IMG/VR virus record: IMGVR_UViG_3300033066_001253
Coordinates: 13,223-77,222 of that record
From: a virus
Lineage: Duplodnaviria > Heunggongvirae > Uroviricota > Caudoviricetes
Length of the DNA stretch: 64,000 nucleotides
Reading direction: 5' to 3' (one strand)
Shown: positions 1 through 64,000 of the stretch, one piece after another
How positions within the stretch are numbered: position 1 is the first letter of the stretch
How the letters are laid out: each line of letters opens with the position of its first letter
The notes under the pieces: generated by a model
The model's database searches: none
What the model was told of the DNA's origin: nothing
Seen by the model: the letters and a program-made list of their open reading frames with translations, nothing else
Translations under genes and position numbers: made by a program

Positions 1-95
1 AGAATTAGATCCTGCCAAAAATATCACATCCCAAAAATGCAAAACAAAACTAGAAGCAACCTATCAAGCAGTAGTAGAATTTATAAAATGGTATA

Positions 96-1049
96 ATGTC
101 CAAAAAGAAACAAATTCCCAAAATTCTTAAAGAAATAAAAAGTCACATCCCAATTGTGATGGATTATTCTTATCAGAAATCGATTTCATACAGTGCTTTT
201 AGTACTTATTATTCTTGTAAGAAAAAATGGGCTTTAAAATATAAAGATGGACATTATAAACAAGATTATAATTTAAACCTTGTTTTTGGAACTGCAATCC
301 ATAATACAATCCAAAACTATCTTACAGTAGCTTATGAAGTATCAGGAGTTGAAGCAGATCAAATAGATCTAGAAGAATACTTCCAAACCCAATTCACAGA
401 AGAATACCAAAAATCATTTAAAGACAACGGAAACAAACATTTTAGCAATGCTGCTGAAATGAGAGAATTTTATGAAGATGGAGTAAATATACTTAACTTT
501 ATAAAAAAGAACAGAAATAGATATTTTAGTAAAAGAGATTGGTATTTGGTAGGTGTAGAGATACCGATATTAGTGTCACCATATACACGTTTTAAAAACG
601 TTATATTTAAGGGTTTTATTGATCTCGTATTATACCATGAACCAACAAATAAATTTGTTATATACGACTTAAAAACATCGAGTCGTGGTTGGGTTGATAA
701 AGATAAAAAAGACGAAACAAAAATAGCTCAAATTTTATTATATAAACATTACTTTAGTAAACAATTTAATATTCCTATAGAAGATATAGATGTTGAATTT
801 TTTATTATGAAACGTAAAATCCCCAAATCAACAGATTTTCCAATATATCATATCCAGCAATTTAAACCTGCATCAGGTAAGAATAAAGTTAGTAAAGCTG
901 TTGAAAATTTGGAAAAATTTATACAAGATGTATTTGATGATAATGGTTTAAAAGATAAACAATACGAGGCTACACCTAGTGATTGGAATTGTCGTTATTG
1001 TGTATTTAAAACAGATAAGTCGCTTTGTTCTGTAGGAATTAATAAATAA
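96..1049 (+). CDS. PD-(D/E)xK nuclease, RecB/Cas4-like with Cys cluster
   Basis: 317 aa. GFIDLVLY ... VIYDLKTS resembles the RecB-family D ... (D/E)YKT core. One N-terminal Cys plus C-terminal CRYCx8C resemble the Fe-S ligand pattern of Cas4/AddB nucleases. Confidence 0.5.
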   Translation: MSKKKQIPKILKEIKSHIPIVMDYSYQKSISYSAFSTYYSCKKKWALKYKDGHYKQDYNLNLVFGTAIHNTIQNYLTVAYEVSGVEADQIDLEEYFQTQFTEEYQKSFKDNGNKHFSNAAEMREFYEDGVNILNFIKKNRNRYFSKRDWYLVGVEIPILVSPYTRFKNVIFKGFIDLVLYHEPTNKFVIYDLKTSSRGWVDKDKKDETKIAQILLYKHYFSKQFNIPIEDIDVEFFIMKRKIPKSTDFPIYHIQQFKPASGKNKVSKAVENLEKFIQDVFDDNGLKDKQYEATPSDWNCRYCVFKTDKSLCSVGINK

Positions 1050-1052
1050 AAC

Positions 1053-1289
1053 ATGGATAAATTAATAGAATTAGGATGGAAATGGAGATATGATACTTTT
1101 GAAACATATTGGAAACAAATCTATAATTATGAAATAATTGTATCTAAACATATAAAATACGAAAAAGCATGGACTTGTACTTTAGTTAAAAATGAAGGTG
1201 GTAATGACGAAATAACCATAAGTCATGATTGTTCGTTTGAATGGGTTAAAAAAATTGAAGATTTATTGAGTACTACAACATTTTTCTAA
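1053..1289 (+). CDS. hypothetical protein
   Basis: 78-aa ORF in same-strand array, ATG 4 nt after upstream stop. Confidence 0.35.
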   Translation: MDKLIELGWKWRYDTFETYWKQIYNYEIIVSKHIKYEKAWTCTLVKNEGGNDEITISHDCSFEWVKKIEDLLSTTTFF

Positions 1290-1332
1290 AAAGTACATAT
1301 ATTTATATACGTTAAACCGCAATATTAATATC

Positions 1333-1530
1333 ATGAAAGATAAAGAAACACAACTCACATCTGTCAAAGTACCAATTCAAATCTTTGAAGACTTCAAAGT
1401 AAATTCAATTCGTTACAAATTCTCATTCACTAAATTAGCAGAACGAGCAATGTATTTATATAATACAAATCCAGAATTTCAAAAAATGATTCACAACGTT
1501 AAAATAGATTTTAAAAGTTCTGAAGAATAA
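1333..1530 (+). CDS. hypothetical protein
   Basis: 65-aa ORF, no recognisable motif. Confidence 0.35.
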   Translation: MKDKETQLTSVKVPIQIFEDFKVNSIRYKFSFTKLAERAMYLYNTNPEFQKMIHNVKIDFKSSEE

Positions 1531-1585
1531 GATTGACTTTGTAAAAATAGGTTTTTATATTAAATAATAAATTAAAGTTATAAAA

Positions 1586-1834
1586 ATGGGTAAATTAAGT
1601 TATATTAATCCTTCAAATTTTGAACCTGAAGAGATAGAATTTGCTGATAATCAAATCAAATTAGCTGAATATGTTGAGGCTGCTGTTCATATGGAAGGAT
1701 TTCAAGTTTCAGGACCTATTATTAGTGATGATAAAAAGAAATTAGTTATTGGAGTGTTTGAAAAATCTACCAGTATGTTTGAAATTGCTCCTCCCTTAAG
1801 AGAAAGATATAAAATAATAATAGAAAAAATTTAG
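1586..1834 (+). CDS. hypothetical protein
   Basis: 82-aa ORF, AAAAATGG start context. Confidence 0.35.
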   Translation: MGKLSYINPSNFEPEEIEFADNQIKLAEYVEAAVHMEGFQVSGPIISDDKKKLVIGVFEKSTSMFEIAPPLRERYKIIIEKI

Positions 1835-1851
1835 AATTCATATATTTATCG

Positions 1852-2793
1852 ATGACACTAGAGTCGTCAATTATGGTAAAGAAAACAACAGAACAATTTA
1901 TTGAAGATGCAATTAAAATCCATGGGAATAAATTTGATTATTCTTTAGTAGAATATAAAGGAGTAAAGAATAAAGTTAAAATTAAATGTAGTGAAAGTCA
2001 TGTTTTTGAACAAACACCAAATGATCATTTAAATGGTCATGGATGTAAAATTTGTAGTGGATGGGGTTTAATGTCTGAAAATCCAAATGAATTTATTAAT
2101 AGAGCAGATAAAATTCATAATAATAAATATGATTATTCTAAAACCAAATATATAGAACATTCAACTCCATTAGTTATAACTTGTAAGATTCATGGAGATT
2201 TCAAAATGGCTCCTAAAGAACATATAATTAAAAAAGCAGGATGTCAGAAATGCAGTATGATAGTTTCTACTAAGAAAAGAACTTGGGATTTAGAAAAATT
2301 TATTATTAAAGCTAAAGAAATACATGGAAATAATTATGATTATTCAGAATCAATTTATATTAAAGCTTATAAAAAATTAAATATAAAATGTAAAATTCAT
2401 GGATTGTTTTCTCAAACACCCAAAGAACATATAAACCAAAAACATGGTTGTCCTATTTGTAGTTCTTCAAAAGGTGAGAAAAAAGTAGAAAAATGGTTGA
2501 GAGAAAATAATATTAATTTTATTCCTCAACATAAATTTAATGATTGTAAAAATAAAAGAAAATTACCATTTGATTTCTATTTACCTGATTTCAACACAGT
2601 TATTGAATATCATGGAGAACAACATTATAAAAAAATTCCGTTTTTTGAAAACAGATCTGGAGGATTAAAAGGTTTAAAAGAAAGAGATAAACTTAAAGAA
2701 AAATTTTGCAAATTAAATAATATTTCTTATATTAAAATATCATATAAGGAATTCGAAAACTTAGAAAATATATTAAAATCAAAATTATGTTAA
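1852..2793 (+). CDS. nuclease-like protein with repeated zinc-ribbon modules and C-terminal DUF559/Vsr-like endonuclease fold
   Basis: 313 aa. Four tandem about 45-aa repeats (IHGNK(F/Y)DYS ... C.IHG.F ... P..H...HGC..C). C-terminus FDFYLPDFNTVIEYHGEQH resembles the DF...IExDG.QH core of DUF559/Vsr-type PD-(D/E)xK endonucleases. Confidence 0.4.
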   Translation: MTLESSIMVKKTTEQFIEDAIKIHGNKFDYSLVEYKGVKNKVKIKCSESHVFEQTPNDHLNGHGCKICSGWGLMSENPNEFINRADKIHNNKYDYSKTKYIEHSTPLVITCKIHGDFKMAPKEHIIKKAGCQKCSMIVSTKKRTWDLEKFIIKAKEIHGNNYDYSESIYIKAYKKLNIKCKIHGLFSQTPKEHINQKHGCPICSSSKGEKKVEKWLRENNINFIPQHKFNDCKNKRKLPFDFYLPDFNTVIEYHGEQHYKKIPFFENRSGGLKGLKERDKLKEKFCKLNNISYIKISYKEFENLENILKSKLC

Positions 2794-2993
2794 ACAATTC
2801 AAATACTCTTGGTCGTCGCATAGAGAAAGAATACCGTAAAAAGATTCTCCTCATTTGCGACGACCTTTAACTCCGCGCTCATAGCGGAGTAGCAACTGTA
2901 GCTAGAGAAATAGTTACTCATACTGCTCATCATTTCAACTGGATCCAAATTGCAGGAAGTATCCAACACCCGGATAAAGGTAAAAAATTAGAT

Positions 2994-4316
2994 TTGTCAT
3001 TTGATGTAAATCAACAAACAGGATTAACAGATTCTAGTGTTATGTTATTTCCGGCTGATGGGTATGGAGATACAGGATTAGTTAGATATTTAATTGAAGC
3101 TGAGAAACCTGATGCAATCATGTTAATAACAGATCCAAGGTATTTCCAATGGTTATTTAATATTGAAAATGAAATTCGTAAGAAAATTCCTATTACTTAT
3201 TTACAAATTTGGGATAGTCCATTTCCCTACCCTTTATGGAATAAACCATTCTATGAATCATGTGATTTATTAATGGCTATTTCAAAACAAACATTAAATA
3301 TTAATAAAGTTGTTTTAGGAGGAGTTCCATTTAGAGAGGTAGGAGATGTTTTAGGTCAACCAAATGAAGATCCAAATTCAAAACGTTCATCTCAAATTTT
3401 ATTAAAATACATCCCTCACGGTTTAAATGAAAATAATTATTTCCCAATAGATAAATCCTATCCAAAATATAAAGAATTTGAAAAATTTAAGAAGGAATTA
3501 TTCAAAGGTAAAGAATATGAGTTTGTTTTATTTTTCAATTCAAGAAACATAAGACGCAAACAAATTCCAGACACTATTCTTGCTTGGAGAATGTTTTTAG
3601 ACAGACTTCCAAAAGAAAAAGCAGATAAATGTTGTTTATTACTTCATACTGAATTAGTAAGTGAACATGGAACTGATTTACCAGCAGTATCAAATTATTT
3701 ATTAGATGAATATTCAGAAAGTATAATTTATCATCAACAAGGTTTAGGTGTTGAACAAATGAATTGGTTATATAATAGTTCAGATGCTCAAATATTGATT
3801 ACTGATAATGAGGGGTGGGGATTAAGTTTAACTGAAGCAATTTTAGCAGGAAGACCAATCATAGCAAATGTACAAGGTGGAATGCAAGATCAAATGAGAT
3901 TTGAAGATACAGAAGGTAATTGGATTGATTTTAATCAAGATTTTCCTTCAAATCATAGAGGTACATTTAAGAAATGTGGATCTTGGGCTTATCCAATATT
4001 TCCATCAAACATTTCTATTCAAGGTTCACCAATGACACCTTATATCAGTTCAGATAGAGTAAGACCTGAAGATGCATCTAATGCTATTATGAATTGTTAT
4101 AATGATGGTCCTGAAGTTAGAAAAATAACAGGTGAAGCAGGAAGAAGATGGGCTACAGGAGATGAAGCAGGATTTACTAGCAAACATCAAGCAGAACGAG
4201 TTATAGAAGCATTTGATGAATTATTCAAAACTTGGAAACCAAGAGAAAAATTTGAACTTATCAATGCTACAGAACATAAGTTAGATGTAACTAGAAAACA
4301 TAAATTAATTTATTAA
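2994..4316 (+). CDS. glycosyltransferase, GT4/GT1-like
   Basis: 440 aa. NEGWGLSLTEAILAGRPIIANVQGG matches the GT4 E(G)FG(L)..EA.a.G.PvIa...GG motif. Track start is TTG; first in-frame ATG is at 3042, so the start is uncertain. Confidence 0.55.
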   Translation: MSFDVNQQTGLTDSSVMLFPADGYGDTGLVRYLIEAEKPDAIMLITDPRYFQWLFNIENEIRKKIPITYLQIWDSPFPYPLWNKPFYESCDLLMAISKQTLNINKVVLGGVPFREVGDVLGQPNEDPNSKRSSQILLKYIPHGLNENNYFPIDKSYPKYKEFEKFKKELFKGKEYEFVLFFNSRNIRRKQIPDTILAWRMFLDRLPKEKADKCCLLLHTELVSEHGTDLPAVSNYLLDEYSESIIYHQQGLGVEQMNWLYNSSDAQILITDNEGWGLSLTEAILAGRPIIANVQGGMQDQMRFEDTEGNWIDFNQDFPSNHRGTFKKCGSWAYPIFPSNISIQGSPMTPYISSDRVRPEDASNAIMNCYNDGPEVRKITGEAGRRWATGDEAGFTSKHQAERVIEAFDELFKTWKPREKFELINATEHKLDVTRKHKLIY

Positions 4317-4317
4317 A

Positions 4318-4608
4318 ATGAACAAACTTCAAAACATAAAAACATTCTTTAAAGAATTTAAATATCTTAAAAAATATTTCTTTCAAGAATTAAATAAAAT
4401 GACCTCTGAAAGACTAATGGTTGAACATTTAGCAAAATATAGTGCTCCTTTAATTAAGGAACATGAATATGATCCTAAAAAATTAGAGAAATATGTTGAA
4501 ATGTGTGAAGGAAAATTTAAAGATAGAAAAATCCCCAACCAAAATTATCTAAAAAAGGAAATTGAAAAATTAGATAATAATATTAATAAATTAGTAAAGA
4601 TAAAATAA
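4318..4608 (+). CDS. hypothetical protein
   Basis: 96-aa ORF, K/E-rich. Confidence 0.35.
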   Translation: MNKLQNIKTFFKEFKYLKKYFFQELNKMTSERLMVEHLAKYSAPLIKEHEYDPKKLEKYVEMCEGKFKDRKIPNQNYLKKEIEKLDNNINKLVKIK

Positions 4609-4611
4609 AAT

Positions 4612-5943
4612 ATGAATAAACCGTTATGCGTACTTAGTTGTGCAATCAATACATACAGTGGTTATGGAGCTCGTGCAAGAGGAATTGCACAAGCAATTAT
4701 TGAATTAAAAAAAGATGAATGGGATATAAAAATCATCCCACAACGTTGGGGCGACACGAGCCAAGGATTTATTGAAGATAATCCTGAATGGTCATTTTTA
4801 AATGAGTATTTACATCTTCATCCACAACTCCCAAAACAACCAGAAATTTTTATTCAACATACTGTTCCTAATGAATTCCAACCTATTGGAAAATATAATA
4901 TAGGTATTACAGCAGGAATAGAATCTGACATTTCAATTCCAGAATGGATTGAAGGTTTAAATCGTATGAATACGACTTGGGTTTCATCTAAACATGCTAA
5001 AACAGTATTTGAAAATTCTAAATTTGAAAAAAAAGATCAACAAGGTAGAACTGTTGGAGTTGTTCAATTAGAAAAACCAATTGAAGTTATATTTGAGGGG
5101 GCTGATTTAAATACTTACAAAGTCTTAGAAAAAAACTTAGAAAATTCAATTAATAAATCTTTTGATTTATTCTCTATTAAAGAAGATTTCTGTTTCCTTT
5201 TCATAGGACATTGGATGCAAGGTGATATTGGAGAAGATAGAAAAAATGTAGGATTATTAGTTAAATCATTTTTCGAAACATTCAAAAATAAACAAAATAA
5301 ACCTGCACTAATCCTAAAATCATCAGGAGCTGTTTCAAGTTATATGGATCGTGATATGCTTTTAAAACGTATCGATCAAATTAAACAAACAGTGAATAGT
5401 AAAGATTTACCAAACATCTATTTATTACATGGTGATTTTACAGATAAAGAAATAAACGAACTGTATAATCATCCTAAAGTAAAAGCAATGGTTTCACTTA
5501 CAAAAGGTGAAGGATTTGGAAGACCATTACTAGAATTCAGCTTATTAAATAAACCAGTAATAGCAAGTAATTGGAGTGGTCATTTAGATTTCTTAGATTC
5601 AAAATACAGTGTATTAATAAATGGTGAATTAAAACAAGTCCATCCTAGTACAGCAAATCAATTCCTAATTAGAGAAAGTAAATGGTTTTCACCTCATTAC
5701 CATGAAATTGGAGAAACTTTAACTAATGTTTATAAACGTTATGATAAATATCTTCCAGATGCTCGTAAACAATCTGAAATTAATAGAGAGAAGTTTAGTT
5801 ATGAAGCTATGAAAAATTTAGTTAAAGAACATTTGGATAAAGTACCTACATTTGCTAGACAAGTAGAATTAAAATTACCAAATTTGAAAGCTCCTGCAGG
5901 TATGAAACAAATTCAATTACCAAAACTTACTAAAATACAATAA
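4612..5943 (+). CDS. glycosyltransferase, GT4-like
   Basis: 443 aa. TKGEGFGRPLLEFSLLNKPVIASNWSG matches the GT4 C-terminal EGFG...E....PVIAs motif. Similar size to the 2994 gene. Confidence 0.5.
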   Translation: MNKPLCVLSCAINTYSGYGARARGIAQAIIELKKDEWDIKIIPQRWGDTSQGFIEDNPEWSFLNEYLHLHPQLPKQPEIFIQHTVPNEFQPIGKYNIGITAGIESDISIPEWIEGLNRMNTTWVSSKHAKTVFENSKFEKKDQQGRTVGVVQLEKPIEVIFEGADLNTYKVLEKNLENSINKSFDLFSIKEDFCFLFIGHWMQGDIGEDRKNVGLLVKSFFETFKNKQNKPALILKSSGAVSSYMDRDMLLKRIDQIKQTVNSKDLPNIYLLHGDFTDKEINELYNHPKVKAMVSLTKGEGFGRPLLEFSLLNKPVIASNWSGHLDFLDSKYSVLINGELKQVHPSTANQFLIRESKWFSPHYHEIGETLTNVYKRYDKYLPDARKQSEINREKFSYEAMKNLVKEHLDKVPTFARQVELKLPNLKAPAGMKQIQLPKLTKIQ

Positions 5944-6516
5944 ATGAATTCACCTATAGATGTTTTATTTTATAAAAAAATAGAAGAAATAGAAAAACAA
6001 ATACCTAAACCTAAATCTAAACAATTAAATGAGTTAAGAGAATATGTTGAAAAAACTCGAGAATTAACTTTTGAACAAATTATAAAAGAATATAGTGATC
6101 CTAGTAAAAGTTATCCCATATTTGATACACCTAATTTAAAAGGAGATGCAATAGGATGGTCTTGTCAATTTGAAGATGATCCTAGATTTGATGCTACTGT
6201 AAAAACAATATCTGATGGAGTTTATCAGTTTGATTTTAATTTCTTTGGAAGTAAAGATTATAACCAAAATCTTACTAAAAAAATAAAAGGAACAGATTAT
6301 ATGAATACTTTACATAAAATAGTTAGAGATAAATTAATTCCTTTTATTGATAAAAAAGAAATAGGAGATACTTTATATTTTAATGTAAATAATAAAGATG
6401 GATTGGGTGAAGCTAGAAAAAAGGTATTCTCTTATTTAATTAATAAATATATTGATAAAAATAAATTTGATATAGAGAATGAAGATTATGATTTTAATAT
6501 AACTAAGATAAAATAA
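5944..6516 (+). CDS. hypothetical protein
   Basis: 190-aa ORF, start overlaps upstream stop (TAAATG). Confidence 0.35.
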   Translation: MNSPIDVLFYKKIEEIEKQIPKPKSKQLNELREYVEKTRELTFEQIIKEYSDPSKSYPIFDTPNLKGDAIGWSCQFEDDPRFDATVKTISDGVYQFDFNFFGSKDYNQNLTKKIKGTDYMNTLHKIVRDKLIPFIDKKEIGDTLYFNVNNKDGLGEARKKVFSYLINKYIDKNKFDIENEDYDFNITKIK

Positions 6517-6524
6517 CTTAAAAA

Positions 6525-6995
6525 ATGACTGATCAATTATCAAATTGCAATAGATGTGGAGGTAATGCTTGTTACGTAACAGAAGTAGCTCCTGGAATTA
6601 AAACATACCAATGTTTTGGATGTGGTTTTTGTGCTTCATCTCCAATGACTGAAGGTAGTGATTTTCTAAAAGAACAAATGGAAGTATTACCTGATCTTTA
6701 CAAATCATTAATGGTTGTAGACGAAGATGGATTAGTTTGGATGCCAACAAATATCAATCTCCCAGAAACAGGAATGATCTTCGCTAATGGTTCATCTTCA
6801 GACAATTGGAAATGGGCTGCTGTTAAAGCAGTTCGAGTTAAAGAAGAAGAAAAAGAGAAATTCAAGAAAAAAGATGGAACTTATTTTGAATGGAAAATGA
6901 ATATGGAGTCTATGAAAGAATTTGATGAGAAGGACTTTATGGAGGCAATGGATTACTTAGGCTTATTTAAAGAGGTCGTGGAATCTAAAAAATAA
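6525..6995 (+). CDS. zinc-ribbon containing hypothetical protein
   Basis: 156 aa. N-terminal CNRCGG ... CFGCGFC (two CxxC pairs). Confidence 0.35.
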   Translation: MTDQLSNCNRCGGNACYVTEVAPGIKTYQCFGCGFCASSPMTEGSDFLKEQMEVLPDLYKSLMVVDEDGLVWMPTNINLPETGMIFANGSSSDNWKWAAVKAVRVKEEEKEKFKKKDGTYFEWKMNMESMKEFDEKDFMEAMDYLGLFKEVVESKK

Positions 6996-7012
6996 TTTCT
7001 TATATTTAAAGT

Positions 7013-7426
7013 ATGAGAGAAATAAAATTTAGAGCGTGGGATTTATACAACAATAGAATGGTTGAAAATCCTTATATTTTTGAAAAAGCAACCAAGCATA
7101 ATAATAATGGTAATGACTTAAATCCTTCATTTATTTTTTATGAAGATTGGAGAGATATTGATGATGGTATTTCAAGACCTTGTCATATAATGCAATATAC
7201 TGGTTTAAAAGATTTGAAAGATATAGAAATTTATGAAGGAGATATTATAAAATCTAATTCAAAAACCAATTTTAAAGTTGTATTTGGAGATGGAAGTAAT
7301 AAATATGATTACATTAATGGATGGATTTTAATAGGAATTCAATCATCTATTCAATGGTTATTATCTGCTGAAGGTAAATATGAAATTATAGGAAATATTT
7401 ACCAAAACCCAGAATTAATAAATTAA
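7013..7426 (+). CDS. YopX family phage protein
   Basis: 137 aa. N-terminal MREIKFRAWD and C-terminal IGNIYQNPELI are the hallmark ends of the YopX domain. Confidence 0.7.
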   Translation: MREIKFRAWDLYNNRMVENPYIFEKATKHNNNGNDLNPSFIFYEDWRDIDDGISRPCHIMQYTGLKDLKDIEIYEGDIIKSNSKTNFKVVFGDGSNKYDYINGWILIGIQSSIQWLLSAEGKYEIIGNIYQNPELIN

Positions 7427-7531
7427 AAGTTATGGAAAATATATTAATAGTGAAAGAATTAATCAACCAAGGGCTACTTGTTGTAGAATCGTAATAACTA
7501 TAGGAGATAATTATTATTTAATAAATATAAA

Positions 7532-7702
7532 ATGAGAGAAAAAGGTTATTATTGGGTTCAATTTGAAGAAATAGGTAAATTTATCATTGCTGAATATTTA
7601 GGAACTGATTGGGGTTGGCAACTACATGGGGGAACTGAATATTATGAAGATAATGATTTTCATTTTATTGACAATGAAAGAATTTTATTTAAAAGTTTAT
7701 AA
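7532..7702 (+). CDS. hypothetical small protein
   Basis: 56-aa ORF, below the track threshold. It fills the gap between the 7013 and 7706 genes. Confidence 0.25.
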   Translation: MREKGYYWVQFEEIGKFIIAEYLGTDWGWQLHGGTEYYEDNDFHFIDNERILFKSL

Positions 7703-7705
7703 AAA

Positions 7706-8356
7706 ATGATTATAACATATGCTATAACAGCTAAAGATGAAGCATCAGAATTAGAACGTCTACTCTCCCATCTTAAAAAACATATCCGAGAAACAGATGA
7801 AGTTATAATTCAACTTGATATTAATCATACTCCAGAAGTTTTAGAAGTATGTAATTTATATACAGGATTTAACCATGAACAAGATTTACATAACACAATC
7901 AAAAATTCTCAATTTTATGTTTTTGCTTTAGATGGTAATTTTGCTCAATTTAAAAATCAATTAAGTAGATTTGCTTCTGGAGATTATATATTCCAAATTG
8001 ATGCTGATGAAATCCCCGAAACTATATTAATTCATAATCTTCCAGAATTATTAGAAAGTAATCCAACAGTTGATTTATTTTTAGTTCCTAGAATTAATAC
8101 TGTTGAGGGTTTAACTGAAGAACATATTAAAAAATGGGGATGGAAAGTAAATGAATATGGTTGGATTAATTTTCCAGATTATCAAACCCGCTTATACAAA
8201 AATTCCAAAGATATAAGATGGGAAGGTAAAGTTCATGAACGAATAGAAGGAGTTAAAACATTTGTAGCTTTACCTGAAAATAATGAATGGGTTCTTATTC
8301 ATGAAAAAGATATTAAACGTCAAGAGAAACAAAACAATTTTTATAATACATTATGA
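7706..8356 (+). CDS. putative GT-A fold glycosyltransferase
   Basis: 216 aa. N-terminal IITYAIT and an acidic DADE motif are weakly reminiscent of DxD glycosyltransferases, and the gene lies in a glycan cluster. Confidence 0.25.
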   Translation: MIITYAITAKDEASELERLLSHLKKHIRETDEVIIQLDINHTPEVLEVCNLYTGFNHEQDLHNTIKNSQFYVFALDGNFAQFKNQLSRFASGDYIFQIDADEIPETILIHNLPELLESNPTVDLFLVPRINTVEGLTEEHIKKWGWKVNEYGWINFPDYQTRLYKNSKDIRWEGKVHERIEGVKTFVALPENNEWVLIHEKDIKRQEKQNNFYNTL

Positions 8357-8763
8357 TAAACCCAAAAGACGTAAGAATAGGAAATTATATTGGATTTGGA
8401 AATTCAACTTGTAAAGTTTACGAAATAAATGAAAAATACTTTTATGTTCTTGATGAAGAAAATACAAGTTTAAAAAGTACATTTACTGATTTAAACCCAA
8501 TTCCTCTAACAGAATCAGAACTTGAAAAATTAGGAGTTATAAAACAATACCAAGAAAATCCATTTGAAGAAGGAAAATATAGTTTAAATGAAGATGGAAC
8601 TAAATATTATAGTTGGGTTAAAGGAGCATTTAATTTAGAAATAAATAAAGATAGTAAAATAATGTTTGAAGTTTATTCTCATTATATTCCAGTAGATTAT
8701 GTTCATCAATTCCAAAACCTATATTATTTATTAACTAACGAAGAATTAACATATATAAAATAA
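8353..8763 (+). CDS. hypothetical protein
   Basis: 136-aa ORF overlapping neighbours by 4 nt. Confidence 0.35.
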   Translation: MINPKDVRIGNYIGFGNSTCKVYEINEKYFYVLDEENTSLKSTFTDLNPIPLTESELEKLGVIKQYQENPFEEGKYSLNEDGTKYYSWVKGAFNLEINKDSKIMFEVYSHYIPVDYVHQFQNLYYLLTNEELTYIK

Positions 8764-9573
8764 ATGAAGATATTTGTAAAATTTTTTGATCCTAAAATAT
8801 TTGAAGATAAATTATCTCATTTGAAACATATTGATTTTTCATTATTTATTGATGATATTCCAAAAACACAAGATGATCTATCTTCAATTAATATAATAGT
8901 TCTACAGGAACCTAATGGTTATTTTGGTTTATCAGATTGGACTATTCAAAATAAAGACATATTCCAGGCAATATTAACTTGGGATGATAGAGTATTAAAT
9001 AATTGTGAACAAGCTATATTTTTACCATTTGGACATAGTTGGTTCAAACCAGACCAATACATAACTCCAAAACCTAAAAAATTTGAAATAGCTCATTTAT
9101 GTGGAGTTTTAAATAAAACATATGGTCATTCAATGAGACATGAAATAATGGCTCGTAAAAATGAATTTAAATGTCCTACTAATTTTCATCAAACAATAGG
9201 AGATAGACATAATTTAGATGATGCTCGATTAGGTAAAGAAACAGTGTTTGGGAATTCACAGTTTGGAATTTGCATTGAGAATTTTTCACATAGAGGTTAT
9301 TTTACTGAAAAAATATTAGATTGTTTTTTAATGCGGACTATTCCAATTTATTGGGGTTGTTCGAACATATATGATTTCTTTAATATAGACGGTGTAATAC
9401 GCGTAAATAATGTAGATGATATAATTTATTGGTCTGAAACATTGGAAGGTAATTATGAATTAAGAATAGAGGTAATTGAAGAAAATTATCAATTAGCTTT
9501 AAAATATATAGACTATGAACAAAATATAGTTAATAAGGTAGAAGAAATATTTAAATTAAATAATTTAATATAA
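8764..9573 (+). CDS. GT10-like glycosyltransferase (alpha-1,3-fucosyltransferase-like)
   Basis: 269 aa. FGICIENFSHRGYFTEKILDCFLMRTIPIYWGC closely matches the FucT (GT10) signature FENS..YvTEK....F...IPiywG. Confidence 0.6.
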   Translation: MKIFVKFFDPKIFEDKLSHLKHIDFSLFIDDIPKTQDDLSSINIIVLQEPNGYFGLSDWTIQNKDIFQAILTWDDRVLNNCEQAIFLPFGHSWFKPDQYITPKPKKFEIAHLCGVLNKTYGHSMRHEIMARKNEFKCPTNFHQTIGDRHNLDDARLGKETVFGNSQFGICIENFSHRGYFTEKILDCFLMRTIPIYWGCSNIYDFFNIDGVIRVNNVDDIIYWSETLEGNYELRIEVIEENYQLALKYIDYEQNIVNKVEEIFKLNNLI

Positions 9574-9574
9574 G

Positions 9575-10726
9575 ATGGAAATAAAAAGAAAAATATGGTA
9601 TGCTCCTAATAAGTTTGAATCTTATGGAGAGGAAGAAATTAAAGCTGTTGAAAGTTGTCTTCGTGATGGTTGGTTAGCAGGATTTGGTCCAAAAAGCATT
9701 GAGTTTGAAAAAAGAATTGCAAAAGTTTTTGGTAAAAAATATGGTGTATTTGTTAACTCGGGTTCATCAGCTAATTTATTAGCATTAGCTTGTTTAAAAT
9801 TACCCAAAGGAAGTGAAGTAATAACCCCAGCATGTACATTTAGTACAACATTATCTCCAATACTTCATTTAGGTTTAAAACCTGTTTTTGTTGATGTTAA
9901 ATTAGATGGATATGTTCCTTTTTTATTATCTATACTTGATAAAATTACTCCAATAACAAAGGCAATTATAATCCCAAATCTTATTGGGAATAAAATTGAT
10001 TGGGATTATTTAAAAGAATTATTATTTGATGAGGGAAGGGGAGATATTGTTTTAATTGAAGATTCTTGCGATACTATTTCTGAAACACTTGGAAGTGACA
10101 TTTCAACTACTTCATTTTATGCTTCTCATATTATAACAGCAGGAGGAGCTGGAGGTATGGTAATGTTTAATGATGAAAAATTAAGAGACATAGCATTACA
10201 ATTTAGAGATTGGGGTAGAATGGGAGATAATTCAGAAATAATGAGTGAGAGATTTAGTCATGAAGTAGATGGGATTCCTTATGATCATAAATTTTTATAT
10301 GATGTTTTAGGTTACAACTTTAAATGTAGTGAAATGAATGCTGCCTTTGGATTAGTACAATTGGAACGTTTTGAACAATTTAAACAAATAAGAAGACAAA
10401 ATATTGAAAGATATTTAGAAAATCTTAAAAATGTAAAAGAAATATTATTACCTGATGATAGTATTAAACCAAACTGGTTAGCAATCCCTTTACAAACAGA
10501 AAGAAGATTAGAATTATTAAAATTTTTAGAAGATAATAACATTCAAACTAGAGTTACATTTTCAGGTAATATTACAAGACATCCAATTTATAGAGAATAT
10601 TTACAAGAATTCAAAAATTCAGATATAATAATGGCTAATGGGTTTCTCTTAGGAGCTCATCATGGAATGACGGTAGAAGATGTAGATTATGTTTGTGATA
10701 AAATCAAAGAATTTTTTAACAAATGA
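9575..10726 (+). CDS. DegT/DnrJ/EryC1/StrS-family PLP/PMP enzyme with His in place of the active-site Lys (sugar 3-dehydratase-like)
   Basis: 383 aa. GVFVNSGSSANLLALA is typical of the family. The Schiff-base position reads SFYASHII (His) instead of SFxxxK, as in ColD/E1 3-dehydratases. Confidence 0.75.
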   Translation: MEIKRKIWYAPNKFESYGEEEIKAVESCLRDGWLAGFGPKSIEFEKRIAKVFGKKYGVFVNSGSSANLLALACLKLPKGSEVITPACTFSTTLSPILHLGLKPVFVDVKLDGYVPFLLSILDKITPITKAIIIPNLIGNKIDWDYLKELLFDEGRGDIVLIEDSCDTISETLGSDISTTSFYASHIITAGGAGGMVMFNDEKLRDIALQFRDWGRMGDNSEIMSERFSHEVDGIPYDHKFLYDVLGYNFKCSEMNAAFGLVQLERFEQFKQIRRQNIERYLENLKNVKEILLPDDSIKPNWLAIPLQTERRLELLKFLEDNNIQTRVTFSGNITRHPIYREYLQEFKNSDIIMANGFLLGAHHGMTVEDVDYVCDKIKEFFNK

Positions 10727-11676
10727 TTAAAGTAGTATATATAACAGGTTGTTTAGGATTTATAGGATCTTATATTACAAGAACTTGTCTTGAAAAAGGT
10801 TGGTATGTTAAAGGTGTAGATAAAATTACATATGCTGCTAATAAAGATTTATTAGATGAATTTAAAAAATATCCTAATTTTTCATTTGTTCACTGTGATA
10901 TAAATGATTTAAAATTTTTATATGATTGTGACTATGTGATTAATGCTGCTGCCGAAACTCATGTTGGGAACTCAATAGCAAGTAGTGTTGAATTTATTAA
11001 ATCAAATATTGATGGTGTTCATAATTTACTAGAATTAATAAAAAATCATAGAGGGGAAAATATTAAAAAACCAACATTAATTCATTTCAGTACTGATGAA
11101 GTTTATGGAGATATAGACAAAGGAGCTCATACTGAAATAGATTTGTTAAAACCAAGCAACCCATATTCAGCAACAAAAGCAGCAGCAGACATGTTAATAA
11201 TGGCTTGGGGTCGAACACATAAAATACCTTATATCATTGTTAGACCAACCAACAATTATGGAGTAGGCCAATATGTGGAAAAACTTATTCCTAAAACATG
11301 TAAATACCTTAAATTAGGAAAGAAAATACCTTTACATAATAACGGATCTCCTATTCGAAATTGGTTACATGCTCAAGATACAACTGATGCTATTATAGCA
11401 ATTATAAAATCAGAAGTTGAAAATGAAATTTTTAATATTTGTGGAAGTTTTGAACAAAGTAATTTGGATACTGTAAAGAAAATTCTTATATTTAATAATC
11501 TAGATTTAGAAGATATAAATAAATATATTGATTGGTCATGTGATAGACCTGGACAAGATGTTAGGTATTCCTTAGATGATTCTAAATTAAGAAATTTGGG
11601 TTGGAAACCTAAAAAACAATTTGATAAAGAATTACAATCAATAATAAATTATTATAAAAATAAATTTATATGGTAA
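10723..11676 (+). CDS. NDP-hexose 4,6-dehydratase (RmlB-like SDR)
   Basis: 317 aa. TGCLGFIGS Rossmann motif, HFSTDEVYG and YSATKAA (YxxxK) match dTDP/CDP-glucose 4,6-dehydratases. Confidence 0.75.
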   Translation: MIKVVYITGCLGFIGSYITRTCLEKGWYVKGVDKITYAANKDLLDEFKKYPNFSFVHCDINDLKFLYDCDYVINAAAETHVGNSIASSVEFIKSNIDGVHNLLELIKNHRGENIKKPTLIHFSTDEVYGDIDKGAHTEIDLLKPSNPYSATKAAADMLIMAWGRTHKIPYIIVRPTNNYGVGQYVEKLIPKTCKYLKLGKKIPLHNNGSPIRNWLHAQDTTDAIIAIIKSEVENEIFNICGSFEQSNLDTVKKILIFNNLDLEDINKYIDWSCDRPGQDVRYSLDDSKLRNLGWKPKKQFDKELQSIINYYKNKFIW

Positions 11677-13457
11677 AGAAAAAAGCATTAGAATTTATTG
11701 TAGATTGTTTAATCCATAATGATATAAATACATTTTTTTTAGTTACGGGTGGTGCTATTGTTCCTACAATTGATTATATAGGAACCAATACTAATGCTAG
11801 ATATTATTGTTTCCAACATGAACAATCAGCAGCAATGGCTGCTGAATCATATTATAGAATAACAGGAAAATTAGGAGTAGTATTAAGCACTAGTGGTCCC
11901 GGTGCTCAAAATTTATTAAATGGAATATGTGGTTGTTGGTATGACTCAATCCCATGTTTATTTATCACTGGTCAAGTTAGTACTTATGAATCTATAAATT
12001 CAATAAAATCTAATCCTCGACAATTAGGTTTTCAAGAAATGCCCGTAGTTGAATCATTTAAACCTTTTACTAAATATATCAAACAAATAAATATTAATAC
12101 AATTAAAGATGATATCTATCAAGCTATTACATCTGCTTTAGAAGGACGCCCAGGACCTAGTTTATTAGATTTTCCAGTAGATGTTCAATTATCTGAAGTT
12201 GAGGATGATTTATTTAAAATTAAAAAACCTAAATTATCTATAAATAATAACATAATATATTCTATAGATTTACTAAAAAATAAACTTTCTAATTCAAAAA
12301 GACCATTATTGTTATTAGGACATGGTATTAGATTATCGGATGCTGTAAATGAAATTAAAGAATTAATCAATAAATTAAACATACCTTTTGTTGTATCTTG
12401 GGGAGGTTTTGATTTAATTGAACATTCTCATTCTAATTTTATAGGTACTATAGGAGTATATGGTAGTAGAGGTGGTAACTTCGCAATTCAAAATTGTGAC
12501 TTATTAATTTCAATAGGATCAAGATTAGACACTAGACAAACAGGAGGAGATTTAAAAACATTCTCTCGTAATTCTTATAAAGTAATGGTAGATATTGATT
12601 TAAATGAAATCAATAAAGGAAGAGGATTAAATATTGATCTACCTATTAATTGTGATGCCAAAATTTTTATTAATTCATGTTTAAATATTTTAGAACCTAT
12701 TAATATTGAAAAAGATTGGAAAAAACAATGTTTAGATTGGAGTAACCTTAATTTAGATAAACGAGAACCTAAAGAAAATTTATTAACATCTTATGAATTT
12801 TTAGAAGAATTAAATCATCACCTTGATGATGATTCTATAATAATCCCAGATGAAGGAGGACATTTGGTTTGGTCAATGCAATCATTAAAAACCAAACCAA
12901 ACCAAAGAATATTTTCTAATTTTGGTAACTCATCAATGGGATATAGTCTTCCAGCATCTATAGGGGCATCTATTGCTACCAACAAACAAGTAATTTGTAT
13001 AGATGGAGATGGTGGATTTCAAATGAATATTCAAGAATTACAAACTGTAAAACATTATAATTTACCTATTAAAATATTTATAATGAATAATAATTGTTAT
13101 GGTATTATTAAACAATTCCAAGATACATATTTTGATTCTAGATATATTGCTACTGAAGAACAAGATTATTCTGTTCCTAATTTTATTAAAATAGCAGAGG
13201 CTTATGGTATAAAATCAATAGAAGCTAATAAAAATAATTATAAGGAAGTTATTAATTTGGCTCTCAAAGAAAAAGATAGTATATTGGTGAATGTAATTAT
13301 AGATAAAGAACAAAAATTGATACCTAAATTAGAATTTGGAAATCCTTTGGAAGATATGTTTCCATATTTAGATGATGATTTAATAAAAGAAAACATGATT
13401 ATACCAATGATACCGAGAAAAGATAATACTCAAGGATGGGTAACTTTAAATAAATAA
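11670..13457 (+). CDS. thiamine-diphosphate-dependent enzyme, acetolactate-synthase-like (YerE-like C-C branching candidate)
   Basis: 595 aa. N-terminal TGGAIVPTIDY ... FQHEQSAAMAAESYYRITGK ... STSGPGAQNL is the ThDP pyrimidine-binding domain. IDGDGGFQMNIQEL ... MNNNCYG is the GDG-x24-NN ThDP motif. Confidence 0.85.
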   Translation: MVKKKALEFIVDCLIHNDINTFFLVTGGAIVPTIDYIGTNTNARYYCFQHEQSAAMAAESYYRITGKLGVVLSTSGPGAQNLLNGICGCWYDSIPCLFITGQVSTYESINSIKSNPRQLGFQEMPVVESFKPFTKYIKQININTIKDDIYQAITSALEGRPGPSLLDFPVDVQLSEVEDDLFKIKKPKLSINNNIIYSIDLLKNKLSNSKRPLLLLGHGIRLSDAVNEIKELINKLNIPFVVSWGGFDLIEHSHSNFIGTIGVYGSRGGNFAIQNCDLLISIGSRLDTRQTGGDLKTFSRNSYKVMVDIDLNEINKGRGLNIDLPINCDAKIFINSCLNILEPINIEKDWKKQCLDWSNLNLDKREPKENLLTSYEFLEELNHHLDDDSIIIPDEGGHLVWSMQSLKTKPNQRIFSNFGNSSMGYSLPASIGASIATNKQVICIDGDGGFQMNIQELQTVKHYNLPIKIFIMNNNCYGIIKQFQDTYFDSRYIATEEQDYSVPNFIKIAEAYGIKSIEANKNNYKEVINLALKEKDSILVNVIIDKEQKLIPKLEFGNPLEDMFPYLDDDLIKENMIIPMIPRKDNTQGWVTLNK

Positions 13458-13480
13458 ACAAATATCAAATTTTTTAAAAT

Positions 13481-14404
13481 ATGGCAGCAGATAGTAAAAC
13501 TAAAAAAACTATTTTAACATTAACAGGGAATAAAATAAAAAAAGAAAAAACAGTATTAGTTACTGCTTATGACTACCCCCAAGCAATTTTAGCAGACAGA
13601 GCAGGGGTAGATTGCATTTTGGTTGGTGATTCCTTAGGAATGACTCAACTAGGATATAAAACAACAATTCCTGTTACAATGGAAGATATGATTAGAAGTT
13701 GTGAAGCAGTTAGTAGAGGTTCCCAAAATGCTTTTTTGATTGGAGATATGCCTTATATGTCTTATCAACAATCAGATGAATTAGCTATTGAAAATGCAGG
13801 TAGATTTATAAGAGCAGGAATGGATATGGTAAAAGTAGAAGGAGCTATGGTTGAGCGTGTAAGAGCAATATCTAAAGCTGGGATTATGGTTATGAGTCAT
13901 TTAGGACTAACCCCTCATACCAGAGCAAAATTAGGTGGTTATAAAGTTCAAGGAAAAACAGCAGATCAAGCGGATATTATTTTACAACAAGCCTTAACCT
14001 TACAAGAAGCAGGTTGTTCAGCTTTATTATTAGAAGCTATGCCTAAAGAACCTGCAGAAATGATTGCTAAAAAATTATCCATTCCTGTTTATGGGATTGG
14101 TGGTGGAGATGGAGTTGATGGACAATTAGTAATATTTCATGATTTAACAGGTTTATTTTGGGAATTTAAATCTAAATTTGTTAAACGTTATTGTGAAGCT
14201 GGGAAGATTATTCAAGATGCTTTAGAACAATATGTTAATGAGGTTAAATCAGGAATATTTCCTTCCCCGGATAATTTTTATGAAATTAAAGAAGATGAAT
14301 TAGAAAAATTGTTGGGTGATGATAAATGGAAATATGAAAAAGATAGAGTAGAAAATAATACTACTCCCAATCATAGTGTTACACCAATTACTATTAATAA
14401 ATAA
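13481..14404 (+). CDS. PanB-like 3-methyl-2-oxobutanoate hydroxymethyltransferase family protein
   Basis: 307 aa. VTAYDYPQAILADRAGVDCILVGDSLGMTQLGY is near-identical to the PanB/KPHMT signature. It is not in a pantothenate context here. Confidence 0.7.
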   Translation: MAADSKTKKTILTLTGNKIKKEKTVLVTAYDYPQAILADRAGVDCILVGDSLGMTQLGYKTTIPVTMEDMIRSCEAVSRGSQNAFLIGDMPYMSYQQSDELAIENAGRFIRAGMDMVKVEGAMVERVRAISKAGIMVMSHLGLTPHTRAKLGGYKVQGKTADQADIILQQALTLQEAGCSALLLEAMPKEPAEMIAKKLSIPVYGIGGGDGVDGQLVIFHDLTGLFWEFKSKFVKRYCEAGKIIQDALEQYVNEVKSGIFPSPDNFYEIKEDELEKLLGDDKWKYEKDRVENNTTPNHSVTPITINK

Positions 14405-15207
14405 TGGATATTCTGATTACTGGAGGTAATGGTTATATTGCTAAAAGCATTTATAATAATTTTAGTAATAAATATAATATAACTAGAATTACCCGAAATG
14501 ATTTTGATTTATCTGATAAAAAAAGTACTGATAAATGGTTTAAGGGAAAATATTTTGATTTTGTAATCCATACTGCTATAAAGGGAGGAAGTAGATTAAA
14601 AGAAGATCCTTTAGATATAACTCATCAAAACGTTTCAATGTTTTATAATTTATTAAATAATAAAAACTGTTTTGGAAATTTAATAAATATAGGATCAGGA
14701 ATAGAAGATTCAAAACTTAATTCCCCCTATGTTTTAAGCAAAAAAATTATTAGTGATTTGATAAAACAATTACCTAATTTTTACAATATTAGAGTATTTG
14801 GTGTATTTGATGAAAATGAATTAAAAACTAGATTTATTAAAAATAATATTTTTAATTATATAAATCACCAACCACTAGAAATTTACCAAAACATAAAAAT
14901 GGATTTATTTTACATGAAAGATTTTATTAAAATCATATCTTATTATCTAGAATCAAATTATAATTTCGATCCACCTCAAAAACAATTAAATTGTTCTTAT
15001 CATAATAAATCAACTTTATTAGACACAGCAAAATTAATAAATAATTTAGGAACTCATAAATGTAATATAAAAATTCATAATCCTCAATATGGAGATGATT
15101 ATATAGGAATATGTAATACTCCTAAAATAGATAATGGGGATTTCATAATAGAATATTTAGGATTAGAATATGGGATTAAAGAAACATATGATATTTTAAA
15201 AAAATGA
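14404..15207 (+). CDS. NAD(P)-dependent sugar-nucleotide reductase/epimerase, RmlD-like
   Basis: 267 aa. N-terminal ILITGGNGYIA Rossmann motif; short SDR of the dTDP-4-dehydrorhamnose reductase type. Confidence 0.5.
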   Translation: MDILITGGNGYIAKSIYNNFSNKYNITRITRNDFDLSDKKSTDKWFKGKYFDFVIHTAIKGGSRLKEDPLDITHQNVSMFYNLLNNKNCFGNLINIGSGIEDSKLNSPYVLSKKIISDLIKQLPNFYNIRVFGVFDENELKTRFIKNNIFNYINHQPLEIYQNIKMDLFYMKDFIKIISYYLESNYNFDPPQKQLNCSYHNKSTLLDTAKLINNLGTHKCNIKIHNPQYGDDYIGICNTPKIDNGDFIIEYLGLEYGIKETYDILKK

Positions 15208-16148
15208 ATATTAAATTGATGTTACATATAATGCCTTGGGAAATAGATCAAGCATTGATGGTTGTTGACAAATTAAAAAAATCCACATATTATTTAGAAA
15301 ATGAAAATAAAATATTTATTAATACTGTTTTAAATTTATCCGATTCAATTATAGATTGGAATAAATCTAACATTCCAAAAGAATTTTTTATAAAAAAATA
15401 TAAAATAATATGTAATTTATTATCTTCTTATTATATTCATACTTCTCTCATATATGAAGGAGATAAAACATATGGTCATTTAGATTTACAAAAAACCTCA
15501 ATTTCAAAAGAAATAGATTATTATATTTACATATGTGCTGATATAGATTTTTCAGAACATTTATTATTCTATTTAATAGAATCAGCGAAACAAATCCATA
15601 ATGAATATTTTATCTTAACCCCTCAAATATTTAAAAGTTGGGATTCAAGTTGGGATATTTTAGTTAATGATAAATTCAAAAATATCCCTTATGAAAAATG
15701 TATTGATATAGATATTCATGAAATTAGATATCAATGTTTAGATTTAGATAATCCTAATGTTAAATCTATAGACCAATTTAAATTTGCTGGTTGGTTTGAT
15801 TTATATAATAAAAATTTTTATGAAAAATTAGTTCCTGTATTAGATGAATGGAATGGATATGGACCTTGGGATTTATATTCAATGAATATTTGTAATATAG
15901 CTAAACAATATGGAGTTGATGTGCAACAATATATTTTAGAAAATCAAATAACATGGTTTTCAGATGTAGGATGCCTTAGAAACTTTGAAGAATATGGGGG
16001 AGATGGACAGTTAAAAACATTATATAAAAATTTCCTAAATTTAAAACTTGGAAGACAAGAACAAAGATCTTATATTGATAAAAATTTAAATAAATATTTG
16101 AACCAATGGTTTGAATATGCTAAACAAAACCAAATAATAAATGTATAG
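15204..16148 (+). CDS. hypothetical protein in glycan cluster
   Basis: 314-aa ORF, no recognised motif. Embedded in the sugar operon. Confidence 0.4.
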
Positions 16149-16764
16149 CGAACCTGAAAAAAATGATCATCCTGATAGAATCAGAAAAGTTGGTAAATAT
16201 ACTTATGGTATAAATAATATTTGTATATATTATTGGGCTAATGGAAATTGGACAAAAGACGGAACAAAACTCCCAGAACCTGCATATCTTGAAATAGGAA
16301 ATTATTGTTCAATTTCAGGACATATTTTAATATACATGGGGGGTAATCACCATTATGAATGGGCATCTCAATATCCTTTTGGACATATTCACCAAAATGT
16401 TTTTAATAAATTTAATGGAGAAGGTCAACCATGGTCTAAAGGAAATGTGATTATAGGAAATGATGTTTGGATAGGAACATGTGCTACTATCCATAGTGGA
16501 GTAACAATTGGGGATGGAGCAGTAATAGCTTCTAATGCTGTAATAACAAAAGATGTAGAACCTTATTCTATAGTAGGAGGAAACCCTGCTAAATTTATTA
16601 AATATAGATTCCCAAAAGAAATTAGAGATAAATTATTAGAGTATAAATGGTGGGATTTGGATGATTATATTATAGATCATATTTCTCCACTATTATGTTC
16701 TGGTGATTTTGAAAATTTATTTAGAGTATTAGATGAAATTAAACAACAATTAAAAAACAATTAA
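16141..16764 (+). CDS. hexapeptide-repeat (left-handed beta-helix) acetyltransferase
   Basis: 207 aa. [46 protein letters not shown] shows canonical [LIV]G hexapeptide repeats of sugar/xenobiotic O-acetyltransferases. Confidence 0.8.
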
Positions 16765-16766
16765 AA

Positions 16767-17465
16767 ATGAAAACAATTACTACATATGAAGAGTTAATTG
16801 ATGATCTCTACAGTAATAATGTGACAATGGTTCACCCATCATTTATAAACTCAATACTAAACTTCTACCCAAACATATCCAAAGTAGAAGGAGATATTTT
16901 AGAATGTGGAGTCTGGAAAGGAGGAGTTTCAATATTCCTTAGTCATTTATTTAATGATAGAAATATTTGGGTGAGTGATTCATATCAAGGATTCCAACCT
17001 TTATCTCATGCTACTTATGAATATGATAAAGAAAGACATACTCCTGAATATACTCATTGTGCTAATGGTCCTATAGGAATTAGTTTAGAAGAAGTTAAAG
17101 CTAATTTTGAAAAATACGGTTTAGGAAATGAAGAAAGAATTAAGTTTTTAAAAGGATTTGTTAAAGATACTTTACCTACTTCAGGGATTGAAAAATTAGC
17201 TTTATTAAGAATTGATGTTGATGCCTATTCTGCTACTTTAGAAGTACTAAATGAAATGTATGATAAAGTTCAACCTGGAGGATATATTATTTTTGATGAC
17301 TCATGTCTATATGAGGTAATTGATGCTCTTAAAGTATTTTTTAAGCAAAAGAATTTAGAGGAATATATTTTTCACCCTCTCACAAATGAAAAATTAAATC
17401 TACATCTTAAGTATACTAACGATGACTCAGGATTTCCAACTGGGTGTTATATAATTAAACAATAA
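16767..17465 (+). CDS. TylF/MycF-family SAM-dependent O-methyltransferase
   Basis: 232 aa. GDILECGVWKGGVSIFL and RIDVDAYSATLEVL ... GGYIIFDD match the macrocin-O-methyltransferase fold. Confidence 0.65.
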   Translation: MKTITTYEELIDDLYSNNVTMVHPSFINSILNFYPNISKVEGDILECGVWKGGVSIFLSHLFNDRNIWVSDSYQGFQPLSHATYEYDKERHTPEYTHCANGPIGISLEEVKANFEKYGLGNEERIKFLKGFVKDTLPTSGIEKLALLRIDVDAYSATLEVLNEMYDKVQPGGYIIFDDSCLYEVIDALKVFFKQKNLEEYIFHPLTNEKLNLHLKYTNDDSGFPTGCYIIKQ

Positions 17466-18163
17466 TGAAACTTATCTACAGAATCTCAGACGCAGGTTAT
17501 AATAAAATAAAACCTAACTATATAAATAATGAAAATTGTTTAAGAAACGCTATAAAAATATTTCCGTGGTTAGAATATGATTGGTCTATCATAGCTGATA
17601 ATATATCTGAAGAAACAAGTAATATGATTCAAAAATATATTCCTAGAGATCATATTAATTATGTTTCTGTAGGACATGGAGCTGGTACATTTAATTTAGC
17701 TTTAGATGAAGCATTACAAAGTCCTGATGATGAAATAATTTATTTTTTAGAGAACGATTATTTACATAAACCAAACTCTGATAAAATATTACAAGAAGGA
17801 TTTGATCTAGGAGCATCTTTTGTGTCATTATATGATTGCCCAGATAAGTATTTAGATCCATCTGATGGAGGAAACCCATATTGTGAAGGTGGGGCTGAAG
17901 ATACTAGAGTATATTTAACTGATTCTTGTCATTGGAAAATAACAAATAGTACAACAATGACCTTTGCTTCTAAAGTGTCAACTTTAAAACAAACTGAGTC
18001 TATTCTTAGAAAATGGACTAATATGGGGCCTTATCCACAAGATTTTAAAATGTTTCTTGAATTAAGAGATAATAATAAATTATTAATTACACCAATGCCT
18101 GGGTATTCAACTCATGGAGAAACAGCTTGGTTATCACCTTTAACAAATTGGAGTGAAATATGA
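17465..18163 (+). CDS. hypothetical protein in glycan cluster
   Basis: 232-aa ORF, ATG overlaps upstream stop. Confidence 0.4.
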   Translation: MKLIYRISDAGYNKIKPNYINNENCLRNAIKIFPWLEYDWSIIADNISEETSNMIQKYIPRDHINYVSVGHGAGTFNLALDEALQSPDDEIIYFLENDYLHKPNSDKILQEGFDLGASFVSLYDCPDKYLDPSDGGNPYCEGGAEDTRVYLTDSCHWKITNSTTMTFASKVSTLKQTESILRKWTNMGPYPQDFKMFLELRDNNKLLITPMPGYSTHGETAWLSPLTNWSEI

Positions 18164-19383
18164 AAAAATATATACCTATAACCCAATGTCCTATTACAGG
18201 ACATGATGAGCAAATCAAATATTTTGATTTAGGAAATATTCCTTTAGTGAATAATCTATGTAATACTAGAGAAGAAGCACTTAATGCTGAAAAATTTCCT
18301 CTAAACATTAACTATTATCCCTCATCAGGAGAATCCTCATTAAGTATAGCAATTGATGGAGAACTTTTATTCTCACATTATCTATTTAAATCTGAAGTAA
18401 ATAAGCCATATTATGGACATTGCCAGGAAATGTTTAGATATGCTCAGGAATATGTTAAAGTAAAGGATGGAACAAAAATTGTTGATATTGGAGGAAATGA
18501 TGGTTCATTACTTGATGCTTTTAGAAGTATTAGTAATAAAAAACTAGAATTATTAAATATTGATCCATCCCAAAATTTAGCTAAACTAAATACTGAAAAA
18601 AATATACCATTTTTAACTAAATTTTTCTCATATGATATAGCTAAAACCTTAAATAAAACAGATATAATTACTTCTACAAATGTATTTCAACATTTATTTG
18701 ATATAAATTCATTTGTTAAAGGAATTGAATGTTTATTAAATGAAAATGGTATTTGGGTTTTGGAATTTCCATATTGGATTAATAGTATGGAAACTAATCA
18801 ATTTGATCAAATATATCATGAACATGTTTTTTATCATTCTGTTACACCTATGAAAATGATGATGGAAAAACATAATATGAAAATCATTAATATAACTGAA
18901 CAAAACATTCATGGAGGGACTTTACGACTTATAATTACTAAAAAGGATTCTATACTTACTCCTGACAACACGATTGATGAATATTTAGAATATGAAAAGA
19001 AATATGATTTAGAATATCACACTAAATGGGGTAAAGAAGTCCAAAATCATATCATTAATTCAAAAGAATTTATTAACAAATTAAAAAAAGAAGGTAAAAC
19101 AATTTTTGGTTTTGGTGCCGCTGCTAAAGGATGTATTTACATGAATGCAATGGATTTAACTCATCAAGATATTGATTGTGTAATTGATGATACTGATATT
19201 AAACAAAATAAATATATTCCTGGGGTTGGAATACAGATTGTAAATCGTGATATTTTAAAAACAACCCAACCAGATTATATTTTAATCTTAGCTCATAATT
19301 TTAAAGATTACATAATTGAATCATTAAAAAATGAATATAAGGGGAAATTTATTATATTAATACCTACTCCTCAAATACTCTAA
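18160..19383 (+). CDS. NDP-hexose C-methyltransferase-like SAM-dependent methyltransferase
   Basis: 407 aa. N-terminal C..TGH ... DLGNIPLVNNL and central VDIGGNDGSLL (SAM motif I), with size and layout like TylC3/TcaB9 sugar C3-methyltransferases. Confidence 0.5.
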   Translation: MKKYIPITQCPITGHDEQIKYFDLGNIPLVNNLCNTREEALNAEKFPLNINYYPSSGESSLSIAIDGELLFSHYLFKSEVNKPYYGHCQEMFRYAQEYVKVKDGTKIVDIGGNDGSLLDAFRSISNKKLELLNIDPSQNLAKLNTEKNIPFLTKFFSYDIAKTLNKTDIITSTNVFQHLFDINSFVKGIECLLNENGIWVLEFPYWINSMETNQFDQIYHEHVFYHSVTPMKMMMEKHNMKIINITEQNIHGGTLRLIITKKDSILTPDNTIDEYLEYEKKYDLEYHTKWGKEVQNHIINSKEFINKLKKEGKTIFGFGAAAKGCIYMNAMDLTHQDIDCVIDDTDIKQNKYIPGVGIQIVNRDILKTTQPDYILILAHNFKDYIIESLKNEYKGKFIILIPTPQIL

Positions 19384-19422
19384 TCTTTAATAATATTTAT
19401 ATATAAACCTAAAAATATAAAA

Positions 19423-20121
19423 ATGGATAATTTCAACTACATAGAATATTTAAAGAATAATCCTTTATTAAAGAAGAATTTATTAAATGAAATAACTCTT
19501 AAAAAAGCCCAAGAATATATTTATAATAATTTATATGATAAAGAAACCTTATCTTATGCTCCTGATTTTTATTTAAAACAATCAGAGGAAATGGCTGCTG
19601 ATTTTTTAAAATTCCAAGATAACTTACATGAAAAAGATATATATAAATATAAAGACTGGGATGATTTGGATGATGTGATAAGACATGCAAAAAATACAAA
19701 ATCCCAAAAAAAAATAAAAGCTGGTAAAGTAGATCCTAAAGATTTAAATGATCCTAATCTAATATATAATAAAGATAATATAAGAATATATAAAGCTCCT
19801 ACTAGAAAAGATGCTATAAAATATGGTTGTCACACTAATATGTGTATATCTTCTAGAGGATCAGGTGAAGAAAATTTTTGGAAACCTAATACAGCTCAAG
19901 GAGAAAAATTTTTCTTCATATTTAATGACAAACTAGAAGAAAACAATCCTAAATTTACACTTACTCTTAGGATTTTGAAATTAGAAAATGAATATGAATA
20001 TTCTATATTTTCTCAATTCAATAATCTTACTCCTTTATATCAAGGAACTAATTATAATAAATTATCTTCAATCCTACCTCAATTAAAATCATTAGAATCT
20101 TTATTTAATAAAAATATGTAG
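19423..20121 (+). CDS. hypothetical protein
   Basis: 232-aa ORF. Confidence 0.4.
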   Translation: MDNFNYIEYLKNNPLLKKNLLNEITLKKAQEYIYNNLYDKETLSYAPDFYLKQSEEMAADFLKFQDNLHEKDIYKYKDWDDLDDVIRHAKNTKSQKKIKAGKVDPKDLNDPNLIYNKDNIRIYKAPTRKDAIKYGCHTNMCISSRGSGEENFWKPNTAQGEKFFFIFNDKLEENNPKFTLTLRILKLENEYEYSIFSQFNNLTPLYQGTNYNKLSSILPQLKSLESLFNKNM

Positions 20122-20178
20122 AAATCTCTAATCTTGGCTCTTAAATAAAGGTTTTGTATATTTATTAAAATTAAAGTT

Positions 20179-20358
20179 ATGGAAAATCATATTGAAAAAG
20201 ATGGATTTAAAGTTTGGATGTTTAAAGGAAATCCAATGTTATTTCCTAAAGATTGGACTATAGATGATATTGTTGCTTTTGGTAAAACTGAAAGAATATG
20301 TCCTATTTGTGGAGAAAAAGAAATCCCACCACATCATTTTACTTCACATTTAAAATAA
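20179..20358 (+). CDS. hypothetical small Cys-containing protein
   Basis: 59-aa ORF with CPICGE motif. It precedes the AAGTTATG start of the next gene. Confidence 0.25.
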   Translation: MENHIEKDGFKVWMFKGNPMLFPKDWTIDDIVAFGKTERICPICGEKEIPPHHFTSHLK

Positions 20359-20366
20359 AACAAGTT

Positions 20367-21191
20367 ATGATAAAATACAAACACAAACCCTCAGGAGATT
20401 GGGTAGAAGAATCTAATGATCATTATTACGTACTCCAATCAGATGGAAGACCAATTCCTAGACATCTAATAGAAAATTGTAGTGATTGGGAAGTATATGT
20501 TAAAACTTCAACTCCTACAACAGCAGAAGAATTCAATGAAAAATATAAAGATTATCTTGGAAAAGGACACTATGGTTTGGATCTAGGACATCCTGAAGCT
20601 ATAAAATATCTTGATGAAGAATTTCAAACTTTAACTAAAATAGAAGGATTCAAATATTCTCAAATTAAATCAAAATTTAATAGTTTTAGATTTTATGCTG
20701 ATAATTTACCTGAAGGTAAATCTATAGAAATAGAAAAAAATCTATATAAAATATATAATCCAGAACCTAAACCACAACCAAAGGATCGAAGATTAATCGT
20801 ATCCAGAATCCAAACCCCAGACGGTACAATCCTCACCTCATATCATAGACATGATTATGTAATTCATTTAGATAAAAATGGAGAAGAATATATGTTAGAT
20901 GGAGGTAATGATTATCAAAGAAGATCAGTGAATAAAGTACCTGCAACTGATCTATCAGTTTACTCAGATGCTCCTTTTGAAGTAATTAGAGAAGTATTTT
21001 GTAGAGGTGGGAGAGGTAAAGATGGAAAACAACCATTAACATGGGTTCCAATGTCTAAAATGAGTAATAGTTGGTTAGAGGCTTGTATTGTTTACAATGA
21101 AGAGAGAGGAATGGGTGAATCATTCGCAAGTCAAATGTATGAGAAAGAATTGGATTACAGAAAAGAAAATAATATTGTTATAGAGGATTAA
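20367..21191 (+). CDS. hypothetical protein
   Basis: Track ORF 20298-21191 trimmed to the internal ATG at 20367 (CAAGTTATGA context). Shares an about 60-aa domain with ORF 21687-21944. Confidence 0.4.
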   Translation: MIKYKHKPSGDWVEESNDHYYVLQSDGRPIPRHLIENCSDWEVYVKTSTPTTAEEFNEKYKDYLGKGHYGLDLGHPEAIKYLDEEFQTLTKIEGFKYSQIKSKFNSFRFYADNLPEGKSIEIEKNLYKIYNPEPKPQPKDRRLIVSRIQTPDGTILTSYHRHDYVIHLDKNGEEYMLDGGNDYQRRSVNKVPATDLSVYSDAPFEVIREVFCRGGRGKDGKQPLTWVPMSKMSNSWLEACIVYNEERGMGESFASQMYEKELDYRKENNIVIED

Positions 21192-21382
21192 AATTATGGA
21201 TATAAAAATGAAAATTGAATCTAATAAAAATTCAATTAATATTGAAAATTTAAGTAATATGGAATTTGAAAAAGTAAGGTTATTGTTATATAATATATTT
21301 ACTTTCTCCGGAGATGATAAATCAAAGAATGAATTATCATCTAAAACTATTATAGATTTAATGAAACCTTCATAAAATTATT

Positions 21383-21682
21383 ATGGAAAAATTAACAACA
21401 TTTGTAAATCGTATGAAAAAACTCAATATTGAAATTGAGTTAGCAGGAAATTATCCTTGGGTTTATATTAATAAAATAAATGATAAAAGAGTTATTGAAC
21501 AATTTGAAGCTAATCATGGTTTTACAATTATATTCCAACCAGTTGATAAAAATGAATTCACAGATATAACTGAAATATTTAATTTAATTAGAAAATATAT
21601 TAGTTGTGAGAGGTGTGGTAGTTTGAGATCACATAAAATGGATTGTGGATATGCTAGAACAATAATACATTTAAATAAATAA
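21383..21682 (+). CDS. hypothetical protein
   Basis: 99-aa ORF. Confidence 0.35.
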   Translation: MEKLTTFVNRMKKLNIEIELAGNYPWVYINKINDKRVIEQFEANHGFTIIFQPVDKNEFTDITEIFNLIRKYISCERCGSLRSHKMDCGYARTIIHLNK

Positions 21683-21686
21683 AGTT

Positions 21687-21944
21687 ATGACTTCAATACA
21701 ATTCAATGAAAAATATAAAGATTATTTATCTGAAGGACATTATGGTTTAGCTTTAGAAGATAAAGATATGATCAATTATTTAGATAAAGAATTTCAAGAA
21801 TTAATTAAAATTCCAAATTTCAAATATTCTCAAATTAAACAAAAGTTTGAATGGTTTAGGTTTTATGCTAAAGAATTATCATTAGATAAAATAGATGAAA
21901 TAGAACATAATTTAAGATTAATCCAATTAAGTAAATATGAATAA
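21687..21944 (+). CDS. hypothetical protein, paralog of the N-terminal domain of 20367-21191
   Basis: FNEKYKDYL.(E/K)GHYGL ... YLD(K/E)EFQ.L.KI..FKYSQIK.KF..FRFYA is shared with the 20367 gene. Confidence 0.4.
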   Translation: MTSIQFNEKYKDYLSEGHYGLALEDKDMINYLDKEFQELIKIPNFKYSQIKQKFEWFRFYAKELSLDKIDEIEHNLRLIQLSKYE

Positions 21945-22167
21945 AGAACAAGAGAAAGCTAGAGAATTGACTAGTAAATTTCTTCATGAAACTAATGTTT
22001 ATTTCCCTGATAATCAAATTTCATATAAACAAGCTAAACATATGGCTGCAATATGTGTAAGAGAAATTATTTTAGGATATGAGTTTGATTCATTAGTTAT
22101 AGAACATGAACGAATAATGGATAAAATTAATTATTGGGATGAAGTAGAAAAAATTTTAAATTTATAA
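21937..22167 (+). CDS. hypothetical protein
   Basis: 76-aa ORF overlapping the upstream stop. Confidence 0.35.
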   Translation: MNKEQEKARELTSKFLHETNVYFPDNQISYKQAKHMAAICVREIILGYEFDSLVIEHERIMDKINYWDEVEKILNL

Positions 22168-22270
22168 TCATGACTCTACTTTTTATAATTCTTAAATTAA
22201 CAGAACATACTGATATTAGTTGGTGGTGGATTTTATTATTTATTTTATTAGATTCAAATAGAGATTAAAT

Positions 22271-22450
22271 TATGAAACTTACAATAAAAACAGATGAAAT
22301 AGAAATGACTGTTGAACAAGATTTAGGTTCAATGGGAAGTAAATATTCTGAAATCAATGATAATTTTGTGAATGTTATAAAAAATCTTATTGAAAAATGT
22401 TCTATTGAAAGTCAAAATATAATTAATAAAAGAAACACCTCTCATGAATA
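22271..22450 (+). CDS. hypothetical small protein
   Basis: 59-aa ORF whose stop overlaps the GT2 start (ATGAATAA). Confidence 0.25.
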
Positions 22451-23214
22451 AAATTTCAGTAATAATTCCAACATATAAATCTCCAGATTCTCTAGACCTC
22501 TGCCTTAAATCCCTCATCGAAGGTCAAGCTAATAAAAATCAACTATTAGTAGTAGTAGATGGTCATTATGACTTGAATAAAGATGTTCTTGAAAAATATA
22601 AAGAACACATTAATATATTGGATCTTCCTGAAAATCAGGGACTCAGTCGAGCAACCAATTTAGGTGTATATAATACGTTGTATGACCGTATATTAATAAT
22701 TAATGATGATAATGTCGCTTGTGAATTTTGGGATGAAAAATTAAATAAACATTATGATAGAAATCCTAACTCTGTTATATCTCCAAATCAAGTAGAACCT
22801 ACACCTAGTATGTTTTCTCAATTTTTAATTAAAGATTTAGGTAGGGATCCTAAAACTTTTAATTTAAACCAATTTAACAATTATTTAAAATCATTTTCTA
22901 ATCCAACCAGAACTTTAGATAATACAGGTTCAACATTGCCTATCTTTATGAATAAAACAGATTATTTAAGAGTTGGAGGATGGGATGAAAATTATGAATT
23001 AGGTCTTGTGAGTGACTGGGACTTTTTCCTCAAATGTCAACTTTCAGGATTAAAAATGTTAAGACTTTATACTTGTAGTTTTTATCATTTCACCTCATTA
23101 TCAGTCAATGGAGAAAAACGAAGACAAGCTGAAATAAATGCTCATGAATATGCAAGATATAAGTGGGGGAAATATATTTCTCACGACCCAATTACAAATT
23201 TAAAATATTTATAG
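22444..23214 (+). CDS. glycosyltransferase family 2
   Basis: 256 aa. ISVIIPTYKSPDSLDLCLKSL ... LLVVVDG is the canonical GT2 N-terminal signature. Confidence 0.75.
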   Translation: MNKISVIIPTYKSPDSLDLCLKSLIEGQANKNQLLVVVDGHYDLNKDVLEKYKEHINILDLPENQGLSRATNLGVYNTLYDRILIINDDNVACEFWDEKLNKHYDRNPNSVISPNQVEPTPSMFSQFLIKDLGRDPKTFNLNQFNNYLKSFSNPTRTLDNTGSTLPIFMNKTDYLRVGGWDENYELGLVSDWDFFLKCQLSGLKMLRLYTCSFYHFTSLSVNGEKRRQAEINAHEYARYKWGKYISHDPITNLKYL

Positions 23215-23255
23215 AAAAGCTTGTTTTTTAAAATATAAATTTATATATTTACCTT

Positions 23256-23573
23256 ATGAAAGATAATAAAACTAACATACACACTCCACTCTCAATCGTT
23301 CTCCAATTTGATGAACCAAAAGAATTAGAAAATTTATATAAAAGTAAAGATTTTAATAAACTAATTTATGAGGAAACAGAGAAAACACTTGATTTTATTA
23401 TTAAAAATAAACCTGAAAAAATAGATTTATTCAAATTAACTAATATTGGATTAATGGTTTCAGTGTCAAAAGATGGATATAGTGATTTGATAGATAATGT
23501 AATTAAATACTATGAAGGTAGTAATAATTATGAAAAATGTAGTGAATTAATTAAATTAAAAGAACAATTATGA
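23256..23573 (+). CDS. hypothetical protein
   Basis: 105-aa ORF. Confidence 0.35.
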   Translation: MKDNKTNIHTPLSIVLQFDEPKELENLYKSKDFNKLIYEETEKTLDFIIKNKPEKIDLFKLTNIGLMVSVSKDGYSDLIDNVIKYYEGSNNYEKCSELIKLKEQL

Positions 23574-23731
23574 CAACATTCGGATATTATTCAAATTCAG
23601 ATCCTACTGAAGAAATTATTACTAAAAAACAATTTAGATGTTGGATTGAAGCATTAATGTATTGGTGTGGGGTAAAACAACTAGATGCTGGTCAATTTAC
23701 TAATTTGTTTACTATAAAAGAGATTAAATGA
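23570..23731 (+). CDS. hypothetical small protein
   Basis: 53-aa ORF with ATGA overlaps at both ends. Confidence 0.25.
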   Translation: MTTFGYYSNSDPTEEIITKKQFRCWIEALMYWCGVKQLDAGQFTNLFTIKEIK

Positions 23732-24174
23732 AAGCACGCAACAAAATAAAAGAAATATTTTCCAAAATGTTAAGTCCTAAAATTGAACTTAACAACACAG
23801 AACTAGAATTTGAAGGTGAAGATATAGAAAAAGAATTATTCGTTTCTATGGTTCAAAGTTGGTCACATGCCTGGAAACAACAAAATACTTTATTTAGTAA
23901 ATATGGTATTGATTTTTCAGGTTATGATAATTTATTATATAGTTCAATAGAGAAATCTGTTATATTATTATTTGGACATACCAAAGCTCAAATAGTAAAT
24001 ACATTTGTTTATAGTAGTCTTAATTTAGAAGAAGATTCACTTAAAATAACTGATAAAAATAATCTTTCATATTTTATATCATCTCCAGAAGAATTATTTG
24101 ATTTTTGTGTTTTGGTAAATGATAAAGATTTATATGAAGATGATGAACAAGATGATAATGAAGAAGAAAAATAA
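23728..24174 (+). CDS. hypothetical protein with acidic C-terminus
   Basis: 148 aa ending in EDDEQDDNEEEK. Confidence 0.35.
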   Translation: MKARNKIKEIFSKMLSPKIELNNTELEFEGEDIEKELFVSMVQSWSHAWKQQNTLFSKYGIDFSGYDNLLYSSIEKSVILLFGHTKAQIVNTFVYSSLNLEEDSLKITDKNNLSYFISSPEELFDFCVLVNDKDLYEDDEQDDNEEEK

Positions 24175-24177
24175 ATT

Positions 24178-24483
24178 ATGACAAAAAACTTACAACCAAT
24201 CCCATCAGGTATCCCTTGCAAACATTGCACAGAAGATATTCCTCAACAACGCATTAACGCTTGTCCAGGAACAACAACTTGTGTTAAATGCTCTGATGTA
24301 AAAACTAAAAAACCTATTACTTTACAAAAAGGAACAGGTGATGATACTTACACTGAAACTATCATAGTTGATGATGAAACTTACCAAAAACATCTTCAAA
24401 TAGAAATGGCTAATAGAAGAGCTTTAGGAATAGTTGATCATAAATTAGAAGATGAGAAACCTAAAACAGATGAAAAAATATAA
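24178..24483 (+). CDS. DksA/TraR-family C4 zinc-finger protein
   Basis: 101 aa. CKHCTEDIPQQRINACPGTTTCVKC fits the C..C.x.I...R......C..C signature. Confidence 0.5.
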   Translation: MTKNLQPIPSGIPCKHCTEDIPQQRINACPGTTTCVKCSDVKTKKPITLQKGTGDDTYTETIIVDDETYQKHLQIEMANRRALGIVDHKLEDEKPKTDEKI

Positions 24484-24486
24484 ATA

Positions 24487-25140
24487 ATGCCTTTAGCTAA
24501 ACCTCTCTCAAAATCCCAAATTCTAAGTGCTATGGATAATACACTTAGTAATTTTGCTGCAGCACGTTATTTAAATTGCTCTTATAATCATTATAAGCGT
24601 TATGCTAAATTATATGTTGATGAAGAGACAGGCCAAACATTATTCCAAAAACATCTAAATGCTTCTGGAAAAGGTATTCCTAAATTTATAAAAGGATATA
24701 GTCTTAGTAGTTATCCAATTATGGATATTATTGAAGGAAGAGTAAATAGTGATCATTTCAGTCCTAATAAAATAAAGGATGCAATGATTAGAGAAGGTTT
24801 ATTAGAAGAAAAATGTTCTAATTGTAATTTTACAGAACGTAGAGTATTAGATTTTAAGATGCCTTTATTAATGCATTTCAAAGATAATAATAAAAAGAAC
24901 TATTTTCCAAACAACATAGACTTATATTGTTATAATTGTTATTTTTTAAATATTGGAGATGTATTTACTCCAAAACAAGAATTAACAATTCAAGATCATA
25001 AATCAGTAGTAATGAATGATGTTGAGTGGGAATTAGATGAATATCATAAAGCTCAATTAGATGAGATTATTATGAGACATAATCCAACTCCATCAGGAAG
25101 TGCAGATGATGATCCTTACAGCTTAGTTTCTAGAATATAA
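24487..25140 (+). CDS. hypothetical Cys-rich protein
   Basis: 217 aa with CSNC ... CYNC pairs. Confidence 0.35.
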   Translation: MPLAKPLSKSQILSAMDNTLSNFAAARYLNCSYNHYKRYAKLYVDEETGQTLFQKHLNASGKGIPKFIKGYSLSSYPIMDIIEGRVNSDHFSPNKIKDAMIREGLLEEKCSNCNFTERRVLDFKMPLLMHFKDNNKKNYFPNNIDLYCYNCYFLNIGDVFTPKQELTIQDHKSVVMNDVEWELDEYHKAQLDEIIMRHNPTPSGSADDDPYSLVSRI

Positions 25141-25317
25141 TGGCAAAAAAAAAGGTAAAAAATCGAAAACTGAACGTCATGAGGCCTTGTTAAAGGATTA
25201 TGATAAAGCTAAGCAAGACAAATTAGAAAAAATTGCTGATAAAATGTTAAAACATGATAGTAAAAATCAACAATTGAAAAATAAAAATGTTAATCCTAAA
25301 TTTTTAGATTTATTTTA
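25140..25317 (+). other. small basic protein ORF interrupted at an A9 tract (frameshift or slippage site)
   Basis: ATG at 25140 overlaps the upstream TAA. After the A9 run (25145-25153) the clean coding frame (..KTERHEALLKDYDKAKQDKLEKIADKMLKHD ... LDLF*) is +1 relative to the ATG. An A10 would restore a 59-aa ORF. Confidence 0.35.
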
Positions 25318-25608
25318 ATGAACAGAGAATTTAAAATAAAAAACAAAGAAAGTTTTGATGAAGAAATAGAAGGAAACTTAGAAATTTCAAATCTAATAGT
25401 TAATACTATTCTAGATAATATCAATACAACTAAAAAACACATTTATGCTTTAAGTATTATTTTAGAAGATACAGGTGAAGGTTATGATTTTACTATAAAT
25501 AGAGATAGCTTTCGTGATACTTTAAATAAAAATTTATATATTCAAGAAAGATATGAGCAGTATGAAGTTTGTAATAAAATTTTAAAAGCTTTAGAAAAAT
25601 TAAATTAA
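25318..25608 (+). CDS. hypothetical protein
   Basis: 96-aa ORF. Confidence 0.35.
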   Translation: MNREFKIKNKESFDEEIEGNLEISNLIVNTILDNINTTKKHIYALSIILEDTGEGYDFTINRDSFRDTLNKNLYIQERYEQYEVCNKILKALEKLN

Positions 25609-25673
25609 AAAAATCGTTGTTTATAAAATAAAATTTCATATATTTAACTTATAAATTAAATAAATAAAAAGTT

Positions 25674-25994
25674 ATGAAAATAGGTAATAAAACAAAGTTG
25701 TATTTAAGAAAAATATTCCAATACTCACTCCTAGTAGTAATGTTTGGAATTGGATTTACAACTAAATCATTTAGTGATAAATTAAAACGACCAGAACCAA
25801 AACCAAACCCATACTCTCAAATTTATTCAACTAAAGATATATCAATTGCAGTTGATGCATCAAATAGTTTATTGATGGTTACTAAAAATACAGGTGAATA
25901 TATTGTTTATTCTGATTCAGTTGGACAAACAATTTTCAAAATGTATGCTAATAGAATTTATCAACAAAATATAAATAATACTGAAATTAAATAA
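25674..25994 (+). CDS. hypothetical membrane-anchored protein
   Basis: 106 aa. Hydrophobic N-terminal segment; conserved promoter-like motif upstream (25646-25660). Confidence 0.4.
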   Translation: MKIGNKTKLYLRKIFQYSLLVVMFGIGFTTKSFSDKLKRPEPKPNPYSQIYSTKDISIAVDASNSLLMVTKNTGEYIVYSDSVGQTIFKMYANRIYQQNINNTEIK

Positions 25995-25995
25995 T

Positions 25996-26295
25996 ATGAA
26001 AAAACTAATTTTAATCTTATTATTGTTTTGTTCATTACAATCAATATCTCAAAAATCATATGGTTATAGTACTTCAGATAAAAAAGAATTTGGAGCAGCT
26101 ATGATTGTTGGAGGTGTAAGTTTATCAACTGCAATGATTCTAGAAGATGCTCATTCATATGGAACTTATAATCAAACAACAAAAAATAGTGTGACTTATG
26201 TAACACCTCCATTCTATAAACAATTTCCGAAAAACGTATTTTTTGTAGTTGGAATTGGATTTACAATAACAGGATTATTAAGTTTAAAACATTAG
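25996..26295 (+). CDS. hypothetical secreted/membrane protein
   Basis: 99 aa. Signal-peptide-like MKKLILILLLFCSLQSIS and a C-terminal hydrophobic segment. Confidence 0.4.
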   Translation: MKKLILILLLFCSLQSISQKSYGYSTSDKKEFGAAMIVGGVSLSTAMILEDAHSYGTYNQTTKNSVTYVTPPFYKQFPKNVFFVVGIGFTITGLLSLKH

Positions 26296-26418
26296 CCCGA
26301 AGTACAAGGGATCGAAGATAGATTTAACCCTCTGGCTTAGAAATAAGTGAATACGGAAGTCTCTAAATCGTAGGTTAGCACAGTTTGTAACTCTGGGGAT
26401 ATTTGAAAAGTTACATTT

Positions 26419-26493
26419 GGTCCTTTCGCCAAGTTGGTTAAGGCACTTCACTCATAATGAAGAGATACACAGGTTCAACTCCTGTAGGGACCA
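26419..26493 (+). tRNA. tRNA-Met (anticodon CAT; elongator Met or Ile-lysidine type)
   Basis: Manual cloverleaf. Acceptor GGTCCTT/AGGGACC (7 bp, one G-U). D-stem GCC/GGC. Anticodon stem CTTCA/TGAAG with loop CTCATAA. T-arm ACAGG-TTCAACT-CCTGT. Discriminator A; no encoded CCA. Confidence 0.7.
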
Positions 26494-27421
26494 CAAAAAA
26501 ACAAGTTAAAACGTATCGTCAAATCGTATCGTTGACTATAATAATTTCGGTTAGAAATTAGTTTGGGTTTAAGAAGAGCTCGTAGCTTAAATCATAGATA
26601 AGGATCAGGAGCTGTTATTAGGGGGTAATTACCTAATCGGAAAAATAAAGATCACTTGTTTTTTTACGTTCTTTGAAAAATTAAATTACTTGCTGAAGAT
26701 AAATAGAGAGCGGAAACGTGTACTTAATCATGCTAAGATGATGTTATTTATTGTAAGATATATTGGATATCAGAAGCTCCGAAAGGATGTCACTAAGCGT
26801 GTTTGAATCGCATATCATTAAATATATTCCACTTAGAAATGGACAAGTAATTTATATAAAATAGGTTAAACATTGATTCCTTGAATTATAAAGAGACTCT
26901 TAAACTGGAAAGATACCATAAGAGACGGTGGTATATGCTTTATAATCTAAAAATACTATCAGTAATGTTAGATGTGTTGTTCCCTTGAGAAAGGAATATT
27001 AAATGAAAGAGGGATACGAATTATAAAACTTAATCTCTACAACACAAATGAGCTCTCAGCAAAGTTATTACACGCTTCCCATAGAATCTGTGAAGTAAGA
27101 AGAGCAAAGTTATTTTAATGTAACTGGTGACTACACTCTTATGGAGAGGTAAGGATAATGAGAGGAATAATACGTCCTTTAATAATAATATGACCCTACC
27201 CTTTAGGAGGCCCTTATTTGGATAAGGAGAGCCTATAAAGCGAGGGTGCTAATAAAAAACAAATGTCTAAGAAAAAAATTACATATCCTTATTTTTATGA
27301 CTTAGTCATAGAGGATTATATTCTTCCTAAAAAGAAGAAAAAGAAATCTAAAAAGAAAAAGAAAAAATAGTCTTTGTTCTTAAAATAATATTTAGTATAT
27401 TTAACTTATAAATTAATAGAT

Positions 27422-27610
27422 ATGGGATTTTTAAGTGAAATAATAAAACAACAACCTCTAAATGAATTAAGAAAACCTTTCAATAGATTACAAAATTATT
27501 GGTTACCTGTAGGATTTAATGGTGTTGATTATCAAAAATCAAATTGTAAAAATTGTGGAGCCAATGAATATAAGGATAATAAATGTAAATACTGTGGAAC
27601 TAAACATTAA
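27422..27610 (+). CDS. zinc-ribbon small protein
   Basis: 62 aa. CKNCGANEYKDNKCKYCG. Confidence 0.35.
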   Translation: MGFLSEIIKQQPLNELRKPFNRLQNYWLPVGFNGVDYQKSNCKNCGANEYKDNKCKYCGTKH

Positions 27611-27613
27611 ATA

Positions 27614-28135
27614 ATGAATAAACTTAAATTCATAACAATATTTACAGCCATTATATTGTGTTTAACACTGTATATTAAATGCGATCATGATGAAGTCATA
27701 TACGATATTGATATTCAAAAAAACATTACTATAAACGATCCTCCATCGTTACAAATGTATTTCTATATAAAAAAATATGCTAAAATATATGATATTCCTG
27801 AAGAATATGCTTTTGGTTTAGCATATCAAGAAACAAGATATGCCGGACCTTTTCACTGGGATTACAACCATAAACAAAAATCATATGCTAATGCTTATGG
27901 ACCAATGCAAGTCCAAATTCCAACAGCTCGTGGTTTAAACAAAGATAATATTTCAGAAAAAATATTGACTGAAAATATAGAATATAATGTTATGACTTCT
28001 ATGAAGTTATTAAGAAGATTGAAGGATAAACATGGGGATTGGAGGTTGGTTTTTGGAGCATATAATTCAGGAAAACCTATTATAAATGATTATGCAATTA
28101 AAATTTATAATAAACAATATTACTGGGTAAAATGA
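27614..28135 (+). CDS. lytic transglycosylase (SLT domain) with N-terminal signal/anchor
   Basis: 173 aa. YQETRY (catalytic E-S/T), AYGPMQVQIPTARGL (GLMQ-like) and AYNSG match SLT-domain motifs. Hydrophobic N-terminus. Confidence 0.6.
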   Translation: MNKLKFITIFTAIILCLTLYIKCDHDEVIYDIDIQKNITINDPPSLQMYFYIKKYAKIYDIPEEYAFGLAYQETRYAGPFHWDYNHKQKSYANAYGPMQVQIPTARGLNKDNISEKILTENIEYNVMTSMKLLRRLKDKHGDWRLVFGAYNSGKPIINDYAIKIYNKQYYWVK

Positions 28136-28485
28136 GAGATAAAAAGGTTATAATAAGAAATAGTTGTGATATTTGTGGTAAGGTTTATGATAGAGTTCCA
28201 AACCATAATTCCCCAGAAACTAATATTGATTATTCTTCAAATATTAAGCTTCAACATAGAAGATATATAAATGAATTTCATTGGCAATTTGGACAACCAT
28301 CCAAATTACTTATAGCTAATAAATGGGTTGAAACCCCTGATGTTGTAACTACTGATTTAGAAGATATTTGTTTAGAATGTAGTGAATATATCATAACAAG
28401 AATTATAAGTGATTTATCTAATTGGAAAAATTGGCAAAAAATACCTACAAAATATTTAAAAGAATTTGAAAATAAAAATTTATAA
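28132..28485 (+). CDS. hypothetical Cys-containing protein
   Basis: 117 aa. CDICGK ... CLECSEY. Confidence 0.35.
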   Translation: MRDKKVIIRNSCDICGKVYDRVPNHNSPETNIDYSSNIKLQHRRYINEFHWQFGQPSKLLIANKWVETPDVVTTDLEDICLECSEYIITRIISDLSNWKNWQKIPTKYLKEFENKNL

Positions 28486-28488
28486 AAT

Positions 28489-28881
28489 ATGAAACTAAAA
28501 ACACTTATAAAATTAATTAAATCTGGTGAAATCACTGATAAACAACATATTGAAAATCTCATAAATAATTATGATGTTGGTGATAAAGGGTTATCATTTG
28601 AAGAATATTATCATATTCCAGGAGATTTCTTAGATGAAAAATTAAATTATATTTTAAAACAATGTAATTTTAAAGATAAAAAACAACCAAAACAACAAAA
28701 AATGACAAAGTCAAAATCAAGCTCAAGTAGCTCAAAAAGCAAAAAAGTATCAAAAGTAAAAATCGAAACAACCCCAAGCGGATCTTACCGTGTTCGTAAA
28801 TCTAAAAATGGAGTAGTTGTTAATCGTACTTTCTCTAAAAAGAAAGATGCCGTTACATTCCGTGATGCTTTTTATGCTTAA
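28489..28881 (+). CDS. hypothetical protein with Ser/Lys-rich linker and basic C-terminal domain (AP2-like?)
   Basis: 130 aa. C-terminal GSYRVRKSKNGVVVNRTFSKKKDAVTFRDA loosely resembles AP2/integrase-type DNA-binding domains. Confidence 0.35.
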   Translation: MKLKTLIKLIKSGEITDKQHIENLINNYDVGDKGLSFEEYYHIPGDFLDEKLNYILKQCNFKDKKQPKQQKMTKSKSSSSSSKSKKVSKVKIETTPSGSYRVRKSKNGVVVNRTFSKKKDAVTFRDAFYA

Positions 28882-28888
28882 AATTAAT

Positions 28889-28924
28889 TTTCCTCTCAAA
28901 CATTGGTTTGGGAGGAATTTTTTA
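28889..28924 (+). terminator. rho-independent terminator
   Basis: Hairpin TTCCTCTCAAAC-ATTG-GTTTGGGAGGAA (12 bp with one G-U) followed by TTTTTT. Confidence 0.6.
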
Positions 28925-28977
28925 AAATTGTCATTGTAAATTAAAATTAAGGTTGTATATTTAATAAAATAAAGATT

Positions 28978-30177
28978 ATGAAACCAGTAGAAATAGTAAC
29001 AATTAAAAATAAAATTCAATTATTCAAAAAAGAAGATCAAGCAACTTCTGTTGAATTAATAGAATTAGAAGAAGTAGGTTATGAATTAATAGCTCAAAAA
29101 GATCTATATCAAATAGGAGACAAAGCTATTCTTATTCAACCTGATTATAATGTTTCAGATATTCCATTATTTGAATCATATATTAGACCTAATGGAGACG
29201 AATCTAAATCAATGTTAGGTAAGGTTGAAGGTAAACCTAGAAGAATTAGAGCTAAAAAATTCACTCTAAGTAAAGAACCTAATGGGGATCCTGTTTATAG
29301 TAATGGAATTTTATTACCCGAATTAGAAGTTAGAATATATTTATGTGGTAAAAGAAAAATATTATTAACAGAAACAAATTTAGGAAATAATCTTACTGAA
29401 GAATTAGATATTACCAAATACGAAGAACCTGAACCAAACCAAAAAGGAGGATTAAAATCAGGTCAAACTGAAGGTAAATTTCCTGAGGGTTTATATAAAA
29501 CTGATGAAGAAAATATTAATAATCTTTGGAATTATATTGAAAAGAAAATTGGTTATCCTATTACATTAGTTGGTACTGAAAAAGTAGATGGAAGTAGTAT
29601 TACTATTGGAGTAACTCCTAAACTTACAGAAGGATTTATTTGTTCTAGAAATTTAAGAAAAAAACTTACAATTAAAAAACCAATAGGAAAAAGAAATAAA
29701 AATTTATTTGAAAAATTATTGTTTTGGAAAAAATTTGATTTAAATATCTACCAAGAAATAGATAATGAAGATGATTTTGTAAAATATGGTAAACCTTATT
29801 TAAATAAATTAAAATCAAATCACGTTAATATTATCTTAAGAGGAGAACTTAATGGAGGTAAATTAAAAGGTTCTGGAAACAAAAATAATCCAGCATCTAA
29901 AGAAGAAGCTAATATTAAGTTTTTTGGAATGGATAAAGTAAATGAATATGGAGATGCTATAAAATTACCTTATGAAGTTTTTAGACAACATATGAATGGT
30001 TTAGGTTTTCCAACAGTTAAAGAAGTATTTTGTAAAGAATTTAATTCGAAGGAAGAATTACTTAATGAATGTAATAATTATTTTAAACAAAATATGATTG
30101 AGGGAATTGTAGTTAGGACTTTAGATTCTAAGTTTAGTTCTAAAATTATGAATTTAGAATATGATAGTAAAAAATAA
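28978..30177 (+). CDS. ATP-dependent RNA/DNA-ligase-like covalent nucleotidyltransferase
   Basis: 399 aa. Motif I TEKVDGSS (KxDG), motif III IILRGELNG, motif IIIa FFGMD, motif IV EGIVVR and a motif V-like SSKIMN in canonical order. No OB domain after motif V (Rnl-like). Confidence 0.5.
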   Translation: MKPVEIVTIKNKIQLFKKEDQATSVELIELEEVGYELIAQKDLYQIGDKAILIQPDYNVSDIPLFESYIRPNGDESKSMLGKVEGKPRRIRAKKFTLSKEPNGDPVYSNGILLPELEVRIYLCGKRKILLTETNLGNNLTEELDITKYEEPEPNQKGGLKSGQTEGKFPEGLYKTDEENINNLWNYIEKKIGYPITLVGTEKVDGSSITIGVTPKLTEGFICSRNLRKKLTIKKPIGKRNKNLFEKLLFWKKFDLNIYQEIDNEDDFVKYGKPYLNKLKSNHVNIILRGELNGGKLKGSGNKNNPASKEEANIKFFGMDKVNEYGDAIKLPYEVFRQHMNGLGFPTVKEVFCKEFNSKEELLNECNNYFKQNMIEGIVVRTLDSKFSSKIMNLEYDSKK

Positions 30178-30296
30178 ACAATCTAATATCAAAATAAGTT
30201 ATGAGCAAAACATCCAACAAATCCAAAGTAGAAACTTTAAAGTTATGGATTCCAACTTTAAAAAGTAAAAAGGTTAAACAACCACTTAAACCTAAG

Positions 30297-30327
30297 AGAG
30301 AGAATTAATTTCTCTCTTTTTTATTTG
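30297..30327 (+). terminator. rho-independent terminator
   Basis: AGAGAGAA-TTAAT-TTCTCTCT hairpin plus TTTTTTATTT. Confidence 0.6.
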
Positions 30328-30362
30328 TCGAGGTTTTATAAATTAAAAGTCGTATGTTTAAA
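30328..30362 (+). promoter_or_regulatory. conserved phage promoter (TCGAGG ... CGTATGTTTA)
   Basis: -33-like TCGAGG and -7-like CGTATGTTTAAA spaced about 18 nt, upstream of the ATG at 30376. Confidence 0.5.
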
Positions 30363-30375
30363 TAAATTAAGAATT

Positions 30376-30549
30376 ATGAAAGGACAATACGTAATAATAG
30401 ATCTTAGAAATATGGATTTCATGAAAGATGAAAATGGTAAAATTAACTATTATAATACAGAAGAAGAAGCATGTAATGTTTGTGGAATATATGAATTTGA
30501 GAATGCTTGGGTAATGAAATTAATTTATAACCATATAGAAGAATTATGA
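30376..30549 (+). CDS. hypothetical protein
   Basis: Track ORF 30325 (TTG) trimmed to the ATG at 30376, because the promoter motif lies in the extension. Confidence 0.35.
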   Translation: MKGQYVIIDLRNMDFMKDENGKINYYNTEEEACNVCGIYEFENAWVMKLIYNHIEEL

Positions 30550-30878
30550 AACCAGAAGATAAATTATATTCAGATATTGAAAATTCTATTATGAAATGGA
30601 GTAATGATGGAAATAAAACAGCAGGATTTCTTACTAGAAAAATCCTAAAATTAATTCCTCCTTATGTTAAAGTAACCAACAAACATATTTCAGAACAAGA
30701 TGAAATCATATTTGAATTATATACTAAATTAGAAATTTCAGAGAAAAAATTAAAAAACTTAAAGAAAAAATCATATTCTAAAGCTAAAGTAGAATCTTTA
30801 CTTCATAAAGCAACTATTGAAGCTGCTAATAATGATGGGTTTGATTTTTGGGATTTTATAGAAAAACATTTAAAATAA
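30546..30878 (+). CDS. hypothetical protein
   Basis: 110-aa ORF with ATGA overlap. Confidence 0.35.
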   Translation: MKPEDKLYSDIENSIMKWSNDGNKTAGFLTRKILKLIPPYVKVTNKHISEQDEIIFELYTKLEISEKKLKNLKKKSYSKAKVESLLHKATIEAANNDGFDFWDFIEKHLK

Positions 30879-30933
30879 TTGTCTTTGTTATTAAATTCAA
30901 ATTTCATATATTTAACTTATAAAATTGATAAAT

Positions 30934-31233
30934 ATGAGTAAATTATTATATAAGAAAAAGAAAGGTTTAAGAATTAAAAAACGTTTTTATTCTGTAACTA
31001 TTGGTGGTAATATTGGTTTATGGTTTAGTTGTAAAGATAATAAAATTAAAACTATTGAAGAATGTAGAAAAGATGGTGAAGGTTATAGTTCACATTCTAA
31101 TAAACCTATAAGAAGTATTAAAGCATTTAGGAGATTTATTAAAAATAATATAAATGATATACCTATTGGAGCTTCATTTATATTATTAAACACATGGGTA
31201 GGATATGATGTAATTTATATTAAATTTAAATAA
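30934..31233 (+). CDS. hypothetical protein
   Basis: Track ORF 30925 (TTG) trimmed to the ATG at 30934; promoter motif at 30905-30920. Confidence 0.35.
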   Translation: MSKLLYKKKKGLRIKKRFYSVTIGGNIGLWFSCKDNKIKTIEECRKDGEGYSSHSNKPIRSIKAFRRFIKNNINDIPIGASFILLNTWVGYDVIYIKFK

Positions 31234-31239
31234 AATAAT

Positions 31240-31590
31240 ATGACAAATAAAGAAATCTCAGAAAAATCAAATCCAAAAAAATTCACACGTGAATATGAGA
31301 ATATAGTAACCAAAATAAAACAAATCTGGCATTATGATTTGGAAAAATTTGGAAATGGAGCTCATAAAATAGAGACTATTTATCCAGATGGAATGGAAAC
31401 CTACAACGAAAAACAAAAAGGTTCTCATAAAATAGATGGTAAACCTAATAAACCTGTTAATTCTGAAAAATTAAAGAATGGTGATTGTGAGGATGATAGT
31501 TTGCCGTTGACGCAGAGAAGATATTGGAGTGCAGCTACAAATAAATTTGTAGGATATACTCGTGCTCGTAATTTAAATTTAATTAAATAA
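31240..31590 (+). CDS. hypothetical protein
   Basis: 116-aa ORF. Confidence 0.35.
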   Translation: MTNKEISEKSNPKKFTREYENIVTKIKQIWHYDLEKFGNGAHKIETIYPDGMETYNEKQKGSHKIDGKPNKPVNSEKLKNGDCEDDSLPLTQRRYWSAATNKFVGYTRARNLNLIK

Positions 31591-31612
31591 AAATAAATAA
31601 AAAACAAATAAA

Positions 31613-32404
31613 ATGAAAAAAGGTTTAATTACAATTTTAGTGTTCTTAGGATTAACATTAATTGCTTCAGCATTTCTTGTTCGTTGTGAAAGAATAGATG
31701 CAGGACATGAAGGTATTTTAGTAAAAATGTATGGGTCTGAAAAAGGAGTTCAAGACATAAATCTAGTAACAGGAAGGGTTTGGTATAATCCTATGACTGA
31801 AGAGGTGTTTGAAATGCCTACATTTGTCCAAACCTTAGATTATGATGCTTTTGATGTTAATGCTAAAGATGGTAGTAGTTTTACAGTAGATCCAACATTA
31901 TCTTTAAAAGTTGTGGAAGGACATTCACCAATTATATTCAAAAAATACCGAAAACCTATTGAAGAGGTTAGTAAAGTAACAGTGTATAATTATCTTAAAG
32001 ATGCTTTTAGGCTTCAAATGAATAAATATACCACAGATGAAATTGTATCTAATAGAGAAAAATTTGAAAATGATGTTCAAAATCATTTAACAAAGGTTCT
32101 TGCTGATGAAGGTTTTAAATTAGAACAATTAACCTCTGGATTGAAATATCCTAAAACCATAGTTGATGCTGTAAATGATAAAAACAAGATGATACAGGAA
32201 GCTATGGGAGCTAAAAATAAATTACTAAAAGATTCAATTGAGGCTCAAAGTAAAATTATCAAAGCTACAGCTGAAAAACGAGCTAATGATTTAAAACAAT
32301 CATCATTGACACCAATGTTAATTCAACAAATGTTTATTGATAAATGGGATGGTAAAACACCTCTATATGGTAATGCTCCAGTAATGTTTAAAAACGTACA
32401 ATAA
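31613..32404 (+). CDS. SPFH/band-7 (prohibitin-homology) domain membrane protein
   Basis: 263 aa. N-terminal TM. Then a pattern typical of SPFH domains, through the Ala/Lys/Glu-rich C-terminal helix (IQEAMGAKNKLLKDSIEAQSKIIKATAEKRAN). Confidence 0.45.
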   Translation: MKKGLITILVFLGLTLIASAFLVRCERIDAGHEGILVKMYGSEKGVQDINLVTGRVWYNPMTEEVFEMPTFVQTLDYDAFDVNAKDGSSFTVDPTLSLKVVEGHSPIIFKKYRKPIEEVSKVTVYNYLKDAFRLQMNKYTTDEIVSNREKFENDVQNHLTKVLADEGFKLEQLTSGLKYPKTIVDAVNDKNKMIQEAMGAKNKLLKDSIEAQSKIIKATAEKRANDLKQSSLTPMLIQQMFIDKWDGKTPLYGNAPVMFKNVQ

Positions 32405-32410
32405 CAATTT

Positions 32411-32644
32411 ATGAAAAAAGATAAAAAACCGTTTACCAAATACTGGTTAAAAGCTAAAAAACTAGCAGAAGATAAAAATGTAGATGAAGCAGTTTCAATG
32501 TTAGAAACAATGATATGTAATTTAGCTGAATTATCTATGAAAGGTGAGAAAATGTTGGAAGATGTTGAAATTGATTTATGGAAATGTAGAGCCTGGGATA
32601 AAATCGAACACTTAGGCATACTTCCAGAATATAAAGAGATTTAA
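32411..32644 (+). CDS. hypothetical protein
   Basis: 77-aa ORF. Confidence 0.35.
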   Translation: MKKDKKPFTKYWLKAKKLAEDKNVDEAVSMLETMICNLAELSMKGEKMLEDVEIDLWKCRAWDKIEHLGILPEYKEI

Positions 32645-32683
32645 TGTCTTGGTTTATAAAATAATATTTCGTATAATTAACCT

Positions 32684-32887
32684 ATGAAAAAATTAGTAAA
32701 TCAATTACTCAAAAAAGATAAAGATTTTATCATTATAAATCCTAAAAACGAAGTTTATATTGGTTTAATAGGAGGTGAGCCTGCATTTAGTAATGACTGG
32801 AATGAAGCTAAGAAACTAAATGATCAGGAACAGATGAATAAAATTCAAAGAGGTTATTATATGAAACTTGATAAAATGGAATTATGA
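32684..32887 (+). CDS. hypothetical protein
   Basis: 67-aa ORF; promoter motif GTCTTGG ... CGTATAATTAACC upstream. Confidence 0.35.
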   Translation: MKKLVNQLLKKDKDFIIINPKNEVYIGLIGGEPAFSNDWNEAKKLNDQEQMNKIQRGYYMKLDKMEL

Positions 32888-33156
32888 AACGAGGAGAAAC
32901 AGGTAAATTAGTTTATGATTTCGATCAATCTCAACACCTAGAAATCTGTATAGAAGATAAATGGTACCGTTCAACTGCTCGTGAATTTAGAAGTTTTGAT
33001 GGAAAACGTAGAATAAATAATAACAATTATGAAGGTTCAGTATATTATTTTAAAACAAATGATAAAGTAATGTCTTTGTTATCTAAAGAAAATATCATAT
33101 ATTCACCTTCTGTTGATTATATAGAAGCAAATAAAAGAATAGGAGAAACATTTTAA
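32884..33156 (+). CDS. hypothetical protein
   Basis: 90-aa ORF. Confidence 0.35.
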   Translation: MKRGETGKLVYDFDQSQHLEICIEDKWYRSTAREFRSFDGKRRINNNNYEGSVYYFKTNDKVMSLLSKENIIYSPSVDYIEANKRIGETF

Positions 33157-33165
33157 AAATAGGTT

Positions 33166-33399
33166 ATGGAAAAATTTTTTAAAACACTAATAGGAATGGG
33201 TAAAGTAGTAATAGCTTTCCTATTAATCCAAATATATGTTGAACAATGGATTCAATACTACAGAGATAAAAACTGGTTAGGATTTATTCTTATGTCTGTA
33301 ATTCCAGGTTTAGCCGCTTATTATTTATTTTTCGAAATTTATGATGGTAAACCACCTCCAGGATTCGATAATCCTTATATGGATTATGATAATAGATAA
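33166..33399 (+). CDS. hypothetical membrane protein
   Basis: 77 aa with two hydrophobic segments. Confidence 0.35.
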   Translation: MEKFFKTLIGMGKVVIAFLLIQIYVEQWIQYYRDKNWLGFILMSVIPGLAAYYLFFEIYDGKPPPGFDNPYMDYDNR

Positions 33400-33438
33400 A
33401 TGTCTTGGTTATAATAAAAAACATTAGTATATTCAATT

Positions 33439-33741
33439 ATGTTTAAAATAGGTAAAAAAGTAATTTGTATTAAAACACATTCCCAAGGTGTAGTTCAAGA
33501 AGGTAAAATATACCCTATCCTAGACTTAAAAGAATGTCCTCAATGTAAATTATTAATGATTGATGTTGGAGTTAAAGCTCATAAAGTATTTGCTAAATGT
33601 AATTGTGGTAATGGTCATTTTTCGAATGGAATACATTGGATTGCTTCAAGTATATTAAGACCACTAGATGAATCGTTTGCTGAAGGAGTATTAGAGAATA
33701 TAATGGAACAAATATTAGAAGAAGAATTAGAAACAGTTTAA
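33439..33741 (+). CDS. hypothetical Cys-rich protein
   Basis: 100 aa. CPQC ... CNCGNGH. Confidence 0.35.
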   Translation: MFKIGKKVICIKTHSQGVVQEGKIYPILDLKECPQCKLLMIDVGVKAHKVFAKCNCGNGHFSNGIHWIASSILRPLDESFAEGVLENIMEQILEEELETV

Positions 33742-33750
33742 ATAAAAATT

Positions 33751-34329
33751 ATGCAACAAGAAACCGAAAAAGCATATAAACAAATCCTAAAACTAATTAA
33801 TAAACATAAGGATTTAATTACTTTTGATATTGAGCAATTAGAAAAGAAAGCCAAAGATCATTTGTTTTTTCTTCAATTAAAAGAAGAATATGGATTTAAC
33901 TTAGATCCTAAACAACATAATATGCCTTACAACAAATATTATAACAATTTTAATTCTGAATATAAAAGTATTTCTTGGTGGGGAGATAAACACCCAGATA
34001 GAAAAATATCTTGGTCTGATGATGGGAAACAACCTGAAAATGAATGGTTATTCAAATTATCGTTTTCAACAGGTGCTTATTCTTTAGGAAGTGATTATGA
34101 TGGACAACAAGAATTATTTCAACAATTTTTCAATGAATTAAAAACATATTCTCCAAAATATTTAGATACTACAAATAAATCACTTTATTTTTCTTTAGAT
34201 AATGCTGGGAAAATATTTAATGAGTTTGATTCTATTTTGAAAAAATATGTTAAATTGAATCAAGATGACTATAAAAGAAGACAAATCATAAAAATGGAAA
34301 AAGAATTAGAAAAATTAAAAACTCAATAA
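33751..34329 (+). CDS. hypothetical protein
   Basis: 192-aa ORF. Confidence 0.35.
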   Translation: MQQETEKAYKQILKLINKHKDLITFDIEQLEKKAKDHLFFLQLKEEYGFNLDPKQHNMPYNKYYNNFNSEYKSISWWGDKHPDRKISWSDDGKQPENEWLFKLSFSTGAYSLGSDYDGQQELFQQFFNELKTYSPKYLDTTNKSLYFSLDNAGKIFNEFDSILKKYVKLNQDDYKRRQIIKMEKELEKLKTQ

Positions 34330-34340
34330 AAACCAAACAT

Positions 34341-34556
34341 ATGAAATACCAAATCCAAAAAGACAACCAAACAAACACAATTATTTTAGTAGAAGATGTT
34401 GAAACTGATTTCAATCCTATTGTATTAGATACAGATCCAAAAGATATTAATTTTTGGAGTCCTAAAACAGGATTATATATTCAGGATACAGAATTTACAG
34501 TTGATGAAGTTGAAATAGGAGAAGAATTATATAATTTAGTAGCTAAACCTAACTAA
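34341..34556 (+). CDS. hypothetical protein
   Basis: 71-aa ORF. Confidence 0.3.
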   Translation: MKYQIQKDNQTNTIILVEDVETDFNPIVLDTDPKDINFWSPKTGLYIQDTEFTVDEVEIGEELYNLVAKPN

Positions 34557-34557
34557 T

Positions 34558-34893
34558 ATGCACTCACATAAATTTAATTTAGATAATAATTACTCTATTA
34601 AAATAGAACGTAATGATGAAGGTAAACATATTTACCTGATTGATAATATTCTAGGAATAACTAAATTAATAGGTACTATTAATAATAGTTGTAAATGGGT
34701 GTTTGCTACACCTAATATTCAACAAGATTTCTTCAAATTAGTTAAAAAATATAGAAATATTTTCAAAAATAATTTTAACAAATCATTAGAAGATACACAT
34801 GAAATAACGTTAGATAAACAATTTACTTGTTTTCGACGCAGAATGCATATTAAAATAGGTCGCACGTTAAATAAACTAAAACACGTTATATAA
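34558..34893 (+). CDS. hypothetical protein
   Basis: 111-aa ORF. Confidence 0.35.
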   Translation: MHSHKFNLDNNYSIKIERNDEGKHIYLIDNILGITKLIGTINNSCKWVFATPNIQQDFFKLVKKYRNIFKNNFNKSLEDTHEITLDKQFTCFRRRMHIKIGRTLNKLKHVI

Positions 34894-35549
34894 TGAAAAT
34901 ATATAAACAGTTACCAATCCCAAAAACATCAGCGTGGGATAAAACAACTACCTACAACCCATACACCCTCCTAGACAGACTTATTTATACTAAATTTAAA
35001 TATAGTTGGTTACATGCAAAATGGGATAAATATATTGATGATCCAATCACCAATATAAAACATGGTATGATTAATTTATGGGCTTGGTTTCCAGTTATTT
35101 GGAAAAGTAGGAGATGGGATCATGGTTTTACATTAGAAATTCTTCAAAAATCACTTGAACTACAACGTAAAGAAATTGTTGGAGCTAATAGACATGAAGG
35201 TGTATCAGATATAAATCGTTATATTACTTTATGTCTTAATTTAATTGAAAGAATTAATGAAGATTATTATAATTTAGAATATTCTGATTACCATGAATCT
35301 AAATTTGAATTTATTCCTTGTGAAGATAATCCTGGATATTCAACACTGAATTCTGATATTATTAGTGAAAATTTTGATGATTATTTTAAAATATATCCTA
35401 ATAGTTTAAGAAGAGTACTTGAAAAAGATCCTGAACTTATTGAAGATAGAAAATATTTAGCAATGAAAGTAGGAGATTATAATCAACAAAAATGCCATAA
35501 CTTATTATTTAAAATATTAAATGAAAAAATCAATCACTTCTGGGACTAA
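34893..35549 (+). CDS. hypothetical protein
   Basis: 218-aa ORF. Confidence 0.35.
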   Translation: MKIYKQLPIPKTSAWDKTTTYNPYTLLDRLIYTKFKYSWLHAKWDKYIDDPITNIKHGMINLWAWFPVIWKSRRWDHGFTLEILQKSLELQRKEIVGANRHEGVSDINRYITLCLNLIERINEDYYNLEYSDYHESKFEFIPCEDNPGYSTLNSDIISENFDDYFKIYPNSLRRVLEKDPELIEDRKYLAMKVGDYNQQKCHNLLFKILNEKINHFWD

Positions 35550-35847
35550 ATATAGTGCTGAATTAATAACTCCTAATCCAGACCCAAAACCAAAATATAA
35601 ACTTACTAGATTGAATGATGGTTTAGTAAAACAAGGAGATAAAGTACAATTTGTTGTTTGGAAAGAAGATAAAACAGCAGAAAAAATGATTGATGAACCT
35701 AAACTAGGAACCTCACTTATGTTAGATCCTAGATTCAATTATGCTTGGTTAACAACAACTATAACTCAAATCATAGAACAAACAGATAACACCCTTAAAT
35801 TTCAGACAGAGAATTCAACATACTTATTAGAAAAATTACATGATTAA
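35521..35847 (+). CDS. hypothetical protein
   Basis: 108-aa ORF; 29-nt overlap with the upstream gene. Confidence 0.3.
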   Translation: MKKSITSGTKYSAELITPNPDPKPKYKLTRLNDGLVKQGDKVQFVVWKEDKTAEKMIDEPKLGTSLMLDPRFNYAWLTTTITQIIEQTDNTLKFQTENSTYLLEKLHD

Positions 35848-36811
35848 AAAATTATTATTAATATTATTATTTCCAATTACATTATTTTCTCAAACATATC
35901 CAATTGTAGAGGAATTTAATGCAGGAACTACTTGGACTTATACTAATGGTGCAGGATTACAAAATTATGGAGGTGCAGAAAATTATGCTACATTCAATAT
36001 TGGTTCTACTCCATACCCAAATAATTCAAATATAACAATTACATCACCAACCTATAATTTTACTTCAACTTGTAGTTCTAATTTAACAGTTAGTTTTCCT
36101 ATTGTAGGTAGAATAGAAAATGGATTTGATTTTGTTTATTTTCAATATTTTGATGGAGGTGTTTGGGTTACTCAATCTACATTTACAGGAATTCAAAATT
36201 CAACTCCTTCATATTCAATTCCTAATACAGCCACTCAATTTAGATTTTTAATGGTTACAGATTGTTCTGTAAATGGATATAAAGGTGGAAATCCATCATG
36301 TAATTTATCTGTTGGGACTTGTACTCCTGCTGTTGGTAACTGTTCTGGTTTAACATCAGTTTATTATTATGATATAACTAGATTTACTATAAATTGTGCT
36401 ACTCCCTTACCAATTTCAATTTTCAAATATGATGTTTCTTATTTTGAAAACAATATTTTAGTTGAATGGGTTACAATAAGTGAGAATAACAATGATTATT
36501 TTACTGTTGAAAAATCAAATAATGGAGTTGATTGGAATGTGATTGGAACTTTACCTGGTAATAATAGTTTTATTTATAAAAAATATAAATTTATAGATAA
36601 AGAACCATGTTCAGGATATAACTACTATAGATTATCTCAAACTGATTTTGATGGAGAACAAACATATATTGGAATTAGAGTAATATTATGTGAAAATGAA
36701 GTTGAAGCAGAATATTATAATATGCAAGGAATTAAAGTGGATATAAATAATTCTCCTAATGGAATATATATTAAAAAATATAATAATCAAATAACAAAAA
36801 TAATAAAATAA
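35840..36811 (+). CDS. secreted protein with T9SS (Por) C-terminal sorting domain
   Basis: 323 aa. N-terminal signal peptide MIKKLLLILLFPITLFSQ. Ser/Thr/Asn-rich beta-rich middle. C-terminus EYYNMQGIKVDINNSPNGIYIKKYNNQITKIIK fits the Por_Secre_tail pattern (vYN.lGq.V ... GiYi.k.......KiiK). Confidence 0.5.
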   Translation: MIKKLLLILLFPITLFSQTYPIVEEFNAGTTWTYTNGAGLQNYGGAENYATFNIGSTPYPNNSNITITSPTYNFTSTCSSNLTVSFPIVGRIENGFDFVYFQYFDGGVWVTQSTFTGIQNSTPSYSIPNTATQFRFLMVTDCSVNGYKGGNPSCNLSVGTCTPAVGNCSGLTSVYYYDITRFTINCATPLPISIFKYDVSYFENNILVEWVTISENNNDYFTVEKSNNGVDWNVIGTLPGNNSFIYKKYKFIDKEPCSGYNYYRLSQTDFDGEQTYIGIRVILCENEVEAEYYNMQGIKVDINNSPNGIYIKKYNNQITKIIK

Positions 36812-36812
36812 T

Positions 36813-37079
36813 ATGAAATCACCTACACCCCTAAACACCCCCAAAATCCCAAGTAAAACCCCTTTACAAAAAGCATTTACAGATTATATTAATAATAGAT
36901 ATTATATAGTTCAAGTAATAGCCTTAATTATCTTATCAGCAGTCTTATTTCATATTAATGAATTTGAATGTTTGAGAGATATTATAATTATGTTAATTCC
37001 TATTTTAGGAGCATTTTTTATACCTATTATTTTTATTTTTATTTGGGCTTATCAATATAAGAAAGGAACTAGAAAATGA
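36813..37079 (+). CDS. hypothetical membrane protein
   Basis: 88 aa, two TM-like segments. Confidence 0.35.
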   Translation: MKSPTPLNTPKIPSKTPLQKAFTDYINNRYYIVQVIALIILSAVLFHINEFECLRDIIIMLIPILGAFFIPIIFIFIWAYQYKKGTRK

Positions 37080-37489
37080 TTTTAATTAGTTTAATATGTT
37101 TTATGATAGCAGCTCGATATAATGCTGTTATGGATGTTTTAACACATCATTTTGAGGATTCAATTTTTTATGTTGAAGGAGATAAAGAAAATACTCAATG
37201 GTATGATCCTTCTATTTCATGGAAAAATAAATATATTGGTTATGATCCTAAAAACGGAAGATTAAAATGGAATAATACTAAATTCAATTATCCTGTTCAA
37301 ATAACTGATGCTTGGCATTTGAATAAAACAAAGATGATTATATTTTTAGCTCTAAGCATTATTACATTTCCAGGCAACTTTAGTTTATTACAATTAATAG
37401 GATTATTTATTAGTTTTGGATTTGCTTGGAATATTATATTTAGTCTATTTTATAATCATATCTTAAGAAAAGATGTCTTTGTAATTTAA
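37076..37489 (+). CDS. hypothetical membrane protein
   Basis: 137 aa, multiple hydrophobic segments. Confidence 0.35.
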   Translation: MILISLICFMIAARYNAVMDVLTHHFEDSIFYVEGDKENTQWYDPSISWKNKYIGYDPKNGRLKWNNTKFNYPVQITDAWHLNKTKMIIFLALSIITFPGNFSLLQLIGLFISFGFAWNIIFSLFYNHILRKDVFVI

Positions 37490-37529
37490 GAAATAAATCG
37501 TATAGTTATATAAATTAAAAATATTAGTT

Positions 37530-38393
37530 ATGAAAGTAAAAGTATTAAAATCAAGTTTAGATACTTATTGGTATTCTGATAAAATCGGAAGAGTTTTTAA
37601 TGTTGAAAATTGTCCTGGAGAAGATTATATAGTCCAAGATATAGAACATATTGACTCAGGTTTATTAAAATCAGATTGTATTGAAGTGCCTGATGAATGG
37701 TGTGTAAAAGTAGGAAATGATGAAGATGTTAATAGAGATCATCCAGTTATAAAATATTTAAATCAAAAATATAAAAAAGAACATGATGGTTCAGCTACAT
37801 ATTATGGTGTTAAGGATAATGATTCTACTTTTACATCTACTGGATCAGGTCCATTTGGTAAATTATTAACACTAGAAGAATTTGAATTAATATTTTTAGA
37901 TAAAAAACCAGAAGACATGAAACAAGAAAATAAAAAATTAATTGGTTATAAATTAAATGGAACTGTAACAGCTCAACAAGTAGCTGATTTAATACAGTGT
38001 AGTCCTGATATTTATAAAAATGGATGTTTTTTATTATATCCAATACATTTTGATGGTGGATCCATTTGTTCTGTTAAAGGAGCAGGAAATAAATTAAAAG
38101 AATTAGGAGTTCTAGACCTTTGGTTCACTCCAGTCTACGAAGAAGAAACCAAAACAATCACCTCAGGTTCTGAAAGAATAGAAATTAAAATAACACCTGG
38201 TAAATCAATTGAGGCTCAAGGAAAAACAATAAAAATTGAGTTGTTAAAAGAAATTTATGAGGATATGGTTGATAATGTCTTTCATGAAAATAATACAGGG
38301 TGGGGAATTAAATTTCCATCAGTAAAAATAGGATGTTCAATATTCACAGCTCAAGAAATATCAGAAATAATTTCTATTTACAATGGAGAGTAG
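37530..38393 (+). CDS. hypothetical protein, paralog of 43363-44220
   Basis: 287 aa. Shares GVLDLWF ... IGC..F ... EIS.I with ORF 43363. Confidence 0.4.
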   Translation: MKVKVLKSSLDTYWYSDKIGRVFNVENCPGEDYIVQDIEHIDSGLLKSDCIEVPDEWCVKVGNDEDVNRDHPVIKYLNQKYKKEHDGSATYYGVKDNDSTFTSTGSGPFGKLLTLEEFELIFLDKKPEDMKQENKKLIGYKLNGTVTAQQVADLIQCSPDIYKNGCFLLYPIHFDGGSICSVKGAGNKLKELGVLDLWFTPVYEEETKTITSGSERIEIKITPGKSIEAQGKTIKIELLKEIYEDMVDNVFHENNTGWGIKFPSVKIGCSIFTAQEISEIISIYNGE

Positions 38394-38462
38394 TGAACCT
38401 GGATTTGAAGATGATGTTATAATTATAGTAGTTGTTTTAATAATAATTTTAATGAGATTTTT

Positions 38463-38888
38463 ATGAAACTCTATAGAATAAGATTATGGTTTAGTTGGAA
38501 ATGGTTCTATTTTAAAAGATGGATAAAATTAACCAAAGATCAAATCACAGGTAAAAACCCATACCGTCTCCAAGCAGGTGGGAATTGTCCTGTTCAAATA
38601 GAAGGATTTACTAAAGAAGGTAAATGGTTTTATTTTAGAGCTAGAGGAAGTCATTGCCAATTTGTTATTTGTAATAATGAAGAAGAATATATGGGAATCT
38701 TAGGAAGAGATGAACCATATCTATTTGAACGTGATTTAAAATATGGTAAAGATCAATATCAAGCAGGGTGGATACCTCATGATGATGCAATTAGATTATG
38801 TACTGTTTGGTTAAATGAATGGTATGAAAAACAAGATGAATTTAAGATTAGTAAGAAAGCATTAAAAATGATAAATAATTTAAAATAA
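38463..38888 (+). CDS. hypothetical protein
   Basis: 141-aa ORF. Confidence 0.35.
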   Translation: MKLYRIRLWFSWKWFYFKRWIKLTKDQITGKNPYRLQAGGNCPVQIEGFTKEGKWFYFRARGSHCQFVICNNEEEYMGILGRDEPYLFERDLKYGKDQYQAGWIPHDDAIRLCTVWLNEWYEKQDEFKISKKALKMINNLK

Positions 38889-39232
38889 TGTCAGAAATAC
38901 TTCATTTTATAGGTTTATGTCCAGATTCATTATCACATTTTGATTTGATGGATTTAATAGCTTTGAATTATAATCAAATTCAAATATTGAGTTTTTATAT
39001 AAGAAAATGTCTTGGTTTTTAAGTTAAAAGATCGTATGTTTATGTTATGGAAAAGCTAGAAAAAATATTATTAATAAGCCTAGGTGTTTATATAATTGGT
39101 TATTATGTAATTTTAAATACAATGTTATGAGTAGTTTAAGTAATAAGAATAATGATTTTGAGGATTTTGGTTGGTTAATAATCGTATTGATTTTAATCAC
39201 ATTAATGTTTATAAGATAAAAAAATAAAAGTT

Positions 39233-39571
39233 ATGAATAATTTAAATAATTTACCTCCACTTTATATAGGACAAAAGGTTGTTTATATAACTGGTTATAA
39301 TATGCCTAAAGATTCAATTCATATTGTGAAAGATGTTTTTAAAATAAAATGTTGTAATACATGGATTATATCTATTACAACTCCTTTTATTATAGGGAAA
39401 GGATATCATCTATGCTCTTGTTGTAATACAGAACTTAGTAGTGATTTTATATTAAATTCCCCACAAAACAACTCTTTTTTGGCATCTAGTTTCAGAGCTC
39501 TTAAATCTCAATCCTTTCCACTCCTAACATACTCCAAAGTATTAGAAGAAATAGATGTAAGTGCTAATTAA
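39233..39571 (+). CDS. hypothetical Cys-rich protein
   Basis: 112-aa ORF. Confidence 0.35.
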   Translation: MNNLNNLPPLYIGQKVVYITGYNMPKDSIHIVKDVFKIKCCNTWIISITTPFIIGKGYHLCSCCNTELSSDFILNSPQNNSFLASSFRALKSQSFPLLTYSKVLEEIDVSAN

Positions 39572-39626
39572 TGTCGTTGTTTATAAAATAAAATTTTGTA
39601 TATTTAAATAAATTAAAATCAAAGTT

Positions 39627-39824
39627 ATGACAAAAGACAAACGAAACTATAAAAAAGATAGTGAAGAAGCTGTTAAACAAATTCTTCAAAAAGAAATCAA
39701 TAATATCAGACATCAGTTAAGTGATAAAAGTCATAAAATTGAAATGATGGCTCGTGAACAAAAAATCCTAAAGAAAACATTACATGAATTATTTGAATTG
39801 AGAAATAAATTAAATAAGAAATAA
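39627..39824 (+). CDS. hypothetical coiled-coil protein
   Basis: 65 aa, K/E-rich. Confidence 0.3.
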   Translation: MTKDKRNYKKDSEEAVKQILQKEINNIRHQLSDKSHKIEMMAREQKILKKTLHELFELRNKLNKK

Positions 39825-39825
39825 T

Positions 39826-40014
39826 ATGTTTAAAATAATAATAAAATATATTCTTAAGTTTATAATGGGAACTATATGTTTTGCTTTATTATATACTTGT
39901 GCTCAAAAAGCAGATCCCGAACTAGGAGGTGGTTTATTAAAAATATTTGCAATTTGTTTTGGAGCTTATGAAACCATTCTTATATTAGAAGATATAGATA
40001 AATTAAATAAATAA
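39826..40014 (+). CDS. hypothetical membrane protein
   Basis: 62 aa, hydrophobic. Confidence 0.3.
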   Translation: MFKIIIKYILKFIMGTICFALLYTCAQKADPELGGGLLKIFAICFGAYETILILEDIDKLNK

Positions 40015-40019
40015 AGGTT

Positions 40020-40787
40020 ATGATATTAATCGGAAGTAAAGCCATAAAACATTGGTATCCAGACTTTCCACGCACCCCAAAAGATACAGATTATGCTGTT
40101 GGAGTAGATGAAAGAGGATTATACCCATACATCAAAGGAATGGAATTTTTACCAAACCCAATCTTAGATGAATTATATAAACCTCACAATGGTGTTGAAG
40201 AAATATGTTCACCAGAACATTTAACAACACTAAAAGCATCTCATTTGATGTGGAATATTAATTTCGACAAACATATGTTTGATTTGCAGTTCCTACTCAA
40301 AAAAGGAAACAAAATTGATGAAGAATTGTTCTGGAAATTATATTATTATTGGAATGAATACCATGGTAAAAACAAACGTAGTGATCTTAAGATGAATAAA
40401 GATGAATTCTTTGATAATGCTATTAATTATTCAGTTGCACAACATGATGATTTACATTTATTAATAAATCCAACTCCCATTTACACCAAAGTATTAAAAG
40501 ACGGATGTGATGTAGAATTGGATGAAAATAAATTTTACAATCTAACTCATGAAGAAAAACTTGAATTTGTTAGAGAGGAATGTTATGTAATGGCTTGGGA
40601 AAGATACAAACCTTTAGGATTCAGACATGCTTATGGAAGGATGATAAAGAAATTTTTAATTAACCATATACCTAAATTCGCAATAATATTCTTATTAGAA
40701 AATTGGATTGAATTACATAGAGCACCGTATGATTTTATTAAAAAAATAGATGAAGGATTAAAAATAAAACAATTAATAACAATATAA
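40020..40787 (+). CDS. hypothetical protein, possible Pol-beta-type nucleotidyltransferase
   Basis: 255 aa. N-terminal LIGSKAIKHWYPDFPRTPKDTDYAV loosely fits the hG(G/S)x(9-17)DhD minimal nucleotidyltransferase motif. Tentative. Confidence 0.3.
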   Translation: MILIGSKAIKHWYPDFPRTPKDTDYAVGVDERGLYPYIKGMEFLPNPILDELYKPHNGVEEICSPEHLTTLKASHLMWNINFDKHMFDLQFLLKKGNKIDEELFWKLYYYWNEYHGKNKRSDLKMNKDEFFDNAINYSVAQHDDLHLLINPTPIYTKVLKDGCDVELDENKFYNLTHEEKLEFVREECYVMAWERYKPLGFRHAYGRMIKKFLINHIPKFAIIFLLENWIELHRAPYDFIKKIDEGLKIKQLITI

Positions 40788-40788
40788 A

Positions 40789-41097
40789 ATGACAGCAGAA
40801 GAAATTAAAAAAATAATCGAAGAAAACAATTTACAAAGGGGATTAATGGATTATGAAAACACAGAAGAAACAGCTGAAAAATTAGAATCTTTAGGGGTTG
40901 TTAATTTTGAAGAAGTAGATAGTGTTTGTAATTCTGATGAGATGTATACTATTATTCATTTTAAAAATGATAATATATTTCTAAAACTAAAAGGTGAATA
41001 TGATAGTTATGGAGAATGTCAACATGACTATGATTGTGGAATTGAAGAAGTATTTCCTAAAACAATCCAACAAACAATTTATACAGCTAAAAAATAA
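40789..41097 (+). CDS. hypothetical protein, member 1 of a 4-gene tandem paralog family
   Basis: 102 aa. C-terminal (F/I)K.....h.hK..G.Y.SYGE ... V.P.T.Q shared with the next three genes. Confidence 0.4.
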   Translation: MTAEEIKKIIEENNLQRGLMDYENTEETAEKLESLGVVNFEEVDSVCNSDEMYTIIHFKNDNIFLKLKGEYDSYGECQHDYDCGIEEVFPKTIQQTIYTAKK

Positions 41098-41101
41098 ACA
41101 A

Positions 41102-41398
41102 ATGAAAGATCAATTAATCAGTATCAGAGTTCTAAATGAACTATTATCAGAAACAACTAGAGAAAAATACAAATTAAATGAAGTACCAGGTCATTTTGGA
41201 GTTCCTGAAGATGGAGAAGGTTATCAAGGAGAATACAATGAAACCTTCTATTTCTATCAACATCCAGATATGCCCTCAAATATCTTCTTAAGACTAACAG
41301 AACATACTGATAGTTATGGAGATAATGAATCGATTGTAGAATATCAGTTTGTTGAAGGAAAAGCAAAGCAAGTAACAGTTTACGAACCAATTAAATAA
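41102..41398 (+). CDS. hypothetical protein, paralog family member 2
   Basis: Track ORF 40994 trimmed to the ATG at 41102 (AAATGAAAGAT), just after the upstream stop. Shares ...TDSYGDNES ... QVTVYEPI. Confidence 0.4.
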   Translation: MKDQLISIRVLNELLSETTREKYKLNEVPGHFGVPEDGEGYQGEYNETFYFYQHPDMPSNIFLRLTEHTDSYGDNESIVEYQFVEGKAKQVTVYEPIK

Positions 41399-41404
41399 TA
41401 AAAA

Positions 41405-41713
41405 ATGAATTTTGAAAAACTAAAAGAAGATTTCAAAGAGAAATATCAAGAAAATTATTATGAATTCCTAGAAAATGCAATTAGTAATGAAAGTGGATTT
41501 AATATTGAATTAATAGAAGAAATGAATGATTCAACATATAATTCATATGGTAATGAAGATTCAGATATTTATAAAATTTTTGAATTTAAGGATTATAATT
41601 GTTATGTAAGATTTTCAGGAAATAGATCATCATATCAAGGAGAAGAATGGGATGAAATGGAAGAAGTAAAACCTTCAACCAAAGTAGTAACAAATTTTGA
41701 ACCAGTTAATTAA
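41405..41713 (+). CDS. hypothetical protein, paralog family member 3
   Basis: 102 aa. ...YVRFSGNRSSYQGEEWDEMEEV ... VTNFEPV. Confidence 0.4.
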   Translation: MNFEKLKEDFKEKYQENYYEFLENAISNESGFNIELIEEMNDSTYNSYGNEDSDIYKIFEFKDYNCYVRFSGNRSSYQGEEWDEMEEVKPSTKVVTNFEPVN

Positions 41714-41726
41714 ATAAAAATAAAAA

Positions 41727-42059
41727 ATGGAAAAATTAGATTATAATCAAATTATGGAAGTATTAAAACATAAATTTGAAGAAGAATATGGTGAAACAGG
41801 AGAGAAGGCTGTTTGGAGTTTTGCATTTGAAGGATGTGAATCTGAAAAGTGGGGATTAGGAGAGATGCAAACACCATACCGAAAAGGTGGTGAAGGACAA
41901 GGATCAGAATGGTATTCTATTAAATACTTTAAAGATCATGATGTTTATATTAAAGTAGAAGGTTATTATTCGTCATACAACGGAACTGATTTCGATGATG
42001 GATGGGATTGTTGTTCACAAGTAGTTCCAACTCAAAAAACAATAACAGTATACGAATAA
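41727..42059 (+). CDS. hypothetical protein, paralog family member 4
   Basis: 110 aa. ...YIKVEGYYSSYNGTDFDDGW ... ITVYE. Confidence 0.4.
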   Translation: MEKLDYNQIMEVLKHKFEEEYGETGEKAVWSFAFEGCESEKWGLGEMQTPYRKGGEGQGSEWYSIKYFKDHDVYIKVEGYYSSYNGTDFDDGWDCCSQVVPTQKTITVYE

Positions 42060-42066
42060 AATTAAT

Positions 42067-42094
42067 CCCTCTCCTAAAAAAGAGGGATTTTTTG
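42067..42094 (+). terminator. rho-independent terminator
   Basis: CCCTCT-CCTAAAAA-AGAGGG hairpin followed by ATTTTTTG. Confidence 0.6.
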
Positions 42095-42130
42095 TCTTGG
42101 AAAATTAATAAAACAATCGTATGTTTAACT
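42094..42130 (+). promoter_or_regulatory. conserved phage promoter (GTCTTGG ... CGTATGTTTAACTTATAAATTAATAAA)
   Basis: Full-length copy of the recurrent motif upstream of the ATG at 42148. Confidence 0.5.
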
Positions 42131-42147
42131 TATAAATTAATAAAAAT

Positions 42148-42299
42148 ATGAAATATTTAGCGTTATTAGGATTTGTTTGTGCTATTGCGAATATAATTGT
42201 AAATTATCATTTTAATAATACACAAGCAGTACTGGGTTGGGTAGCAGCAGCTGCATGGAGTCTTAATAGTTTTATCCAAGAATTAATATCTGAAAAATA
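42148..42299 (+). CDS. hypothetical small membrane protein
   Basis: 50-aa hydrophobic ORF; stop overlaps the ATG at 42300. Confidence 0.3.
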
Positions 42300-42803
42300 A
42301 TGAGCCGAGTATTCCTAATATCAGATCTACATTTTGGTCATGAAAACATGGCCAAAAAACGAGGATTTAAATCATCTGCAGAACATGATGAATATATCAA
42401 ACAACAATGGAATTCAGTAGTTCATAAAAGAGATATTGTTTGGATTTTAGGTGATATTAGTATGGAAGAACCTAAATATTACTACTTATTAGATGAATTA
42501 AATGGATCTAAACGAGTAATAATGGGAAATCATGATCTACCAAAACATTCCAAATCCCTACTCAACCACGTTGATCAAATAGCAGGAATGACTCGTTATA
42601 AAAAATGTTGGTTAACACATTGTCCAGTTCATCCTCGAGAACTTGATTTTCGAGTTGAAAGAAATATTCATGGTCATCTTCATGAAGATAATATTATGAA
42701 GAAAAGATGGTTTGGATTGGAGATTCAGGATAAAAGATATATAAATGTAAGTTGTGAACAAGTAAATTATACTCCACAACTATTTGATGATTTAATAAAA
42801 TAA
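42300..42803 (+). CDS. metallophosphoesterase (calcineurin-like phosphatase)
   Basis: 167 aa. All signature motifs in order: DLHFGH, GDISME, GNHDL, GHLHE. Confidence 0.8.
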   Translation: MSRVFLISDLHFGHENMAKKRGFKSSAEHDEYIKQQWNSVVHKRDIVWILGDISMEEPKYYYLLDELNGSKRVIMGNHDLPKHSKSLLNHVDQIAGMTRYKKCWLTHCPVHPRELDFRVERNIHGHLHEDNIMKKRWFGLEIQDKRYINVSCEQVNYTPQLFDDLIK

Positions 42804-42806
42804 AAA

Positions 42807-43304
42807 ATGGAAAAATTAACTTTTGGAGATTATGCTTGTGCAACCTTAGGATTTATAGTATTATATATTCTAGTAAATATGATTATTAATTTAATATGGT
42901 TGAAATTTATAGGCCTTGTTAAAATTCATCTACCTATTCCTAAAAAATACATTGGTAAAAAATCACCAATATATAAATTATCAACTAGTAGTTGGAGTGG
43001 AAATAAAATAATTGAAAAATTTAATTTAAAATATAGACCTCATGAAGGTTTTACTATGTTAAATTACATATTATTTCCATTCCCCTTTGAATGGATGAGA
43101 TATGGTTATGATGAATTTAGAGATGAAGCAGTTAATATTGAGGAAGGTAAAACAATTGAATCTATTAAAAATTTAGGAAGTTATTATGAAAAAAGAGCTG
43201 CAATAGGTAGAAAACAAGAAAAAATAGCAGATAATAAACGCAATAAAAAACAAAATCATATTGATAAACTAAATAAAGAATTCAAAGAAAATTATATTAA
43301 ATAA
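42807..43304 (+). CDS. hypothetical membrane protein
   Basis: 165 aa. N-terminal TM; basic C-terminal tail. Confidence 0.35.
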   Translation: MEKLTFGDYACATLGFIVLYILVNMIINLIWLKFIGLVKIHLPIPKKYIGKKSPIYKLSTSSWSGNKIIEKFNLKYRPHEGFTMLNYILFPFPFEWMRYGYDEFRDEAVNIEEGKTIESIKNLGSYYEKRAAIGRKQEKIADNKRNKKQNHIDKLNKEFKENYIK

Positions 43305-43362
43305 TCTGTCTTGATTATATAAAACATAATTCATATATTTAACTTAAATAAAAATAATAAAC

Positions 43363-44220
43363 ATGAGTAAATTTAATGTAGGTGATAAAGTGAAAATTCC
43401 TAAAACCAAAAAAGGATATAATGATTACAGTTATGATTCATTTTATGATGAGATTAATGATAAAGGATATTCTAATTTAGTTATTGATAAAATTCAATCT
43501 GATGGAAGTATTAGATTAAAAGGACCTAATAATGGTTATTTAGGAATGGATGTTTTTTATGAATCAGATCTAGAACTTTATGAAGAAAGATATAAAGCAT
43601 CTGAATTAAAAAATGGAAGAATTGTTATTTTATGTCAAAATCAGGAGGAATTTAGTAAAGCTCAAACTCTATGTAATAGAGATGATTTAAAAACAAATAA
43701 TTTTCCTGTTGAATTTTATCCTTGGAATAATGATGGTGATTTTACTGATGGAGATGGGACTCATATGTTAAAATGGAATGATATTCCTCGTTCATACAAC
43801 ATGCCAACCCCAACCCACTGCATTAACTTCTCACAAATCGACTTTGAAACAGAAACTAAAACAAATAATAATATGAAATTGAAAAGATTTAAATTAGTAA
43901 AAACAGAATATGGAAAAGCTTATTTAGCATTAACTGGATTATCAAAAATTGGTGATTTTGATTTAGGTTCAAATACTTATAATATTCTTCAAAAAGCAGG
44001 AGTTCTAGATTTATGGTTTGAAGAAGTTCCTGACACAATTAAAATTCATGGTTATGAAGTTAAAAAAACAAATAATGGATTCAAAATTGGATGTAAAGCA
44101 GTCACATTTCAACAATTACAAAACTTTAGAGATTTCATGGAGATGAATGGTTTTAGTGATATTTCATTTGGTGAATATAAAGTTACAATGAAAGAAATCT
44201 CACAAATTCTAGCACTATAA
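43363..44220 (+). CDS. hypothetical protein, paralog of 37530-38393
   Basis: 285 aa. Shared GVLDLWF block. Confidence 0.4.
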   Translation: MSKFNVGDKVKIPKTKKGYNDYSYDSFYDEINDKGYSNLVIDKIQSDGSIRLKGPNNGYLGMDVFYESDLELYEERYKASELKNGRIVILCQNQEEFSKAQTLCNRDDLKTNNFPVEFYPWNNDGDFTDGDGTHMLKWNDIPRSYNMPTPTHCINFSQIDFETETKTNNNMKLKRFKLVKTEYGKAYLALTGLSKIGDFDLGSNTYNILQKAGVLDLWFEEVPDTIKIHGYEVKKTNNGFKIGCKAVTFQQLQNFRDFMEMNGFSDISFGEYKVTMKEISQILAL

Positions 44221-44438
44221 TGAAACAAGAACTCATTCAAATCAACAACAAAACAGTCCAATACTCCTCAATCCGAATAGAGGATATTCATAAATGGGAT
44301 TATCCAGATTTTTGTGATGCATTTGCTGCAGAAGCAGAATTTGAAGATGGAACTGAATTAAATGATGAAGAATTGGAGGAATTGAATGATAAATATGGAG
44401 ATATTATTCATCAAAAGGTTTGGGAAACTTTACATTAA
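44220..44438 (+). CDS. hypothetical acidic protein
   Basis: 72 aa. Confidence 0.3.
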   Translation: MKQELIQINNKTVQYSSIRIEDIHKWDYPDFCDAFAAEAEFEDGTELNDEELEELNDKYGDIIHQKVWETLH

Positions 44439-44479
44439 TCGTTGTTTAAATAAGAATTTAACGTATGTTTAAAGTATAA
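44439..44479 (+). promoter_or_regulatory. conserved phage promoter (TCGTTG ... CGTATGTTTAAAG)
   Basis: -33-like TCGTTG 44439-44444, -7-like CGTATGTTTA 44462-44471, ATG 44492. Confidence 0.5.
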
Positions 44480-44491
44480 ATAAAATAAGTT

Positions 44492-44698
44492 ATGAAACGA
44501 ATTGTAATAGCAACTCAACCACAACTCCAAGACATAGGAATAGATAGAAACTTAACTGATATGGAAGTTGAAGTTATTTATCGTTATCCTGATGGTTGGT
44601 TTCAAGTCAAAGTTCCTCCAAAACAAAAAATAATTAATATTTTAGGAGACAAAGCTAACTATGAGGAATATGATATTCCAGGTAAATATTTAAAATAA
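44492..44698 (+). CDS. hypothetical protein
   Basis: 68-aa ORF. Confidence 0.35.
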   Translation: MKRIVIATQPQLQDIGIDRNLTDMEVEVIYRYPDGWFQVKVPPKQKIINILGDKANYEEYDIPGKYLK

Positions 44699-44699
44699 T

Positions 44700-44742
44700 T
44701 CGTTGCTCTTAAACTAATATTTCGTATGTTTAACTTATAAAT
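44700..44742 (+). promoter_or_regulatory. conserved phage promoter
   Basis: TCGTTG 44700-44705 ... CGTATGTTTAACTTATAAATTAATAAA 44723-44749 ... AAGGTTATG. Confidence 0.5.
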
Positions 44743-44758
44743 TAATAAAATTAAGGTT

Positions 44759-45562
44759 ATGGAAAATATTCAATTAACAAAAGATGAATTAGAAATGATT
44801 CGTCTTAAACGTGAACAAGATGAATTAGCTGCTAAACAAAAAGAAGTTGAAAAGCAAATTAAGCGTCAAAAACGAATTGATGATGAACGTAATCGAATTG
44901 AAAAATTTATTAAGGAAAAACAAACAGAAAAAGCAGTTGTTGAAGGATTCCTCAATACATTAAATAGTTTTCATATTTTACCTGTCTATGAATTAATAAC
45001 TAGAACTCATTCAAAACAATTCAAATTATATGATTGGGTTGATGGAGAAAATGATGATGTTTATTTTTTAGAAGATGTTCCATTTGATTACTATAAAATC
45101 AAACGTATTGGTTATCATTTTGAAATAGAAGCTAACTATAATTCTAGAAAGAAAGGATGGCAAACTGTATATGATTGGTTTTTAAGATACGATTACAAAA
45201 ACTACAAATCAGCTAAAACAGTTGATACTAAAATAAATGATAAAATAGAGACACTTGAATCTAAGAAATTACACGAACAAAAACAACTATCATCAAAAGA
45301 AATTGTATCTCAAATATTAACTGATAAATATCCTGAAGCAACAATAAAACATGATTCTGAATGGATATCAAACAGATGGGATAAAGACAGAGGTGGTTAT
45401 TCACAAGGATATTTTACAGTAAAATTTGAAAATGGAGTTGAATTAAAATGTATCTATAGAACTGATGGAACATATAGTTCAGAAGTAAAATATCTTTACA
45501 ATGTTATTAGTAATGAAGAATTAATTGAATTAGTTAAAAATTTACCTAAAAAGGAGAAATAA
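44759..45562 (+). CDS. hypothetical protein with N-terminal coiled coil
   Basis: 267 aa. N-terminal K/E/Q-rich helix. Confidence 0.35.
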   Translation: MENIQLTKDELEMIRLKREQDELAAKQKEVEKQIKRQKRIDDERNRIEKFIKEKQTEKAVVEGFLNTLNSFHILPVYELITRTHSKQFKLYDWVDGENDDVYFLEDVPFDYYKIKRIGYHFEIEANYNSRKKGWQTVYDWFLRYDYKNYKSAKTVDTKINDKIETLESKKLHEQKQLSSKEIVSQILTDKYPEATIKHDSEWISNRWDKDRGGYSQGYFTVKFENGVELKCIYRTDGTYSSEVKYLYNVISNEELIELVKNLPKKEK

Positions 45563-45873
45563 TTATGAAGAAGATAGAATGTTATATCAAAATTATGTTT
45601 TTACCTTATCCTAAAAACAGATGGTGGAAATCAAGATTAAATTTAATTAATCAAGGTTTAATATAAGTCGTGATTTGTAAATTAATCTAACATATATTTA
45701 CTCAAAATTAAGGTTATGAAAAAATACCAAATAATAGTTATTGGAGGTCCTGAATATCTTATAGAAGCTAAAGGATTTGAGTTTGATATTGGATTTTATA
45801 TGTTTTATGATGAAAATAAGATAATATTTTTGTATACTCCTATTAATTTAACAATAATTAAACCTCTATAATT

Positions 45874-46389
45874 ATGCAAGAACTAATAAATAAATTCAAC
45901 GAAATTAAAGGTGTATCCTTTGTTTCAATCGTTTATACAAACGCTCAAAACGAACTACAACACACCGTTTTCAATGTTGGTACTAACTATGCAACCGCGA
46001 AACAAAAAGATTATGAATATCTGAAACAATTTAATATTTCAGAACATAACTCTTATCCTCAAGAACTACTACAAGAAGCATTAGATTCATTAATAAGTGA
46101 TTTCGAAAAACCATCAAAACCAAGAATGGATAATTTTATTCATTTAAACAATGGTTTAAAAATGCATCAAGAAACACATGAACTTTATGTGTATGGAATG
46201 GAAATATCTAAAAAGGTATTGGTTGAAGGTGAATATAAAGAAGATACTAGAAAACCACTAACTAAAGCCAAGGATTATATTCGTTCATTTCTAAGAACAT
46301 CTAAATTCAGACAATATAAAATTGAGCGAGCTGAATGTTTTACTGTTAAAGGAGATACATTAGTATTTGAAACTGTAGATGCAATTTAA
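45874..46389 (+). CDS. hypothetical protein
   Basis: 171-aa ORF. Confidence 0.35.
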   Translation: MQELINKFNEIKGVSFVSIVYTNAQNELQHTVFNVGTNYATAKQKDYEYLKQFNISEHNSYPQELLQEALDSLISDFEKPSKPRMDNFIHLNNGLKMHQETHELYVYGMEISKKVLVEGEYKEDTRKPLTKAKDYIRSFLRTSKFRQYKIERAECFTVKGDTLVFETVDAI

Positions 46390-46445
46390 TATATCTTGGT
46401 TTATAAATTAAATTTTCGTATAGTTATATTATAAAATTAACAAAT

Positions 46446-48104
46446 ATGAGTAATAAAAAACAAAAAACATTGAATGATTTTACTCCTGAAATTCAAGCTA
46501 AAATACCAAAATATATTGAAAAATATACTAAAGGTATTTTTGATGGAGGTAGGTATAATAATTTTACCAAGGAAAAAGCAGAGAAATTTATTGATTGGAA
46601 TTATGAATTGTCTGGTTATAAAAAACCCATAGTTTTAGTAGCTGAAAATCCATATGAATCTCAAATATTTTTTAATTATATTAAAACCAATGAAAAAGTT
46701 TGGGCTCCTTTATTATATTTAGGTTATTGTTTGAAAAATAACATTCCTATACCTGATAATATATTAAAACAAGATAATAAACAGTTGCGCTCTCAGTTGG
46801 ACTCTCAGTTGCGCTCTCAGTTGCGCTCTCAGTTGGACTCTCAGTTGCGCTCTCAGTTGCGCTCTCAGTTGGACTCTCAGTTGTACTCTCAGTTGGACTC
46901 TCAGTTGGGCTCTCAGTTGTACTCTCAGTTGGACTCTCAGTTGGGCTCTCAGTTGTACTATCAGTTGTGCTCTCAGTTGGACTCTCAGTTGGACTCTCAG
47001 TTGGACTCTCAGTTGTGCTCTCAGTTGGACTCTCAGTTGCGCTCTCAGTTGGGCTCTCAGTTGGGCTCTCAGTTGGGCTCTCAGTTGTACTCTCAGTTGT
47101 GCTCTCAGTTGGACTCTCAGTTGCGCTCTCAGTTGGGCTCTCAGTTGGGCTCTCAGTTGCGCTCTCAGTTGTACTCTCAGTTGTACTCTCAGTTGTGCTC
47201 TCAGTTGGACTCTCAGTTGCGCTCTCAGTTGCGCTCTCAGTATAATGATGATTATTTATTTACAACCAACATATACTCCAATTCATTATTAGCTTGGTGG
47301 AAATTTATGAAGGATGAATTTAATTTAGAATCAGAAATAGGAATTCAATTAGATTCTTGGAATGATTTATATGAAGATTCCAATATTTATTCTGCTATTT
47401 TTAGTGAATTAGTTTGTATAGTTTCAAAATATCCTAAGAAAATAACAAGAAATCAAAATAATGATTTACATAATATCGAAGAAAGTTCAATTGATTGGAG
47501 TTATTCAACTGATTTGACTAAATTTGATTGTTTTTATATAAATGGAAGAAATGTTCCTTCAAAATATTTTGAATCTATTTCTAATAAAACTTTTTCAATG
47601 GATGATTTTACAAAAGAAACCAATGAAGAATATAAATCATCTTGTATAGTTTTAATGCAAGAAAAACATGGTGATGAATATTTAGTTAATTTCTTTAGAC
47701 AAAACCTAAAAGAAATAGATACATTTGTTGATAAAAAAGATGATAAATATCTTGAAGGTACTACCAAAGGAATGAATGTTGGGGTTTATACATTGTTTAA
47801 AGGAGAAATAAATGACGAAAAAATAGCGTATGTAAGATGTTATTGTCCATCAACAGACCGAATGTTTTTCTTAGGAGTTGATTCAATACATAAAACTCCC
47901 AAAGATGCAATTGCTTCTTTATATAGAATTCCAAACAAACTTAAAAATCATATTAAATCAATTTCAAGACAAGGTGAACGTTTTAGTACTATCTTAACAA
48001 GTGAAGGTAAAAAAATACTTAAAACCTTATCAAAAGAAGAAATAGGAAATACAACAGGATTAAAAGGAGATGAATATTTTAATTTAATAAAATATGAATT
48101 TTAA
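46446..48104 (+). CDS. hypothetical protein carrying a 38-unit (R/D/G/Y/C)SQL tetrapeptide repeat
   Basis: 552 aa. Non-repetitive N-terminal (about 113 aa) and C-terminal (about 290 aa) domains flank the repeat. Confidence 0.5.
   Translation: MSNKKQKTLNDFTPEIQAKIPKYIEKYTKGIFDGGRYNNFTKEKAEKFIDWNYELSGYKKPIVLVAENPYESQIFFNYIKTNEKVWAPLLYLGYCLKNNIPIPDNILKQDNKQLRSQLDSQLRSQLRSQLDSQLRSQLRSQLDSQLYSQLDSQLGSQLYSQLDSQLGSQLYYQLCSQLDSQLDSQLDSQLCSQLDSQLRSQLGSQLGSQLGSQLYSQLCSQLDSQLRSQLGSQLGSQLRSQLYSQLYSQLCSQLDSQLRSQLRSQYNDDYLFTTNIYSNSLLAWWKFMKDEFNLESEIGIQLDSWNDLYEDSNIYSAIFSELVCIVSKYPKKITRNQNNDLHNIEESSIDWSYSTDLTKFDCFYINGRNVPSKYFESISNKTFSMDDFTKETNEEYKSSCIVLMQEKHGDEYLVNFFRQNLKEIDTFVDKKDDKYLEGTTKGMNVGVYTLFKGEINDEKIAYVRCYCPSTDRMFFLGVDSIHKTPKDAIASLYRIPNKLKNHIKSISRQGERFSTILTSEGKKILKTLSKEEIGNTTGLKGDEYFNLIKYEF
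46783..47240 (+). repeat. 12-bp perfect-length tandem repeat (NNC TCT CAG TTG) x about 38, in-frame within the CDS
   Basis: Units TCTCAGTTG plus a variable codon CGC/GAC/GGC/TAC/TGC (once TAT). Visible directly as repeated gctctcagttg/gactctcagttg strings. Confidence 0.9.
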
Positions 48105-48158
48105 AAATAATCGTTGTTTATAATAAAATAAATCGTATATTAATTTAAATAATAAAAC

Positions 48159-48398
48159 ATGAAAACAAAAACGTTAAAAAGAGTAAATGTAGCTCCAAGT
48201 TCAACAGAAGGACATTTTATTAAAGGAGCTAAAAAGGTAATTGATTTAGATATGGTTACAGAAACGTTCCTAGTTGAAGGCCCTTCAACACTTGAAACAA
48301 AAAACCATACATCCTTAGAAATTGAAGAAGATTGTTTAATTACTTGTCAAGTAGTTTATAATCCATTTGAAAAGATGTATAGTAAATCAAGAGATTAA
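48159..48398 (+). CDS. hypothetical protein
   Basis: 79-aa ORF. Confidence 0.35.
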   Translation: MKTKTLKRVNVAPSSTEGHFIKGAKKVIDLDMVTETFLVEGPSTLETKNHTSLEIEEDCLITCQVVYNPFEKMYSKSRD

Positions 48399-48402
48399 AT
48401 TA

Positions 48403-48430
48403 GGAGAGGAGTAAAATCCTCTTCTTTGTT
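48403..48430 (+). terminator. rho-independent terminator
   Basis: GGAGAGGA-GTAAAA-TCCTCTTC hairpin followed by TTTGTTT. Confidence 0.5.
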
Positions 48431-48476
48431 TATTAAAATATTTAACTTATATTTAATCAACTTAAAAATAAATAAC

Positions 48477-48644
48477 ATGACAGAGTTCGAAGAAAATCAT
48501 CCAAAACAACTAAAAGAATTTTTACAAAAATTAAATGATTTAGTTGATAAATTCCATCCTAACATCTATTTAATAGATGGTATTTTTAAAGGAGTTCAAC
48601 AAATTGAAGTTGCTGTGTTAGATGAATTAAATAAAGATAAATAA
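48477..48644 (+). CDS. hypothetical protein
   Basis: Track ORF 48426 trimmed to the ATG at 48477, because the upstream part is the promoter motif. Confidence 0.35.
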   Translation: MTEFEENHPKQLKEFLQKLNDLVDKFHPNIYLIDGIFKGVQQIEVAVLDELNKDK

Positions 48645-48645
48645 C

Positions 48646-48846
48646 ATGGAAGATTTATTTCAAGATTATCTTAGGGATTATTATAATGAACCTGAACTAG
48701 AGTTAATTACTATCGGTAAACGCCCCCTTGATAAAAATCCAAATAAGCGTGTTTGGTTTACAGTTCCTGGAGAAACGATGAGAGATACAGATATTTCTGT
48801 GTGGAGACTTTTAGCTTGGGTTTATAAACAACAAAAAATTAAATAA
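48646..48846 (+). CDS. hypothetical protein
   Basis: 66 aa. Confidence 0.35.
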   Translation: MEDLFQDYLRDYYNEPELELITIGKRPLDKNPNKRVWFTVPGETMRDTDISVWRLLAWVYKQQKIK

Positions 48847-49300
48847 CTATGAACTTTCTAAACTTAATATTATTCTTTATATATATGGGTTTTTGTACTA
48901 TTGATGTTTACTCAAAATCATATGTATTTGCTGTTATGTGGGGTTCTTTAGCTTTAATGACTTTAGCCTTTTTTATAATAGGTGAAATTAAAAACTATAT
49001 TAATAAAAAATTATAAATAAAACATTATAAAACAATTCACCTCCCAACAACTATGGGACAAATTTACAAAACTGAATAAAGTAGAACAATATGAAGTTAT
49101 GTCAGGAGCATTAGATTATATGAAGATGTATAATGATAAAACAAAGCAGTTTTGTATATTTAGAGCTATGGGTTATATGGATAGTGGAGCGGATGGATTA
49201 AATTATTACAAATTATAAACGTAATATAATTTATTATAAGCGATTGTCTTGGTAATCCATATAAATCATCATATATTTAAATAAATTAATATAAAACGTT

Positions 49301-49483
49301 ATGACAAATAAAGAAATAGCATTAGAAAAATTGCAAGGTTTAAGAGGTAATTATTGTGATGAAGATATACTTAATTATATAATGAAGAATTATTTATCAG
49401 GTGATGAAGCTCTTAAAGCAATGGATTATGCTGAAGGTGAATTTTATCAAAATGGTGAAGATGAAGAGGAAGAAGAAAATTAA
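49301..49483 (+). CDS. hypothetical acidic protein
   Basis: 60 aa; ends with EDEEEEEN. Confidence 0.3.
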   Translation: MTNKEIALEKLQGLRGNYCDEDILNYIMKNYLSGDEALKAMDYAEGEFYQNGEDEEEEEN

Positions 49484-49497
49484 ATTAATATAATAAC

Positions 49498-49749
49498 ATG
49501 AAAGATGTAATTTATATATGGTATAGAGGTGAAAGTCCAATCAAAGGTAAAATTATTGGACAATTTACTGAAAAAAGTGGAATTACGGATGTTGAAAATA
49601 TTGAAATAGAAACTAAATATAAGAATTTTGATGTTTGGAGAGAAAAGGATACTGACCAGTGGTATGATGAACATTCAAATGAAATATATTTAAGTAGAAT
49701 TAAACCAAAATACAAAAAAGCTAAAATAAATTTCTCAATTTATGACTAA
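49498..49749 (+). CDS. hypothetical protein
   Basis: 83 aa. Confidence 0.35.
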   Translation: MKDVIYIWYRGESPIKGKIIGQFTEKSGITDVENIEIETKYKNFDVWREKDTDQWYDEHSNEIYLSRIKPKYKKAKINFSIYD

Positions 49750-49996
49750 TTCAGATCAACGTCAACACTACATCACCACCAGAACTCAAAACCAACTCGA
49801 CCTAGGCTTAGCTTATGAGTTGTATATGGAAACAGAACATCCAACACCAAAACTACCACTACAACATTTCCAACATTTATTTATGCAGTGGGTTCAATTT
49901 AGTGGTTCTGAATTAGAAAGATATTTCCAACATTATGATCAAAAATTTAATGTTAGAAAATTAACTAAGAAAGATGGAAGTGTGATATTTTTATAG
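49742..49996 (+). CDS. hypothetical protein
   Basis: 84 aa; slightly GC-richer. Confidence 0.35.
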   Translation: MTNSDQRQHYITTRTQNQLDLGLAYELYMETEHPTPKLPLQHFQHLFMQWVQFSGSELERYFQHYDQKFNVRKLTKKDGSVIFL

Positions 49997-50043
49997 GCGA
50001 GGTTTTATAAATTGTATTTCATATGTTTATATAAATTAAAGCA

Positions 50044-50268
50044 ATGGAAAAAATAGATTGTCATAGTTCAACTCCTAAACAAGATTTAATTGATTTTGTA
50101 AAACGTAATAAAGGTAAAATTATATCACTTCATTGGGAAGGAAACATGTATGATATTTGGGGTGATGATGATATAACTGAATATGACACAAATGTACCAG
50201 AACTTTACATACAAATATTGGAATCAATTAAAAATCATTATATACATGGTATAAAATGTATTAATTAG
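50044..50268 (+). CDS. hypothetical protein
   Basis: 74 aa. Confidence 0.35.
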   Translation: MEKIDCHSSTPKQDLIDFVKRNKGKIISLHWEGNMYDIWGDDDITEYDTNVPELYIQILESIKNHYIHGIKCIN

Positions 50269-50331
50269 ATTTTTAAAATATATTCGTTGTTTTATAAAAC
50301 TTAAATCGTATAGTTACTCAAAATTAAGGTT

Positions 50332-50583
50332 ATGAAAAAGATAAAATTTGAAGAGTTAAAACAATCTATTTTTGATGAAGAATTAGCTTTATTAGAAGAT
50401 ATGTATTCTGATAAACAATTAACTTATGATGAAAAAGAGAAATCATCACTCGAAATTATAGCTGAATTTGAATTAATAAATGATTTAAATAATCTACACG
50501 ATTATTTGATGGGGTGTGGGTTTGATGAGGATTTAGCTTATGAAAGAATTATTAATCATTTAGTAGAAGAACCTAAACCCTAA
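50332..50583 (+). CDS. hypothetical protein
   Basis: 83 aa; promoter TCGTTG ... CGTATAGTTACTC ... AAGGTTATG upstream. Confidence 0.35.
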   Translation: MKKIKFEELKQSIFDEELALLEDMYSDKQLTYDEKEKSSLEIIAEFELINDLNNLHDYLMGCGFDEDLAYERIINHLVEEPKP

Positions 50584-50587
50584 CATT

Positions 50588-50986
50588 ATGAACCCATTTA
50601 ATAAACCATTCAACGATTGGACTGTAAATGATTTTAACGAAGCTAAAAAAATCACTAATCCAATCAAAATAAAACAAATTGCTACTAAACATAAAGTAGA
50701 TGATTCGGAATTAATACAATTAGAAGAATTCAAAGCTAAAGACTGGAATGAATTAAATCAAAACCTAAAGGAGAGATTTGGAACAGGTTCATTTAGATTC
50801 TTCAATAATAAACGAGTTAATCACAGGATGATTAAAATATGTGCTGACCATGAAACAATTAAAATATTCGATTATTTAAAATATAATTATCCAGAATTCG
50901 AACCTACATATTTTGATTTTAAAAAAGAAAAATGGCCAAATCGAAGAGCGATTTCAACATTTGTAACTATTAAATGTCCTTTATAA
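50588..50986 (+). CDS. hypothetical protein
   Basis: 132 aa. Confidence 0.35.
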   Translation: MNPFNKPFNDWTVNDFNEAKKITNPIKIKQIATKHKVDDSELIQLEEFKAKDWNELNQNLKERFGTGSFRFFNNKRVNHRMIKICADHETIKIFDYLKYNYPEFEPTYFDFKKEKWPNRRAISTFVTIKCPL

Positions 50987-51044
50987 TCGTGGCTCTAAAA
51001 AAACTATATCGTATATTTACTTTCATAATAATAAAAATGATAAG

Positions 51045-51227
51045 ATGAGTAAAACAATCAACGATTTTATAAAAGAATTACAACGGATTAGTCCTGATAA
51101 ACGTGAATTACCTTTAGTAATAGGATTACCAAATGGTGAAGTTGGAGAACCTGAAATAAAAATGTTTTGGGAAAATCCAATGGATATGATGAAAAAAGGT
51201 CCTAATAAAATGATTATAACTTATTAA
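51045..51227 (+). CDS. hypothetical protein
   Basis: 60 aa. Confidence 0.3.
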   Translation: MSKTINDFIKELQRISPDKRELPLVIGLPNGEVGEPEIKMFWENPMDMMKKGPNKMIITY

Positions 51228-51316
51228 AAATCCAAAATAGTTAGTAGGAAGACACAATAATAGTTCAAATAACATCCTAACAGAATATCTTATTAACTTA
51301 TTAAAATAAAAATATT

Positions 51317-51697
51317 ATGAAACTAACAAAGGAATGGTTAAAAGAAAATTGTGATAGATATCTTTATGATGTGACTGATTTTTATTGTTTTGGTAAAGGA
51401 GATCATGAATTTTATTTAAGACCGAGTGGTGGTGGAGAATATGGTTTTTATTGGGGTGTTGGTTGTCCTGAATTAGGAAGTAATTCTCAAGAAATGTATG
51501 ATTGTCAGGAAATAATTACACTCCAAGACCTAAAAATACTTAAAACAATGTGTTTAGGAAACCGAGACGATAGAGATATGTTAGTAAAAACATTATTCTT
51601 AGATTTATCAGTTGAAGAATGTCTTGATTTATATAAAATTAAATTAGATATTGAGAAACAAAGATTAAGTGAATTTGCTAAAAGTCTTGGTAAATAG
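51317..51697 (+). CDS. hypothetical protein
   Basis: 126 aa. Confidence 0.35.
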   Translation: MKLTKEWLKENCDRYLYDVTDFYCFGKGDHEFYLRPSGGGEYGFYWGVGCPELGSNSQEMYDCQEIITLQDLKILKTMCLGNRDDRDMLVKTLFLDLSVEECLDLYKIKLDIEKQRLSEFAKSLGK

Positions 51698-51741
51698 TTT
51701 AAATTAACGTATGTTTAACTTATAAATTTAAAATAAAAGTT

Positions 51742-52104
51742 ATGGAAAATCCAATCATTAAAAAACAATCAAAACACACTAGTTTTAGTATGTTTTTAAG
51801 TGTTAATACCAAAACACAGATTAATTCAACTTTGAAAGCAGAAATTGATTTTCAAGTTATTATTTGTTTTGATGAGAATGATAAACCAGTTATTGAACAA
51901 CCTGAACCAATGGAAATTATTGAGTTAGAATTTATGGGAAATAAAATTCCTGGAAGTACTGATAATATGAAAGAAACCATAAAGTTTTTGAAAGATCAAA
52001 TGAATATTGATGTTTGGAGAGTATGTTCTGAAAAATTGGAAAGTAAAATTGAAAAAATAGGAATATCTAAATTTGTAGAACAACAAACCAAAATTAAAAT
52101 ATAA
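51742..52104 (+). CDS. hypothetical protein
   Basis: 120 aa; promoter CGTATGTTTAACTTATAAATTT upstream. Confidence 0.35.
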   Translation: MENPIIKKQSKHTSFSMFLSVNTKTQINSTLKAEIDFQVIICFDENDKPVIEQPEPMEIIELEFMGNKIPGSTDNMKETIKFLKDQMNIDVWRVCSEKLESKIEKIGISKFVEQQTKIKI

Positions 52105-52110
52105 AAGGTT

Positions 52111-52371
52111 ATGAAACAACAAGAAAAACAACCCCTCGACTCTAATTCCAAAAAGAAAATTAGAGCATTCATAATAGTAATTGGAATCCTAATTGGAGTA
52201 GGATTAATTGCTGAAAAAATAAATCCCTCACCAACAGCTTGTGACTGTATGAAAAACCTAGATAAAGGTTATTATGACTTACTAAGCAAACCGGATAAAG
52301 AAGTAAGAAATTATTGTAATGACAAGTATGCAGGAAGTGCTACGATGTGGTTAGAATGTAATGGAAAATAA
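52111..52371 (+). CDS. hypothetical membrane-anchored Cys-containing protein
   Basis: 86 aa with one TM segment. Confidence 0.35.
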   Translation: MKQQEKQPLDSNSKKKIRAFIIVIGILIGVGLIAEKINPSPTACDCMKNLDKGYYDLLSKPDKEVRNYCNDKYAGSATMWLECNGK

Positions 52372-52374
52372 ATT

Positions 52375-52409
52375 AAACGAAGCCCTAATAAGGGCTTTCG
52401 TTGTTTTAT
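52375..52409 (+). terminator. rho-independent terminator overlapping the next promoter -33 element
   Basis: AAACGAAGCCC-TAATAA-GGGCTTTCGTT hairpin then GTTTTAT. The 3' arm contains the TCGTTG of the downstream promoter. Confidence 0.6.
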
Positions 52410-52438
52410 AAAATATATTTCGTATGTTTAGAGTATAA
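52398..52438 (+). promoter_or_regulatory. conserved phage promoter
   Basis: TCGTTG 52398-52403; CGTATGTTTA 52421-52430; ATG 52450. Confidence 0.5.
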
Positions 52439-52449
52439 AATTAGATAAT

Positions 52450-52881
52450 ATGATAGCTAATAAAGAAATAAATCCTCTCAAACACCTTCAAGGAAACGAT
52501 TTAAAAGTATTTAAATTTGTTACTTATGAAATGGGAGAACAATTTTATGATTATGATTGGTTTAGTCGTTCTTGTGAAAGACAAAGAATGGACCCTATTA
52601 TAACATGTATAATTGATCAACAGCTAAATCAATGGGGAGGTCCTTCATGTTTAAAACCAGAATGTAGATTGGAGAAGGAATTATTTGTATTTTTAAATAA
52701 TCAAGATGGTAAAGGTTATATTGAAATTGAAATGGATTTAACTTCAGGTGGCTATCTAACTAATGTTGAACCATCTAGTCATGGTTGGCCTGCATCTTAT
52801 GGTTTTGAGGTTTATTCATACGATATGAAAAAATGTGAAGTGAAATATTGTGAAAAATTCTTTAGATTTCTTATTGGATAA
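52450..52881 (+). CDS. hypothetical Cys-rich protein
   Basis: 143 aa. Confidence 0.35.
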   Translation: MIANKEINPLKHLQGNDLKVFKFVTYEMGEQFYDYDWFSRSCERQRMDPIITCIIDQQLNQWGGPSCLKPECRLEKELFVFLNNQDGKGYIEIEMDLTSGGYLTNVEPSSHGWPASYGFEVYSYDMKKCEVKYCEKFFRFLIG

Positions 52882-52934
52882 TATCGAGGTTTTATAATTA
52901 ATAAATCATATATTTAACTTATAAATTAAATAAC

Positions 52935-53294
52935 ATGGAAAATAAATTAATAGGTAAATATGCTGGTGTTGATACTAGAAAAGTATTGAAAGAAGATTAT
53001 AATAAAAAATATTTTGTTATAACTAAATGTATTGATTCTTATGCTGAAGGAATAACAGGAACTTCATACTATTGTACTGTGTTAACTAATGATGATAAGG
53101 GATTTGATAATAAAAAAGATGCAAAGATATTATTAAATGAAAGAAAGAAAGAGTTAAAAACAAAAATAACACAAAAAGATAGAGGTTATGGAAGTTTAGG
53201 TAGATTTTACACTCATTTAATAATGAGTAATGATGAATTAGTTAATTTTATGGAAAATAATAGATATCCAATTTATTCAATAAATTTTAAATAA
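52935..53294 (+). CDS. hypothetical protein
   Basis: 119 aa. Confidence 0.35.
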   Translation: MENKLIGKYAGVDTRKVLKEDYNKKYFVITKCIDSYAEGITGTSYYCTVLTNDDKGFDNKKDAKILLNERKKELKTKITQKDRGYGSLGRFYTHLIMSNDELVNFMENNRYPIYSINFK

Positions 53295-53295
53295 C

Positions 53296-53493
53296 ATGAC
53301 AATATTAGATATGTTTAAGGAACTTAATAGTTTTGTTCCTTGCAGTAAATACTTTGTTCAAGCAAGTAAATCAAAAATTACTACCGAAAACGATGATGAA
53401 TTTGCTTGGTTAGTAAAAGATTGGACTCATGGTGTTTATGATGAAGACCCAATGACGTTAGTTTATGAATTGTTAAATTTAATTGAGAAATAA
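53296..53493 (+). CDS. hypothetical protein
   Basis: 65 aa. Confidence 0.3.
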   Translation: MTILDMFKELNSFVPCSKYFVQASKSKITTENDDEFAWLVKDWTHGVYDEDPMTLVYELLNLIEK

Positions 53494-53494
53494 A

Positions 53495-53707
53495 ATGGAA
53501 TTTACATTAGGATTTGGAGAATTTATTGGAAAAAATATCACCTTAAGAGATGAAGGAAAATATTATTGTGGAGATTACATTGAAGGAAGATATTATAGTG
53601 GGAAATTTGGAGGAACAATAAGTGATGATAGAGGAATATGGTTTATAGTTGATGATAAAAAAATTAAAGTATCAAACACAACAAAGATTAAATTTGATAT
53701 CAAATAA
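53495..53707 (+). CDS. hypothetical protein
   Basis: Track ORF 53483 trimmed to the ATG at 53495 (TAAAATGG) to avoid overlap. Confidence 0.3.
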   Translation: MEFTLGFGEFIGKNITLRDEGKYYCGDYIEGRYYSGKFGGTISDDRGIWFIVDDKKIKVSNTTKIKFDIK

Positions 53708-53915
53708 AATCGTTGCTACTTAAACTAACTCCCGTATAGTTAACTCAAATAAAAAGATATGTACTCAATAAACTGTAATTATTACCAAAAACAATTCAAA
53801 TCAATTGCTTTGTTAATTCAAGATGTTATTGATTCAGGACAAGATCCAAATTATGAAATAACACACAACGGAAAGAGAACAGGTGAAATATTAAACGATT
53901 TAATACAATATTAAT

Positions 53916-54113
53916 ATGAGCTATCCAAGAATAGATAAACATTCAGTCGAGAGAATCGAAGGAAGTTGTAATATGAAAGCACTTGAAAACTTCAAAAAAT
54001 CATTCAAGCAAATTGCTGATGAAATGATTAAGGAAGGGTTTGATGTTCAAGATGTTCATGATTATTTAGTACAAACTATTGAAGAACACTTGACTGAATT
54101 AGATGATGAATAA
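53916..54113 (+). CDS. hypothetical protein
   Basis: 65 aa. Confidence 0.3.
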   Translation: MSYPRIDKHSVERIEGSCNMKALENFKKSFKQIADEMIKEGFDVQDVHDYLVQTIEEHLTELDDE

Positions 54114-54114
54114 A

Positions 54115-54150
54115 TCGTTGTTATAAGTAAAACAATTCGTATAGTTATAT
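54115..54150 (+). promoter_or_regulatory. conserved phage promoter
   Basis: TCGTTG 54115-54120, 19-nt spacer, CGTATAGTTA 54138-54147, AAGGTTATG start at 54164. Confidence 0.5.
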
Positions 54151-54163
54151 AAATAAAAAGGTT

Positions 54164-54418
54164 ATGATAACAATAGATAAATTAACTCAAGTTAATGGTA
54201 ATTCATTAAATCACCCTCGTTATGTTGTTGGTTGGTGGTGTTTAGGATTTAAAACCTACGAAGAAACAATTCAAAAATGTAAAGAATTGGGTGGTAAAAA
54301 ATTTCACAATAAACAATTTGGAGGTGGTATTGTTTTTGTTTCATGGAATAAACATGAATTAATTAACCAACTTAACGAATTAATAAGAAGGAATCAAGAT
54401 ATTGTCGAGATTAATTAA
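54164..54418 (+). CDS. hypothetical protein
   Basis: 84 aa. Confidence 0.35.
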   Translation: MITIDKLTQVNGNSLNHPRYVVGWWCLGFKTYEETIQKCKELGGKKFHNKQFGGGIVFVSWNKHELINQLNELIRRNQDIVEIN

Positions 54419-54445
54419 ATTAATATTCGTATAGTTATATTATAA
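54405..54445 (+). promoter_or_regulatory. conserved phage promoter
   Basis: GTCGAGA ... CGTATAGTTATATTATAAAATTAATAATTAAGGTTATG. Confidence 0.45.
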
Positions 54446-54462
54446 AATTAATAATTAAGGTT

Positions 54463-54708
54463 ATGAAATTAGAATTAAACCGAGAAGGTAAAAAATTAGT
54501 TAAAGAACTAAAAAAACTCCATGATATGATGGATGATTTTGGTTGTAGTTTTGAACATCTTCATGAAAATGATAATGAAAAATATTGTCTTGCTAATTCA
54601 TTAAGAGAAATGATTGATGAAAAATATTCTAAAGAAGAATATATGGAAATGTACGAATTGGATGAGGATGAATTTGAGATTTATGAACCATACCTAAAAC
54701 AAAACTAA
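54463..54708 (+). CDS. hypothetical acidic protein
   Basis: 81 aa. Confidence 0.35.
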   Translation: MKLELNREGKKLVKELKKLHDMMDDFGCSFEHLHENDNEKYCLANSLREMIDEKYSKEEYMEMYELDEDEFEIYEPYLKQN

Positions 54709-54709
54709 T

Positions 54710-54925
54710 ATGAAAACAATTAAAGCCAAAGACCTAAAAATAGGTGATAAAATATTTGATATCCCTCCAGGAGATATTGATAGATTACAATTTGAAGTAA
54801 TAGGAATGGATGAAAATGATATCCATTTAAAACCATTATCTGATGATTTACATGGTTATATTTTTGATAAAGATAAAGATTATATGAGTTTTCCTATTGG
54901 GATGGATGATTGGTACTTAGTTTAA
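54710..54925 (+). CDS. hypothetical protein
   Basis: 71 aa. Confidence 0.3.
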   Translation: MKTIKAKDLKIGDKIFDIPPGDIDRLQFEVIGMDENDIHLKPLSDDLHGYIFDKDKDYMSFPIGMDDWYLV

Positions 54926-54985
54926 TTATCGAGGCTCAACTAAAATAATTTCGTATAGTTATATAACTTAAAAAACATAAATAAT

Positions 54986-55366
54986 ATGGAAATTAAATTA
55001 ACACCTAAGGAATCAGAAGATTACTTCTACAATGCTTTATGTAACGGTTTAGGTTATATTAGTGGATATGGTTTAGCAGTTGATTATGATACAAAAGAAT
55101 ATCAAGCAGCTAAAAAATCATTAGGAGGATCACCATGCTACGAAGATGTGTTTATGGAAATGCTTCGAAAAGGAGGTAAATTAACATTAGTTGATGAAGA
55201 ATGTGATGGAGAATATACACGTTCAATCACATTAAAAGAAATACATGAACGAGTTCAAAAAACAGATTCTGACCACTTATTAGCTATGGTTAATGAAAAT
55301 GATGATGCAACGACAGCAGATGTTATTCTCCAAACAGTGTTTTTTGAGGAAATAATATTTGGCTAG
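54986..55366 (+). CDS. hypothetical protein
   Basis: 126 aa. Confidence 0.35.
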   Translation: MEIKLTPKESEDYFYNALCNGLGYISGYGLAVDYDTKEYQAAKKSLGGSPCYEDVFMEMLRKGGKLTLVDEECDGEYTRSITLKEIHERVQKTDSDHLLAMVNENDDATTADVILQTVFFEEIIFG

Positions 55367-55400
55367 ATTATTAATAAAACATTTCGTATAGTTACCTCAA
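55358..55400 (+). promoter_or_regulatory. conserved phage promoter
   Basis: TTGGCTAGA ... CGTATAGTTA (55385-55394) ... ATG 55411. Confidence 0.45.
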
Positions 55401-55410
55401 ATAAAGAGAT

Positions 55411-55698
55411 ATGAAAAATATTAAAACATACAACCAAGTCAAAGTAGGTGATATAGCAATGGAACACCCCCATGCAGGTGGGTTCTATGATCATGAACTA
55501 GGTAAAATAGTATGGAAAGGTACTGCAGATGAATTGAGAAAATCAAAATGGGTTGATTTAATAATGGATTGGGAAACCGAAAAAGAATATATTGATGACT
55601 ATGATTTAGTAATAGTTAAGATGGAAGGTGATTTCCCTGATAATATATTATTCAGTTATGATAACGATCCTTGTAGTTGTGTAGTATTTGAAAAATAA
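55411..55698 (+). CDS. hypothetical protein
   Basis: 95 aa. Confidence 0.35.
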   Translation: MKNIKTYNQVKVGDIAMEHPHAGGFYDHELGKIVWKGTADELRKSKWVDLIMDWETEKEYIDDYDLVIVKMEGDFPDNILFSYDNDPCSCVVFEK

Positions 55699-55756
55699 TT
55701 TGGCTAGGTTTAATAAATAATAATTCGTATAGTTAAATATATTAAAAATTAAGGTT

Positions 55757-56053
55757 ATGTCAAAATATAAGGAATTAAGGTTAAATCCACCCAAATTAAC
55801 AATTAAAAAGGATGCTCGTGAAGTAATTTTTACAACAGTATCATGCATGTGTGATAACATTCACTATATAACATTTAAAAAGAATGAAAGTGGTGATTTT
55901 AAAATGGATGGTGGAGGATTTGCACTAAGCAATTGGCAAATGAAACACCCTAAACACGATATTGAATGGGAAGCAGATGCAGGAGAATGGCAAGGTGTAA
56001 TAGCTATGATAAATTCAGGTACTAAAGCTGTATCAGAGGTAAAAAGCAGATAA
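55757..56053 (+). CDS. hypothetical protein
   Basis: 98 aa. Confidence 0.35.
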   Translation: MSKYKELRLNPPKLTIKKDAREVIFTTVSCMCDNIHYITFKKNESGDFKMDGGGFALSNWQMKHPKHDIEWEADAGEWQGVIAMINSGTKAVSEVKSR

Positions 56054-56059
56054 TATAAG

Positions 56060-56100
56060 TCGAGGTTTAATAAATAACAATTCGTATAGTTAAATATATT
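56060..56100 (+). promoter_or_regulatory. conserved phage promoter
   Basis: TCGAGG 56060-56065 ... CGTATAGTTA 56083-56092 ... AAAGGTTATG at 56114. Near-identical to the copy at 55700-55756. Confidence 0.5.
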
Positions 56101-56113
56101 AAAAATAAAGGTT

Positions 56114-56410
56114 ATGTCTAAAACAAAACAACCAAAATTCATTCAAGTATCACCTAACGAAGTTAAATTCGAATACAAGGGATATAAGTTCTTATTAATT
56201 GAACAAGACAGAGGTGTGTACTCGGCAGGTAGAGCAGTCCAGTTATACCAAACAGATGGATTGGATAAAAAACATATTAAGGAAATGGGTTGGACTAAAA
56301 ATGATAATTATCGTGGGATGGAATCATCTGATGCTCATTATAAATCAAGATTAACAACAATGGATGGTTGTAAGAGTATAGCCCAAGATTATTTAGATAA
56401 ACTGTTATAA
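56114..56410 (+). CDS. hypothetical protein
   Basis: 98 aa. Confidence 0.35.
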   Translation: MSKTKQPKFIQVSPNEVKFEYKGYKFLLIEQDRGVYSAGRAVQLYQTDGLDKKHIKEMGWTKNDNYRGMESSDAHYKSRLTTMDGCKSIAQDYLDKLL

Positions 56411-56463
56411 TATAAGTCGAGGTTTATAATAAATCGATTCGTATGTTTACCAAAATTAAGGAT

Positions 56464-56748
56464 ATGATAAAATTAACAAAATTATTTAAACAACACAATG
56501 GGGGGGAATTTGGTTTAGGTTGTGCTCAAATCCATTCAAACCATTATGAATGTTCATTAGAACACATATTAAATATGGTTAATGAATTAAAAAAAGATTT
56601 CCCAAATATTAAGGATGAAGATATTAAAATTCAAAAATATGGTGGAAACCGAATAAAAGGAATAACATTTGTTGAAGTATTTTTTACTACTAAAGTAAAA
56701 ATACCTGAAGGTTATCAAGAAATAACTCAATTAGAATATATTTTATAA
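56464..56748 (+). CDS. hypothetical protein
   Basis: Track ORF 56443 trimmed: its first ATG lies inside the CGTATGTTTACC promoter element. Real start AAGGATATG at 56464. Confidence 0.35.
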   Translation: MIKLTKLFKQHNGGEFGLGCAQIHSNHYECSLEHILNMVNELKKDFPNIKDEDIKIQKYGGNRIKGITFVEVFFTTKVKIPEGYQEITQLEYIL

Positions 56749-56821
56749 ATTAATAGGGTATAATGTAAATAGTGGTAAGACATAAACATGGTTCCGGTAA
56801 GGGATGATGGTTTACAAAATG

Positions 56822-56882
56822 GATGTGGTGACACAAGCCGAGGTAGGTTCGAATCCTACCATACCTTATTATTTTTTAAATC
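56822..56882 (+). ncRNA. tRNA-like element (canonical T-arm GTAGG-TTCGAAT-CCTAC, upstream cloverleaf not resolved)
   Basis: GGTAGGTTCGAATCCTACC at 56853-56871 is a textbook T-stem-loop inside an about 190-nt ORF-free gap. I could not pair a complete acceptor stem by eye. Confidence 0.3.
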
Positions 56883-56965
56883 TGAAGCAGAGAAATTAAT
56901 AATAATCCAGGTCGTGGTTACTCAACAATCAAATCGTATAATTACATTATAATAAAACAAATAAT

Positions 56966-57148
56966 ATGGTATCTCAATCCCAACATATATTACTAAAAAT
57001 AGATCAATTATTACAAAATAAAGAATTTATCAGGGAAACAGAATTGGATGATATGGAACCCAACCAACGATTTATATTTATGTGTAAAAATTATAATGAT
57101 GAAGATGTGGATCAAATGTATTATGAGGTGTTTGGGTTAGAGTATTAA
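56966..57148 (+). CDS. hypothetical protein
   Basis: 60 aa. Confidence 0.3.
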   Translation: MVSQSQHILLKIDQLLQNKEFIRETELDDMEPNQRFIFMCKNYNDEDVDQMYYEVFGLEY

Positions 57149-57190
57149 TCGAGGCTAATCAAATAACGTTTCGTATGTTTAACTTATAAG
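57149..57190 (+). promoter_or_regulatory. conserved phage promoter
   Basis: TCGAGG 57149-57154 ... CGTATGTTTAACTTATAAGATTAATAA ... AAGGTTATG at 57217. Confidence 0.5.
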
Positions 57191-57216
57191 ATTAATAATT
57201 AAATAAAATTAAGGTT

Positions 57217-57399
57217 ATGGATATTCAAGAAGAACAATTACGAGCAATGGTTAAATTATTAAGAACAACCATTACCAAAATGGAAAATATAATTGGAACT
57301 AATTGTCAAATAACAAGTATTGATGTAGGTGGGATGATTAGTTCATTACAAGATGACCTACATGAGGTAGAAATTGAGTTACATGACACTGTTAATTAA
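57217..57399 (+). CDS. hypothetical protein
   Basis: 60 aa. Confidence 0.3.
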   Translation: MDIQEEQLRAMVKLLRTTITKMENIIGTNCQITSIDVGGMISSLQDDLHEVEIELHDTVN

Positions 57400-57961
57400 A
57401 GTATAGCAAACCATAGTGATGTTAGGTGGGTGTGGTTTTGTGTAAGGTTGTGTGTCGGAGTTCTTAAAGAGTGTATATGGCCTGGGGTGAGGTGTGGGGA
57501 ACGGGTAGGGTCGGGAAATGAAACATTTCATGGCGCTGTTCCTCCTCCTCGTATTCGACAAATATATACTTTCTATTCCATGCACCGCATCCCCCCTATT
57601 CCATGCATCGCATCTTCTTATTTCGTGGTTATTTAGTTTAATTTTCGTATAGTTAATCAACTTAAAAATAAATAGTTATGATGGAATTTAAATTTTACAC
57701 ATGGTTCTACACTAGTGAAATTACTGGATTAGAATATCAGTTTGGAATGAATTAATAAACACCCTAATGACAAATTTAGAACCACACCCACTCTATTTCA
57801 CATCTGTAAATCCAGGTGAGGTGTTTTGGAAATGTTATGGGATCGAAATTATAGTTGTGTGTTTGAATTAAATATAGTTTCTATAAATAATCGTTGTTAT
57901 TGAGATATAGATTCGTATGTTTAAAATAAGAAATTAATTATAAACGTTAATATAAGTGGTT

Positions 57962-58165
57962 ATGAAAAAATCCCAAATACTCAAAAAATTAGGTGAATTC
58001 CTAGATCCTATAGAAATTGGATTCCTACAAATAATTACTAATGGTAATCCAGGTGGAATTGAAATATGTTTTGCTATTTGTAGAATATTAAATGTTGTAC
58101 CTTCTCACCATGAAAAAGAGGTATCGGGATTATTAAAACAATTATTAAAAATCCATTTTAAATGA
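57962..58165 (+). CDS. hypothetical protein
   Basis: Track ORF 57956 (GTG) trimmed to the ATG at 57962. Confidence 0.35.
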   Translation: MKKSQILKKLGEFLDPIEIGFLQIITNGNPGGIEICFAICRILNVVPSHHEKEVSGLLKQLLKIHFK

Positions 58166-58354
58166 TTCGTTGCTCAACTAAATAAAATTCGTATAGTTAA
58201 GCAATAAAGAAATTTAACAAAACGTTGTTTGAAATATTAGTCTCGACCTCCACATCAAAATAAAGACAAATTAAGAGTCGTTGCCTATTAAAAAACAAAT
58301 CGTATAGTTAAAGTATAAATAAAATAAATAATTAACAATTAAAAAATCAAGGTT

Positions 58355-58735
58355 ATGAAAAAAGAAACAAAAAACACAGGAAAAAAAGCAAGTAACAAAG
58401 TTGCTAAAGTTGAAGTAGTTGAAACACCAGTTGTTGAGACTCCAATCCAAGAAACAGTTGTAGATACTACAACAAATCCAGTAAAAGTAGAAACACGTGG
58501 TCGTAAAGTTGATCCAAACAGCCCTCGCCAAATCCGTTTAGCTAAAATGGCTGAAAATAAAGCGAAAGGTGTTGATGGAAGAGGTCGTCATACAGATCCT
58601 AACAGTGCCCGTCAAGCTAAATTAGCAGCATTTGAAGCTAAAAAGGCAGCAGGTATTGAAATAAAAAGAGGACGTCCAGCTGGAAGTGGAAAGAAAGTTG
58701 AAGTGGCTCCTGTTGAGGAAGCAAAAGGAGAATAA
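58355..58735 (+). CDS. Lys/Ala-rich basic protein with internal repeat (possible DNA-binding/histone-like)
   Basis: 126 aa. Internal repeat GRKVDPNSPRQ(I/A)RLA / GRHTDPNSARQAKLA; K/A/E-rich. Followed by a strong terminator. Confidence 0.4.
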   Translation: MKKETKNTGKKASNKVAKVEVVETPVVETPIQETVVDTTTNPVKVETRGRKVDPNSPRQIRLAKMAENKAKGVDGRGRHTDPNSARQAKLAAFEAKKAAGIEIKRGRPAGSGKKVEVAPVEEAKGE

Positions 58736-58745
58736 TAACAAATGA

Positions 58746-58779
58746 CCCCCACCCAAATATAGTGGTGGGGGTTTATTTT
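58746..58779 (+). terminator. rho-independent terminator
   Basis: CCCCCACC-CAAATATAGT-GGTGGGGG hairpin (8 GC-rich bp) followed by TTTATTTT. Confidence 0.75.
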
Positions 58780-58850
58780 AAAAAATATCGAGGTTATAAG
58801 TATTAGGTTTCGTATAGTTATATTATAATAAAAATTAATAACACAACATT

Positions 58851-59030
58851 ATGGAACAATTAGTGGTAAATAAAATTATTGGTGGTTTAATGGGTATTAA
58901 GAATGGTACCAAACAACCTAAAGACGTAGCTCCATGGTTAAACCGATTAAAAGGTATTAATGAGGGGTTATATGAAGATTATTTAGTTAAATATAAGAAG
59001 TTAACACAAGGTGAGGAGGAGACTGTATGA
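58851..59030 (+). CDS. hypothetical small protein
   Basis: 59-aa ORF below the track threshold. Preceded by a CGTATAGTTATATTATAATAAAAATTAATAA promoter copy; stop overlaps the ATG at 59027. Confidence 0.3.
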   Translation: MEQLVVNKIIGGLMGIKNGTKQPKDVAPWLNRLKGINEGLYEDYLVKYKKLTQGEEETV

Positions 59031-59215
59031 TAATTAAACGTAGTGTTGATACAGATAATAGTGGAGTTAAATGGTGGGCTGTATCTCATTCTCAAGATGG
59101 TACACCTGATCAAATATCATGTTTTAATTGGTTTCGTTCTAAAGCCGAAGCAGATAAATATTATTCTACATTACCAGGTGCCAAGGAGGTAGTTAGTAAG
59201 AGTCGTTGTTTATAG
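59027..59215 (+). CDS. hypothetical protein
   Basis: 62 aa. Confidence 0.3.
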   Translation: MIIKRSVDTDNSGVKWWAVSHSQDGTPDQISCFNWFRSKAEADKYYSTLPGAKEVVSKSRCL

Positions 59216-59277
59216 ATTTATGTTTCGTATAGTTAAACATAATAAGAAATTAATATAAATAATTAAAATATAATATT

Positions 59278-59559
59278 ATGAAATATCAAATCAAAAGTAT
59301 ATTTGAACAAATTGCAGAGCAAGTATTCAAAATGAGTGATGTAGTTAAAGCAAAACAATTCATAGCTGAATTTGTAGTTGAAAAAGGTATTAATGATAAA
59401 GACAAACAACTGATATTAAATAATATCCAGGGTTGTAAAAATATAGTTGCCCTCCAACGTTATATTTGTAACTCATTGTTAAAATATGAGGGTATGAGTG
59501 TAGGTAAACCAGGTAAGGTTGAGGTGAGTGAACCAAGTGTTGATGTAGTGGTTGAATAA
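59278..59559 (+). CDS. hypothetical protein
   Basis: 93 aa. Confidence 0.35.
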   Translation: MKYQIKSIFEQIAEQVFKMSDVVKAKQFIAEFVVEKGINDKDKQLILNNIQGCKNIVALQRYICNSLLKYEGMSVGKPGKVEVSEPSVDVVVE

Positions 59560-59642
59560 TTATAATGTCTTTGTTTTATTAAATATGTTTCGTATATTTA
59601 ACTTATAAGATTAATAATTAATAATAATTAAAAATAAATAAC

Positions 59643-59810
59643 ATGAACGATTTTGAAAAAATAAAACAACATTTATCTGAATTGGTAAAATTAGTTGGTA
59701 AAAACACTGAAAATGCTGATAATATTGATTTATATGATATGTGTGATGGTTTAGAACAAATGTTAGATATATTTGAAAGTATTGAAGGTTTTGAAAAATA
59801 TGACGAATAA
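59643..59810 (+). CDS. hypothetical small protein
   Basis: 55-aa ORF below threshold; promoter CGTATATTTAACTTATAAGATTAATAA upstream. Its stop abuts copy 1 of the 24-bp direct repeat. Confidence 0.3.
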   Translation: MNDFEKIKQHLSELVKLVGKNTENADNIDLYDMCDGLEQMLDIFESIEGFEKYDE

Positions 59811-59905
59811 TTTCATGGTGTAGTTAGTTGAATAGTTATAATATCGTTGCTACTTAAAATAACTCTCGTATATTTAACTCAAATAAATAATTAAAATATA
59901 ATAAT

Positions 59906-60169
59906 ATGAAAAATTTAATTCCAATAACAGTTGAAGGTTTGAAACAATTAAATAAATTATTGAATGATTATTATTTAAAAGATTTAAATGAAAGATTATT
60001 CAATGATGTAGATACAGATTGTTTGAATCATTGTATAAGTAGTGATATAAATGGAAATAAAGTATTTAATGAATATGAACGTTTAATTACGAATAAATTC
60101 ATTCTTGAACAAATAGATATAATAAATTGGAATTATTGTAATTTAAGACAATTAGAATTGACTTTATAG
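59906..60169 (+). CDS. hypothetical protein flanked by 24-bp direct repeats
   Basis: 87 aa. Confidence 0.35.
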   Translation: MKNLIPITVEGLKQLNKLLNDYYLKDLNERLFNDVDTDCLNHCISSDINGNKVFNEYERLITNKFILEQIDIINWNYCNLRQLELTL

Positions 60170-60779
60170 AAATTTCATGGTGTAGTTAGTTGAACAAGAG
60201 TAGGCGTTCCGACAAGTCGGGATGCCTTTCTCTTTCCTTTTCTTTCTTCCCGACATGTCTTCTAGAAGAAGAAGTCCCTAGGACTTGACGCGTACGGCGG
60301 TATACCGTATGGGGGGAGTATTGTGTGGGATACCACGCGCGCTGATGTCCGTCGGGCGGGGCGCCGGTGTTCCGGAAGGCCCCGACGACCTAACAACGTA
60401 CGTATAACATATAAGGATCGATTTGTATATCCCTATATCTAACCCAAACCACTCAATAACCCAAACCGAACAACCACTCCCAAACCCCTTTAAAAAAATA
60501 AGTTTGTCTTGGTTCTTCTAAAAAATTATCGTATGTTTCCACTATAGGGTTTTTGGAATAATAATCGCAAATCTCAAAAAGTAAGAGAATGACAAAAATA
60601 TAGTTTATAAAAAAGAATATATACAAATATAAATAATAAATAACTATGGAAAACAAAAACCATATTTTTATATAGATGGAGAAACAGGTAAACAAAAATA
60701 TTTACTTGGTGCTTGGAGAGTTGGAGTACATGAAAATTGGACAATAGGTGAAATTGAATTAAATGACTAAATATAAATT

Positions 60780-60986
60780 ATGAATTGGATATCAGTTACA
60801 AATAAATTACCAACATGTTGGTCTCAACATGGGAAAGACTATGGAAGTGGTTATTTACTTGGTTATACTAAATATAATGAAGTAGTAATAACTCAATTAT
60901 GGAATAATAAAGATTGGGAAAATGAAGATGAGGAAGATGATTATATCACTCATTGGATGAATTTACCTTTACCACCACAAACATAA
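60780..60986 (+). CDS. hypothetical protein
   Basis: 68 aa. Confidence 0.35.
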   Translation: MNWISVTNKLPTCWSQHGKDYGSGYLLGYTKYNEVVITQLWNNKDWENEDEEDDYITHWMNLPLPPQT

Positions 60987-61035
60987 AACTTCGAACCTGT
61001 TCCATATTTATATCCGAACCTAAAGCCTCAATATT

Positions 61036-61695
61036 TTGGATCGTATATATACATTCTCAGATCTGGAAAATATAAATAGGTTTATATCATCCCTCAAACG
61101 TAAAGCCAAAAAATATAATATTAGGCTTGAACTCAACAACGATAAATTTGTTACTATTTCAGATGAAATAAAATGTAGCGGTTATTTTGAGGAAAAATTC
61201 AAACATCATCCCGGCTTGTTAACTACTGCTACAGGTAAACCTATTAATATGTGGTTACCTGTTTTGGTACATGAATCCTGTCATATGGATCAATGGGAGG
61301 AAAAAACACCTATATGGAAAGAATATCAATCTTCTGATACTGCTATTATTGATATGTGGTTAGCTGGAAAACGCGTAAATAGTGAGAAAGTATATAGAGC
61401 TTTAGATATAAGTAGGGATATGGAGTTAGATTGTGAACGTAGGTCAGTTAATAAAATAATTAAGTTTAATTTACCCATTGATATAACTGAATATATACAA
61501 AAAGCCAACTGTTATATATTTTTTTATAATTATCTTAAGATAAGTAAGAAATGGAGTTTACCTGGTAATAGTCCTTATAATAATCCAAATATATATAAGA
61601 AAGTGAGTGGAGATTGGTATGATGATTATAGTGTAACTCCTAAAGAAATCGATCGTTTATTTAAAAAATATAAAATAGGATATGATAAAATCTAA
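61036..61695 (+). CDS. hypothetical HExxH-motif protein (possible zinc metallopeptidase)
   Basis: Contains VLVHESCHMDQWEE (HExxH + E). Track start is TTG at 61036; first in-frame ATG is at 61249 and a CGTATATATACA promoter-like element lies at 61040-61051, so the true start is uncertain. Confidence 0.35.
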   Translation: MDRIYTFSDLENINRFISSLKRKAKKYNIRLELNNDKFVTISDEIKCSGYFEEKFKHHPGLLTTATGKPINMWLPVLVHESCHMDQWEEKTPIWKEYQSSDTAIIDMWLAGKRVNSEKVYRALDISRDMELDCERRSVNKIIKFNLPIDITEYIQKANCYIFFYNYLKISKKWSLPGNSPYNNPNIYKKVSGDWYDDYSVTPKEIDRLFKKYKIGYDKI

Positions 61696-61769
61696 ATATA
61701 AGTAGGAATAGGGAAAAAGATTCATATATTTATTGGAGTACAACTTAATATTAATATTAAAAAATTATA

Positions 61770-62174
61770 ATGAAAAAAGAAGAATTTAAAAACCTTATTA
61801 ACGAATGTGTTAAGGAGGTTATGCTTGAAGAAAAAGCAGCTAAAAAAGGTAAAGCCATTAAGCAAATTAAAGAAATTGCTGATGAACATGGTATTACTAA
61901 AGATGAATTAAATGAAATTTTTGGTTTCTCTGCTAAAGAAAAAGAAGCTAAGAAAGCTAAAGCAGAAGAAGTTTATGCTAAAAGATATAAAGCTAAAGAA
62001 GCAGAAGCAGCTAAACGTAATGATATAGATGTTCCAACATATCACAAAGCAATGGTTGACTATTTAATATCTACTAATTTAGTGCCGGGACCTGCTACTT
62101 ATGATAAAGCTAAAGGTAAAATGGTTAGTGCTGGTAAAACTGGTGGTATCGCTGGTATTGTTGGTGGTAATTAA
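61770..62174 (+). CDS. hypothetical K/A/E-rich protein with Gly-rich C-terminus
   Basis: 134 aa. Confidence 0.35.
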   Translation: MKKEEFKNLINECVKEVMLEEKAAKKGKAIKQIKEIADEHGITKDELNEIFGFSAKEKEAKKAKAEEVYAKRYKAKEAEAAKRNDIDVPTYHKAMVDYLISTNLVPGPATYDKAKGKMVSAGKTGGIAGIVGGN

Positions 62175-62200
62175 TTAACAGAATATATAGAGAATTAAAG

Positions 62201-62227
62201 AGCCGATCATTTAGATCGGCTTTTTTA
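62201..62227. terminator. bidirectional rho-independent terminator
   Basis: Perfect AGCCGATC-ATTTA-GATCGGCT hairpin flanked by A-run and T-run. Sits between convergent + and - strand genes. Confidence 0.75.
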
Positions 62228-62411
62228 TTACAATGTTATGGGTCCTTTTTTCTAAATACCAATATTTAGGATATTCTTCTTCTATTTTCATGGAGCTTTT
62301 ACTCCATAAGGTTTCGATTCTAAACCAAAATAATTCTCCCTTATCAGTATGATACCAACTGGAATAAGTAGGAGGATCTGTTAACGCATCAAATTGATAA
62401 AATTCTTTCAT
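62211..62411 (-). CDS. hypothetical protein (minus-strand cassette)
   Basis: 66 aa, Trp/Tyr-rich. Confidence 0.35.
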   Translation of the reverse strand: MKEFYQFDALTDPPTYSSWYHTDKGELFWFRIETLWSKSSMKIEEEYPKYWYLEKRTHNIVIKKPI

Positions 62412-62412
62412 A

Positions 62413-62613
62413 TTAATTTTCTAATCGTTTTAGTAATTCATCAGCACAATCAACAGATCTATTTACAATCCATTCAATAGTTCTATCACTTCTAATTAAT
62501 CCTTGCATAGCTAATCCTGCAAAATATTCTCTTTTAGTTAGTCCTTTAATAAAATTAGGATGATTATAATTTTCATTTCCTACTGGATATATTGGTTGAT
62601 CTTTGTTTTCCAT
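62413..62613 (-). CDS. hypothetical protein (minus-strand cassette)
   Basis: 66 aa; 1-nt spacing to neighbours. Confidence 0.35.
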   Translation of the reverse strand: MENKDQPIYPVGNENYNHPNFIKGLTKREYFAGLAMQGLIRSDRTIEWIVNRSVDCADELLKRLEN

Positions 62614-62614
62614 A

Positions 62615-63037
62615 TTATTTATTTTCTAAAATTGATTTATCGTAATTATTTAATGAATCAATACCACTCTCAGATATTTTATCTAAAATATTATCTATTG
62701 TTTGATTTTCTGTTAAAAAATCATCTATTAAAATTCTTAACATAGCATCAGTATGTTTATCTTCTAGTCTTGGTAAATTACCCTTTAATATATCTTCGGT
62801 AATATCTTTATTAACAAAGTTAATACTTAATGTATGGAATACTTCAAATATATCATTTAAAATTTCTTCTTCTCCAAACGCAAACATACACTGTAATCCT
62901 AATTCATTTTCAAATTCAATATATTTGAATGAATGAAATAAATCTTCTATTTGATTTACTAATTCAGGTGTTTGAGCTGTTAAAATATCATTAAGTTCTA
63001 ATGATGTATGTCCTGTTGTTATTTTAAGAAATTTCAT
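62615..63037 (-). CDS. hypothetical acidic protein (minus-strand cassette)
   Basis: 140 aa. Confidence 0.4.
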   Translation of the reverse strand: MKFLKITTGHTSLELNDILTAQTPELVNQIEDLFHSFKYIEFENELGLQCMFAFGEEEILNDIFEVFHTLSINFVNKDITEDILKGNLPRLEDKHTDAMLRILIDDFLTENQTIDNILDKISESGIDSLNNYDKSILENK

Positions 63038-63128
63038 AACTTTTATTTTTTATTAATTTTATAATATAAATATATGACTATTTTGGCGATAAACCACGAC
63101 AAAAAATATTTTCTTAATATTTATAATC

Positions 63129-63674
63129 ATGAAAAAATATAATATAATTGAATTAAGAACGGAGTTTAAACGATTAAACTATATTTGGTTTCCATTTATG
63201 TTAGTTGGTGTTCGTTCTAAAGCCAATATTCCTGACCAATTTGATGATTTAATTGGTGTTATTAAAAATGATACTATTACTTGGTTTAATTGTACAACAA
63301 ATCCTGGAACTCATTGGTTGAAAAACTTATTGAATCCTAAAGGTGCTGCTTTACTTAAACCAAATCAATATTTAAATACTTGGCAAATAGCTTTACATCA
63401 AGGTAAATATGAAGCATTATGTCAACGTAAACCAGTAACTGTTTATCGTGATGGTGATAAAGATAACATTGCTGAGGAAACAGCTATTACTGAAACTGGA
63501 TTGTTTGGGATTAATATACATAGAGCTAATCCAAGTGCTATAAGTAAAATTATAGATAAATGGAGTGCAGGTTGTCAAGTTCTTAACGACCCAAATGAAT
63601 TTAAAGAATTATTAAGATTATGTAAGCTTTCAGGACAAAAAGAATTTACATACACGTTATTAAATGAGTTTTAA
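63129..63674 (+). CDS. hypothetical protein, candidate cell-wall hydrolase (endolysin?)
   Basis: 181 aa with conserved-looking Cys (WFNCTTNPG) and His (GINIHRANP) about 75 aa apart. It sits immediately upstream of a 2-TM holin-like gene. Function inferred mainly from context. Confidence 0.25.
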   Translation: MKKYNIIELRTEFKRLNYIWFPFMLVGVRSKANIPDQFDDLIGVIKNDTITWFNCTTNPGTHWLKNLLNPKGAALLKPNQYLNTWQIALHQGKYEALCQRKPVTVYRDGDKDNIAEETAITETGLFGINIHRANPSAISKIIDKWSAGCQVLNDPNEFKELLRLCKLSGQKEFTYTLLNEF

Positions 63675-63691
63675 ACTTAACTTTTAAAAAA

Positions 63692-63928
63692 ATGAACGCA
63701 TTGAAAAATTATTACAAACCAACACCTAAAAAATGGAGAAAATTAGGTGATGCTATTTTAGCTACTTCAGTATTTGTTACTGGTGGTGGTTTATTAGCTT
63801 TTGATCAACTTAAAGACATTTTTGGAGATGGTTTCCTTAAATGGTCTATAGGTATTGCATTTATTGCTGGTGTTGTAGGGAAATTCCTTACAAATCTATT
63901 TAAAGAAGACGAAACCCCCTCAGTTTAA
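63692..63928 (+). CDS. holin-like small membrane protein
   Basis: 78 aa. Two hydrophobic segments (ILATSVFVTGGGLLAF; IGIAFIAGVVGKFL) and a charged C-terminus. Confidence 0.35.
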   Translation: MNALKNYYKPTPKKWRKLGDAILATSVFVTGGGLLAFDQLKDIFGDGFLKWSIGIAFIAGVVGKFLTNLFKEDETPSV

Positions 63929-63951
63929 TTTAAATAAACTTATTAATTAAA

Positions 63952-63981
63952 TGGTTTAGATTTATTTCTAGACCATTTTTA
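63952..63981 (+). terminator. rho-independent terminator
   Basis: TGGTTTAGA-TTTATT-TCTAGACCA hairpin (9 bp, one G-U) followed by TTTTTATT. Confidence 0.55.
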
Positions 63982-64000
63982 TTCTAAATATAGGTAGGAA

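Follow-up and report, generated by a model that had tools for sequence, protein, structure and literature searches.

One two-box sequence cassette recurs along the 64,000-nt stretch of phage DNA analysed here (the window), with 49 sites on the + strand and one on the - strand when a 38-column, iteratively refined weight matrix is applied at a score above 10-12. First-order Markov simulations with the dinucleotide content of the window predict 0.02-0.04 sites per strand by chance, which confirms the rigid, roughly 45-fold repeat of a preliminary description. With a probability of about 0.7, each cassette is a strong early promoter, attached to a leader and start codon and read by the host RNAP, in an array within a hyperplastic region where the copies may also recombine. 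The repeat with its geometry, placement and two-box conservation, the corresponding array in Flavobacterium phage immuto and the strain breakpoints at cassettes are direct observations; promoter activity, the reading polymerase, early timing and the start site are inferred here from sequence.

The repeat and its placement

The consensus is TCKWKG-N16-TCGTATrkTTA with one invariant spacing: the distance from the upstream-box C to that of CGTAT is 22 nt in 49/49 copies, and no other spacing was seen among the cassette copies. Simple pattern searches gave 21 matches to CGTATAGTTA with at most one mismatch where 3.3 are expected (20 lie on the + strand at 32.6-59.9 kb), and 27 matches to CGTATGTTTAAC with at most two mismatches (5.4 expected). 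Ten of the 12 positions previously given for the -7 box are exact, while 58307-58316 should read 58301-58310 and 59590-59601 should read 59591-59602. Every cassette is oriented like the gene it serves.

Cassettes (coordinates, strand, description; weight-matrix score last)
6976-7008 (+): TCGTGG/TATATTTA (-37 to -5); ATG 7013 at predicted +1 (leaderless), inside glycan operon; 25.4
20132-20164 (+): TCTTGG/TATATTTA; before ORF 20179-20358; 26.6
23219-23251 (+): weaker, GCTTGT/TATATTTA; ATG 23256 at +1; 24.0
25512-25544 (+): weak, doubtful intragenic copy, TCGTGA/TATATTCA; 20.5
25614-25646 (+): TCGTTG/TATATTTA; before ORF 25674; 39.0
27371-27403 (+): TCTTTG/TATATTTA; before ORF 27422; 37.4
28931-28963 (+): weak, TCATTG/TATATTTA; before RNA ligase gene 28978-30177, terminator hairpin just upstream; 17.5
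30328-30360 (+): TCGAGG/TATGTTTA; before ORF 30376, terminator hairpin upstream; 37.6
30882-30914 (+): before ORF 30934; 37.2
32647-32679 (+): TCTTGG/TATAATTA; ATG 32684 at +1 (leaderless); 40.1
33073-33105 (+): within 3' end of ORF 32884-33156, next ATG 33166; 32.3
33403-33435 (+): ATG 33439 at -1/+1 (leaderless); 28.7
37476-37508 (+): before ORF 37530-38393; 31.9
39010-39042 (+): only short ORFs follow; 33.6
39574-39606 (+): before ORF 39627; 38.8
42095-42127 (+): before ORF 42148, terminator hairpin upstream; 32.4
43309-43341 (+): before ORF 43363-44220; 33.3
44439-44471 (+): before ORF 44492; 26.0
44700-44732 (+): before ORF 44759-45562; 39.1
45668-45700 (+): before ORF 45716; 25.8
46394-46426 (+): before 552-aa ORF 46446-48104; 36.8
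48111-48143 (+): before ORF 48159; 28.6
48423-48455 (+): before ORF 48477; terminator hairpin 48402-48425, strain breakpoint 48474; 21.8
49247-49279 (+): before ORF 49301; 27.1
49997-50029 (+): before ORF 50044; left partner of a cassette-to-cassette deletion in the strain contig; 29.9
50284-50316 (+): before ORF 50332; right partner of the 49997/50284 deletion (chimera L026:2612); 32.3
50987-51019 (+): before ORF 51045; 35.3
51685-51717 (+): before ORF 51742; 28.8
52398-52430 (+): before ORF 52450; terminator hairpin 52379-52398 abuts -33 box; 33.1
52884-52916 (+): before ORF 52935; 35.0
53710-53742 (+): before ORF 53759; strain breakpoint 53702; 30.2
54115-54147 (+): before ORF 54164; strain breakpoint 54174; 33.2
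54405-54437 (+): before ORF 54463; 33.5
54929-54961 (+): before ORF 54986; strain breakpoint 54974; 32.9
55362-55394 (+): GCTAGA/TATAGTTA; before ORF 55411; 33.8
55703-55735 (+): before ORF 55757; 36.6
56060-56092 (+): before ORF 56114; 65 nt at least 90% identical to copy 55726, proteins unrelated; 40.3
56417-56449 (+): before ORF 56464; 34.9
56912-56944 (+): before ORF 56966; 31.0
57149-57181 (+): before ORF 57217; strain breakpoint 57144; 39.7
57623-57655 (+): only a short ORF follows; strain breakpoint 57623; 34.7
57891-57923 (+): before ORF 57962; 29.0
58167-58199 (+): no ORF ahead of next cassette (about 95 nt); 31.7
58278-58310 (+): before ORF 58355; 34.4
58788-58820 (+): before ORF 58851; strong terminator hairpin upstream; 30.5
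59203-59235 (+): before ORF 59278; extra 270-nt unit inserted here in strain contig; 37.1
59568-59600 (+): before ORF 59643 (missing in strain contig); 38.4
59844-59876 (+): before ORF 59906 (missing in strain contig); 37.1
60507-60539 (+): last + strand cassette, TATGTTTC, only copy with C-5; after GC-rich island, no ORF of at least 35 aa within 120 nt; 34.4
63067-63099 (-): sole - strand cassette, TCGTGG/TATATTTA; 39 nt before ATG of - strand ORF 62615-63037; 24.2

Of the 45 intergenic gaps on the + strand that measure 35 nt or more at 25.6-61.1 kb, 39 are occupied by a cassette. The array had been said to begin at about 25.6 kb, to which further copies upstream (20132, 23219, 25512, 25614) must be added, and the 3-19 kb glycan operon, described as free of the motif, is nearly so, with the one copy at 6976-7008. 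The proposed ratio of one cassette per small gene is too high: 45 cassettes stand among 86 genes at 25.6-61.1 kb, about one per two genes, and 32 among 46 genes at 44-61 kb. The genes behind them are mostly small and of unassigned function, and their proteins are unrelated (two paralogue pairs among 130 ORFs). At least two predicted ORFs (30325, 48426) begin inside the motif, which agrees with the earlier remark that some had been over-extended through it.

Geometry and bases compared with host promoters

If the TA of the -7 box is numbered T-12 A-11, the TTG-like box comes to lie at -34 to -32, separated by a 19-nt spacer from the TA at -12/-11. The upstream box TCKWKG then occupies -37 to -32, and the -7 box reads T-15 C-14 G-13 T-12 A-11 T-10 r k T-7 T-6 A-5. 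Pairwise identity among copies is 0.71 and 0.83 in the boxes, 0.51 in the spacer and 0.36-0.44 in the flanks (chance, 0.31); the upstream box is conserved as strongly as the -7 box. The host control comprised 115 rRNA promoter sites from 78 Bacteroidota loci, picked by the pattern TTG...TAnnTT and representing a single promoter class. TTG-N19 occurs in 58% of these sites and N20 in 30%, together with an A-tract at -24 to -19 and T at -15, so that box position, 19-nt spacing and A-tract of the cassette correspond to the host modal geometry. E. coli-type promoters are not enriched in the window (121 found, 126 expected), and the assignment to a Bacteroidetes -33/-7 geometry rather than sigma-70 is supported at the sequence level.

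The claimed match to the sigma-A consensus holds for this geometry but not for all the bases. Position -5 is A in 48/49 cassettes, whereas it is G in 90% of the 115 host sites and nearly invariantly G in F. johnsoniae promoters (PMC6847099). G at -8 (15 cassettes) or -9 (12), 27 together, is rare in hosts; the invariant C-36 has a counterpart in 8% of host sites, and C-14 is also unlike host promoters. In 17/49 copies the upstream box lacks any TTG (TCGAGG, TCGTGG, GCTAG) yet keeps TC and G-32. Not one canonical G-5 promoter was found in the intergenic DNA of this phage or of Flavobacterium phage immuto. The latter, a syntenic T4-like myovirus, is the nearest cultured relative of the window, whose closest relatives are Flavobacterium phages. 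At the syntenic array, immuto carries 26 copies of aGTTGc-N-TCnTATATTTAGG, with different flanks, the same core, and C-14 and A-5 in common with the otherwise different cassette of this phage. Of the extra conserved CG noted earlier, C-14 is shared with immuto and G-13 is lineage-specific.

The departures at A-5, G-8/G-9, C-36 and the TTG-less boxes, with the absent G-5 promoters, make a reader other than the unmodified host holoenzyme possible. A phage-specific promoter class, which host RNAP would read only once altered by a phage factor and which would be told apart by C-36, C-14 and A-5, is rather unlikely but the most serious alternative. Candidate factors are a virion-injected modifier of the T4 Alt kind, a phage sigma encoded outside the window, an activator that takes the place of sigma region 4 on the TC...G box (compare MotA/AsiA at T4 middle promoters), or a DksA/TraR-like protein encoded just upstream of the array; a DksA/TraR-type zinc-finger ORF (24178-24483), conserved with immuto gp165, heads both arrays. 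It would suit such a class that the departures sit exactly at strongly conserved positions, that C-14 and A-5 persist in immuto, that TTG-less boxes retain TC and G-32, that G-5 promoters are missing from both phages, and that the upstream box is rigid, which is unusual because the -33 element is weak in F. johnsoniae host promoters (PMC6847099). However, a naive host RNAP needs some promoter class at time zero, and the cassette is the only abundant one before the ORFan genes, which are typically early. No match to sigma, RNAP, MotA, AsiA or ADP-ribosyltransferase families was found among 103 ORFs of the window, which is part of the genome, so that a phage sigma or RNAP-modifying enzyme may lie elsewhere in it, and no MotA, AsiA, sigma, ADP-ribosyltransferase or phage RNAP is annotated in the complete immuto genome. 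The host-like geometry speaks for the host enzyme as well, and unmodified host RNAP reads T4 early promoters despite their added consensus and non-canonical -35 box (PMC2988021).

Strain breakpoints and probable recombination at the cassettes

In one strain pair, the contig of the second strain being 95-99.8% identical, 10/16 indel breakpoints lie within -35 to +60 of a cassette anchor, a zone covering 16% of the sequence (p = 3e-5). One cassette of the strain contig, at L026:2612, is chimeric: its upstream half corresponds to copy 50020 and its downstream half to copy 50307. The best reading is that cassettes mark sites of gene gain and loss between close strains and also serve as recombination points, a role that the preliminary description had missed. 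Since cassettes of about 35-65 nt recur roughly every 500-700 nt, they would act as homologous-recombination substrates between which genes are deleted, inserted or swapped.

That they are above all a dispersed recombination or mobility repeat, spread by duplication and gene conversion and resembling promoters incidentally or secondarily, is improbable. Besides the breakpoints and the chimera, such an origin would fit the 17/49 cassettes that share 35 nt or more with another copy at an identity of 90% or above, and sub-families with common leader segments such as ACTTATAAATTAATAA. Homogenisation alone would, however, spread identity evenly, whereas identity peaks in two boxes at promoter positions and drops almost to chance level in the flanks. 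The repeats keep a strict orientation and a strict distance to the ATG, and no terminal inverted repeats or target duplications surround them. A third lineage, L060, has its own cassette version, and three phage lineages carry the same core inside differing flanks. Comparable cassettes of T4-type phages are proven promoters that also recombine (PMC2839356).

Leaders, predicted transcription start and phage precedents

The ATG lies 24-54 nt past the anchor, giving leaders of about 10-40 nt with a TAAAA-like A-run at -12 to -10, a flavobacterial leader feature (PMC2483708). In four real genes (67-137 aa) it lies at +13/14 from the anchor, the predicted +1, and none lies at 15-23 nt (Poisson p = 0.02). 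The motif AAGGTTATG, formerly placed at the start codon in general, stands at just 9/42 cassette-led starts, and GTTATG at 17/42. A terminator-like hairpin lies just upstream of only 6/49 cassettes, which leaves the proposal of single-gene transcription units through terminator overlap overstated; the hairpin reported at 52392-52403 exists, but at 52379-52398. With no terminator ahead of most cassettes, transcripts begun further upstream probably also run through the motif.

This last feature and the enriched RGTTATG context at cassette-led genes would accommodate an RNA-level motif (a processing site, translational operator or terminator-associated element in long read-through transcripts), but this is very unlikely. 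The cassettes show no RNA structure (mean z +0.37; 2/49 below -2) and no Rfam match, two-part conservation around a spacer of fixed length and variable sequence is typical of protein-DNA recognition by RNAP, and the four genes with an ATG 4-5 nt past the box leave no space for an upstream RNA signal unless transcription begins there. The T4 late motif is TATAAATA, which the -7 box TATATTTA superficially resembles. That the cassettes are gp55-type late promoters as in T4, or serve a single-subunit or multisubunit phage RNAP, is equally unlikely, as T4-type late promoters lack the upstream box so well conserved here, immuto's structural genes carry a different motif, TATTTATAA, immuto's cassette occurs only in the ORFan array and at a few non-structural genes, and no phage RNAP was found in the window or annotated in immuto.

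On the preferred reading, the cassettes serve a large flavobacterial phage, a distant relative of T4, as strong early promoters. Each would be joined to a short A-rich leader and start codon and bound by host RNAP with its primary sigma factor. This Bacteroidetes sigma-A would contact the TTG-like box centred near -33 and the -7 box across the A/T-rich spacer with its constant length of 19 nt, and transcription would begin 4-5 nt past the -7 box, as in flavobacteria for an element at -12 to -5 (PMC6847099, PMC9723704). The outcome would be many short transcription units, which carry small genes of unassigned function within a hyperplastic part of the genome. Within the limits of sequence analysis, the core reading (Bacteroidetes-geometry promoters, small genes, a second regulatory regime) is supported, and the earlier interpretation as a whole is partly so.

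C-36, C-14, G-13, T-10 and A-5, which go beyond the host consensus, may adjust promoter strength or selectivity, in the way of the additional consensus bases in T4 early promoters. Precedents are the T4 "uber" early promoters (PMC2988021) and the PeSL cassettes of T4-type phages (PMC2839356, PMC4122927), and in Bacteroidetes the array may correspond to the early promoters that T4-like phages carry in repeated form.

The two-box cassette and the genes behind it

The repeated element, TCKWKG-N16-TCGTATrkTTA, is numbered here with the TA of its downstream box at -12/-11, and single copies are named after the coordinate of the C at -14, the anchor (copy 50020 is the cassette at 49997..50029). With at most one mismatch, CGTATAGTTA was matched 21 times against 3.3 expected, 20 of the 21 matches lying on the + strand at 32.6-59.9 kb; with at most two mismatches, CGTATGTTTAAC was matched 27 times against 5.4 expected. 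Alignment of the 30 exact CGTATnnTTA sites brought out a second conserved box upstream at a constant distance, the C of which lies 22 nt 5' of the C of CGTAT in every copy aligned. An iteratively refined weight matrix (38 columns, score cut-off 10-12) gave 49 sites on the + strand and one on the - strand, compared with 0.02-0.04 per strand in simulated sequence with the window's dinucleotide content. Ten of the twelve -7 boxes located in the preliminary description had been placed exactly, the remaining two being off by 6 and by 1.

63067-63099, - strand: the sole cassette on this strand, with the ATG of a - strand gene 39 nt downstream

Base counts in the cassette (n=49 copies)
-37: T 45
-36: C 49
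-35: G 29, T 19
-34: T 38, A 11
-33: G 28, T 21
-32: G 43
-15: T 44
-14: C 42
-13: G 37
-12, -11, -10: T, A, T; 49 each
-9: A 37, G 12
-8: T 32, G 15
-7: T 49
-6: T 45
-5: A 48, C 1

The -7 box takes three chief forms, TATATTTA (n=16), TATAGTTA (n=15) and TATGTTTA (n=11). The upstream box, constant in position in 49/49 copies, contains TTG with a 19-nt spacer in 21/49 and with a 20-nt spacer in 11/49, and lacks TTG in 17/49. Two conserved boxes joined by a spacer of fixed length and variable sequence are what recognition by RNA polymerase would predict.

Mean pairwise identity between copies
-33 box: 0.71
-7 box: 0.83
Spacer: 0.51
Upstream flank: 0.36
Downstream flank: 0.44
Chance level: 0.31

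The distribution of the cassettes is uneven, with 45 at 25.6-61.1 kb (the array) versus 4 at 1-25.6 kb, and within the array 39 of the 45 gaps that are 35 nt or longer are occupied. Since these 45 cassettes serve a region of 86 genes, the earlier statement that there is one per gene was too strong. The motif had also been described as missing from the glycan operon, which is nearly correct, but the four further copies starting (-37) at 6976, 20132, 23219 and 25512 mean that the operon is not entirely cassette-free. Three stretches stand out by their lack of ORFs or of cassettes; at the second and third, small RNAs or micro-peptides could be made under the same promoter.

26296-27370: about 1 kb, ORF-poor and cassette-free, around and after tRNA-Met (26419-26494); among the few long cassette-free gaps
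58167-58277: a cassette without an ORF of useful length; about 95 nt to the next cassette at 58278
60507-60780: a cassette, then about 240 nt after 60539 with ORFs of at most 30 aa only

The proteins encoded downstream of the cassettes are unrelated, including those behind copies 55726 and 56083, although these two cassettes have 65 nt in common at 90% identity or more. Tandem gene duplication was rejected as the origin of the repeat: the 130 + strand ORFs contain two paralogue pairs (62% identity over 76 aa; 29% over 110 aa), both outside the dense array.

20298-21191 and 21687-21944, + strand: paralogue pair 1
41405-41713 and 41727-42059, + strand: paralogue pair 2

In flavobacteria, TAnnTTTG occupies -12..-5 and transcription starts 4-5 nt beyond it (PMC6847099, PMC9723704), which makes anchor +14 the predicted +1. 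The first ORF-opening ATG lies at anchor +24 to +54 nt in most copies and at anchor +13/14 in four genes (67-137 aa), with none at +15 to +23. The four genes with an ATG at the predicted +1 would be leaderless, and the others would have leaders of about 10-40 nt; the predicted lengths are similar to those of Bacteroidetes hosts, where the median leader is 24 nt long and leaderless transcripts make up 5.5% of mRNAs (PMC9723704). Four ATGs at the predicted +1 against one expected (p = 0.02) lend the numbering register modest but independent support.

Cassette-led genes have A at -12..-10 before the ATG (frequency 0.83-0.86), a run that recalls the flavobacterial TAAAA motif (PMC2483708), followed by A at -6/-5, R at -3 and T at -1. 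GTTATG is found at the starts of 17/42 cassette-led genes versus 5/88 others, and the starts of the window's other genes show the A-3 preference described for Bacteroidetes (PMC6847099). The context reads TTAAGGTTATG or RGTTATG (G at -3, T at -2/-1), for example in genes 44759, 50332, 54463, 55757 and 57217, and GTTATG recurs in the cassettes of Flavobacterium phage immuto, the nearest cultured relative. AAGG before the ATG is unlikely to be a Shine-Dalgarno site, as its separation of 2 nt from the ATG is too short for a normal one, and such sites are not used by Bacteroidetes ribosomes (PMC6847099). For many small ORFs, the cassettes fix the true start codon.

Host promoters and the competing readings

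The host standard was drawn from Bacteroidota 16S rRNA loci fetched via the CF319a target sequence (78 loci, 450 nt upstream of the 16S start). The pattern TTG-N18-20-TAnnTT gave 115 sites of one promoter class (rRNA), for which frequencies are quoted at positions that the pattern leaves free. These sites (n=115) have T-6 at 0.94, G-5 at 0.90 (A 0.03), C-4 at 0.87, A-3 at 0.85, T-15 at 0.63, T-14 at 0.59 (C 0.14) and C-36 at 0.08, an A-run at -24..-19, and spacers of 19 nt (58%), 20 nt (30%) or 18 nt (11%). Without the TTG requirement, TAnnTTTG outnumbers TAnnTTTA by 169 to 27 in the same A/T-rich host upstream regions. The rRNA operons of these 78 Bacteroidota genomes (L149-L268) carry two or three promoters in tandem, spaced by about 100-150 nt and lying 120-440 nt before the 16S start, with the very uniform consensus TTG-N19/20-TAyhTTTGCA, an A-run at -24..-19 and a C at the position here numbered +1. 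The collection is usable as a host reference set.

By this standard, the phage cassettes copy the modal geometry and the A-rich spacer of the host. The Bacteroidetes primary-sigma promoter is given as TTTG/TAnnTTTG (PMC6847099 and PMC9723704, with Bayley 2000 and Chen 2007 as cited there; Chen et al. 2007, on Flavobacterium promoters, also via PMC2483708). Shared with it are T-12, A-11 and T-7 (49/49 each), T-6 (45/49), T-8 (32/49, with G in 15), a TTG-like box centred at -33, a 19-nt spacer equal to the host mode, and an A/T-rich spacer with an A-run. The departures are A-5 (48/49, with C in 1/49) in place of the sigma-A G, C-14 instead of T, G-13, an invariant C-36, G at -9 or -8 in 27/49, upstream boxes without TTG in 17/49, and a constant spacer length where host spacers vary. 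F. johnsoniae promoters have "virtually zero" G at -9, and their T-8 and G-5 are described as "nearly invariant" (PMC6847099). Canonical TTG-N-TAnnTTTG was found nowhere in the intergenic DNA of the window phage or of immuto, the four matches in the window being intragenic. The sigma-70 pattern TTGACA-N16-18-TATAAT was tried and rejected, with 121 matches versus 125.7 expected at 44-62 kb that do not coincide with cassettes. With a spacer at the host mode and no sigma-70 enrichment, the geometry proposed in the preliminary description, Bacteroidetes -33/-7 and not E. coli sigma-70, is supported by the sequence; its match to the sigma-A consensus holds for the T-12/A-11/T-7/T-6 core, breaks down at G-5 and extends to TTG in part of the upstream boxes.

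We consider it probable, at roughly 0.7, that the cassettes form an array of strong early promoters. The host sigma-A holoenzyme would read each of them, each would be fused to the leader and start codon of its gene, and recombination between them would shuffle gene modules, so that the promoters would jointly act as joints.

The main rival, although unlikely, is a phage-specific promoter class that requires a phage factor. Such a class would have the host geometry and be kept distinct from host promoters by other bases where the host is most constrained (A-5, C-14, C-36). The uniformity of these three bases speaks for it, as do the upstream boxes without TTG and the absence of the canonical promoter from the intergenic DNA of both phages; A-5 and C-14 are common to two divergent flavobacterial phages, those of the window and immuto. 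If it were true, a phage factor could silence G-5 host promoters, or lower their rank, without stopping transcription from those of the phage. Such a factor might be an RNAP modifier delivered with the virion, the conserved DksA/TraR-like protein described below, or a binder of sigma region 1.2 or region 4; the parallel in T4 would be Alt or sigma appropriation, here in a Bacteroidetes form. What G-5 does in the unusual Bacteroidetes sigma-A could then be tested directly.

Pfam and PHROG scans of the 103 ORFs at 20-64 kb, a part of the genome, returned no sigma factor, RNAP subunit, MotA, AsiA or ADP-ribosyltransferase, and the immuto annotation names nothing MotA/AsiA-like. Matches were to a DksA/TraR zinc finger, Phage_TreK, SLT lysozyme, phosphoesterase and a few DUFs; 87/103 ORFs (20-64 kb) have no Pfam match. 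The DksA/TraR-type zinc-finger ORF (24178-24483) is a homologue of immuto gp165 ("DnaK suppressor protein"), heads the array in both phages and is a candidate modulator of RNAP at the cassettes.

Signals acting at the RNA level are unlikely, as RNA structure was sought in the cassette body and rejected at a mean folding z of +0.37. A strong hairpin with a T-run lies directly upstream of 6/49 cassettes (28954, 30351, 42118, 48446, 52421, 58811). The single-gene transcription units earlier proposed on the basis of terminator hairpins are therefore not general; most units are probably uninsulated, and read-through should build up along the array.

Relatives and recombination

The window (26% G+C, genes almost all on the + strand) encodes one tRNA-Met, a PD-(D/E)XK nuclease, glycosyltransferases, a TPP enzyme and an RNA ligase. 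The first of these, the nuclease, shares 41.6% identity with its counterpart in Flavobacterium phage vB_FspM_immuto, a 160-kb phage of Flavobacterium sp. LMO8 with T4-like gp20 and gp23 genes. Megablast of 44-60 kb against GenBank phages gave no match, so relatives were sought by protein search. Immuto homologues were found for 11 window ORFs, with the order kept for 10.

Synteny blocks
Window 96-8356: immuto 48.0-53.0 kb
Window 22.4-25.1 kb: immuto 58.8-62.0 kb
Window 32.9-33.2 kb: immuto 62.2-62.5 kb

According to these blocks, the array (25.6-61 kb) occupies the site of immuto's run of small hypothetical genes (61-77 kb), with which it has hardly any genes in common. This comparison makes the array a hyperplastic region, as the term is applied to T4-type phages, and synteny with immuto and its gp20/gp23-type genes points to a T4-like myovirus.

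Immuto scored poorly with the window matrix, and its own array was found on reading intergenic DNA, which holds 26 copies of aGTTGc-N-TTCnTATATTTAGGTATCAATAATTAAAAC...ATG. These have TTG at -35..-33, a 20-nt spacer with no length variation, T-15 at 0.86, C-14 at 0.90 and A-5 in every copy. Common to both phages are TTG, the spacing class, T-15, C-14, TAT at -12..-10, T-7/T-6 and A-5; flanks and leaders differ by lineage. The immuto structural genes carry another motif, (c/a)TATTTATAA(a/t)AA, 12-25 nt 5' of the ATG and without an upstream/-33 box. It precedes the portal, terminase, sheath, tube and tape measure genes, among others, and is a candidate late-promoter consensus of this phage group. 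Late or phage-RNAP promoters are thus an unlikely reading of the cassette, and a late class was rejected on account of this separate motif. Several non-structural immuto genes have a hairpin between the boxes, GGCTTG...CAAGCC-TTTTTT-cgTATATTTA, a terminator-promoter overlap like the PeSL sub-type of phages RB49 and phi1 (PMC2839356).

NC_055915, 90.66, 95.17, 119.0, 120.6, 147.0, 149.2 and 150.8 kb: examples of TATTTATAA sites of immuto, unannotated in the record
L022 (a piece of NC_055915), 22.06, 25.03, 25.48 and 46.5 kb, and L024 (another piece), about 4.4 kb (primase): GC-rich hairpin between the -33 TTG and the -7 box (aaaGGCTTGtttattCAAGCCttttttcgTATATTTAgg)

An IMG/VR scan with TTG-N15-TTCnTATATTTA led to a 185-kb contig of 41% G+C from a third phage lineage (L060), with six copies of CCCCTTGaaaa...CCGTTCTTATATTTAAG; their core was imposed by the search pattern, so they are no independent evidence for C-14 or A-5. 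In a relative of 70% identity (L027), which is uninformative, the genes are tightly packed and cassettes are absent. IMG/VR 3300033121_001524 (38 kb, 25.6% G+C) carries, at L089 2036-2120, a window-type cassette TCTTTG...TCATATATTTA followed by a tandem TAAACAAT repeat. It shares its metagenome with the near-identical contig 3300033121_001557 and may belong to the same phage genome or to that of a sister phage.

A GC-rich island of about 290 nt (60195-60480; e.g. CGCGCGCTGATGTCCGTCGGGCGGGGCGCCGGTGTTCCGGAAGGCCCCGACGACC) lies at the end of the array inside this 26% G+C genome, and no + strand ORF of 50 aa or more was found between 60170 and 60780. The island is 99.6% conserved in the strain contig and has fold z-scores of -1.9 (+) and -1.1 (-). 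Nothing in Rfam matched it at E <= 1; it might encode a structured RNA, or serve as an origin or for packaging. Similar GC-rich, ORF-poor patches are seen in the immuto array at 66.3-67.6 and 74.2-74.5 kb.

The strain contig, IMG/VR 3300033075_001500 (L026; also L010, L019), matches the window from 47.2 kb on at 95-99.8% identity, as a mosaic. Its internal alignment boundaries fall within -35..+60 of an anchor in 10/16 cases, a zone that makes up 16% of the region (binomial p = 3.4e-5, one strain pair); those outside the zone are mostly at gene ends.

Differences of L026 from the window
After cassette 48446: 308 nt in L026 versus 530 nt in the window
50056-50288: one gene, absent from L026
54975-57143: five cassettes, swapped for 546 nt in L026
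59255-59283: site of an additional 270-nt unit in L026
59527-60165: two cassettes and two genes, missing from L026

The junction cassette L026:2612 takes its -33 half from copy 50020, and its -7 half and leader from copy 50307. This chimera is a direct footprint of crossing-over within the cassette spacer. A partner sharing at least 35 nt at 90% identity or more, which is sufficient for phage recombinases, exists for 17/49 cassettes. The cassettes are unlikely to be pure recombination repeats, however, because identity peaks in the two boxes (0.71, 0.83) and is low in the flanks (0.36, 0.44).

Likeness to known systems

The kind of system is already known, and a specialist would expect phage early promoters that imitate host signals. 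New are the setting in Bacteroidota phages with a -33/-7 promoter type, the apparent cassette-mediated shuffling in such phages, and a shift away from the host consensus at -5 and -14 that is consistent across two divergent phages. No prior description of such arrays was found in the literature covered, on TAnnTTTG in phages and on immuto. Known from T4-like phages that infect Proteobacteria and cyanobacteria, the cassette model of genome plasticity, in which repeated early promoters are also recombination joints, is hereby extended to Bacteroidota phages; in Bacteroidota, transcription signals are quite different and phage gene regulation has hardly been studied. The arrays are also a natural library of about 50 window and 26 immuto related, probably very strong promoter/leader variants for Flavobacteriia, for which expression tools are scarce. 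The uniform A-5 and C-14 offer a clean handle on the function of the G of TAnnTTTG in the Bacteroidetes sigma-A holoenzyme, and on whether these phages separate their own transcription from that of the host.

Dense, very small genes, nearly each with a strong early promoter, characterise the host-takeover and terminal-repeat modules of SPO1/Twort-like phages. The window array resembles them in gene size and density and in its frequent putative early promoters, and one small ORF within 20-64 kb matches Phage_TreK, a Staphylococcus Twort-like terminal-repeat protein (E = 1.9e-11), which hints that the array may equal a terminal-repeat or host-takeover module. Unlike the window, these modules have Gram-positive sigma-A promoters and strong Shine-Dalgarno sites. 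A Kayvirus transcriptome (PMC7698491) is cited beside the Twort-like modules.

Neither a MotA-like activator nor an AsiA-like co-activator, the mark of T4 middle promoters, was seen among the 103 ORFs or in the immuto annotation. T4 late promoters (gp55 type) have a lone -10-region motif before structural genes, whereas every cassette has an upstream box. The early "uber" promoters of T4 (UP/-35/TGn/-10; Hinton 2010, PMC2988021), thought to out-compete host promoters directly after infection, come closer: they too are present in many copies with a rigid consensus longer than that of the host and with bases beyond the canonical boxes, T-15 C-14 G-13 of the window standing at the site of the E. 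coli TGn. They differ in sigma type and retain a perfect -10 box, whereas the window cassettes depart from the host -7 box, replacing the near-invariant G-5 by A in essentially all copies.

The closest likeness is to the promoter-early stem-loop (PeSL) cassettes of the T4-type phages RB49, phi1, T4/PST and KVP40/nt-1 (Arbiol et al. 2010, PMC2839356; Comeau et al. 2014, PMC4122927). The accounts by Arbiol, Comeau and Krisch cover T4-type coliphages, vibriophages and others, with about 50 cassettes per genome, concentrated in hyperplastic regions before ORFans, and with indel junctions in the cassettes. The window repeat has a similar copy number and a putative early promoter of the host primary-sigma type that reaches to the start codon. 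It clusters before ORFans in a hyperplastic region, as judged from the 45 versus 4 distribution, the syntenic array with hardly any shared genes and the 87/103 ORFs without a Pfam match, and indel or replacement junctions of close relatives fall in its cassettes (10/16 breakpoints, one strain pair). It differs in its Bacteroidetes -33/-7 promoter, where PeSLs have sigma-70 -35/-10, and in its A-rich leader and RGTT context before the ATG in place of a Shine-Dalgarno site. The stem-loop that gives PeSLs their name is present at 6/49 window copies, the cassette body being unstructured, and several immuto copies have a hairpin between the boxes. Promoter and terminator activity and mini-circles have been demonstrated experimentally for PeSLs. 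As the stem-loop is missing from the PeSL match and G-5 from the sigma-A match, the claim made here is that the cassette works like these systems, not that it is one of them.

Follow-up and report, generated by a model that had tools for sequence, protein, structure and literature searches.

We found a single 12-bp tandem array in the window (the whole 64-kb stretch of phage DNA that was analysed), with 38.3 copies, 0% indels and a TRF score of 654, and it is by far the strongest repeat that TRF reports there. Its reading frame is that of the open reading frame that contains it, in agreement with the 38-copy, 12-bp in-frame array of the preliminary description. The units lie head to tail, have a length that is a multiple of 3, stay in frame and are free of indels, as in a coding minisatellite or VNTR. 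The array is an in-frame coding minisatellite inserted at a fixed site in a DUF6745-family phage protein, where it separates the N-terminal from the C-terminal part (Table 1).

Table 1. Features of the array-bearing locus, with positions in the window
Feature	Position	Strand	Basis
DUF6745-family phage protein bearing the array, 552 aa	46446..48104	+	ORF list; 699 homologues, several above the Pfam PF20530 threshold; flanking domains pLDDT >90
N-terminal domain, ~111 aa, helical with one strand	46446..46778	+	Conserved in homologues with or without the array; pLDDT 90-98
12-bp in-frame tandem array, (x-S-Q-L)n, x = R, D, G, Y or C, 38.3 copies	46782..47241	+	TRF; unit table; contig L068 (last 13 units)
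Sole deviant unit, TATCAGTTGTGC	46959..46970	+	TCT>TAT at 46959-46961, Ser>Tyr in the constant part; unit table
C-terminal region, 287 aa: DUF6745-like part, then beta-rich domain	47241..48101	+	Invariant residues including E394, K397, C467-P468 and R508
Conserved 79-aa partner gene, immediately downstream	48159..48398	+	Follows the gene directly in 46 of 58 loci
Terminator-like hairpin at the end of the two-gene unit	48402..48427	+	Consensus scan; pattern match only

Read in codon register, the array holds 37 complete S-Q-L-x units (46791-47234) between the partial units KQLR (first, from 46779) and SQ-YN (last, from 47235). The x codons are GAC (11), CGC (10), GGC (7), TAC (6) and TGC (4). 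The third base C of x and the nine constant bases are invariant across units, with the single exception at 46959-46961. The preliminary description had listed these five variable codons and TAT as well; the five stand, and the TAT is really the Ser-to-Tyr change in the constant part. Its statement that the flanks are non-repetitive was borne out. The GC content is 52% in the array vs 27% in the genome.

The window protein itself does not match PF20530 at E<=1. Homologues that are 45-65% identical to it clear the gathering score of 27 bits (P0005, 30.8 bits; P0063, 30.3; P0024, 29.5; P0078, 28.8), the match being the stretch just after the array, and precomputed PF20530 matches are present in many relatives. 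By fold, the modelled array-less homologue P0044 resembles a recognised DUF6745 protein, that of Microcystis phage LMM01 (370 columns, E 3.2e-14). The 79-aa partner has 384 homologues at 70-90% identity, all unnamed, and does not co-vary with the array; from the sequence, the two genes form a putatively co-transcribed unit. Searches of the flanks, the array-less homologues and the partners against Pfam, PHROG, NCBIfam and PADLOC gave no function, the only matches being DUF6745 and an HsdS coiled coil. Similarly, neither the main protein without its array nor either partner type matched a known defence or anti-defence family in PADLOC, PHROG or NCBIfam, genomes of phage isolates (INPHARED) gave no match at the DNA or the protein level, and no export signal was seen by eye in the array protein. 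The literature yielded neither a paper naming DUF6745 or SQLDSQL-type strings nor any account of tetrapeptide VNTRs in a phage protein.

AlphaFold predicts the array as two helices (residues 104-166 and 191-262) with a central break, at low confidence (pLDDT 45-70, and below 50 at the turn). An array-less homologue is predicted as a compact fold (pLDDT 90.8); hence, the insert must have its two ends near each other. With low confidence, these models suggest that the array is a long helical hairpin that projects from a confidently predicted globular fold. Of the structures proposed in the preliminary description, a fibrous spacer is compatible with this hairpin, and a beta-solenoid is disfavoured since helices are predicted instead. 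Glycine argues against long helices, as it makes up 18% of x in the window array and up to about half of x in V-type arrays, and no charge complementarity was found across the putative antiparallel hairpin. The PDB gave no match by sequence profile and none by Foldseek at E<=0.001, and the sole Foldseek match in BFVD is another DUF6745 protein.

Many of the homologues carry an array at the same site, with differing length and x-string (relatives range from 0 to 57 units), and a profile search reached 5407 clusters at 50% identity; 35 of 133 further representatives bear arrays, whose units are of many types. What the family keeps is the peptide pattern (variable, small polar, polar, aliphatic) and not the DNA: the constant codons vary between arrays among TCT/TCA/TCG/AGC/AGT, CAG/CAA and TTG/CTT/CTG/CTA. 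The alphabet of x is approximately the product {A,C,G,T} x {A,G} with an unvarying third base, which gives D/Y/R/N/G/H/S/C in arrays of NNC or NNT codons and W/G/R/E in arrays of NNG codons. Its size has a mode of 4, with sizes 2, 3 and 5-7 likewise common, and long arrays keep small alphabets of 3-5 codons (e.g. 3 codons over 57 units). Cysteine accounts for 11 of ~1300 x residues family-wide, and with no export signal seen, the disulfide role suggested earlier for the Cys copies is not supported. Some homologues (P0044, P0111) are intact and lack the array; hence, the array is dispensable for the fold. The preliminary description would have taken close relatives with an intact gene, no repeat and no phenotype as a refutation; intact homologues without the array do exist, but several of their genomes encode free-standing arrays next door.

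We analysed variation at the DNA level in 38 arrays of relatives (938 units). Any one array is uniform at 10 of its 12 unit bases and varies at codon positions 1 and 2 of x, which account for 82% of the within-array variation; the second of these two bases is a purine in 95% of units. Minor-allele counts by unit position are 445, 254, 11 (x), then 30, 76, 5, then 2, 3, 2 and finally 4, 2, 20. The changes at x1/x2 number at least 113 vs 11 synonymous variant types elsewhere, variation at this one residue is enriched about tenfold relative to synonymous sites, and identical neighbouring units are depleted (240 observed, 320 expected, z -5.4), all these z-scores and counts being inflated by the shared ancestry of the arrays compared. 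GC3 is 0.51 in the arrays vs 0.27, and exceeds that of the array's own gene in 35 of 38 cases. These results agree with the earlier proposal of constrained, protein-level diversification at one position rather than slippage debris.

Near-identical phage genomes from three samples have 16, 7 and 4 units (alleles S-RNRDY-DD-GNRN-NHDR, S-DD-NHDR and S-DD-R), with flank mismatches of 0/366 and 1-6/2704. Thus, these relatives show VNTR-type copy-number polymorphism with differences at 0-6 of ~3070 flanking bases, and their arrays differ by whole-unit indels only, without point changes. Proteins with identical flanks likewise have arrays that differ. The suggestion that the locus is recombination-prone is supported by these alleles of relatives.

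The module is carried by a prophage of Sphingobacterium sp. ML3W, where the homologue sits in the early/replication region; the context is likewise early in T4-like or jumbo contigs. The prophage position speaks against a virion component, a possibility that the preliminary description had wanted checked. Some jumbo phages have array-less homologues amid ~40 tandem mini-genes that code for free-standing arrays, each delimited by its own start and stop. We considered whether these swarms are RiPP precursors and recognised no modifying-enzyme domain.

Taken as a whole, the array is probably best explained as a VNTR at a surface site of an early DUF6745 protein, where a helical stalk would present a variable surface. 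Replication slippage or unequal recombination would duplicate and delete units, changes outside x would be purged or homogenised, and selection on the protein would keep or regenerate the diversity of x. The array would fold as a long alpha-helical hairpin or stalk with leucine along its seam and with x solvent-exposed, one residue per helical turn, so that the phage population may gain a surface that changes rapidly in both length and residue string. Such a variable binding or evasion surface would act in cis in the window protein and in trans, as free mini-proteins, in some jumbo phages. Because of the early-region context and the rapid turnover, the most likely role of the module would be in host takeover or counter-defence.

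Given that the array-less homologues are intact and that units fall from 16 to 4 between near-identical genomes, the array may be loosely constrained. We considered neutral or near-neutral expansion, whereby slippage would have made a disordered linker without a function of its own; many Borg amino-acid tandem repeats have been proposed as linkers of this kind and serve as a precedent (PMC9879509). The range of 0 to 57 copies and the low AlphaFold confidence in the array are also as this account would have it. We regard it as rather unlikely, since the peptide pattern and its site are kept in very divergent relatives despite full turnover of synonymous codons, and since variation is enriched about tenfold at one residue and identical neighbours are depleted. 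Moreover, arrays also stand as dozens of separate genes beside array-less homologues, and the units are imperfect and GC-enriched, unlike the A-enriched Borg repeats.

In every array, x has a single third base throughout, though this base adjoins hypervariable ones; hence, the diversity of x appears to be regenerated repeatedly. This pattern is what a dedicated mutator aimed at the two variable bases would leave, whether related to diversity-generating retroelements (DGRs) or not. In DGR variable regions, variation at AAC codons falls on positions 1 and 2 and the third base is fixed, as here. However, no template copy of the unit occurs on either strand of the 64-kb window (best 17-18 of 30 bases), and Pfam reveals no reverse transcriptase among the 20 largest ORFs. 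The CAG adenine is unchanged throughout the 38 units of the window array, and 95% of the 938 units compared have A or G, rather than any base, as their second variable base. Long arrays are limited to 3-5 codons, and near-identical genomes differ by whole units without point changes. Targeted hypermutation is, therefore, very improbable.

A TALE- or PPR-like recognition code, in which the x-string would read a nucleic acid or polymer at one residue per helical turn, is similarly improbable. Many arrays do use about four letters (the modal alphabet), and Y, W, R, D, N, H, S and G are residues typical of binding interfaces. But in a cipher test that allowed any residue-to-base map, the best target in the window matched 30 of 38 positions, the same as shuffled strings. 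Alphabets of 2, 3 and 5-7 letters are common too, strings shift by block indels between near-identical phages, and the conserved partner does not change in step with the array.

The preliminary description had also raised a DNA-level function, i.e. an array of CTCTCAGTTG protein-binding sites; we included iterons, a pac or ori element and structured RNA under the same heading. Perfect phasing at 12 bp and the raised GC content (52% vs 27% for the genome) would fit. However, homologous arrays keep the peptide pattern and not the constant DNA, with codons that differ between arrays, which refutes a DNA-binding-site array family-wide. In addition, the reading frame is always kept, Rfam gives no match, the RNA folds worse than shuffled sequence (z +4.1) and a 12-bp period is unlike the helical repeat of DNA. 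Hence, we consider a DNA-level function extremely unlikely.

The codon order of the last 13 units is identical in an independent metagenome contig (L068, sample 3300020577), which covers these units only, and the total of 38 is the count from the window assembly. Repeats may come out distorted when metagenomes are assembled. All other assemblies of the window phage break inside or beside the array, including all others with an identical partner gene, and one relative has CGC in place of TGC four units before the array end. A search of IMG/VR and JGI contigs with the exact window unit matched only the known broken contig; a looser unit pattern found 21 loci, few of them DUF6745-like and the remainder unrelated simple repeats. 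The broken assemblies and the CGC difference are what an assembler that created the repeat or its copy number could produce, but such an artefact is scarcely credible given the 13 terminal units reproduced in an independent sample, the homologous arrays in a complete Sphingobacterium chromosome (with the identical protein in two assemblies), the arrays in hundreds of independent homologues and the short alleles of relatives that single k-mers span (the assembler k of 141 exceeds the length of the 4- and 7-unit alleles). As a separate matter, short-read assemblies predictably break at the array-bearing gene.

Beyond the surface VNTR that we favour, the array might be a new kind of diversifying module, a repertoire generator that needs no reverse transcriptase; we hold this to be unlikely. 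Whole-unit shuffling of a small alphabet, together with recombination in the variable dinucleotide, would give each lineage a 'barcode' surface of one residue per turn. The DUF6745 protein and its small partner would use it either fused, as in the window, or as ~40 free mini-proteins, likely to bind or evade fast-evolving host factors. If so, the mechanism that generates the diversity would have left its mark in the GC-rich codon choice and the uniform third base, thousands of phage lineages (the 5407 clusters) would possess a compact, self-renewing hypervariable element within an early accessory system, and slippage would be a route to protein diversification beside DGRs and tail-fibre cassettes. 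A phage-host interface that is as yet unexplored would be indicated too. The arrays could help to type strains, and as a natural scaffold they leave one residue of each 4-aa unit free; the Sphingobacterium prophage provides a culturable handle on the module.

Among known systems, the TAEL repeats of Type IC HsdS subunits (EcoR124I/II, EcoDXXI) share with the array a 12-bp, 4-aa unit that ends in Leu and varies in copy number. A TAEL unit makes just over one helical turn; the repeats sit in an antiparallel helical coiled coil of the central conserved region, where unequal crossing-over alters copy number and geometry (PMC3874165). However, HsdS has 2-3 identical TAEL units with no variable residue, placed between DNA-recognition domains, whereas the window protein, a globular protein unrelated to HsdS, has 38 units (relatives, 0-57), each with a single hypervariable residue. 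PADLOC 'Specificity_I' does match the array region (coiled-coil positions 155-235, E 1.7e-7), but the match covers the coiled coil only and reflects periodicity and composition, not homology; Pfam finds neither Methylase_S nor any other HsdS domain in the window protein, and the array-less homologues do not match 'Specificity_I'. Hence, identity with HsdS was rejected.

The amino-acid tandem repeats of Borgs are in-frame repeats within the ORFs of large mobile elements; they change rapidly, originate at hotspots and are similar in homologous proteins. They are nucleotide-perfect, A-enriched and mostly predicted to be disordered (PMC9879509). The phage array is likewise in frame and fast-changing, but it has two systematically diverse bases per unit, is GC3-enriched (above its own gene in 35 of 38 arrays) and has a peptide pattern that is ancient within one family. 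Thus, we rejected a Borg-type repeat.

Like DGR variable regions, the arrays are diverse at codon positions 1 and 2 and fixed at the third, and the residues overlap (N, D, Y, H, S, G, R, C). Unlike them, they are tandem, change by unit indels and show no adenine specificity; since the window holds no template repeat and variation does not fall on all adenines, a DGR target was rejected as well. Pentapeptide-repeat proteins and other short-period beta-solenoids also have very short units, each with one aliphatic residue and polar or variable neighbours. The array differs in its period of 4 rather than 5 and in its predicted helices rather than a quadrilateral beta-helix, and with no Pfam match, it was not placed in that family.

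Finally, streptococcal M protein and the NANP/NVDP tetrapeptide repeats of Plasmodium CSP vary between strains in repeat number and variant order, and are read as arms-race surfaces. The arrays are likewise coding repeats that differ in number and variant order. In contrast to these exported antigens of cellular pathogens, the array belongs to a putatively cytoplasmic phage early protein with a small partner, and it varies at just one residue in each 4-aa unit.

TRF found one outstanding array in the window (46782-47241, period 12, 38.3 copies, 0 indels, score 654), in frame with ORF 46446..48104 (552 aa), the main gene. Read by codon, it comprises 37 complete S-Q-L-x units and one partial unit at each end, where x, the variable residue, is encoded by CGC (10 times), GAC (11), GGC (7), TAC (6) or TGC (4), and the string of x residues contains higher-order blocks (RRD, YDG, YCDRG/YCDRR). 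The TRF output and the codon table agree with the preliminary description of the array except for TAT, which had been filed among the variable codons and is really a TCT>TAT change in the constant part (46959-46961), the sole change outside x. The codons used are rare genome-wide, both in the constant part (CAG is 5% of Gln, TTG 7% of Leu) and at x (CGC 3%, GGC 1%, TGC 9%, GAC 8%, TAC 14%).

All other assemblies with the identical downstream gene end in or beside the array, so the total of 38 units is known from this assembly alone. The last 13 units are present in exactly the same order in an independent sample (L068), the complete chromosome of Sphingobacterium sp. ML3W carries a homologous array of 25 full units whose protein is found as an identical copy in two assemblies, short alleles of relatives are shorter than the assembler k-mer, and homologues with arrays number in the hundreds. 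Hence, the array itself is real and no assembly artefact. Metagenome and IMG/VR contigs very often terminate exactly within these arrays; hence, the gene is a systematic assembly breakpoint.

A period-4 array of 3 to 52 units lies at the same site in 83 of the 120 best homologues, and loci retrieved by the C-terminal domain alone have up to 57 units. The units are most commonly xSQL, with xSEL, xNTL, xSSL, x[S/D/A/N]QV, x[D/A]SV, x[D/A]NV and others, and always follow the pattern variable, small polar, polar, aliphatic. Inside each array the constant part is uniform, whereas between arrays Ser is TCT, TCA, TCG, AGC or AGT, Gln is CAG or CAA, Leu is TTG, CTT, CTG, CTA, TTA or CTC, and the x codons of an array end uniformly in C, in T or in G. 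Hence, the peptide is conserved and not a DNA motif, which rules out the proposed DNA-level array of protein-binding sites. Rfam gave no match to an RNA element in the array, and the array RNA is less structured than shuffled sequence.

Across 38 arrays (938 units), the minor-allele counts at the 12 unit positions were 445, 254, 11 / 30, 76, 5 / 2, 3, 2 / 4, 2, 20. Thus the first two bases of x account for 82% of within-array variation, and the second codon (D/A, N/D) of arrays with Val-ending units (V-type) for most of the remainder. By event count, these first two bases of x underwent at least 113 changes, compared with 11 variant types that are synonymous and 30 that are non-synonymous at the other ten positions. 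At its second base, x has A in 48% of units and G in 47%, with C or T in the remaining 5%. The alphabet is therefore, in essence, the product {A,C,G,T} x {A,G} followed by a constant third base. This gives D, Y, R, N, G, H, S and rarely C in arrays with Leu-ending units (L-type), and W, G, R and E in V-type arrays. Each array uses few letters (mode 4), and one of 57 units has GAT, TAT and GGT only. Identical neighbouring units are depleted (240 observed vs 320 expected, z -5.4, a statistic that overstates independence since the arrays are related), and this recurs among arrays with wholly different codon sets. The array is a coding VNTR constrained at the level of the protein, with a single residue diversified in each unit; the preliminary description had surmised this single-position diversification. 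A crude test of a one-residue-per-base code against the window found no target.

Array change was seen in three contigs from three samples, whose flanks differ at 0/366 and 1-6/2704 bases and whose arrays read S-RNRDY-DD-GNRN-NHDR (16 units), S-DD-NHDR (7) and S-DD-R (4). These alleles differ purely by loss or gain of whole units, with the constant part TCACAGCTT unaltered, and protein pairs with 100% identical flanks behave in the same way. Hence, the arrays change as minisatellites, by slippage or unequal recombination, and not by point hypermutation; the suggestion of a recombination-prone locus is borne out. Within the limits of the window, a DGR is excluded: no template copy was found in the window and no reverse transcriptase among its large ORFs, the adenine of CAG is invariant, and the alphabets are small. 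Each array is uniform at the third base of x and at every synonymous site, and these bases differ between arrays; hence, either the diversity of x is regenerated after each collapse or conversion operates with single-base precision. Patchy repair of a two-base mismatch between misaligned units may be one source of new dinucleotide combinations. GC3 exceeds that of the rest of the same gene in 35 of 38 arrays (0.51 vs 0.27; window 46779-47240 and 37 arrays of loci L001-L058), and in the window it is 0.75 vs 0.11; GC-rich, interrupted units may simply outlast slippage better.

The flanks of the array gave no informative sequence match in Pfam, PHROG, NCBIfam, PADLOC or PDB. A word-indexed search found 699 homologues of the main protein, and a profile of members lacking the array matched 5407 clusters at 50% identity (2261 at E<=1e-10). 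Several homologues pass the Pfam threshold for DUF6745 in the stretch just after the array, and the modelled structure of a homologue that lacks the array matched that of the Microcystis phage LMM01 DUF6745 protein. We found neither this array nor a function of DUF6745 described in the searchable literature.

A small partner ORF (see table) is followed by a terminator-like hairpin. Among 58 loci, 46 have a homologue of this ORF directly 3' of the main gene. Conservation of the partner (70-90% identity; 384 homologues, none named) far exceeds that of the main protein. In a sub-family with another C-terminus, a partner of ~130 aa takes its place and aligns with it end to end with moderate support only (hhalign E 5e-4, probability 30%). 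Genes for homing endonucleases (HNH_3, LAGLIDADG) are repeatedly inserted beside either gene. In the Sphingobacterium prophage, the pair is in the early region, downstream of repressor, antirepressor, recombination and replication genes and upstream of HNH, YopX and Dam genes; in a 349-kb contig, it is near rIIB and endonuclease VII genes. Hence, the pair is an early accessory module and not structural, contrary to the idea of a virion component.

From its sequence, the window itself has the look of a large phage: GC is ~26%, every long ORF is on the + strand, and it contains a sugar-biosynthesis cluster, an RNA ligase, a PD-(D/E)XK nuclease, one tRNA and numerous small ORFs. It matched no isolated phage genome. 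The sugar-nucleotide/glycan cluster is large and is unusual phage cargo.

Positions of the partner, other window genes and features of related loci
Feature	Position	Strand	Details
Partner ORF, 79 aa	window 48159-48398	+	directly downstream of main gene
Glycan cluster	window 2994-23214		several glycosyltransferases, DegT-type aminotransferase, 4,6-dehydratase/epimerase, TPP-dependent enzyme, C-methyltransferase, ketopantoate hydroxymethyltransferase homologue
tRNA-Met(CAT)	window 26419-26494		
RNA ligase	window 28978-30177		
PD-(D/E)XK nuclease	window 96-1049		
SPFH/Band 7 protein	window 31613-32404		
DUF7275/DUF7277 protein	window 40020-40787		
Mini-gene swarm beside P0044	L093/L094 2512-12001		JGI Ga0181347_1000002, 271.7 kb; ENA k141_2889069
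Mini-gene swarm of L029	10761-18974		IMGVR_UViG_3300023242_000006; runs past contig end
Homing-endonuclease insertions	L001 11505-12014; L061-L063; L095 8869-9708		L001, between the two genes; L095, after partner
Contigs ending in arrays			L004/L064, L065-L068, L005, L009, L010, L012, L017, L022, L030, L038, L043, L044, L047, L051, L055, L056

Around some array-less homologues lie swarms of mini-genes, each coding for a free-standing array. Next to one of these homologues (P0044) and its partner, ~40 tandem genes of 58-86 aa have the form 'MENLNKKI' + degenerate (x-x-Q-L)n + 'KTQMKDGKFK', and each gene shares its final 17 nt with the beginning of its successor, which is read in another frame. 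Beside the array-less homologue of L029 are at least 38 tandem genes of the form 'MILGKSIKDKV' + (x[D/N]SV)n + 'PKIKE'; long minus-strand ORFs in that region are mirror artefacts of the arrays. Smaller sets occur in L031, L032 and L028, and the window lacks such mini-genes. Each swarm uses the unit type that sister clades carry in fused form. Arrays of a similar kind are also present in further small proteins, which have an unrelated ~65-aa domain at the C-terminus ('AY..S.F...W...NP..P...LW..G..PSFDG..WRLH.G'), for which there is no Pfam match; in five metagenomic (xDSV)n proteins (P0376, P0377, P0382, P0400, P0404), this domain follows a short N-terminus and the array. The swarms and their matching unit types argue for the array as an autonomous protein module that is linked, in cis or in trans, to DUF6745 and the partner, and these free-standing arrays make a purely neutral linker less likely.

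In the AlphaFold model, of low confidence here (pLDDT 45-70), the array forms two long helices, at residues 104-166 and 191-262, and an ill-defined turn near the middle, rather than the beta-solenoid once envisaged. An array-less homologue is modelled as a single compact fold in which a short, confidently predicted linker spans the insertion site, so both ends of the insert must lie near each other, as they would in a hairpin or stalk. Against a rigid helix stand the frequency of Gly at x, the poor helix formation expected of V-type units and the charge complementarity across the putative hairpin, which we looked for and did not find. Cys, for which disulphides had been suggested, has no special status (11 of ~1300 x residues). 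With moderate confidence, we take the array to be a projection that is elongated and probably helical, with a length and a surface string that differ from strain to strain. More tentatively, an early module for host takeover or counter-defence, working with the small partner, might use this projection as its variable surface for binding or evasion. Overall, the preliminary description holds in its constrained single-position diversification and recombination-proneness, and fails in its DNA-site, beta-solenoid, disulphide and virion proposals.

A precedent for an antiparallel helical pair built from four-residue units ending in Leu, like those of the array, is provided by the TAEL repeats of Type IC HsdS subunits (PMC3874165). 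The PADLOC HsdS profile matches the array region at its coiled-coil positions, a likeness by analogy and not homology. The closest known systems otherwise include the amino-acid tandem repeats of Borgs (PMC9879509), DGR variable regions, pentapeptide repeats and hypervariable repeat antigens, each of which shares one aspect with the array and differs in others. We rate the array as a coding VNTR or repeat protein of a known kind, with a non-negligible chance that it is a new type of diversifying module.

Follow-up and report, generated by a model that had tools for sequence, protein, structure and literature searches.

An exchangeable one-gene cassette beside a conserved non-coding element, possibly a replication origin, in a phage of the Flavobacteriia-infecting type

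At the end of a run of small genes in an AT-rich phage genome, two identical 24-nucleotide sequences flank a single gene, and directly after the second of them begins a GC-rich block. Does the repeat record the arrival of the block or the exchange of the gene, and what might the block do? We analysed this locus within the window, the whole 64,000-nucleotide stretch of phage DNA, and arrive at a two-part explanation that we give about an even chance: (I) recombination exchanges single-gene cassettes, and (II) the GC-rich island beside them is a cis-acting DNA site, likely an origin or a protein-nucleated control region.

The 24-mer, AATTTCATGGTGTAGTTAGTTGAA, occurs in two exact copies on the + strand (Table 1), with 0 expected by chance (100 shuffles), and the window holds no further match at up to three mismatches. 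The direct repeats that the earlier note had described around a one-gene cassette are real, with the start of the second copy shifted by one base, and the 87-aa open reading frame (ORF) that it had placed between them, behind a promoter-like motif, is present. This gene, geneC, has no Pfam or PHROG family and its sole database match is itself; the idea of a travelling cassette with homologues elsewhere was dropped, none having been found, and geneC is an ORFan. Promoter-like repeat units are common in its surroundings: at least 12 lie in 55-60.6 kb, where the repeat families D1-D5 have 4-7 copies each, one ahead of every small ORF. geneA, too, ends in related sequence: its last ~17 nt (59541-59557, TGATGTAGTGGTTGAAT) share homology with the 24-mer's 3' half. 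A D4 repeat matches the geneA 3' end and promoter (59551-59615) to 24-mer copy 1 and promoter C (59827-59891) at 75%.

Table 1. Features of the cassette region and the island (window coordinates)
Feature	Coordinates	Strand	Remarks
geneA, 93 aa	59278..59559	+	ORF; conserved gene upstream of variable cassettes
promoter B, promoter-like repeat unit (..TCTTTG..N..TTCGTATATTTAAC..) before geneB	59560..59642	+	families D2/D4
geneB, 55 aa, variable cassette gene	59643..59810	+	ORF; missing in L199, L200, L001, L002, L008
24-mer copy 1	59809..59832	+	after geneB stop codon, running into promoter C
promoter C, promoter-like repeat unit before geneC	59833..59905	+	families D2, D4, D5
geneC, 87 aa, ORFan cassette gene	59906..60169	+	ORF
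24-mer copy 2	60171..60194	+	constant left edge of island block in every relative in the clade
intrinsic-terminator-like hairpin (60202-60227, 11 pairs) and pyrimidine tract (60228-60249)	60202..60249	+	
clade-specific GC-rich spacer with palindromes GACATGTC, CTTCTAGAAG, CCTAGG	60250..60284	.	conserved in window clade only
core of conserved family element	60285..60440	+	nhmmer family profile, E = 4.9e-23
core block: TTG and CGTACG/GGTATACC	60285-60309		
core block: ATACCACGCGCGCTGATGTCC	60330-60350		
core sub-part: clade-specific 38-nt hairpin	60350-60387		
core block: ACGTACGTAT	60395-60408		
core box: ATCGATTTGTATATCCCTATATC	60417-60439		
CA-rich, nearly G-free tract, AACCCAAACC twice	60440..60488	+	
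promoter-like repeat unit ending in CACTATAGGG(T/A)TTTTGG box (60540-60556)	60490..60560	+	D4 copy 60490-60554

The comparison with related genomes that the earlier note had proposed, for presence or absence of the cassette, reveals four arrangements upstream of a constant island among contigs with 95-100% identical flanks: A-B-C-island in the window and L198; A-C-island in L199, and in L200 as far as that contig extends (A-C-24mer); A-D-island in L001 and L008; and A'-island, with A' alone, in L002. Every breakpoint falls within the 24-mer or its homologue at the geneA 3' end. L199 and L200 have, instead of the copy-1 junction, the geneA 3' end (..GATGTAGTAGTTGAATAG..) joined to promoter C, the sequence of which is identical in L198, L199 and L200. 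The single 24-mer at the left edge of the island is exact in L002 and L199 and carries 1 mismatch in L001 and L008. The 24-mer indeed brackets an exchangeable one-gene cassette, as had been supposed, with relatives that lack geneC, carry another gene or lack the neighbouring cassette. In L200 the order geneC-24-mer-promoter C is read a second time, the last 55 nt repeating an internal segment. This junction is possibly that of a circle or of a tandem duplication, or else an assembly artefact, as a multi-k assembler could create it at a 24-nt repeat.

The cassette site is polymorphic, and we infer recombination as the mechanism behind its changes. In our proposal, 59560-60194 would be a hyperplastic part of the array of early genes of a large, AT-rich phage, one of the type that infects Flavobacteriia. 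The unit of this array would be a promoter with one small gene, and units would be gained, lost and replaced via homologous recombination between short repeats at gene-end/promoter junctions, namely the 24-mer, the geneA-3'-end homologue GTAGTnGTTGAATAG and the first promoter bases. The exact duplication of the 24-mer may be the footprint of one such event, and recombination between its two copies would remove or duplicate the geneC unit.

By analogy, the cassette region resembles the shuffling of the promoter-early stem-loop (PeSL) cassettes of T4-type phages (Arbiol et al. 2010, PMC2839356; Comeau et al. 2014, PMC4122927). In both, small and mainly ORFan early genes form arrays in which a repeated motif with a promoter precedes each gene, and both show insertions, deletions and replacements between near-identical phages, with breakpoints in the repeated motif. 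A circular or tandem product of neighbouring repeats may arise here too, the L200 junction being a candidate counterpart of the PeSL mini-circles. The two systems differ, however, in the repeat itself. The PeSL motif joins a sigma-70 promoter to a terminator stem-loop, an arrangement not found here, where the repeat consists of a 24-nt gene-end sequence and the first bases of a Bacteroidetes-style promoter. There is no G+C-rich stem-loop in the 24-mer or the promoter units, and a terminator scan of the + strand over 59200-61100 returned the hairpin 60202-60227 only, at the island edge. The phage, moreover, is not T4-type; its closest cultured relative is Flavobacterium phage immuto.

What, then, is the island? 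Against a window background of ~26% GC it reaches 57% over 60201-60400, 64% in the best 100 nt and 71% in the best 80 nt, and is the most GC-rich non-coding stretch of the window. Six-base palindromes in 60195-60445 number 13, against 4.8 +/- 2.0 in dinucleotide shuffles (1/1000 reach 13), and eight-base palindromes 5, against 1.3 expected (11/1000 shuffles); 8 of the window's 50 GC-rich six-base palindromes fall in the island. CCGAC/GTCGG occurs five times in the same interval, where 1.05 are expected (1/1000 shuffles). The jump in GC, the palindrome density and the five motifs that had been noticed after the second repeat are thus confirmed against shuffles and background. The CA-rich tract with two copies of a motif is there as well (AACCCAAACC twice), and the statement that no ORF fits holds: crossing ORFs have 30-44 aa only, none of them conserved in diverged members. 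The suggestion that CCGAC is iteron-like fared less well; the five copies exist, but four of them are arms of two hairpins (60202-60227 and 60350-60387) and the repeat found family-wide is GTAC-based. The stem of the first hairpin is retained in L001, where a G:U pair has become G:C and 2 loop bases are added, and in the family as a whole terminator-like hairpins are most frequent immediately before the core. The promoter-like unit at 60490..60560 is a separate module, the start of the downstream gene block; its terminal box is kept in L009 and L012 and has diverged in L011, where two genes lie between box and island. Elsewhere in the window, a second GC-rich island (57400-57620) was rejected as a paralogue, having neither similarity nor a profile match, and the GC-rich 46780-47240 is an unrelated coding 12-bp tandem repeat.

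The core of the island is the local version of a single-copy, syntenic, conserved non-coding element of a broad aquatic-phage group. It has hardly changed in one relative in which identity of the neighbouring protein is down to 69%, and more distant relatives keep it as blocks in the same place. The window and L008 match almost perfectly here, which could stem from a recent mosaic exchange and not from selection, because geneA is also ~95% identical. The ATCGAT..GTATAT..TATAT box served as the search pattern, so its invariance is partly imposed; the search returned about 30 true members in IMG/VR and >100 in metagenomes, both lower bounds. A profile HMM yields 126 matches with 81-102 unique cores, one per locus, and a single nhmmer match in the window. 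Flanking gene families are shared among loci and co-oriented; in L009 and L012 the gene immediately before the island is a homologue of geneA. Of the recurrent neighbours the closest, encoding a basic GRP-repeat protein, lies upstream in only 18/52 loci; the protein has no Pfam, PDB or cultured-phage match, and we dropped it as an obligate partner. Neither Rfam nor a search of the literature gave a match to the motif, and a BLASTN search of 50,697 phage records with the region and two more family members gave none. The family is widespread among Flavobacteria-type phages and apparently undescribed.

This distribution bears on the origin of the island itself. A small selfish GC-rich element or captured host fragment that duplicated the 24-mer on insertion, both raised in the earlier note, would explain a composition foreign to the genome and a direct repeat nearby, but is extremely improbable. 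The 24-mer copies bracket the AT-rich geneC unit and not the island, relatives possess the island with one left 24-mer only, and the extra 24-mer goes with the AT-rich cassettes. Distant relatives have the island at the syntenic place, in one copy per locus, and it lacks terminal inverted repeats; judged as a MITE or IS element, it is single-copy and syntenic, with a direct repeat that flanks geneC only. Nor does a bacterial homologue exist outside a prophage: across 185,579 species genomes the element was found only there and in one mis-binned 1-kb contig. The prophage copy occupies an 830-nt gap in Polaribacter (OX044355.1), beside glmS and a serine integrase.

A further possibility, which we consider unlikely, is that the island works at the RNA level, as a conserved leader or as a boundary element that closes the early transcription unit. 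It would be either (I) a protein-bound hairpin with a C-rich, G-poor Rho-loading (rut-like) tract, through which termination or antitermination would be regulated, much as at lambda nutR-tR1, or (II) a free-standing small RNA. In favour, the genes upstream always run in the same orientation as the element, which directly follows a terminator-like hairpin. GC-rich hairpins occur in a genome of 26% GC, including the clade-specific 38-nt hairpin between conserved blocks; C exceeds G downstream family-wide (C 0.22-0.24, G 0.09-0.12 over the ~60 nt after the core); and the hairpin region folds better than shuffles (mean z = -0.9). In lambda, boxA, boxB and rut sites of the nutR-tR1 region lie between immediate-early and delayed-early genes, and the island likewise stands at the end of an early unit, with a hairpin by conserved linear boxes and then a C-rich, G-poor tract. 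It differs, however, in having no demonstrable conserved RNA hairpin and in the convergent genes that some genomes carry after the element. Such convergent neighbours are present in at least 11 loci, where read-through into them would therefore be antisense. There is also no consistent terminator 3' of the element; one that could define a short RNA is seen at only a few loci.

Tests for a conserved RNA structure, four in all, were negative. At the gathering score, the only Rfam 15 match in the window is a tRNA at 26419; relaxing to E <= 10 over 60100-60650 gives two chance-level matches and no family, and ARAGORN finds nothing at the island. Single-sequence folding of the two strands is not convincing (z = -2.0 and -1.2), RNAalifold gives no consensus structure for 26 sequences or per clade, and mutual information with APC over 81 sequences reveals no helix-like covariation. 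Mean base-pair probabilities are <=0.13, except for a small hairpin in the invariant AT-rich search box (0.23-0.26), itself invariant. The only recurrent hairpin is paired in 55.8% of cells, against 57.7% in shuffles, with no excess covariation; it pairs equally well when slid +/-2 columns, is equally stable on the opposite strand, and has G:U 71 against A:C 51, with no strand asymmetry of pairing shown. A hairpin closing a conserved TGnTGTCCATATA loop looked compensatory by eye and failed the shuffle, slide and strand controls, and a pseudoknot between this loop and the segment after AAAGG was likewise rejected (cognate 11.3 vs non-cognate 10.7). Such pairing potential as exists is explained by period-2 alternation. 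RNA covariation is absent, and the analysis favours a DNA-level site over structured RNA; an element with an RNA function and no conserved fold, a leader or Rho-loading site, may still be at work.

The same position would suit a promoter and operator region, the only one of its kind, that serves the middle or late block downstream; host RNA polymerase would read it together with a factor or sigma factor of the phage, and CGTACG would be the operator. The island lies between the small early genes and a conserved DUF932, T5orf172 and HD phosphohydrolase block, followed by baseplate genes; many members show, by eye, TTG, about 17-21 nt and a TATAAT-like sequence around the palindrome; and some contigs carry sigma-factor genes. 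We nevertheless hold this to be rather unlikely. The conserved box recurs nowhere else above chance in the window or in L009 and is therefore not a promoter class, and we rejected it as a multi-copy promoter. The element does not match the window's own repeated promoter motif, a normal promoter unit (60490-60554) follows the island anyway, and in several loci the genes after the element are convergent.

A packaging (pac) site or physical genome end would fit a single-copy element near which contigs tend to stop. Ends fall <=600 nt upstream of the core 30 times, against 19 expected, among all contigs, and 8 times, against about 0.8 expected, among contigs >10 kb. Yet this, too, is very unlikely. 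The element is internal in the longest contigs (at 97/180 kb, 72/183 kb and 65/124 kb) and is also found inside the integrated prophage. Contig ends lie at variable distances from it, 1 to 465 nt, several contigs stop within it, and, between L031 and L016, the start of one contig is internal sequence of its sister. Breaks are expected anyway where a conserved block lies by strain-variable cassettes at a GC extreme.

The reading that we favour is a site that would act as double-stranded or transiently unwound DNA, not as folded RNA. Across the family, alternating purine-pyrimidine steps make up 66% of the core, with a peak of 82%, against 50% in shuffles, and the mean length of the longest alternating run is 15.8 nt, where shuffles give 7.6 (95th percentile 11). 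In the window's core the longest run reaches 11 nt, the 95th-percentile value of the shuffles, and 61% of steps alternate. GTAC reaches a density of 2.6 per 100 nt, >10-fold the background of about 0.2, in the 5' half and its upstream extension; CGTACTT/GTACCTT repeats lie upstream in the family, and the window's own copy has few GTAC motifs. The 3' part holds the invariant AT-rich box and then an A/C-rich tract. The element would combine GTAC-centred repeats and long alternating runs, prone to transitions under supercoiling, with a nearly invariant AT-rich box and a C-rich, strand-asymmetric tract, a layout that may be that of a protein-nucleated cis site.

Our preferred specific reading of this DNA site is a putative phage replication origin; a close second would be a site, the only one of its kind, that controls transcription or topology where early genes give way to late ones. 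From the earlier list of origin, partition site, packaging site or structured ncRNA, the idea of a conserved single-copy cis element survives, while structured RNA has lost ground to a DNA site and packaging is weakened. The element shares with iteron origins (lambda ori, P1 oriR, the ACCCGT arrays of immuto) its intergenic location in a single copy, a short motif that recurs (GTAC-based family-wide, CCGAC five times in the window), inverted repeats, and a GC-rich part by an AT-rich box and a strand-asymmetric tract. It differs in that no regular iteron spacing was seen, no adjacent initiator gene was found and a DnaA-box cluster is absent, and the alternating runs, its dominant conserved property, are not usual in origins. 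GC skew shows no inflection at the island in the window, and no initiator gene is consistently adjacent among loci. In immuto the element is absent, and the same early-gene neighbourhood contains a classical two-array iteron region (ACCCGT, 11-12 nt period).

The alternating runs also invite comparison with Z-DNA- or cruciform-prone tracts. The element shares strict alternating runs of 11-22 nt, built from CG, TA and CA/TG steps, and the family's mean longest run exceeds the strict alternation of about >=12 nt that marks Z-DNA-prone sequence; the runs include CGTACG, a classic Z-form hexamer. We know of no natural phage element defined by alternating purine-pyrimidine tracts. It is quite unlikely, in our view, that the element is a novel type of phage landmark, a supercoiling-sensitive, Z-DNA- or cruciform-prone single-copy tract with GTAC repeats, serving as origin, topological insulator or recombination hotspot and seeding the hyperplastic cassettes. 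If true, this would explain the variable genes and assembly breaks on the element's upstream side across a group of Flavobacteriia phages. If alternation itself is under selection, the element would be one of few examples of a DNA-structural signal that a virus conserves.

In sum, the cassette region offers a clean natural example, outside the T4 group, of junction repeats swapping single early genes, with four alleles of one cassette site recovered from metagenomes, and the island would be the fixed landmark against which cassettes are inserted. With >100 members from marine and freshwater sources, the family marks a fixed genome point in abundant, mostly uncultured Flavobacteriia phages. If the element is an origin or master control site, it would explain the recurrent assembly break, serve as a marker for binning and orienting contigs, and provide a handle on replication and gene timing where phage genetics is absent.

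Exactly two copies of the 24-mer AATTTCATGGTGTAGTTAGTTGAA are present in the window, and no further copy is found there at up to three mismatches (chance expectation 0). As the earlier note had claimed, with the second coordinate one base too low, these direct repeats bracket a one-gene cassette consisting of a promoter-like unit (promoter C) and the ORF geneC, an ORFan that had no match in homologue and family searches. We compared contigs whose flanks are 95–100% identical to the window, and found that the content between geneA and the island, the GC-rich non-coding stretch to the right of the second copy, differs among them. The window and contig L198 read geneA, geneB, 24-mer, geneC, 24-mer, island, while L199 reads geneA, geneC, 24-mer, island, without geneB. 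L200 reads geneA, geneC, 24-mer and stops in a second promoter C, before island sequence. L001 and L008 carry geneA, an unrelated gene D (112–118 aa), the 24-mer with one mismatch and the island, and L002 carries geneA with an altered C-terminus, the 24-mer and the island.

Comparison of these contents shows that the island block invariably begins, on its left, with the 24-mer; the additional upstream copy is restricted to haplotypes having geneB. The geneA 3' end and its downstream promoter (..GATGTAGTGGTTGAATAATTATAATGTCTTTG..) are homologous to the first 24-mer copy and promoter C (..GGTGTAGTTAGTTGAATAGTTATAATATCGTTG..; window repeat family D4), and exactly inside that homology L199 and L200 join the end of geneA to promoter C. 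All breakpoints therefore lie within a repeated junction sequence of 15–40 nt, and the exchangeable cassette proposed earlier is upheld. In L200 (2171 nt), promoter C recurs after geneC and the 24-mer, and the terminal 55 nt duplicate an internal segment. Such a junction is expected if the 362-bp unit was duplicated in tandem or excised as a circle, but it could also be an assembler artefact. We infer that cassettes would move via homologous recombination between junction repeats, possibly through circular intermediates. The behaviour is the same in kind as the modular shuffling mediated by PeSL (promoter-early stem-loop) cassettes in T4-type phages (PMC2839356, PMC4122927), but the window units lack a terminator stem-loop in each, a defining PeSL feature; the proposed mechanism is PeSL-like, in another phage group and with another repeat.

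Features of the window (by position) and of related loci
Feature	Position	Strand	Observation
552-aa ORF	46446-48104		No family match
Coding GC-rich stretch in this ORF	46780-47240		Window's other strongly GC-rich stretch (51–52% GC); ~38 tandem 12-bp units, SQL(R/D/G/Y/C) repeats
Promoter-like units	55350-60555		At least 12 copies of 50–65 nt (TCGTTG / TCGAGG, ~20 nt, TTCGTATAGTTAA), one per small ORF
tRNA-like segment	56770-56880		Perfect T-arm (GGTAGGTTCGAATCCTACC), matching acceptor-like end; no tRNA call by ARAGORN or Rfam; perhaps a tRNA that has degenerated or been interrupted
Second non-coding GC-rich island	57400-57620		47–56% GC; G-rich arm (GGGG..GGGG..GGG..GGG..GGG), then C-rich arm; one long imperfect hairpin, z = -1.5; identity 100% in L001, 83–89% in L002; outside the island family, no Rfam match
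Small basic protein	58355-58735	+	2–6 repeats of (K/R)GR(P/K/H)x(3-6)SxRQ, AT-hook-like; upstream of island
geneA	59278-59559	+	93 aa
geneB	59643-59810	+	55 aa
24-mer, first copy	59809-59832		
Promoter C	59833-59905		
geneC	59906-60169	+	87 aa
24-mer, second copy	60171-60194		
Island core	60285-60440		Single profile match, E = 4.9e-23
T7-like box CACTATAGGG(T/A)TTTTGG	60540-60556; L009 1464-1482; L012		Identical to T7 class III promoter -7 to +3; kept in relatives at 59% protein identity; module distinct from island (two genes separate them in L011)
Open frame ..KPYFYIDGETGKQKYLLGAWRVGVHENWTIGEIELND*	60647-60770		No in-frame start; preceded by 9-codon ATG ORF in other frame, across A-rich run; perhaps a small gene with a frameshift or in decay
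L003 (IMGVR_UViG_3300020050_014673) fold-back	contig start		N-terminal part of 219-aa gene homologue head-to-head with own downstream region; probably an assembly or amplification chimera
L011 (180-kb ENA relative) GC-rich patches	7546-7650, 13786-17605		At least 6 more, non-coding, 50–56% GC, in a 20-kb stretch; 0 matches to family profile
L201 (immuto) arrays	10300-10950 (NC_055915.1 ~66,300-66,950)		Two arrays of ~10 and 14 ACCCGT(T/C) repeats, spacing 11–12 nt, on either side of a purine-rich spacer of 330 nt; tiny hypothetical ORFs are annotated in parts of it; looks like an iteron-type origin or partition-like site

Directly after the second 24-mer copy, GC content rises to 57% over 60201-60400, against ~26% in the window; the richest 100 nt reach 64% and the richest 80 nt 71%. 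The stretch 60195-60445 contains 13 six-base palindromes (4.8 ± 2.0 in dinucleotide shuffles, 13 being reached in 1/1000), five eight-base palindromes (1.3 in shuffles) and five CCGAC/GTCGG motifs (1.05 expected), so that the GC jump, palindrome density and motif count noticed earlier all hold. Strict purine–pyrimidine alternation was recognised as the real conserved property because of period-2 pairing behaviour: 66% of the steps in the core alternate, as do 75–82% in its CGTACG-to-ACGCGCG part (shuffles 50%, flanks 49–53%), and the longest alternating run averages 15.8 nt versus 7.6 in shuffles (95th percentile 11). The palindrome density follows, since alternation favours self-complementary words. 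TACGTA and CGTACG are present in ~60% of family members; GTAC is enriched more than 10-fold in the 5' half of the core and the 200 nt upstream, where several clades repeat CGTACTT/GTACCTT words.

The island belongs to a conserved family. In L008, the core is near base-for-base that of the window, though L008's homologue of the adjacent 219-aa protein shares only 69% identity; the CA-rich tail and flanks have diverged. Relatives at 55–59% protein identity have a GC-rich island in the same location, with blocks in common, that BLAST cannot align. A degenerate form of the most conserved block matched 37 stretches in IMG/VR (~30 true members) and at least 120 in metagenomes, and a core profile HMM gave 126 significant matches (81–102 distinct cores), at most one at any locus. 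The conserved order is TTG..(G)CGTACGTACG, an AT-rich stretch, ATACC(C)ACGCGCGTTGnTGTCCATATAGCG, AAAGG, TTTATAGATCG.A.AC, CATCGAT(n)TGTATATACTTATAT (the anchor box, or last box) and finally a C-rich, G-poor tract; the invariance of the anchor box is partly imposed, since it served as the search pattern. Flanking gene families are common to the loci and co-oriented, with a basic GRP-repeat protein upstream in some clades and a 124-aa protein, DUF932, T5orf172 and HD phosphohydrolase downstream. The basic protein precedes the island in 18 of 52 related loci from several clades, often within 130–220 nt, and has no match in Pfam, PDB or cultured phages.

Scanning a single genome from each bacterial or archaeal species turned up only two family copies: one lies on a mis-binned 1-kb contig, and the other in a Polaribacter MAG, where it occupies an 830-nt non-coding gap in a prophage that adjoins glmS and encodes a serine integrase. 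This integrated element (L192, OX044355.1) lies next to the glmS 3' end, and its genes include one for a serine recombinase (606 aa) and a resolvase-like one (223 aa); its island copy is diverged, and the gap also holds two 17-nt direct repeats GACCA(T/A)TACGGTATAA. The selfish GC-rich insertion suggested earlier is contradicted by the single copy and synteny of the family and by close relatives that have the island with one 24-mer only, and the alternative of a host gene fragment by the outcome of the scan; either is now highly improbable. Contig ends are enriched directly upstream of the core, as a pac site or genome terminus might produce, but their distances to the core vary, and in the prophage and the longest contigs the element lies well away from any end, making this reading quite improbable.

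No RNA structure is detectable in the island. Rfam has no match there, RNAalifold predicts no consensus fold for either strand, whether for the whole family or for single clades, covarying pairs that stack are missing from the mutual information, and averaged pair probabilities are ≤0.13 apart from the anchor box, where a trivial AU hairpin exceeds this. Around the conserved TGnTGTCCATATA segment, a hairpin that seemed compensatory by eye was rejected: paired cells amount to 55.8% versus 57.7% in shuffles, the partner slid by ±2 columns pairs equally well, the opposite strand is equally stable, and G:U (71) shows no clear excess over A:C (51). A candidate pseudoknot failed its test. We infer that the island works as DNA. 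Terminator-like hairpins are concentrated directly upstream of the core, and none 3' of it is consistent across the family; a boundary element acting as RNA (leader, Rho-loading or antitermination site) is unlikely. No second anchor box occurs in the window or in the related contig L009, and a unique promoter or operator ranks just after the boundary element, likewise doubtful.

All genes across ~62 kb of the window lie on the + strand and include glycosyltransferases, a TPP enzyme, an aminotransferase, RNA ligase, exonuclease, HNH endonuclease and one tRNA. From ~55 kb onward small ORFs follow one another in an array, and in front of each stands a repeated unit (TCG(T/A)(T/G)G, ~20 nt, then TTCGTAT(A/G)(G/T)TTAA) that resembles the Bacteroidetes TTG / TAnnTTTG promoters; this suggests densely arrayed small early genes with individual promoters. 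By two conserved downstream proteins, the HD phosphohydrolase (51% identity) and the DUF932 protein (41%), Flavobacterium phage vB_FspM_immuto (160 kb) is the nearest relative in culture; it shares the order of sugar-metabolism genes, then small genes.

The island family was found in no cultured-phage record, immuto included, and a full-text literature search for the box sequence returned no paper. It appears undescribed so far; cis-acting intergenic sites of phages are a known kind, but the signature of this one is unusual. The composite explanation, a cassette beside a DNA-site island, stands at about even odds overall. Within it, we tentatively rank first a replication origin or other protein-nucleated DNA site, because the island is single-copy, combines repeats, inverted repeats, an AT-rich box and a strand-asymmetric tract, and occurs both in virulent-type large phages and in a prophage, and because immuto has, in the same neighbourhood, an unrelated region resembling classical iterons.
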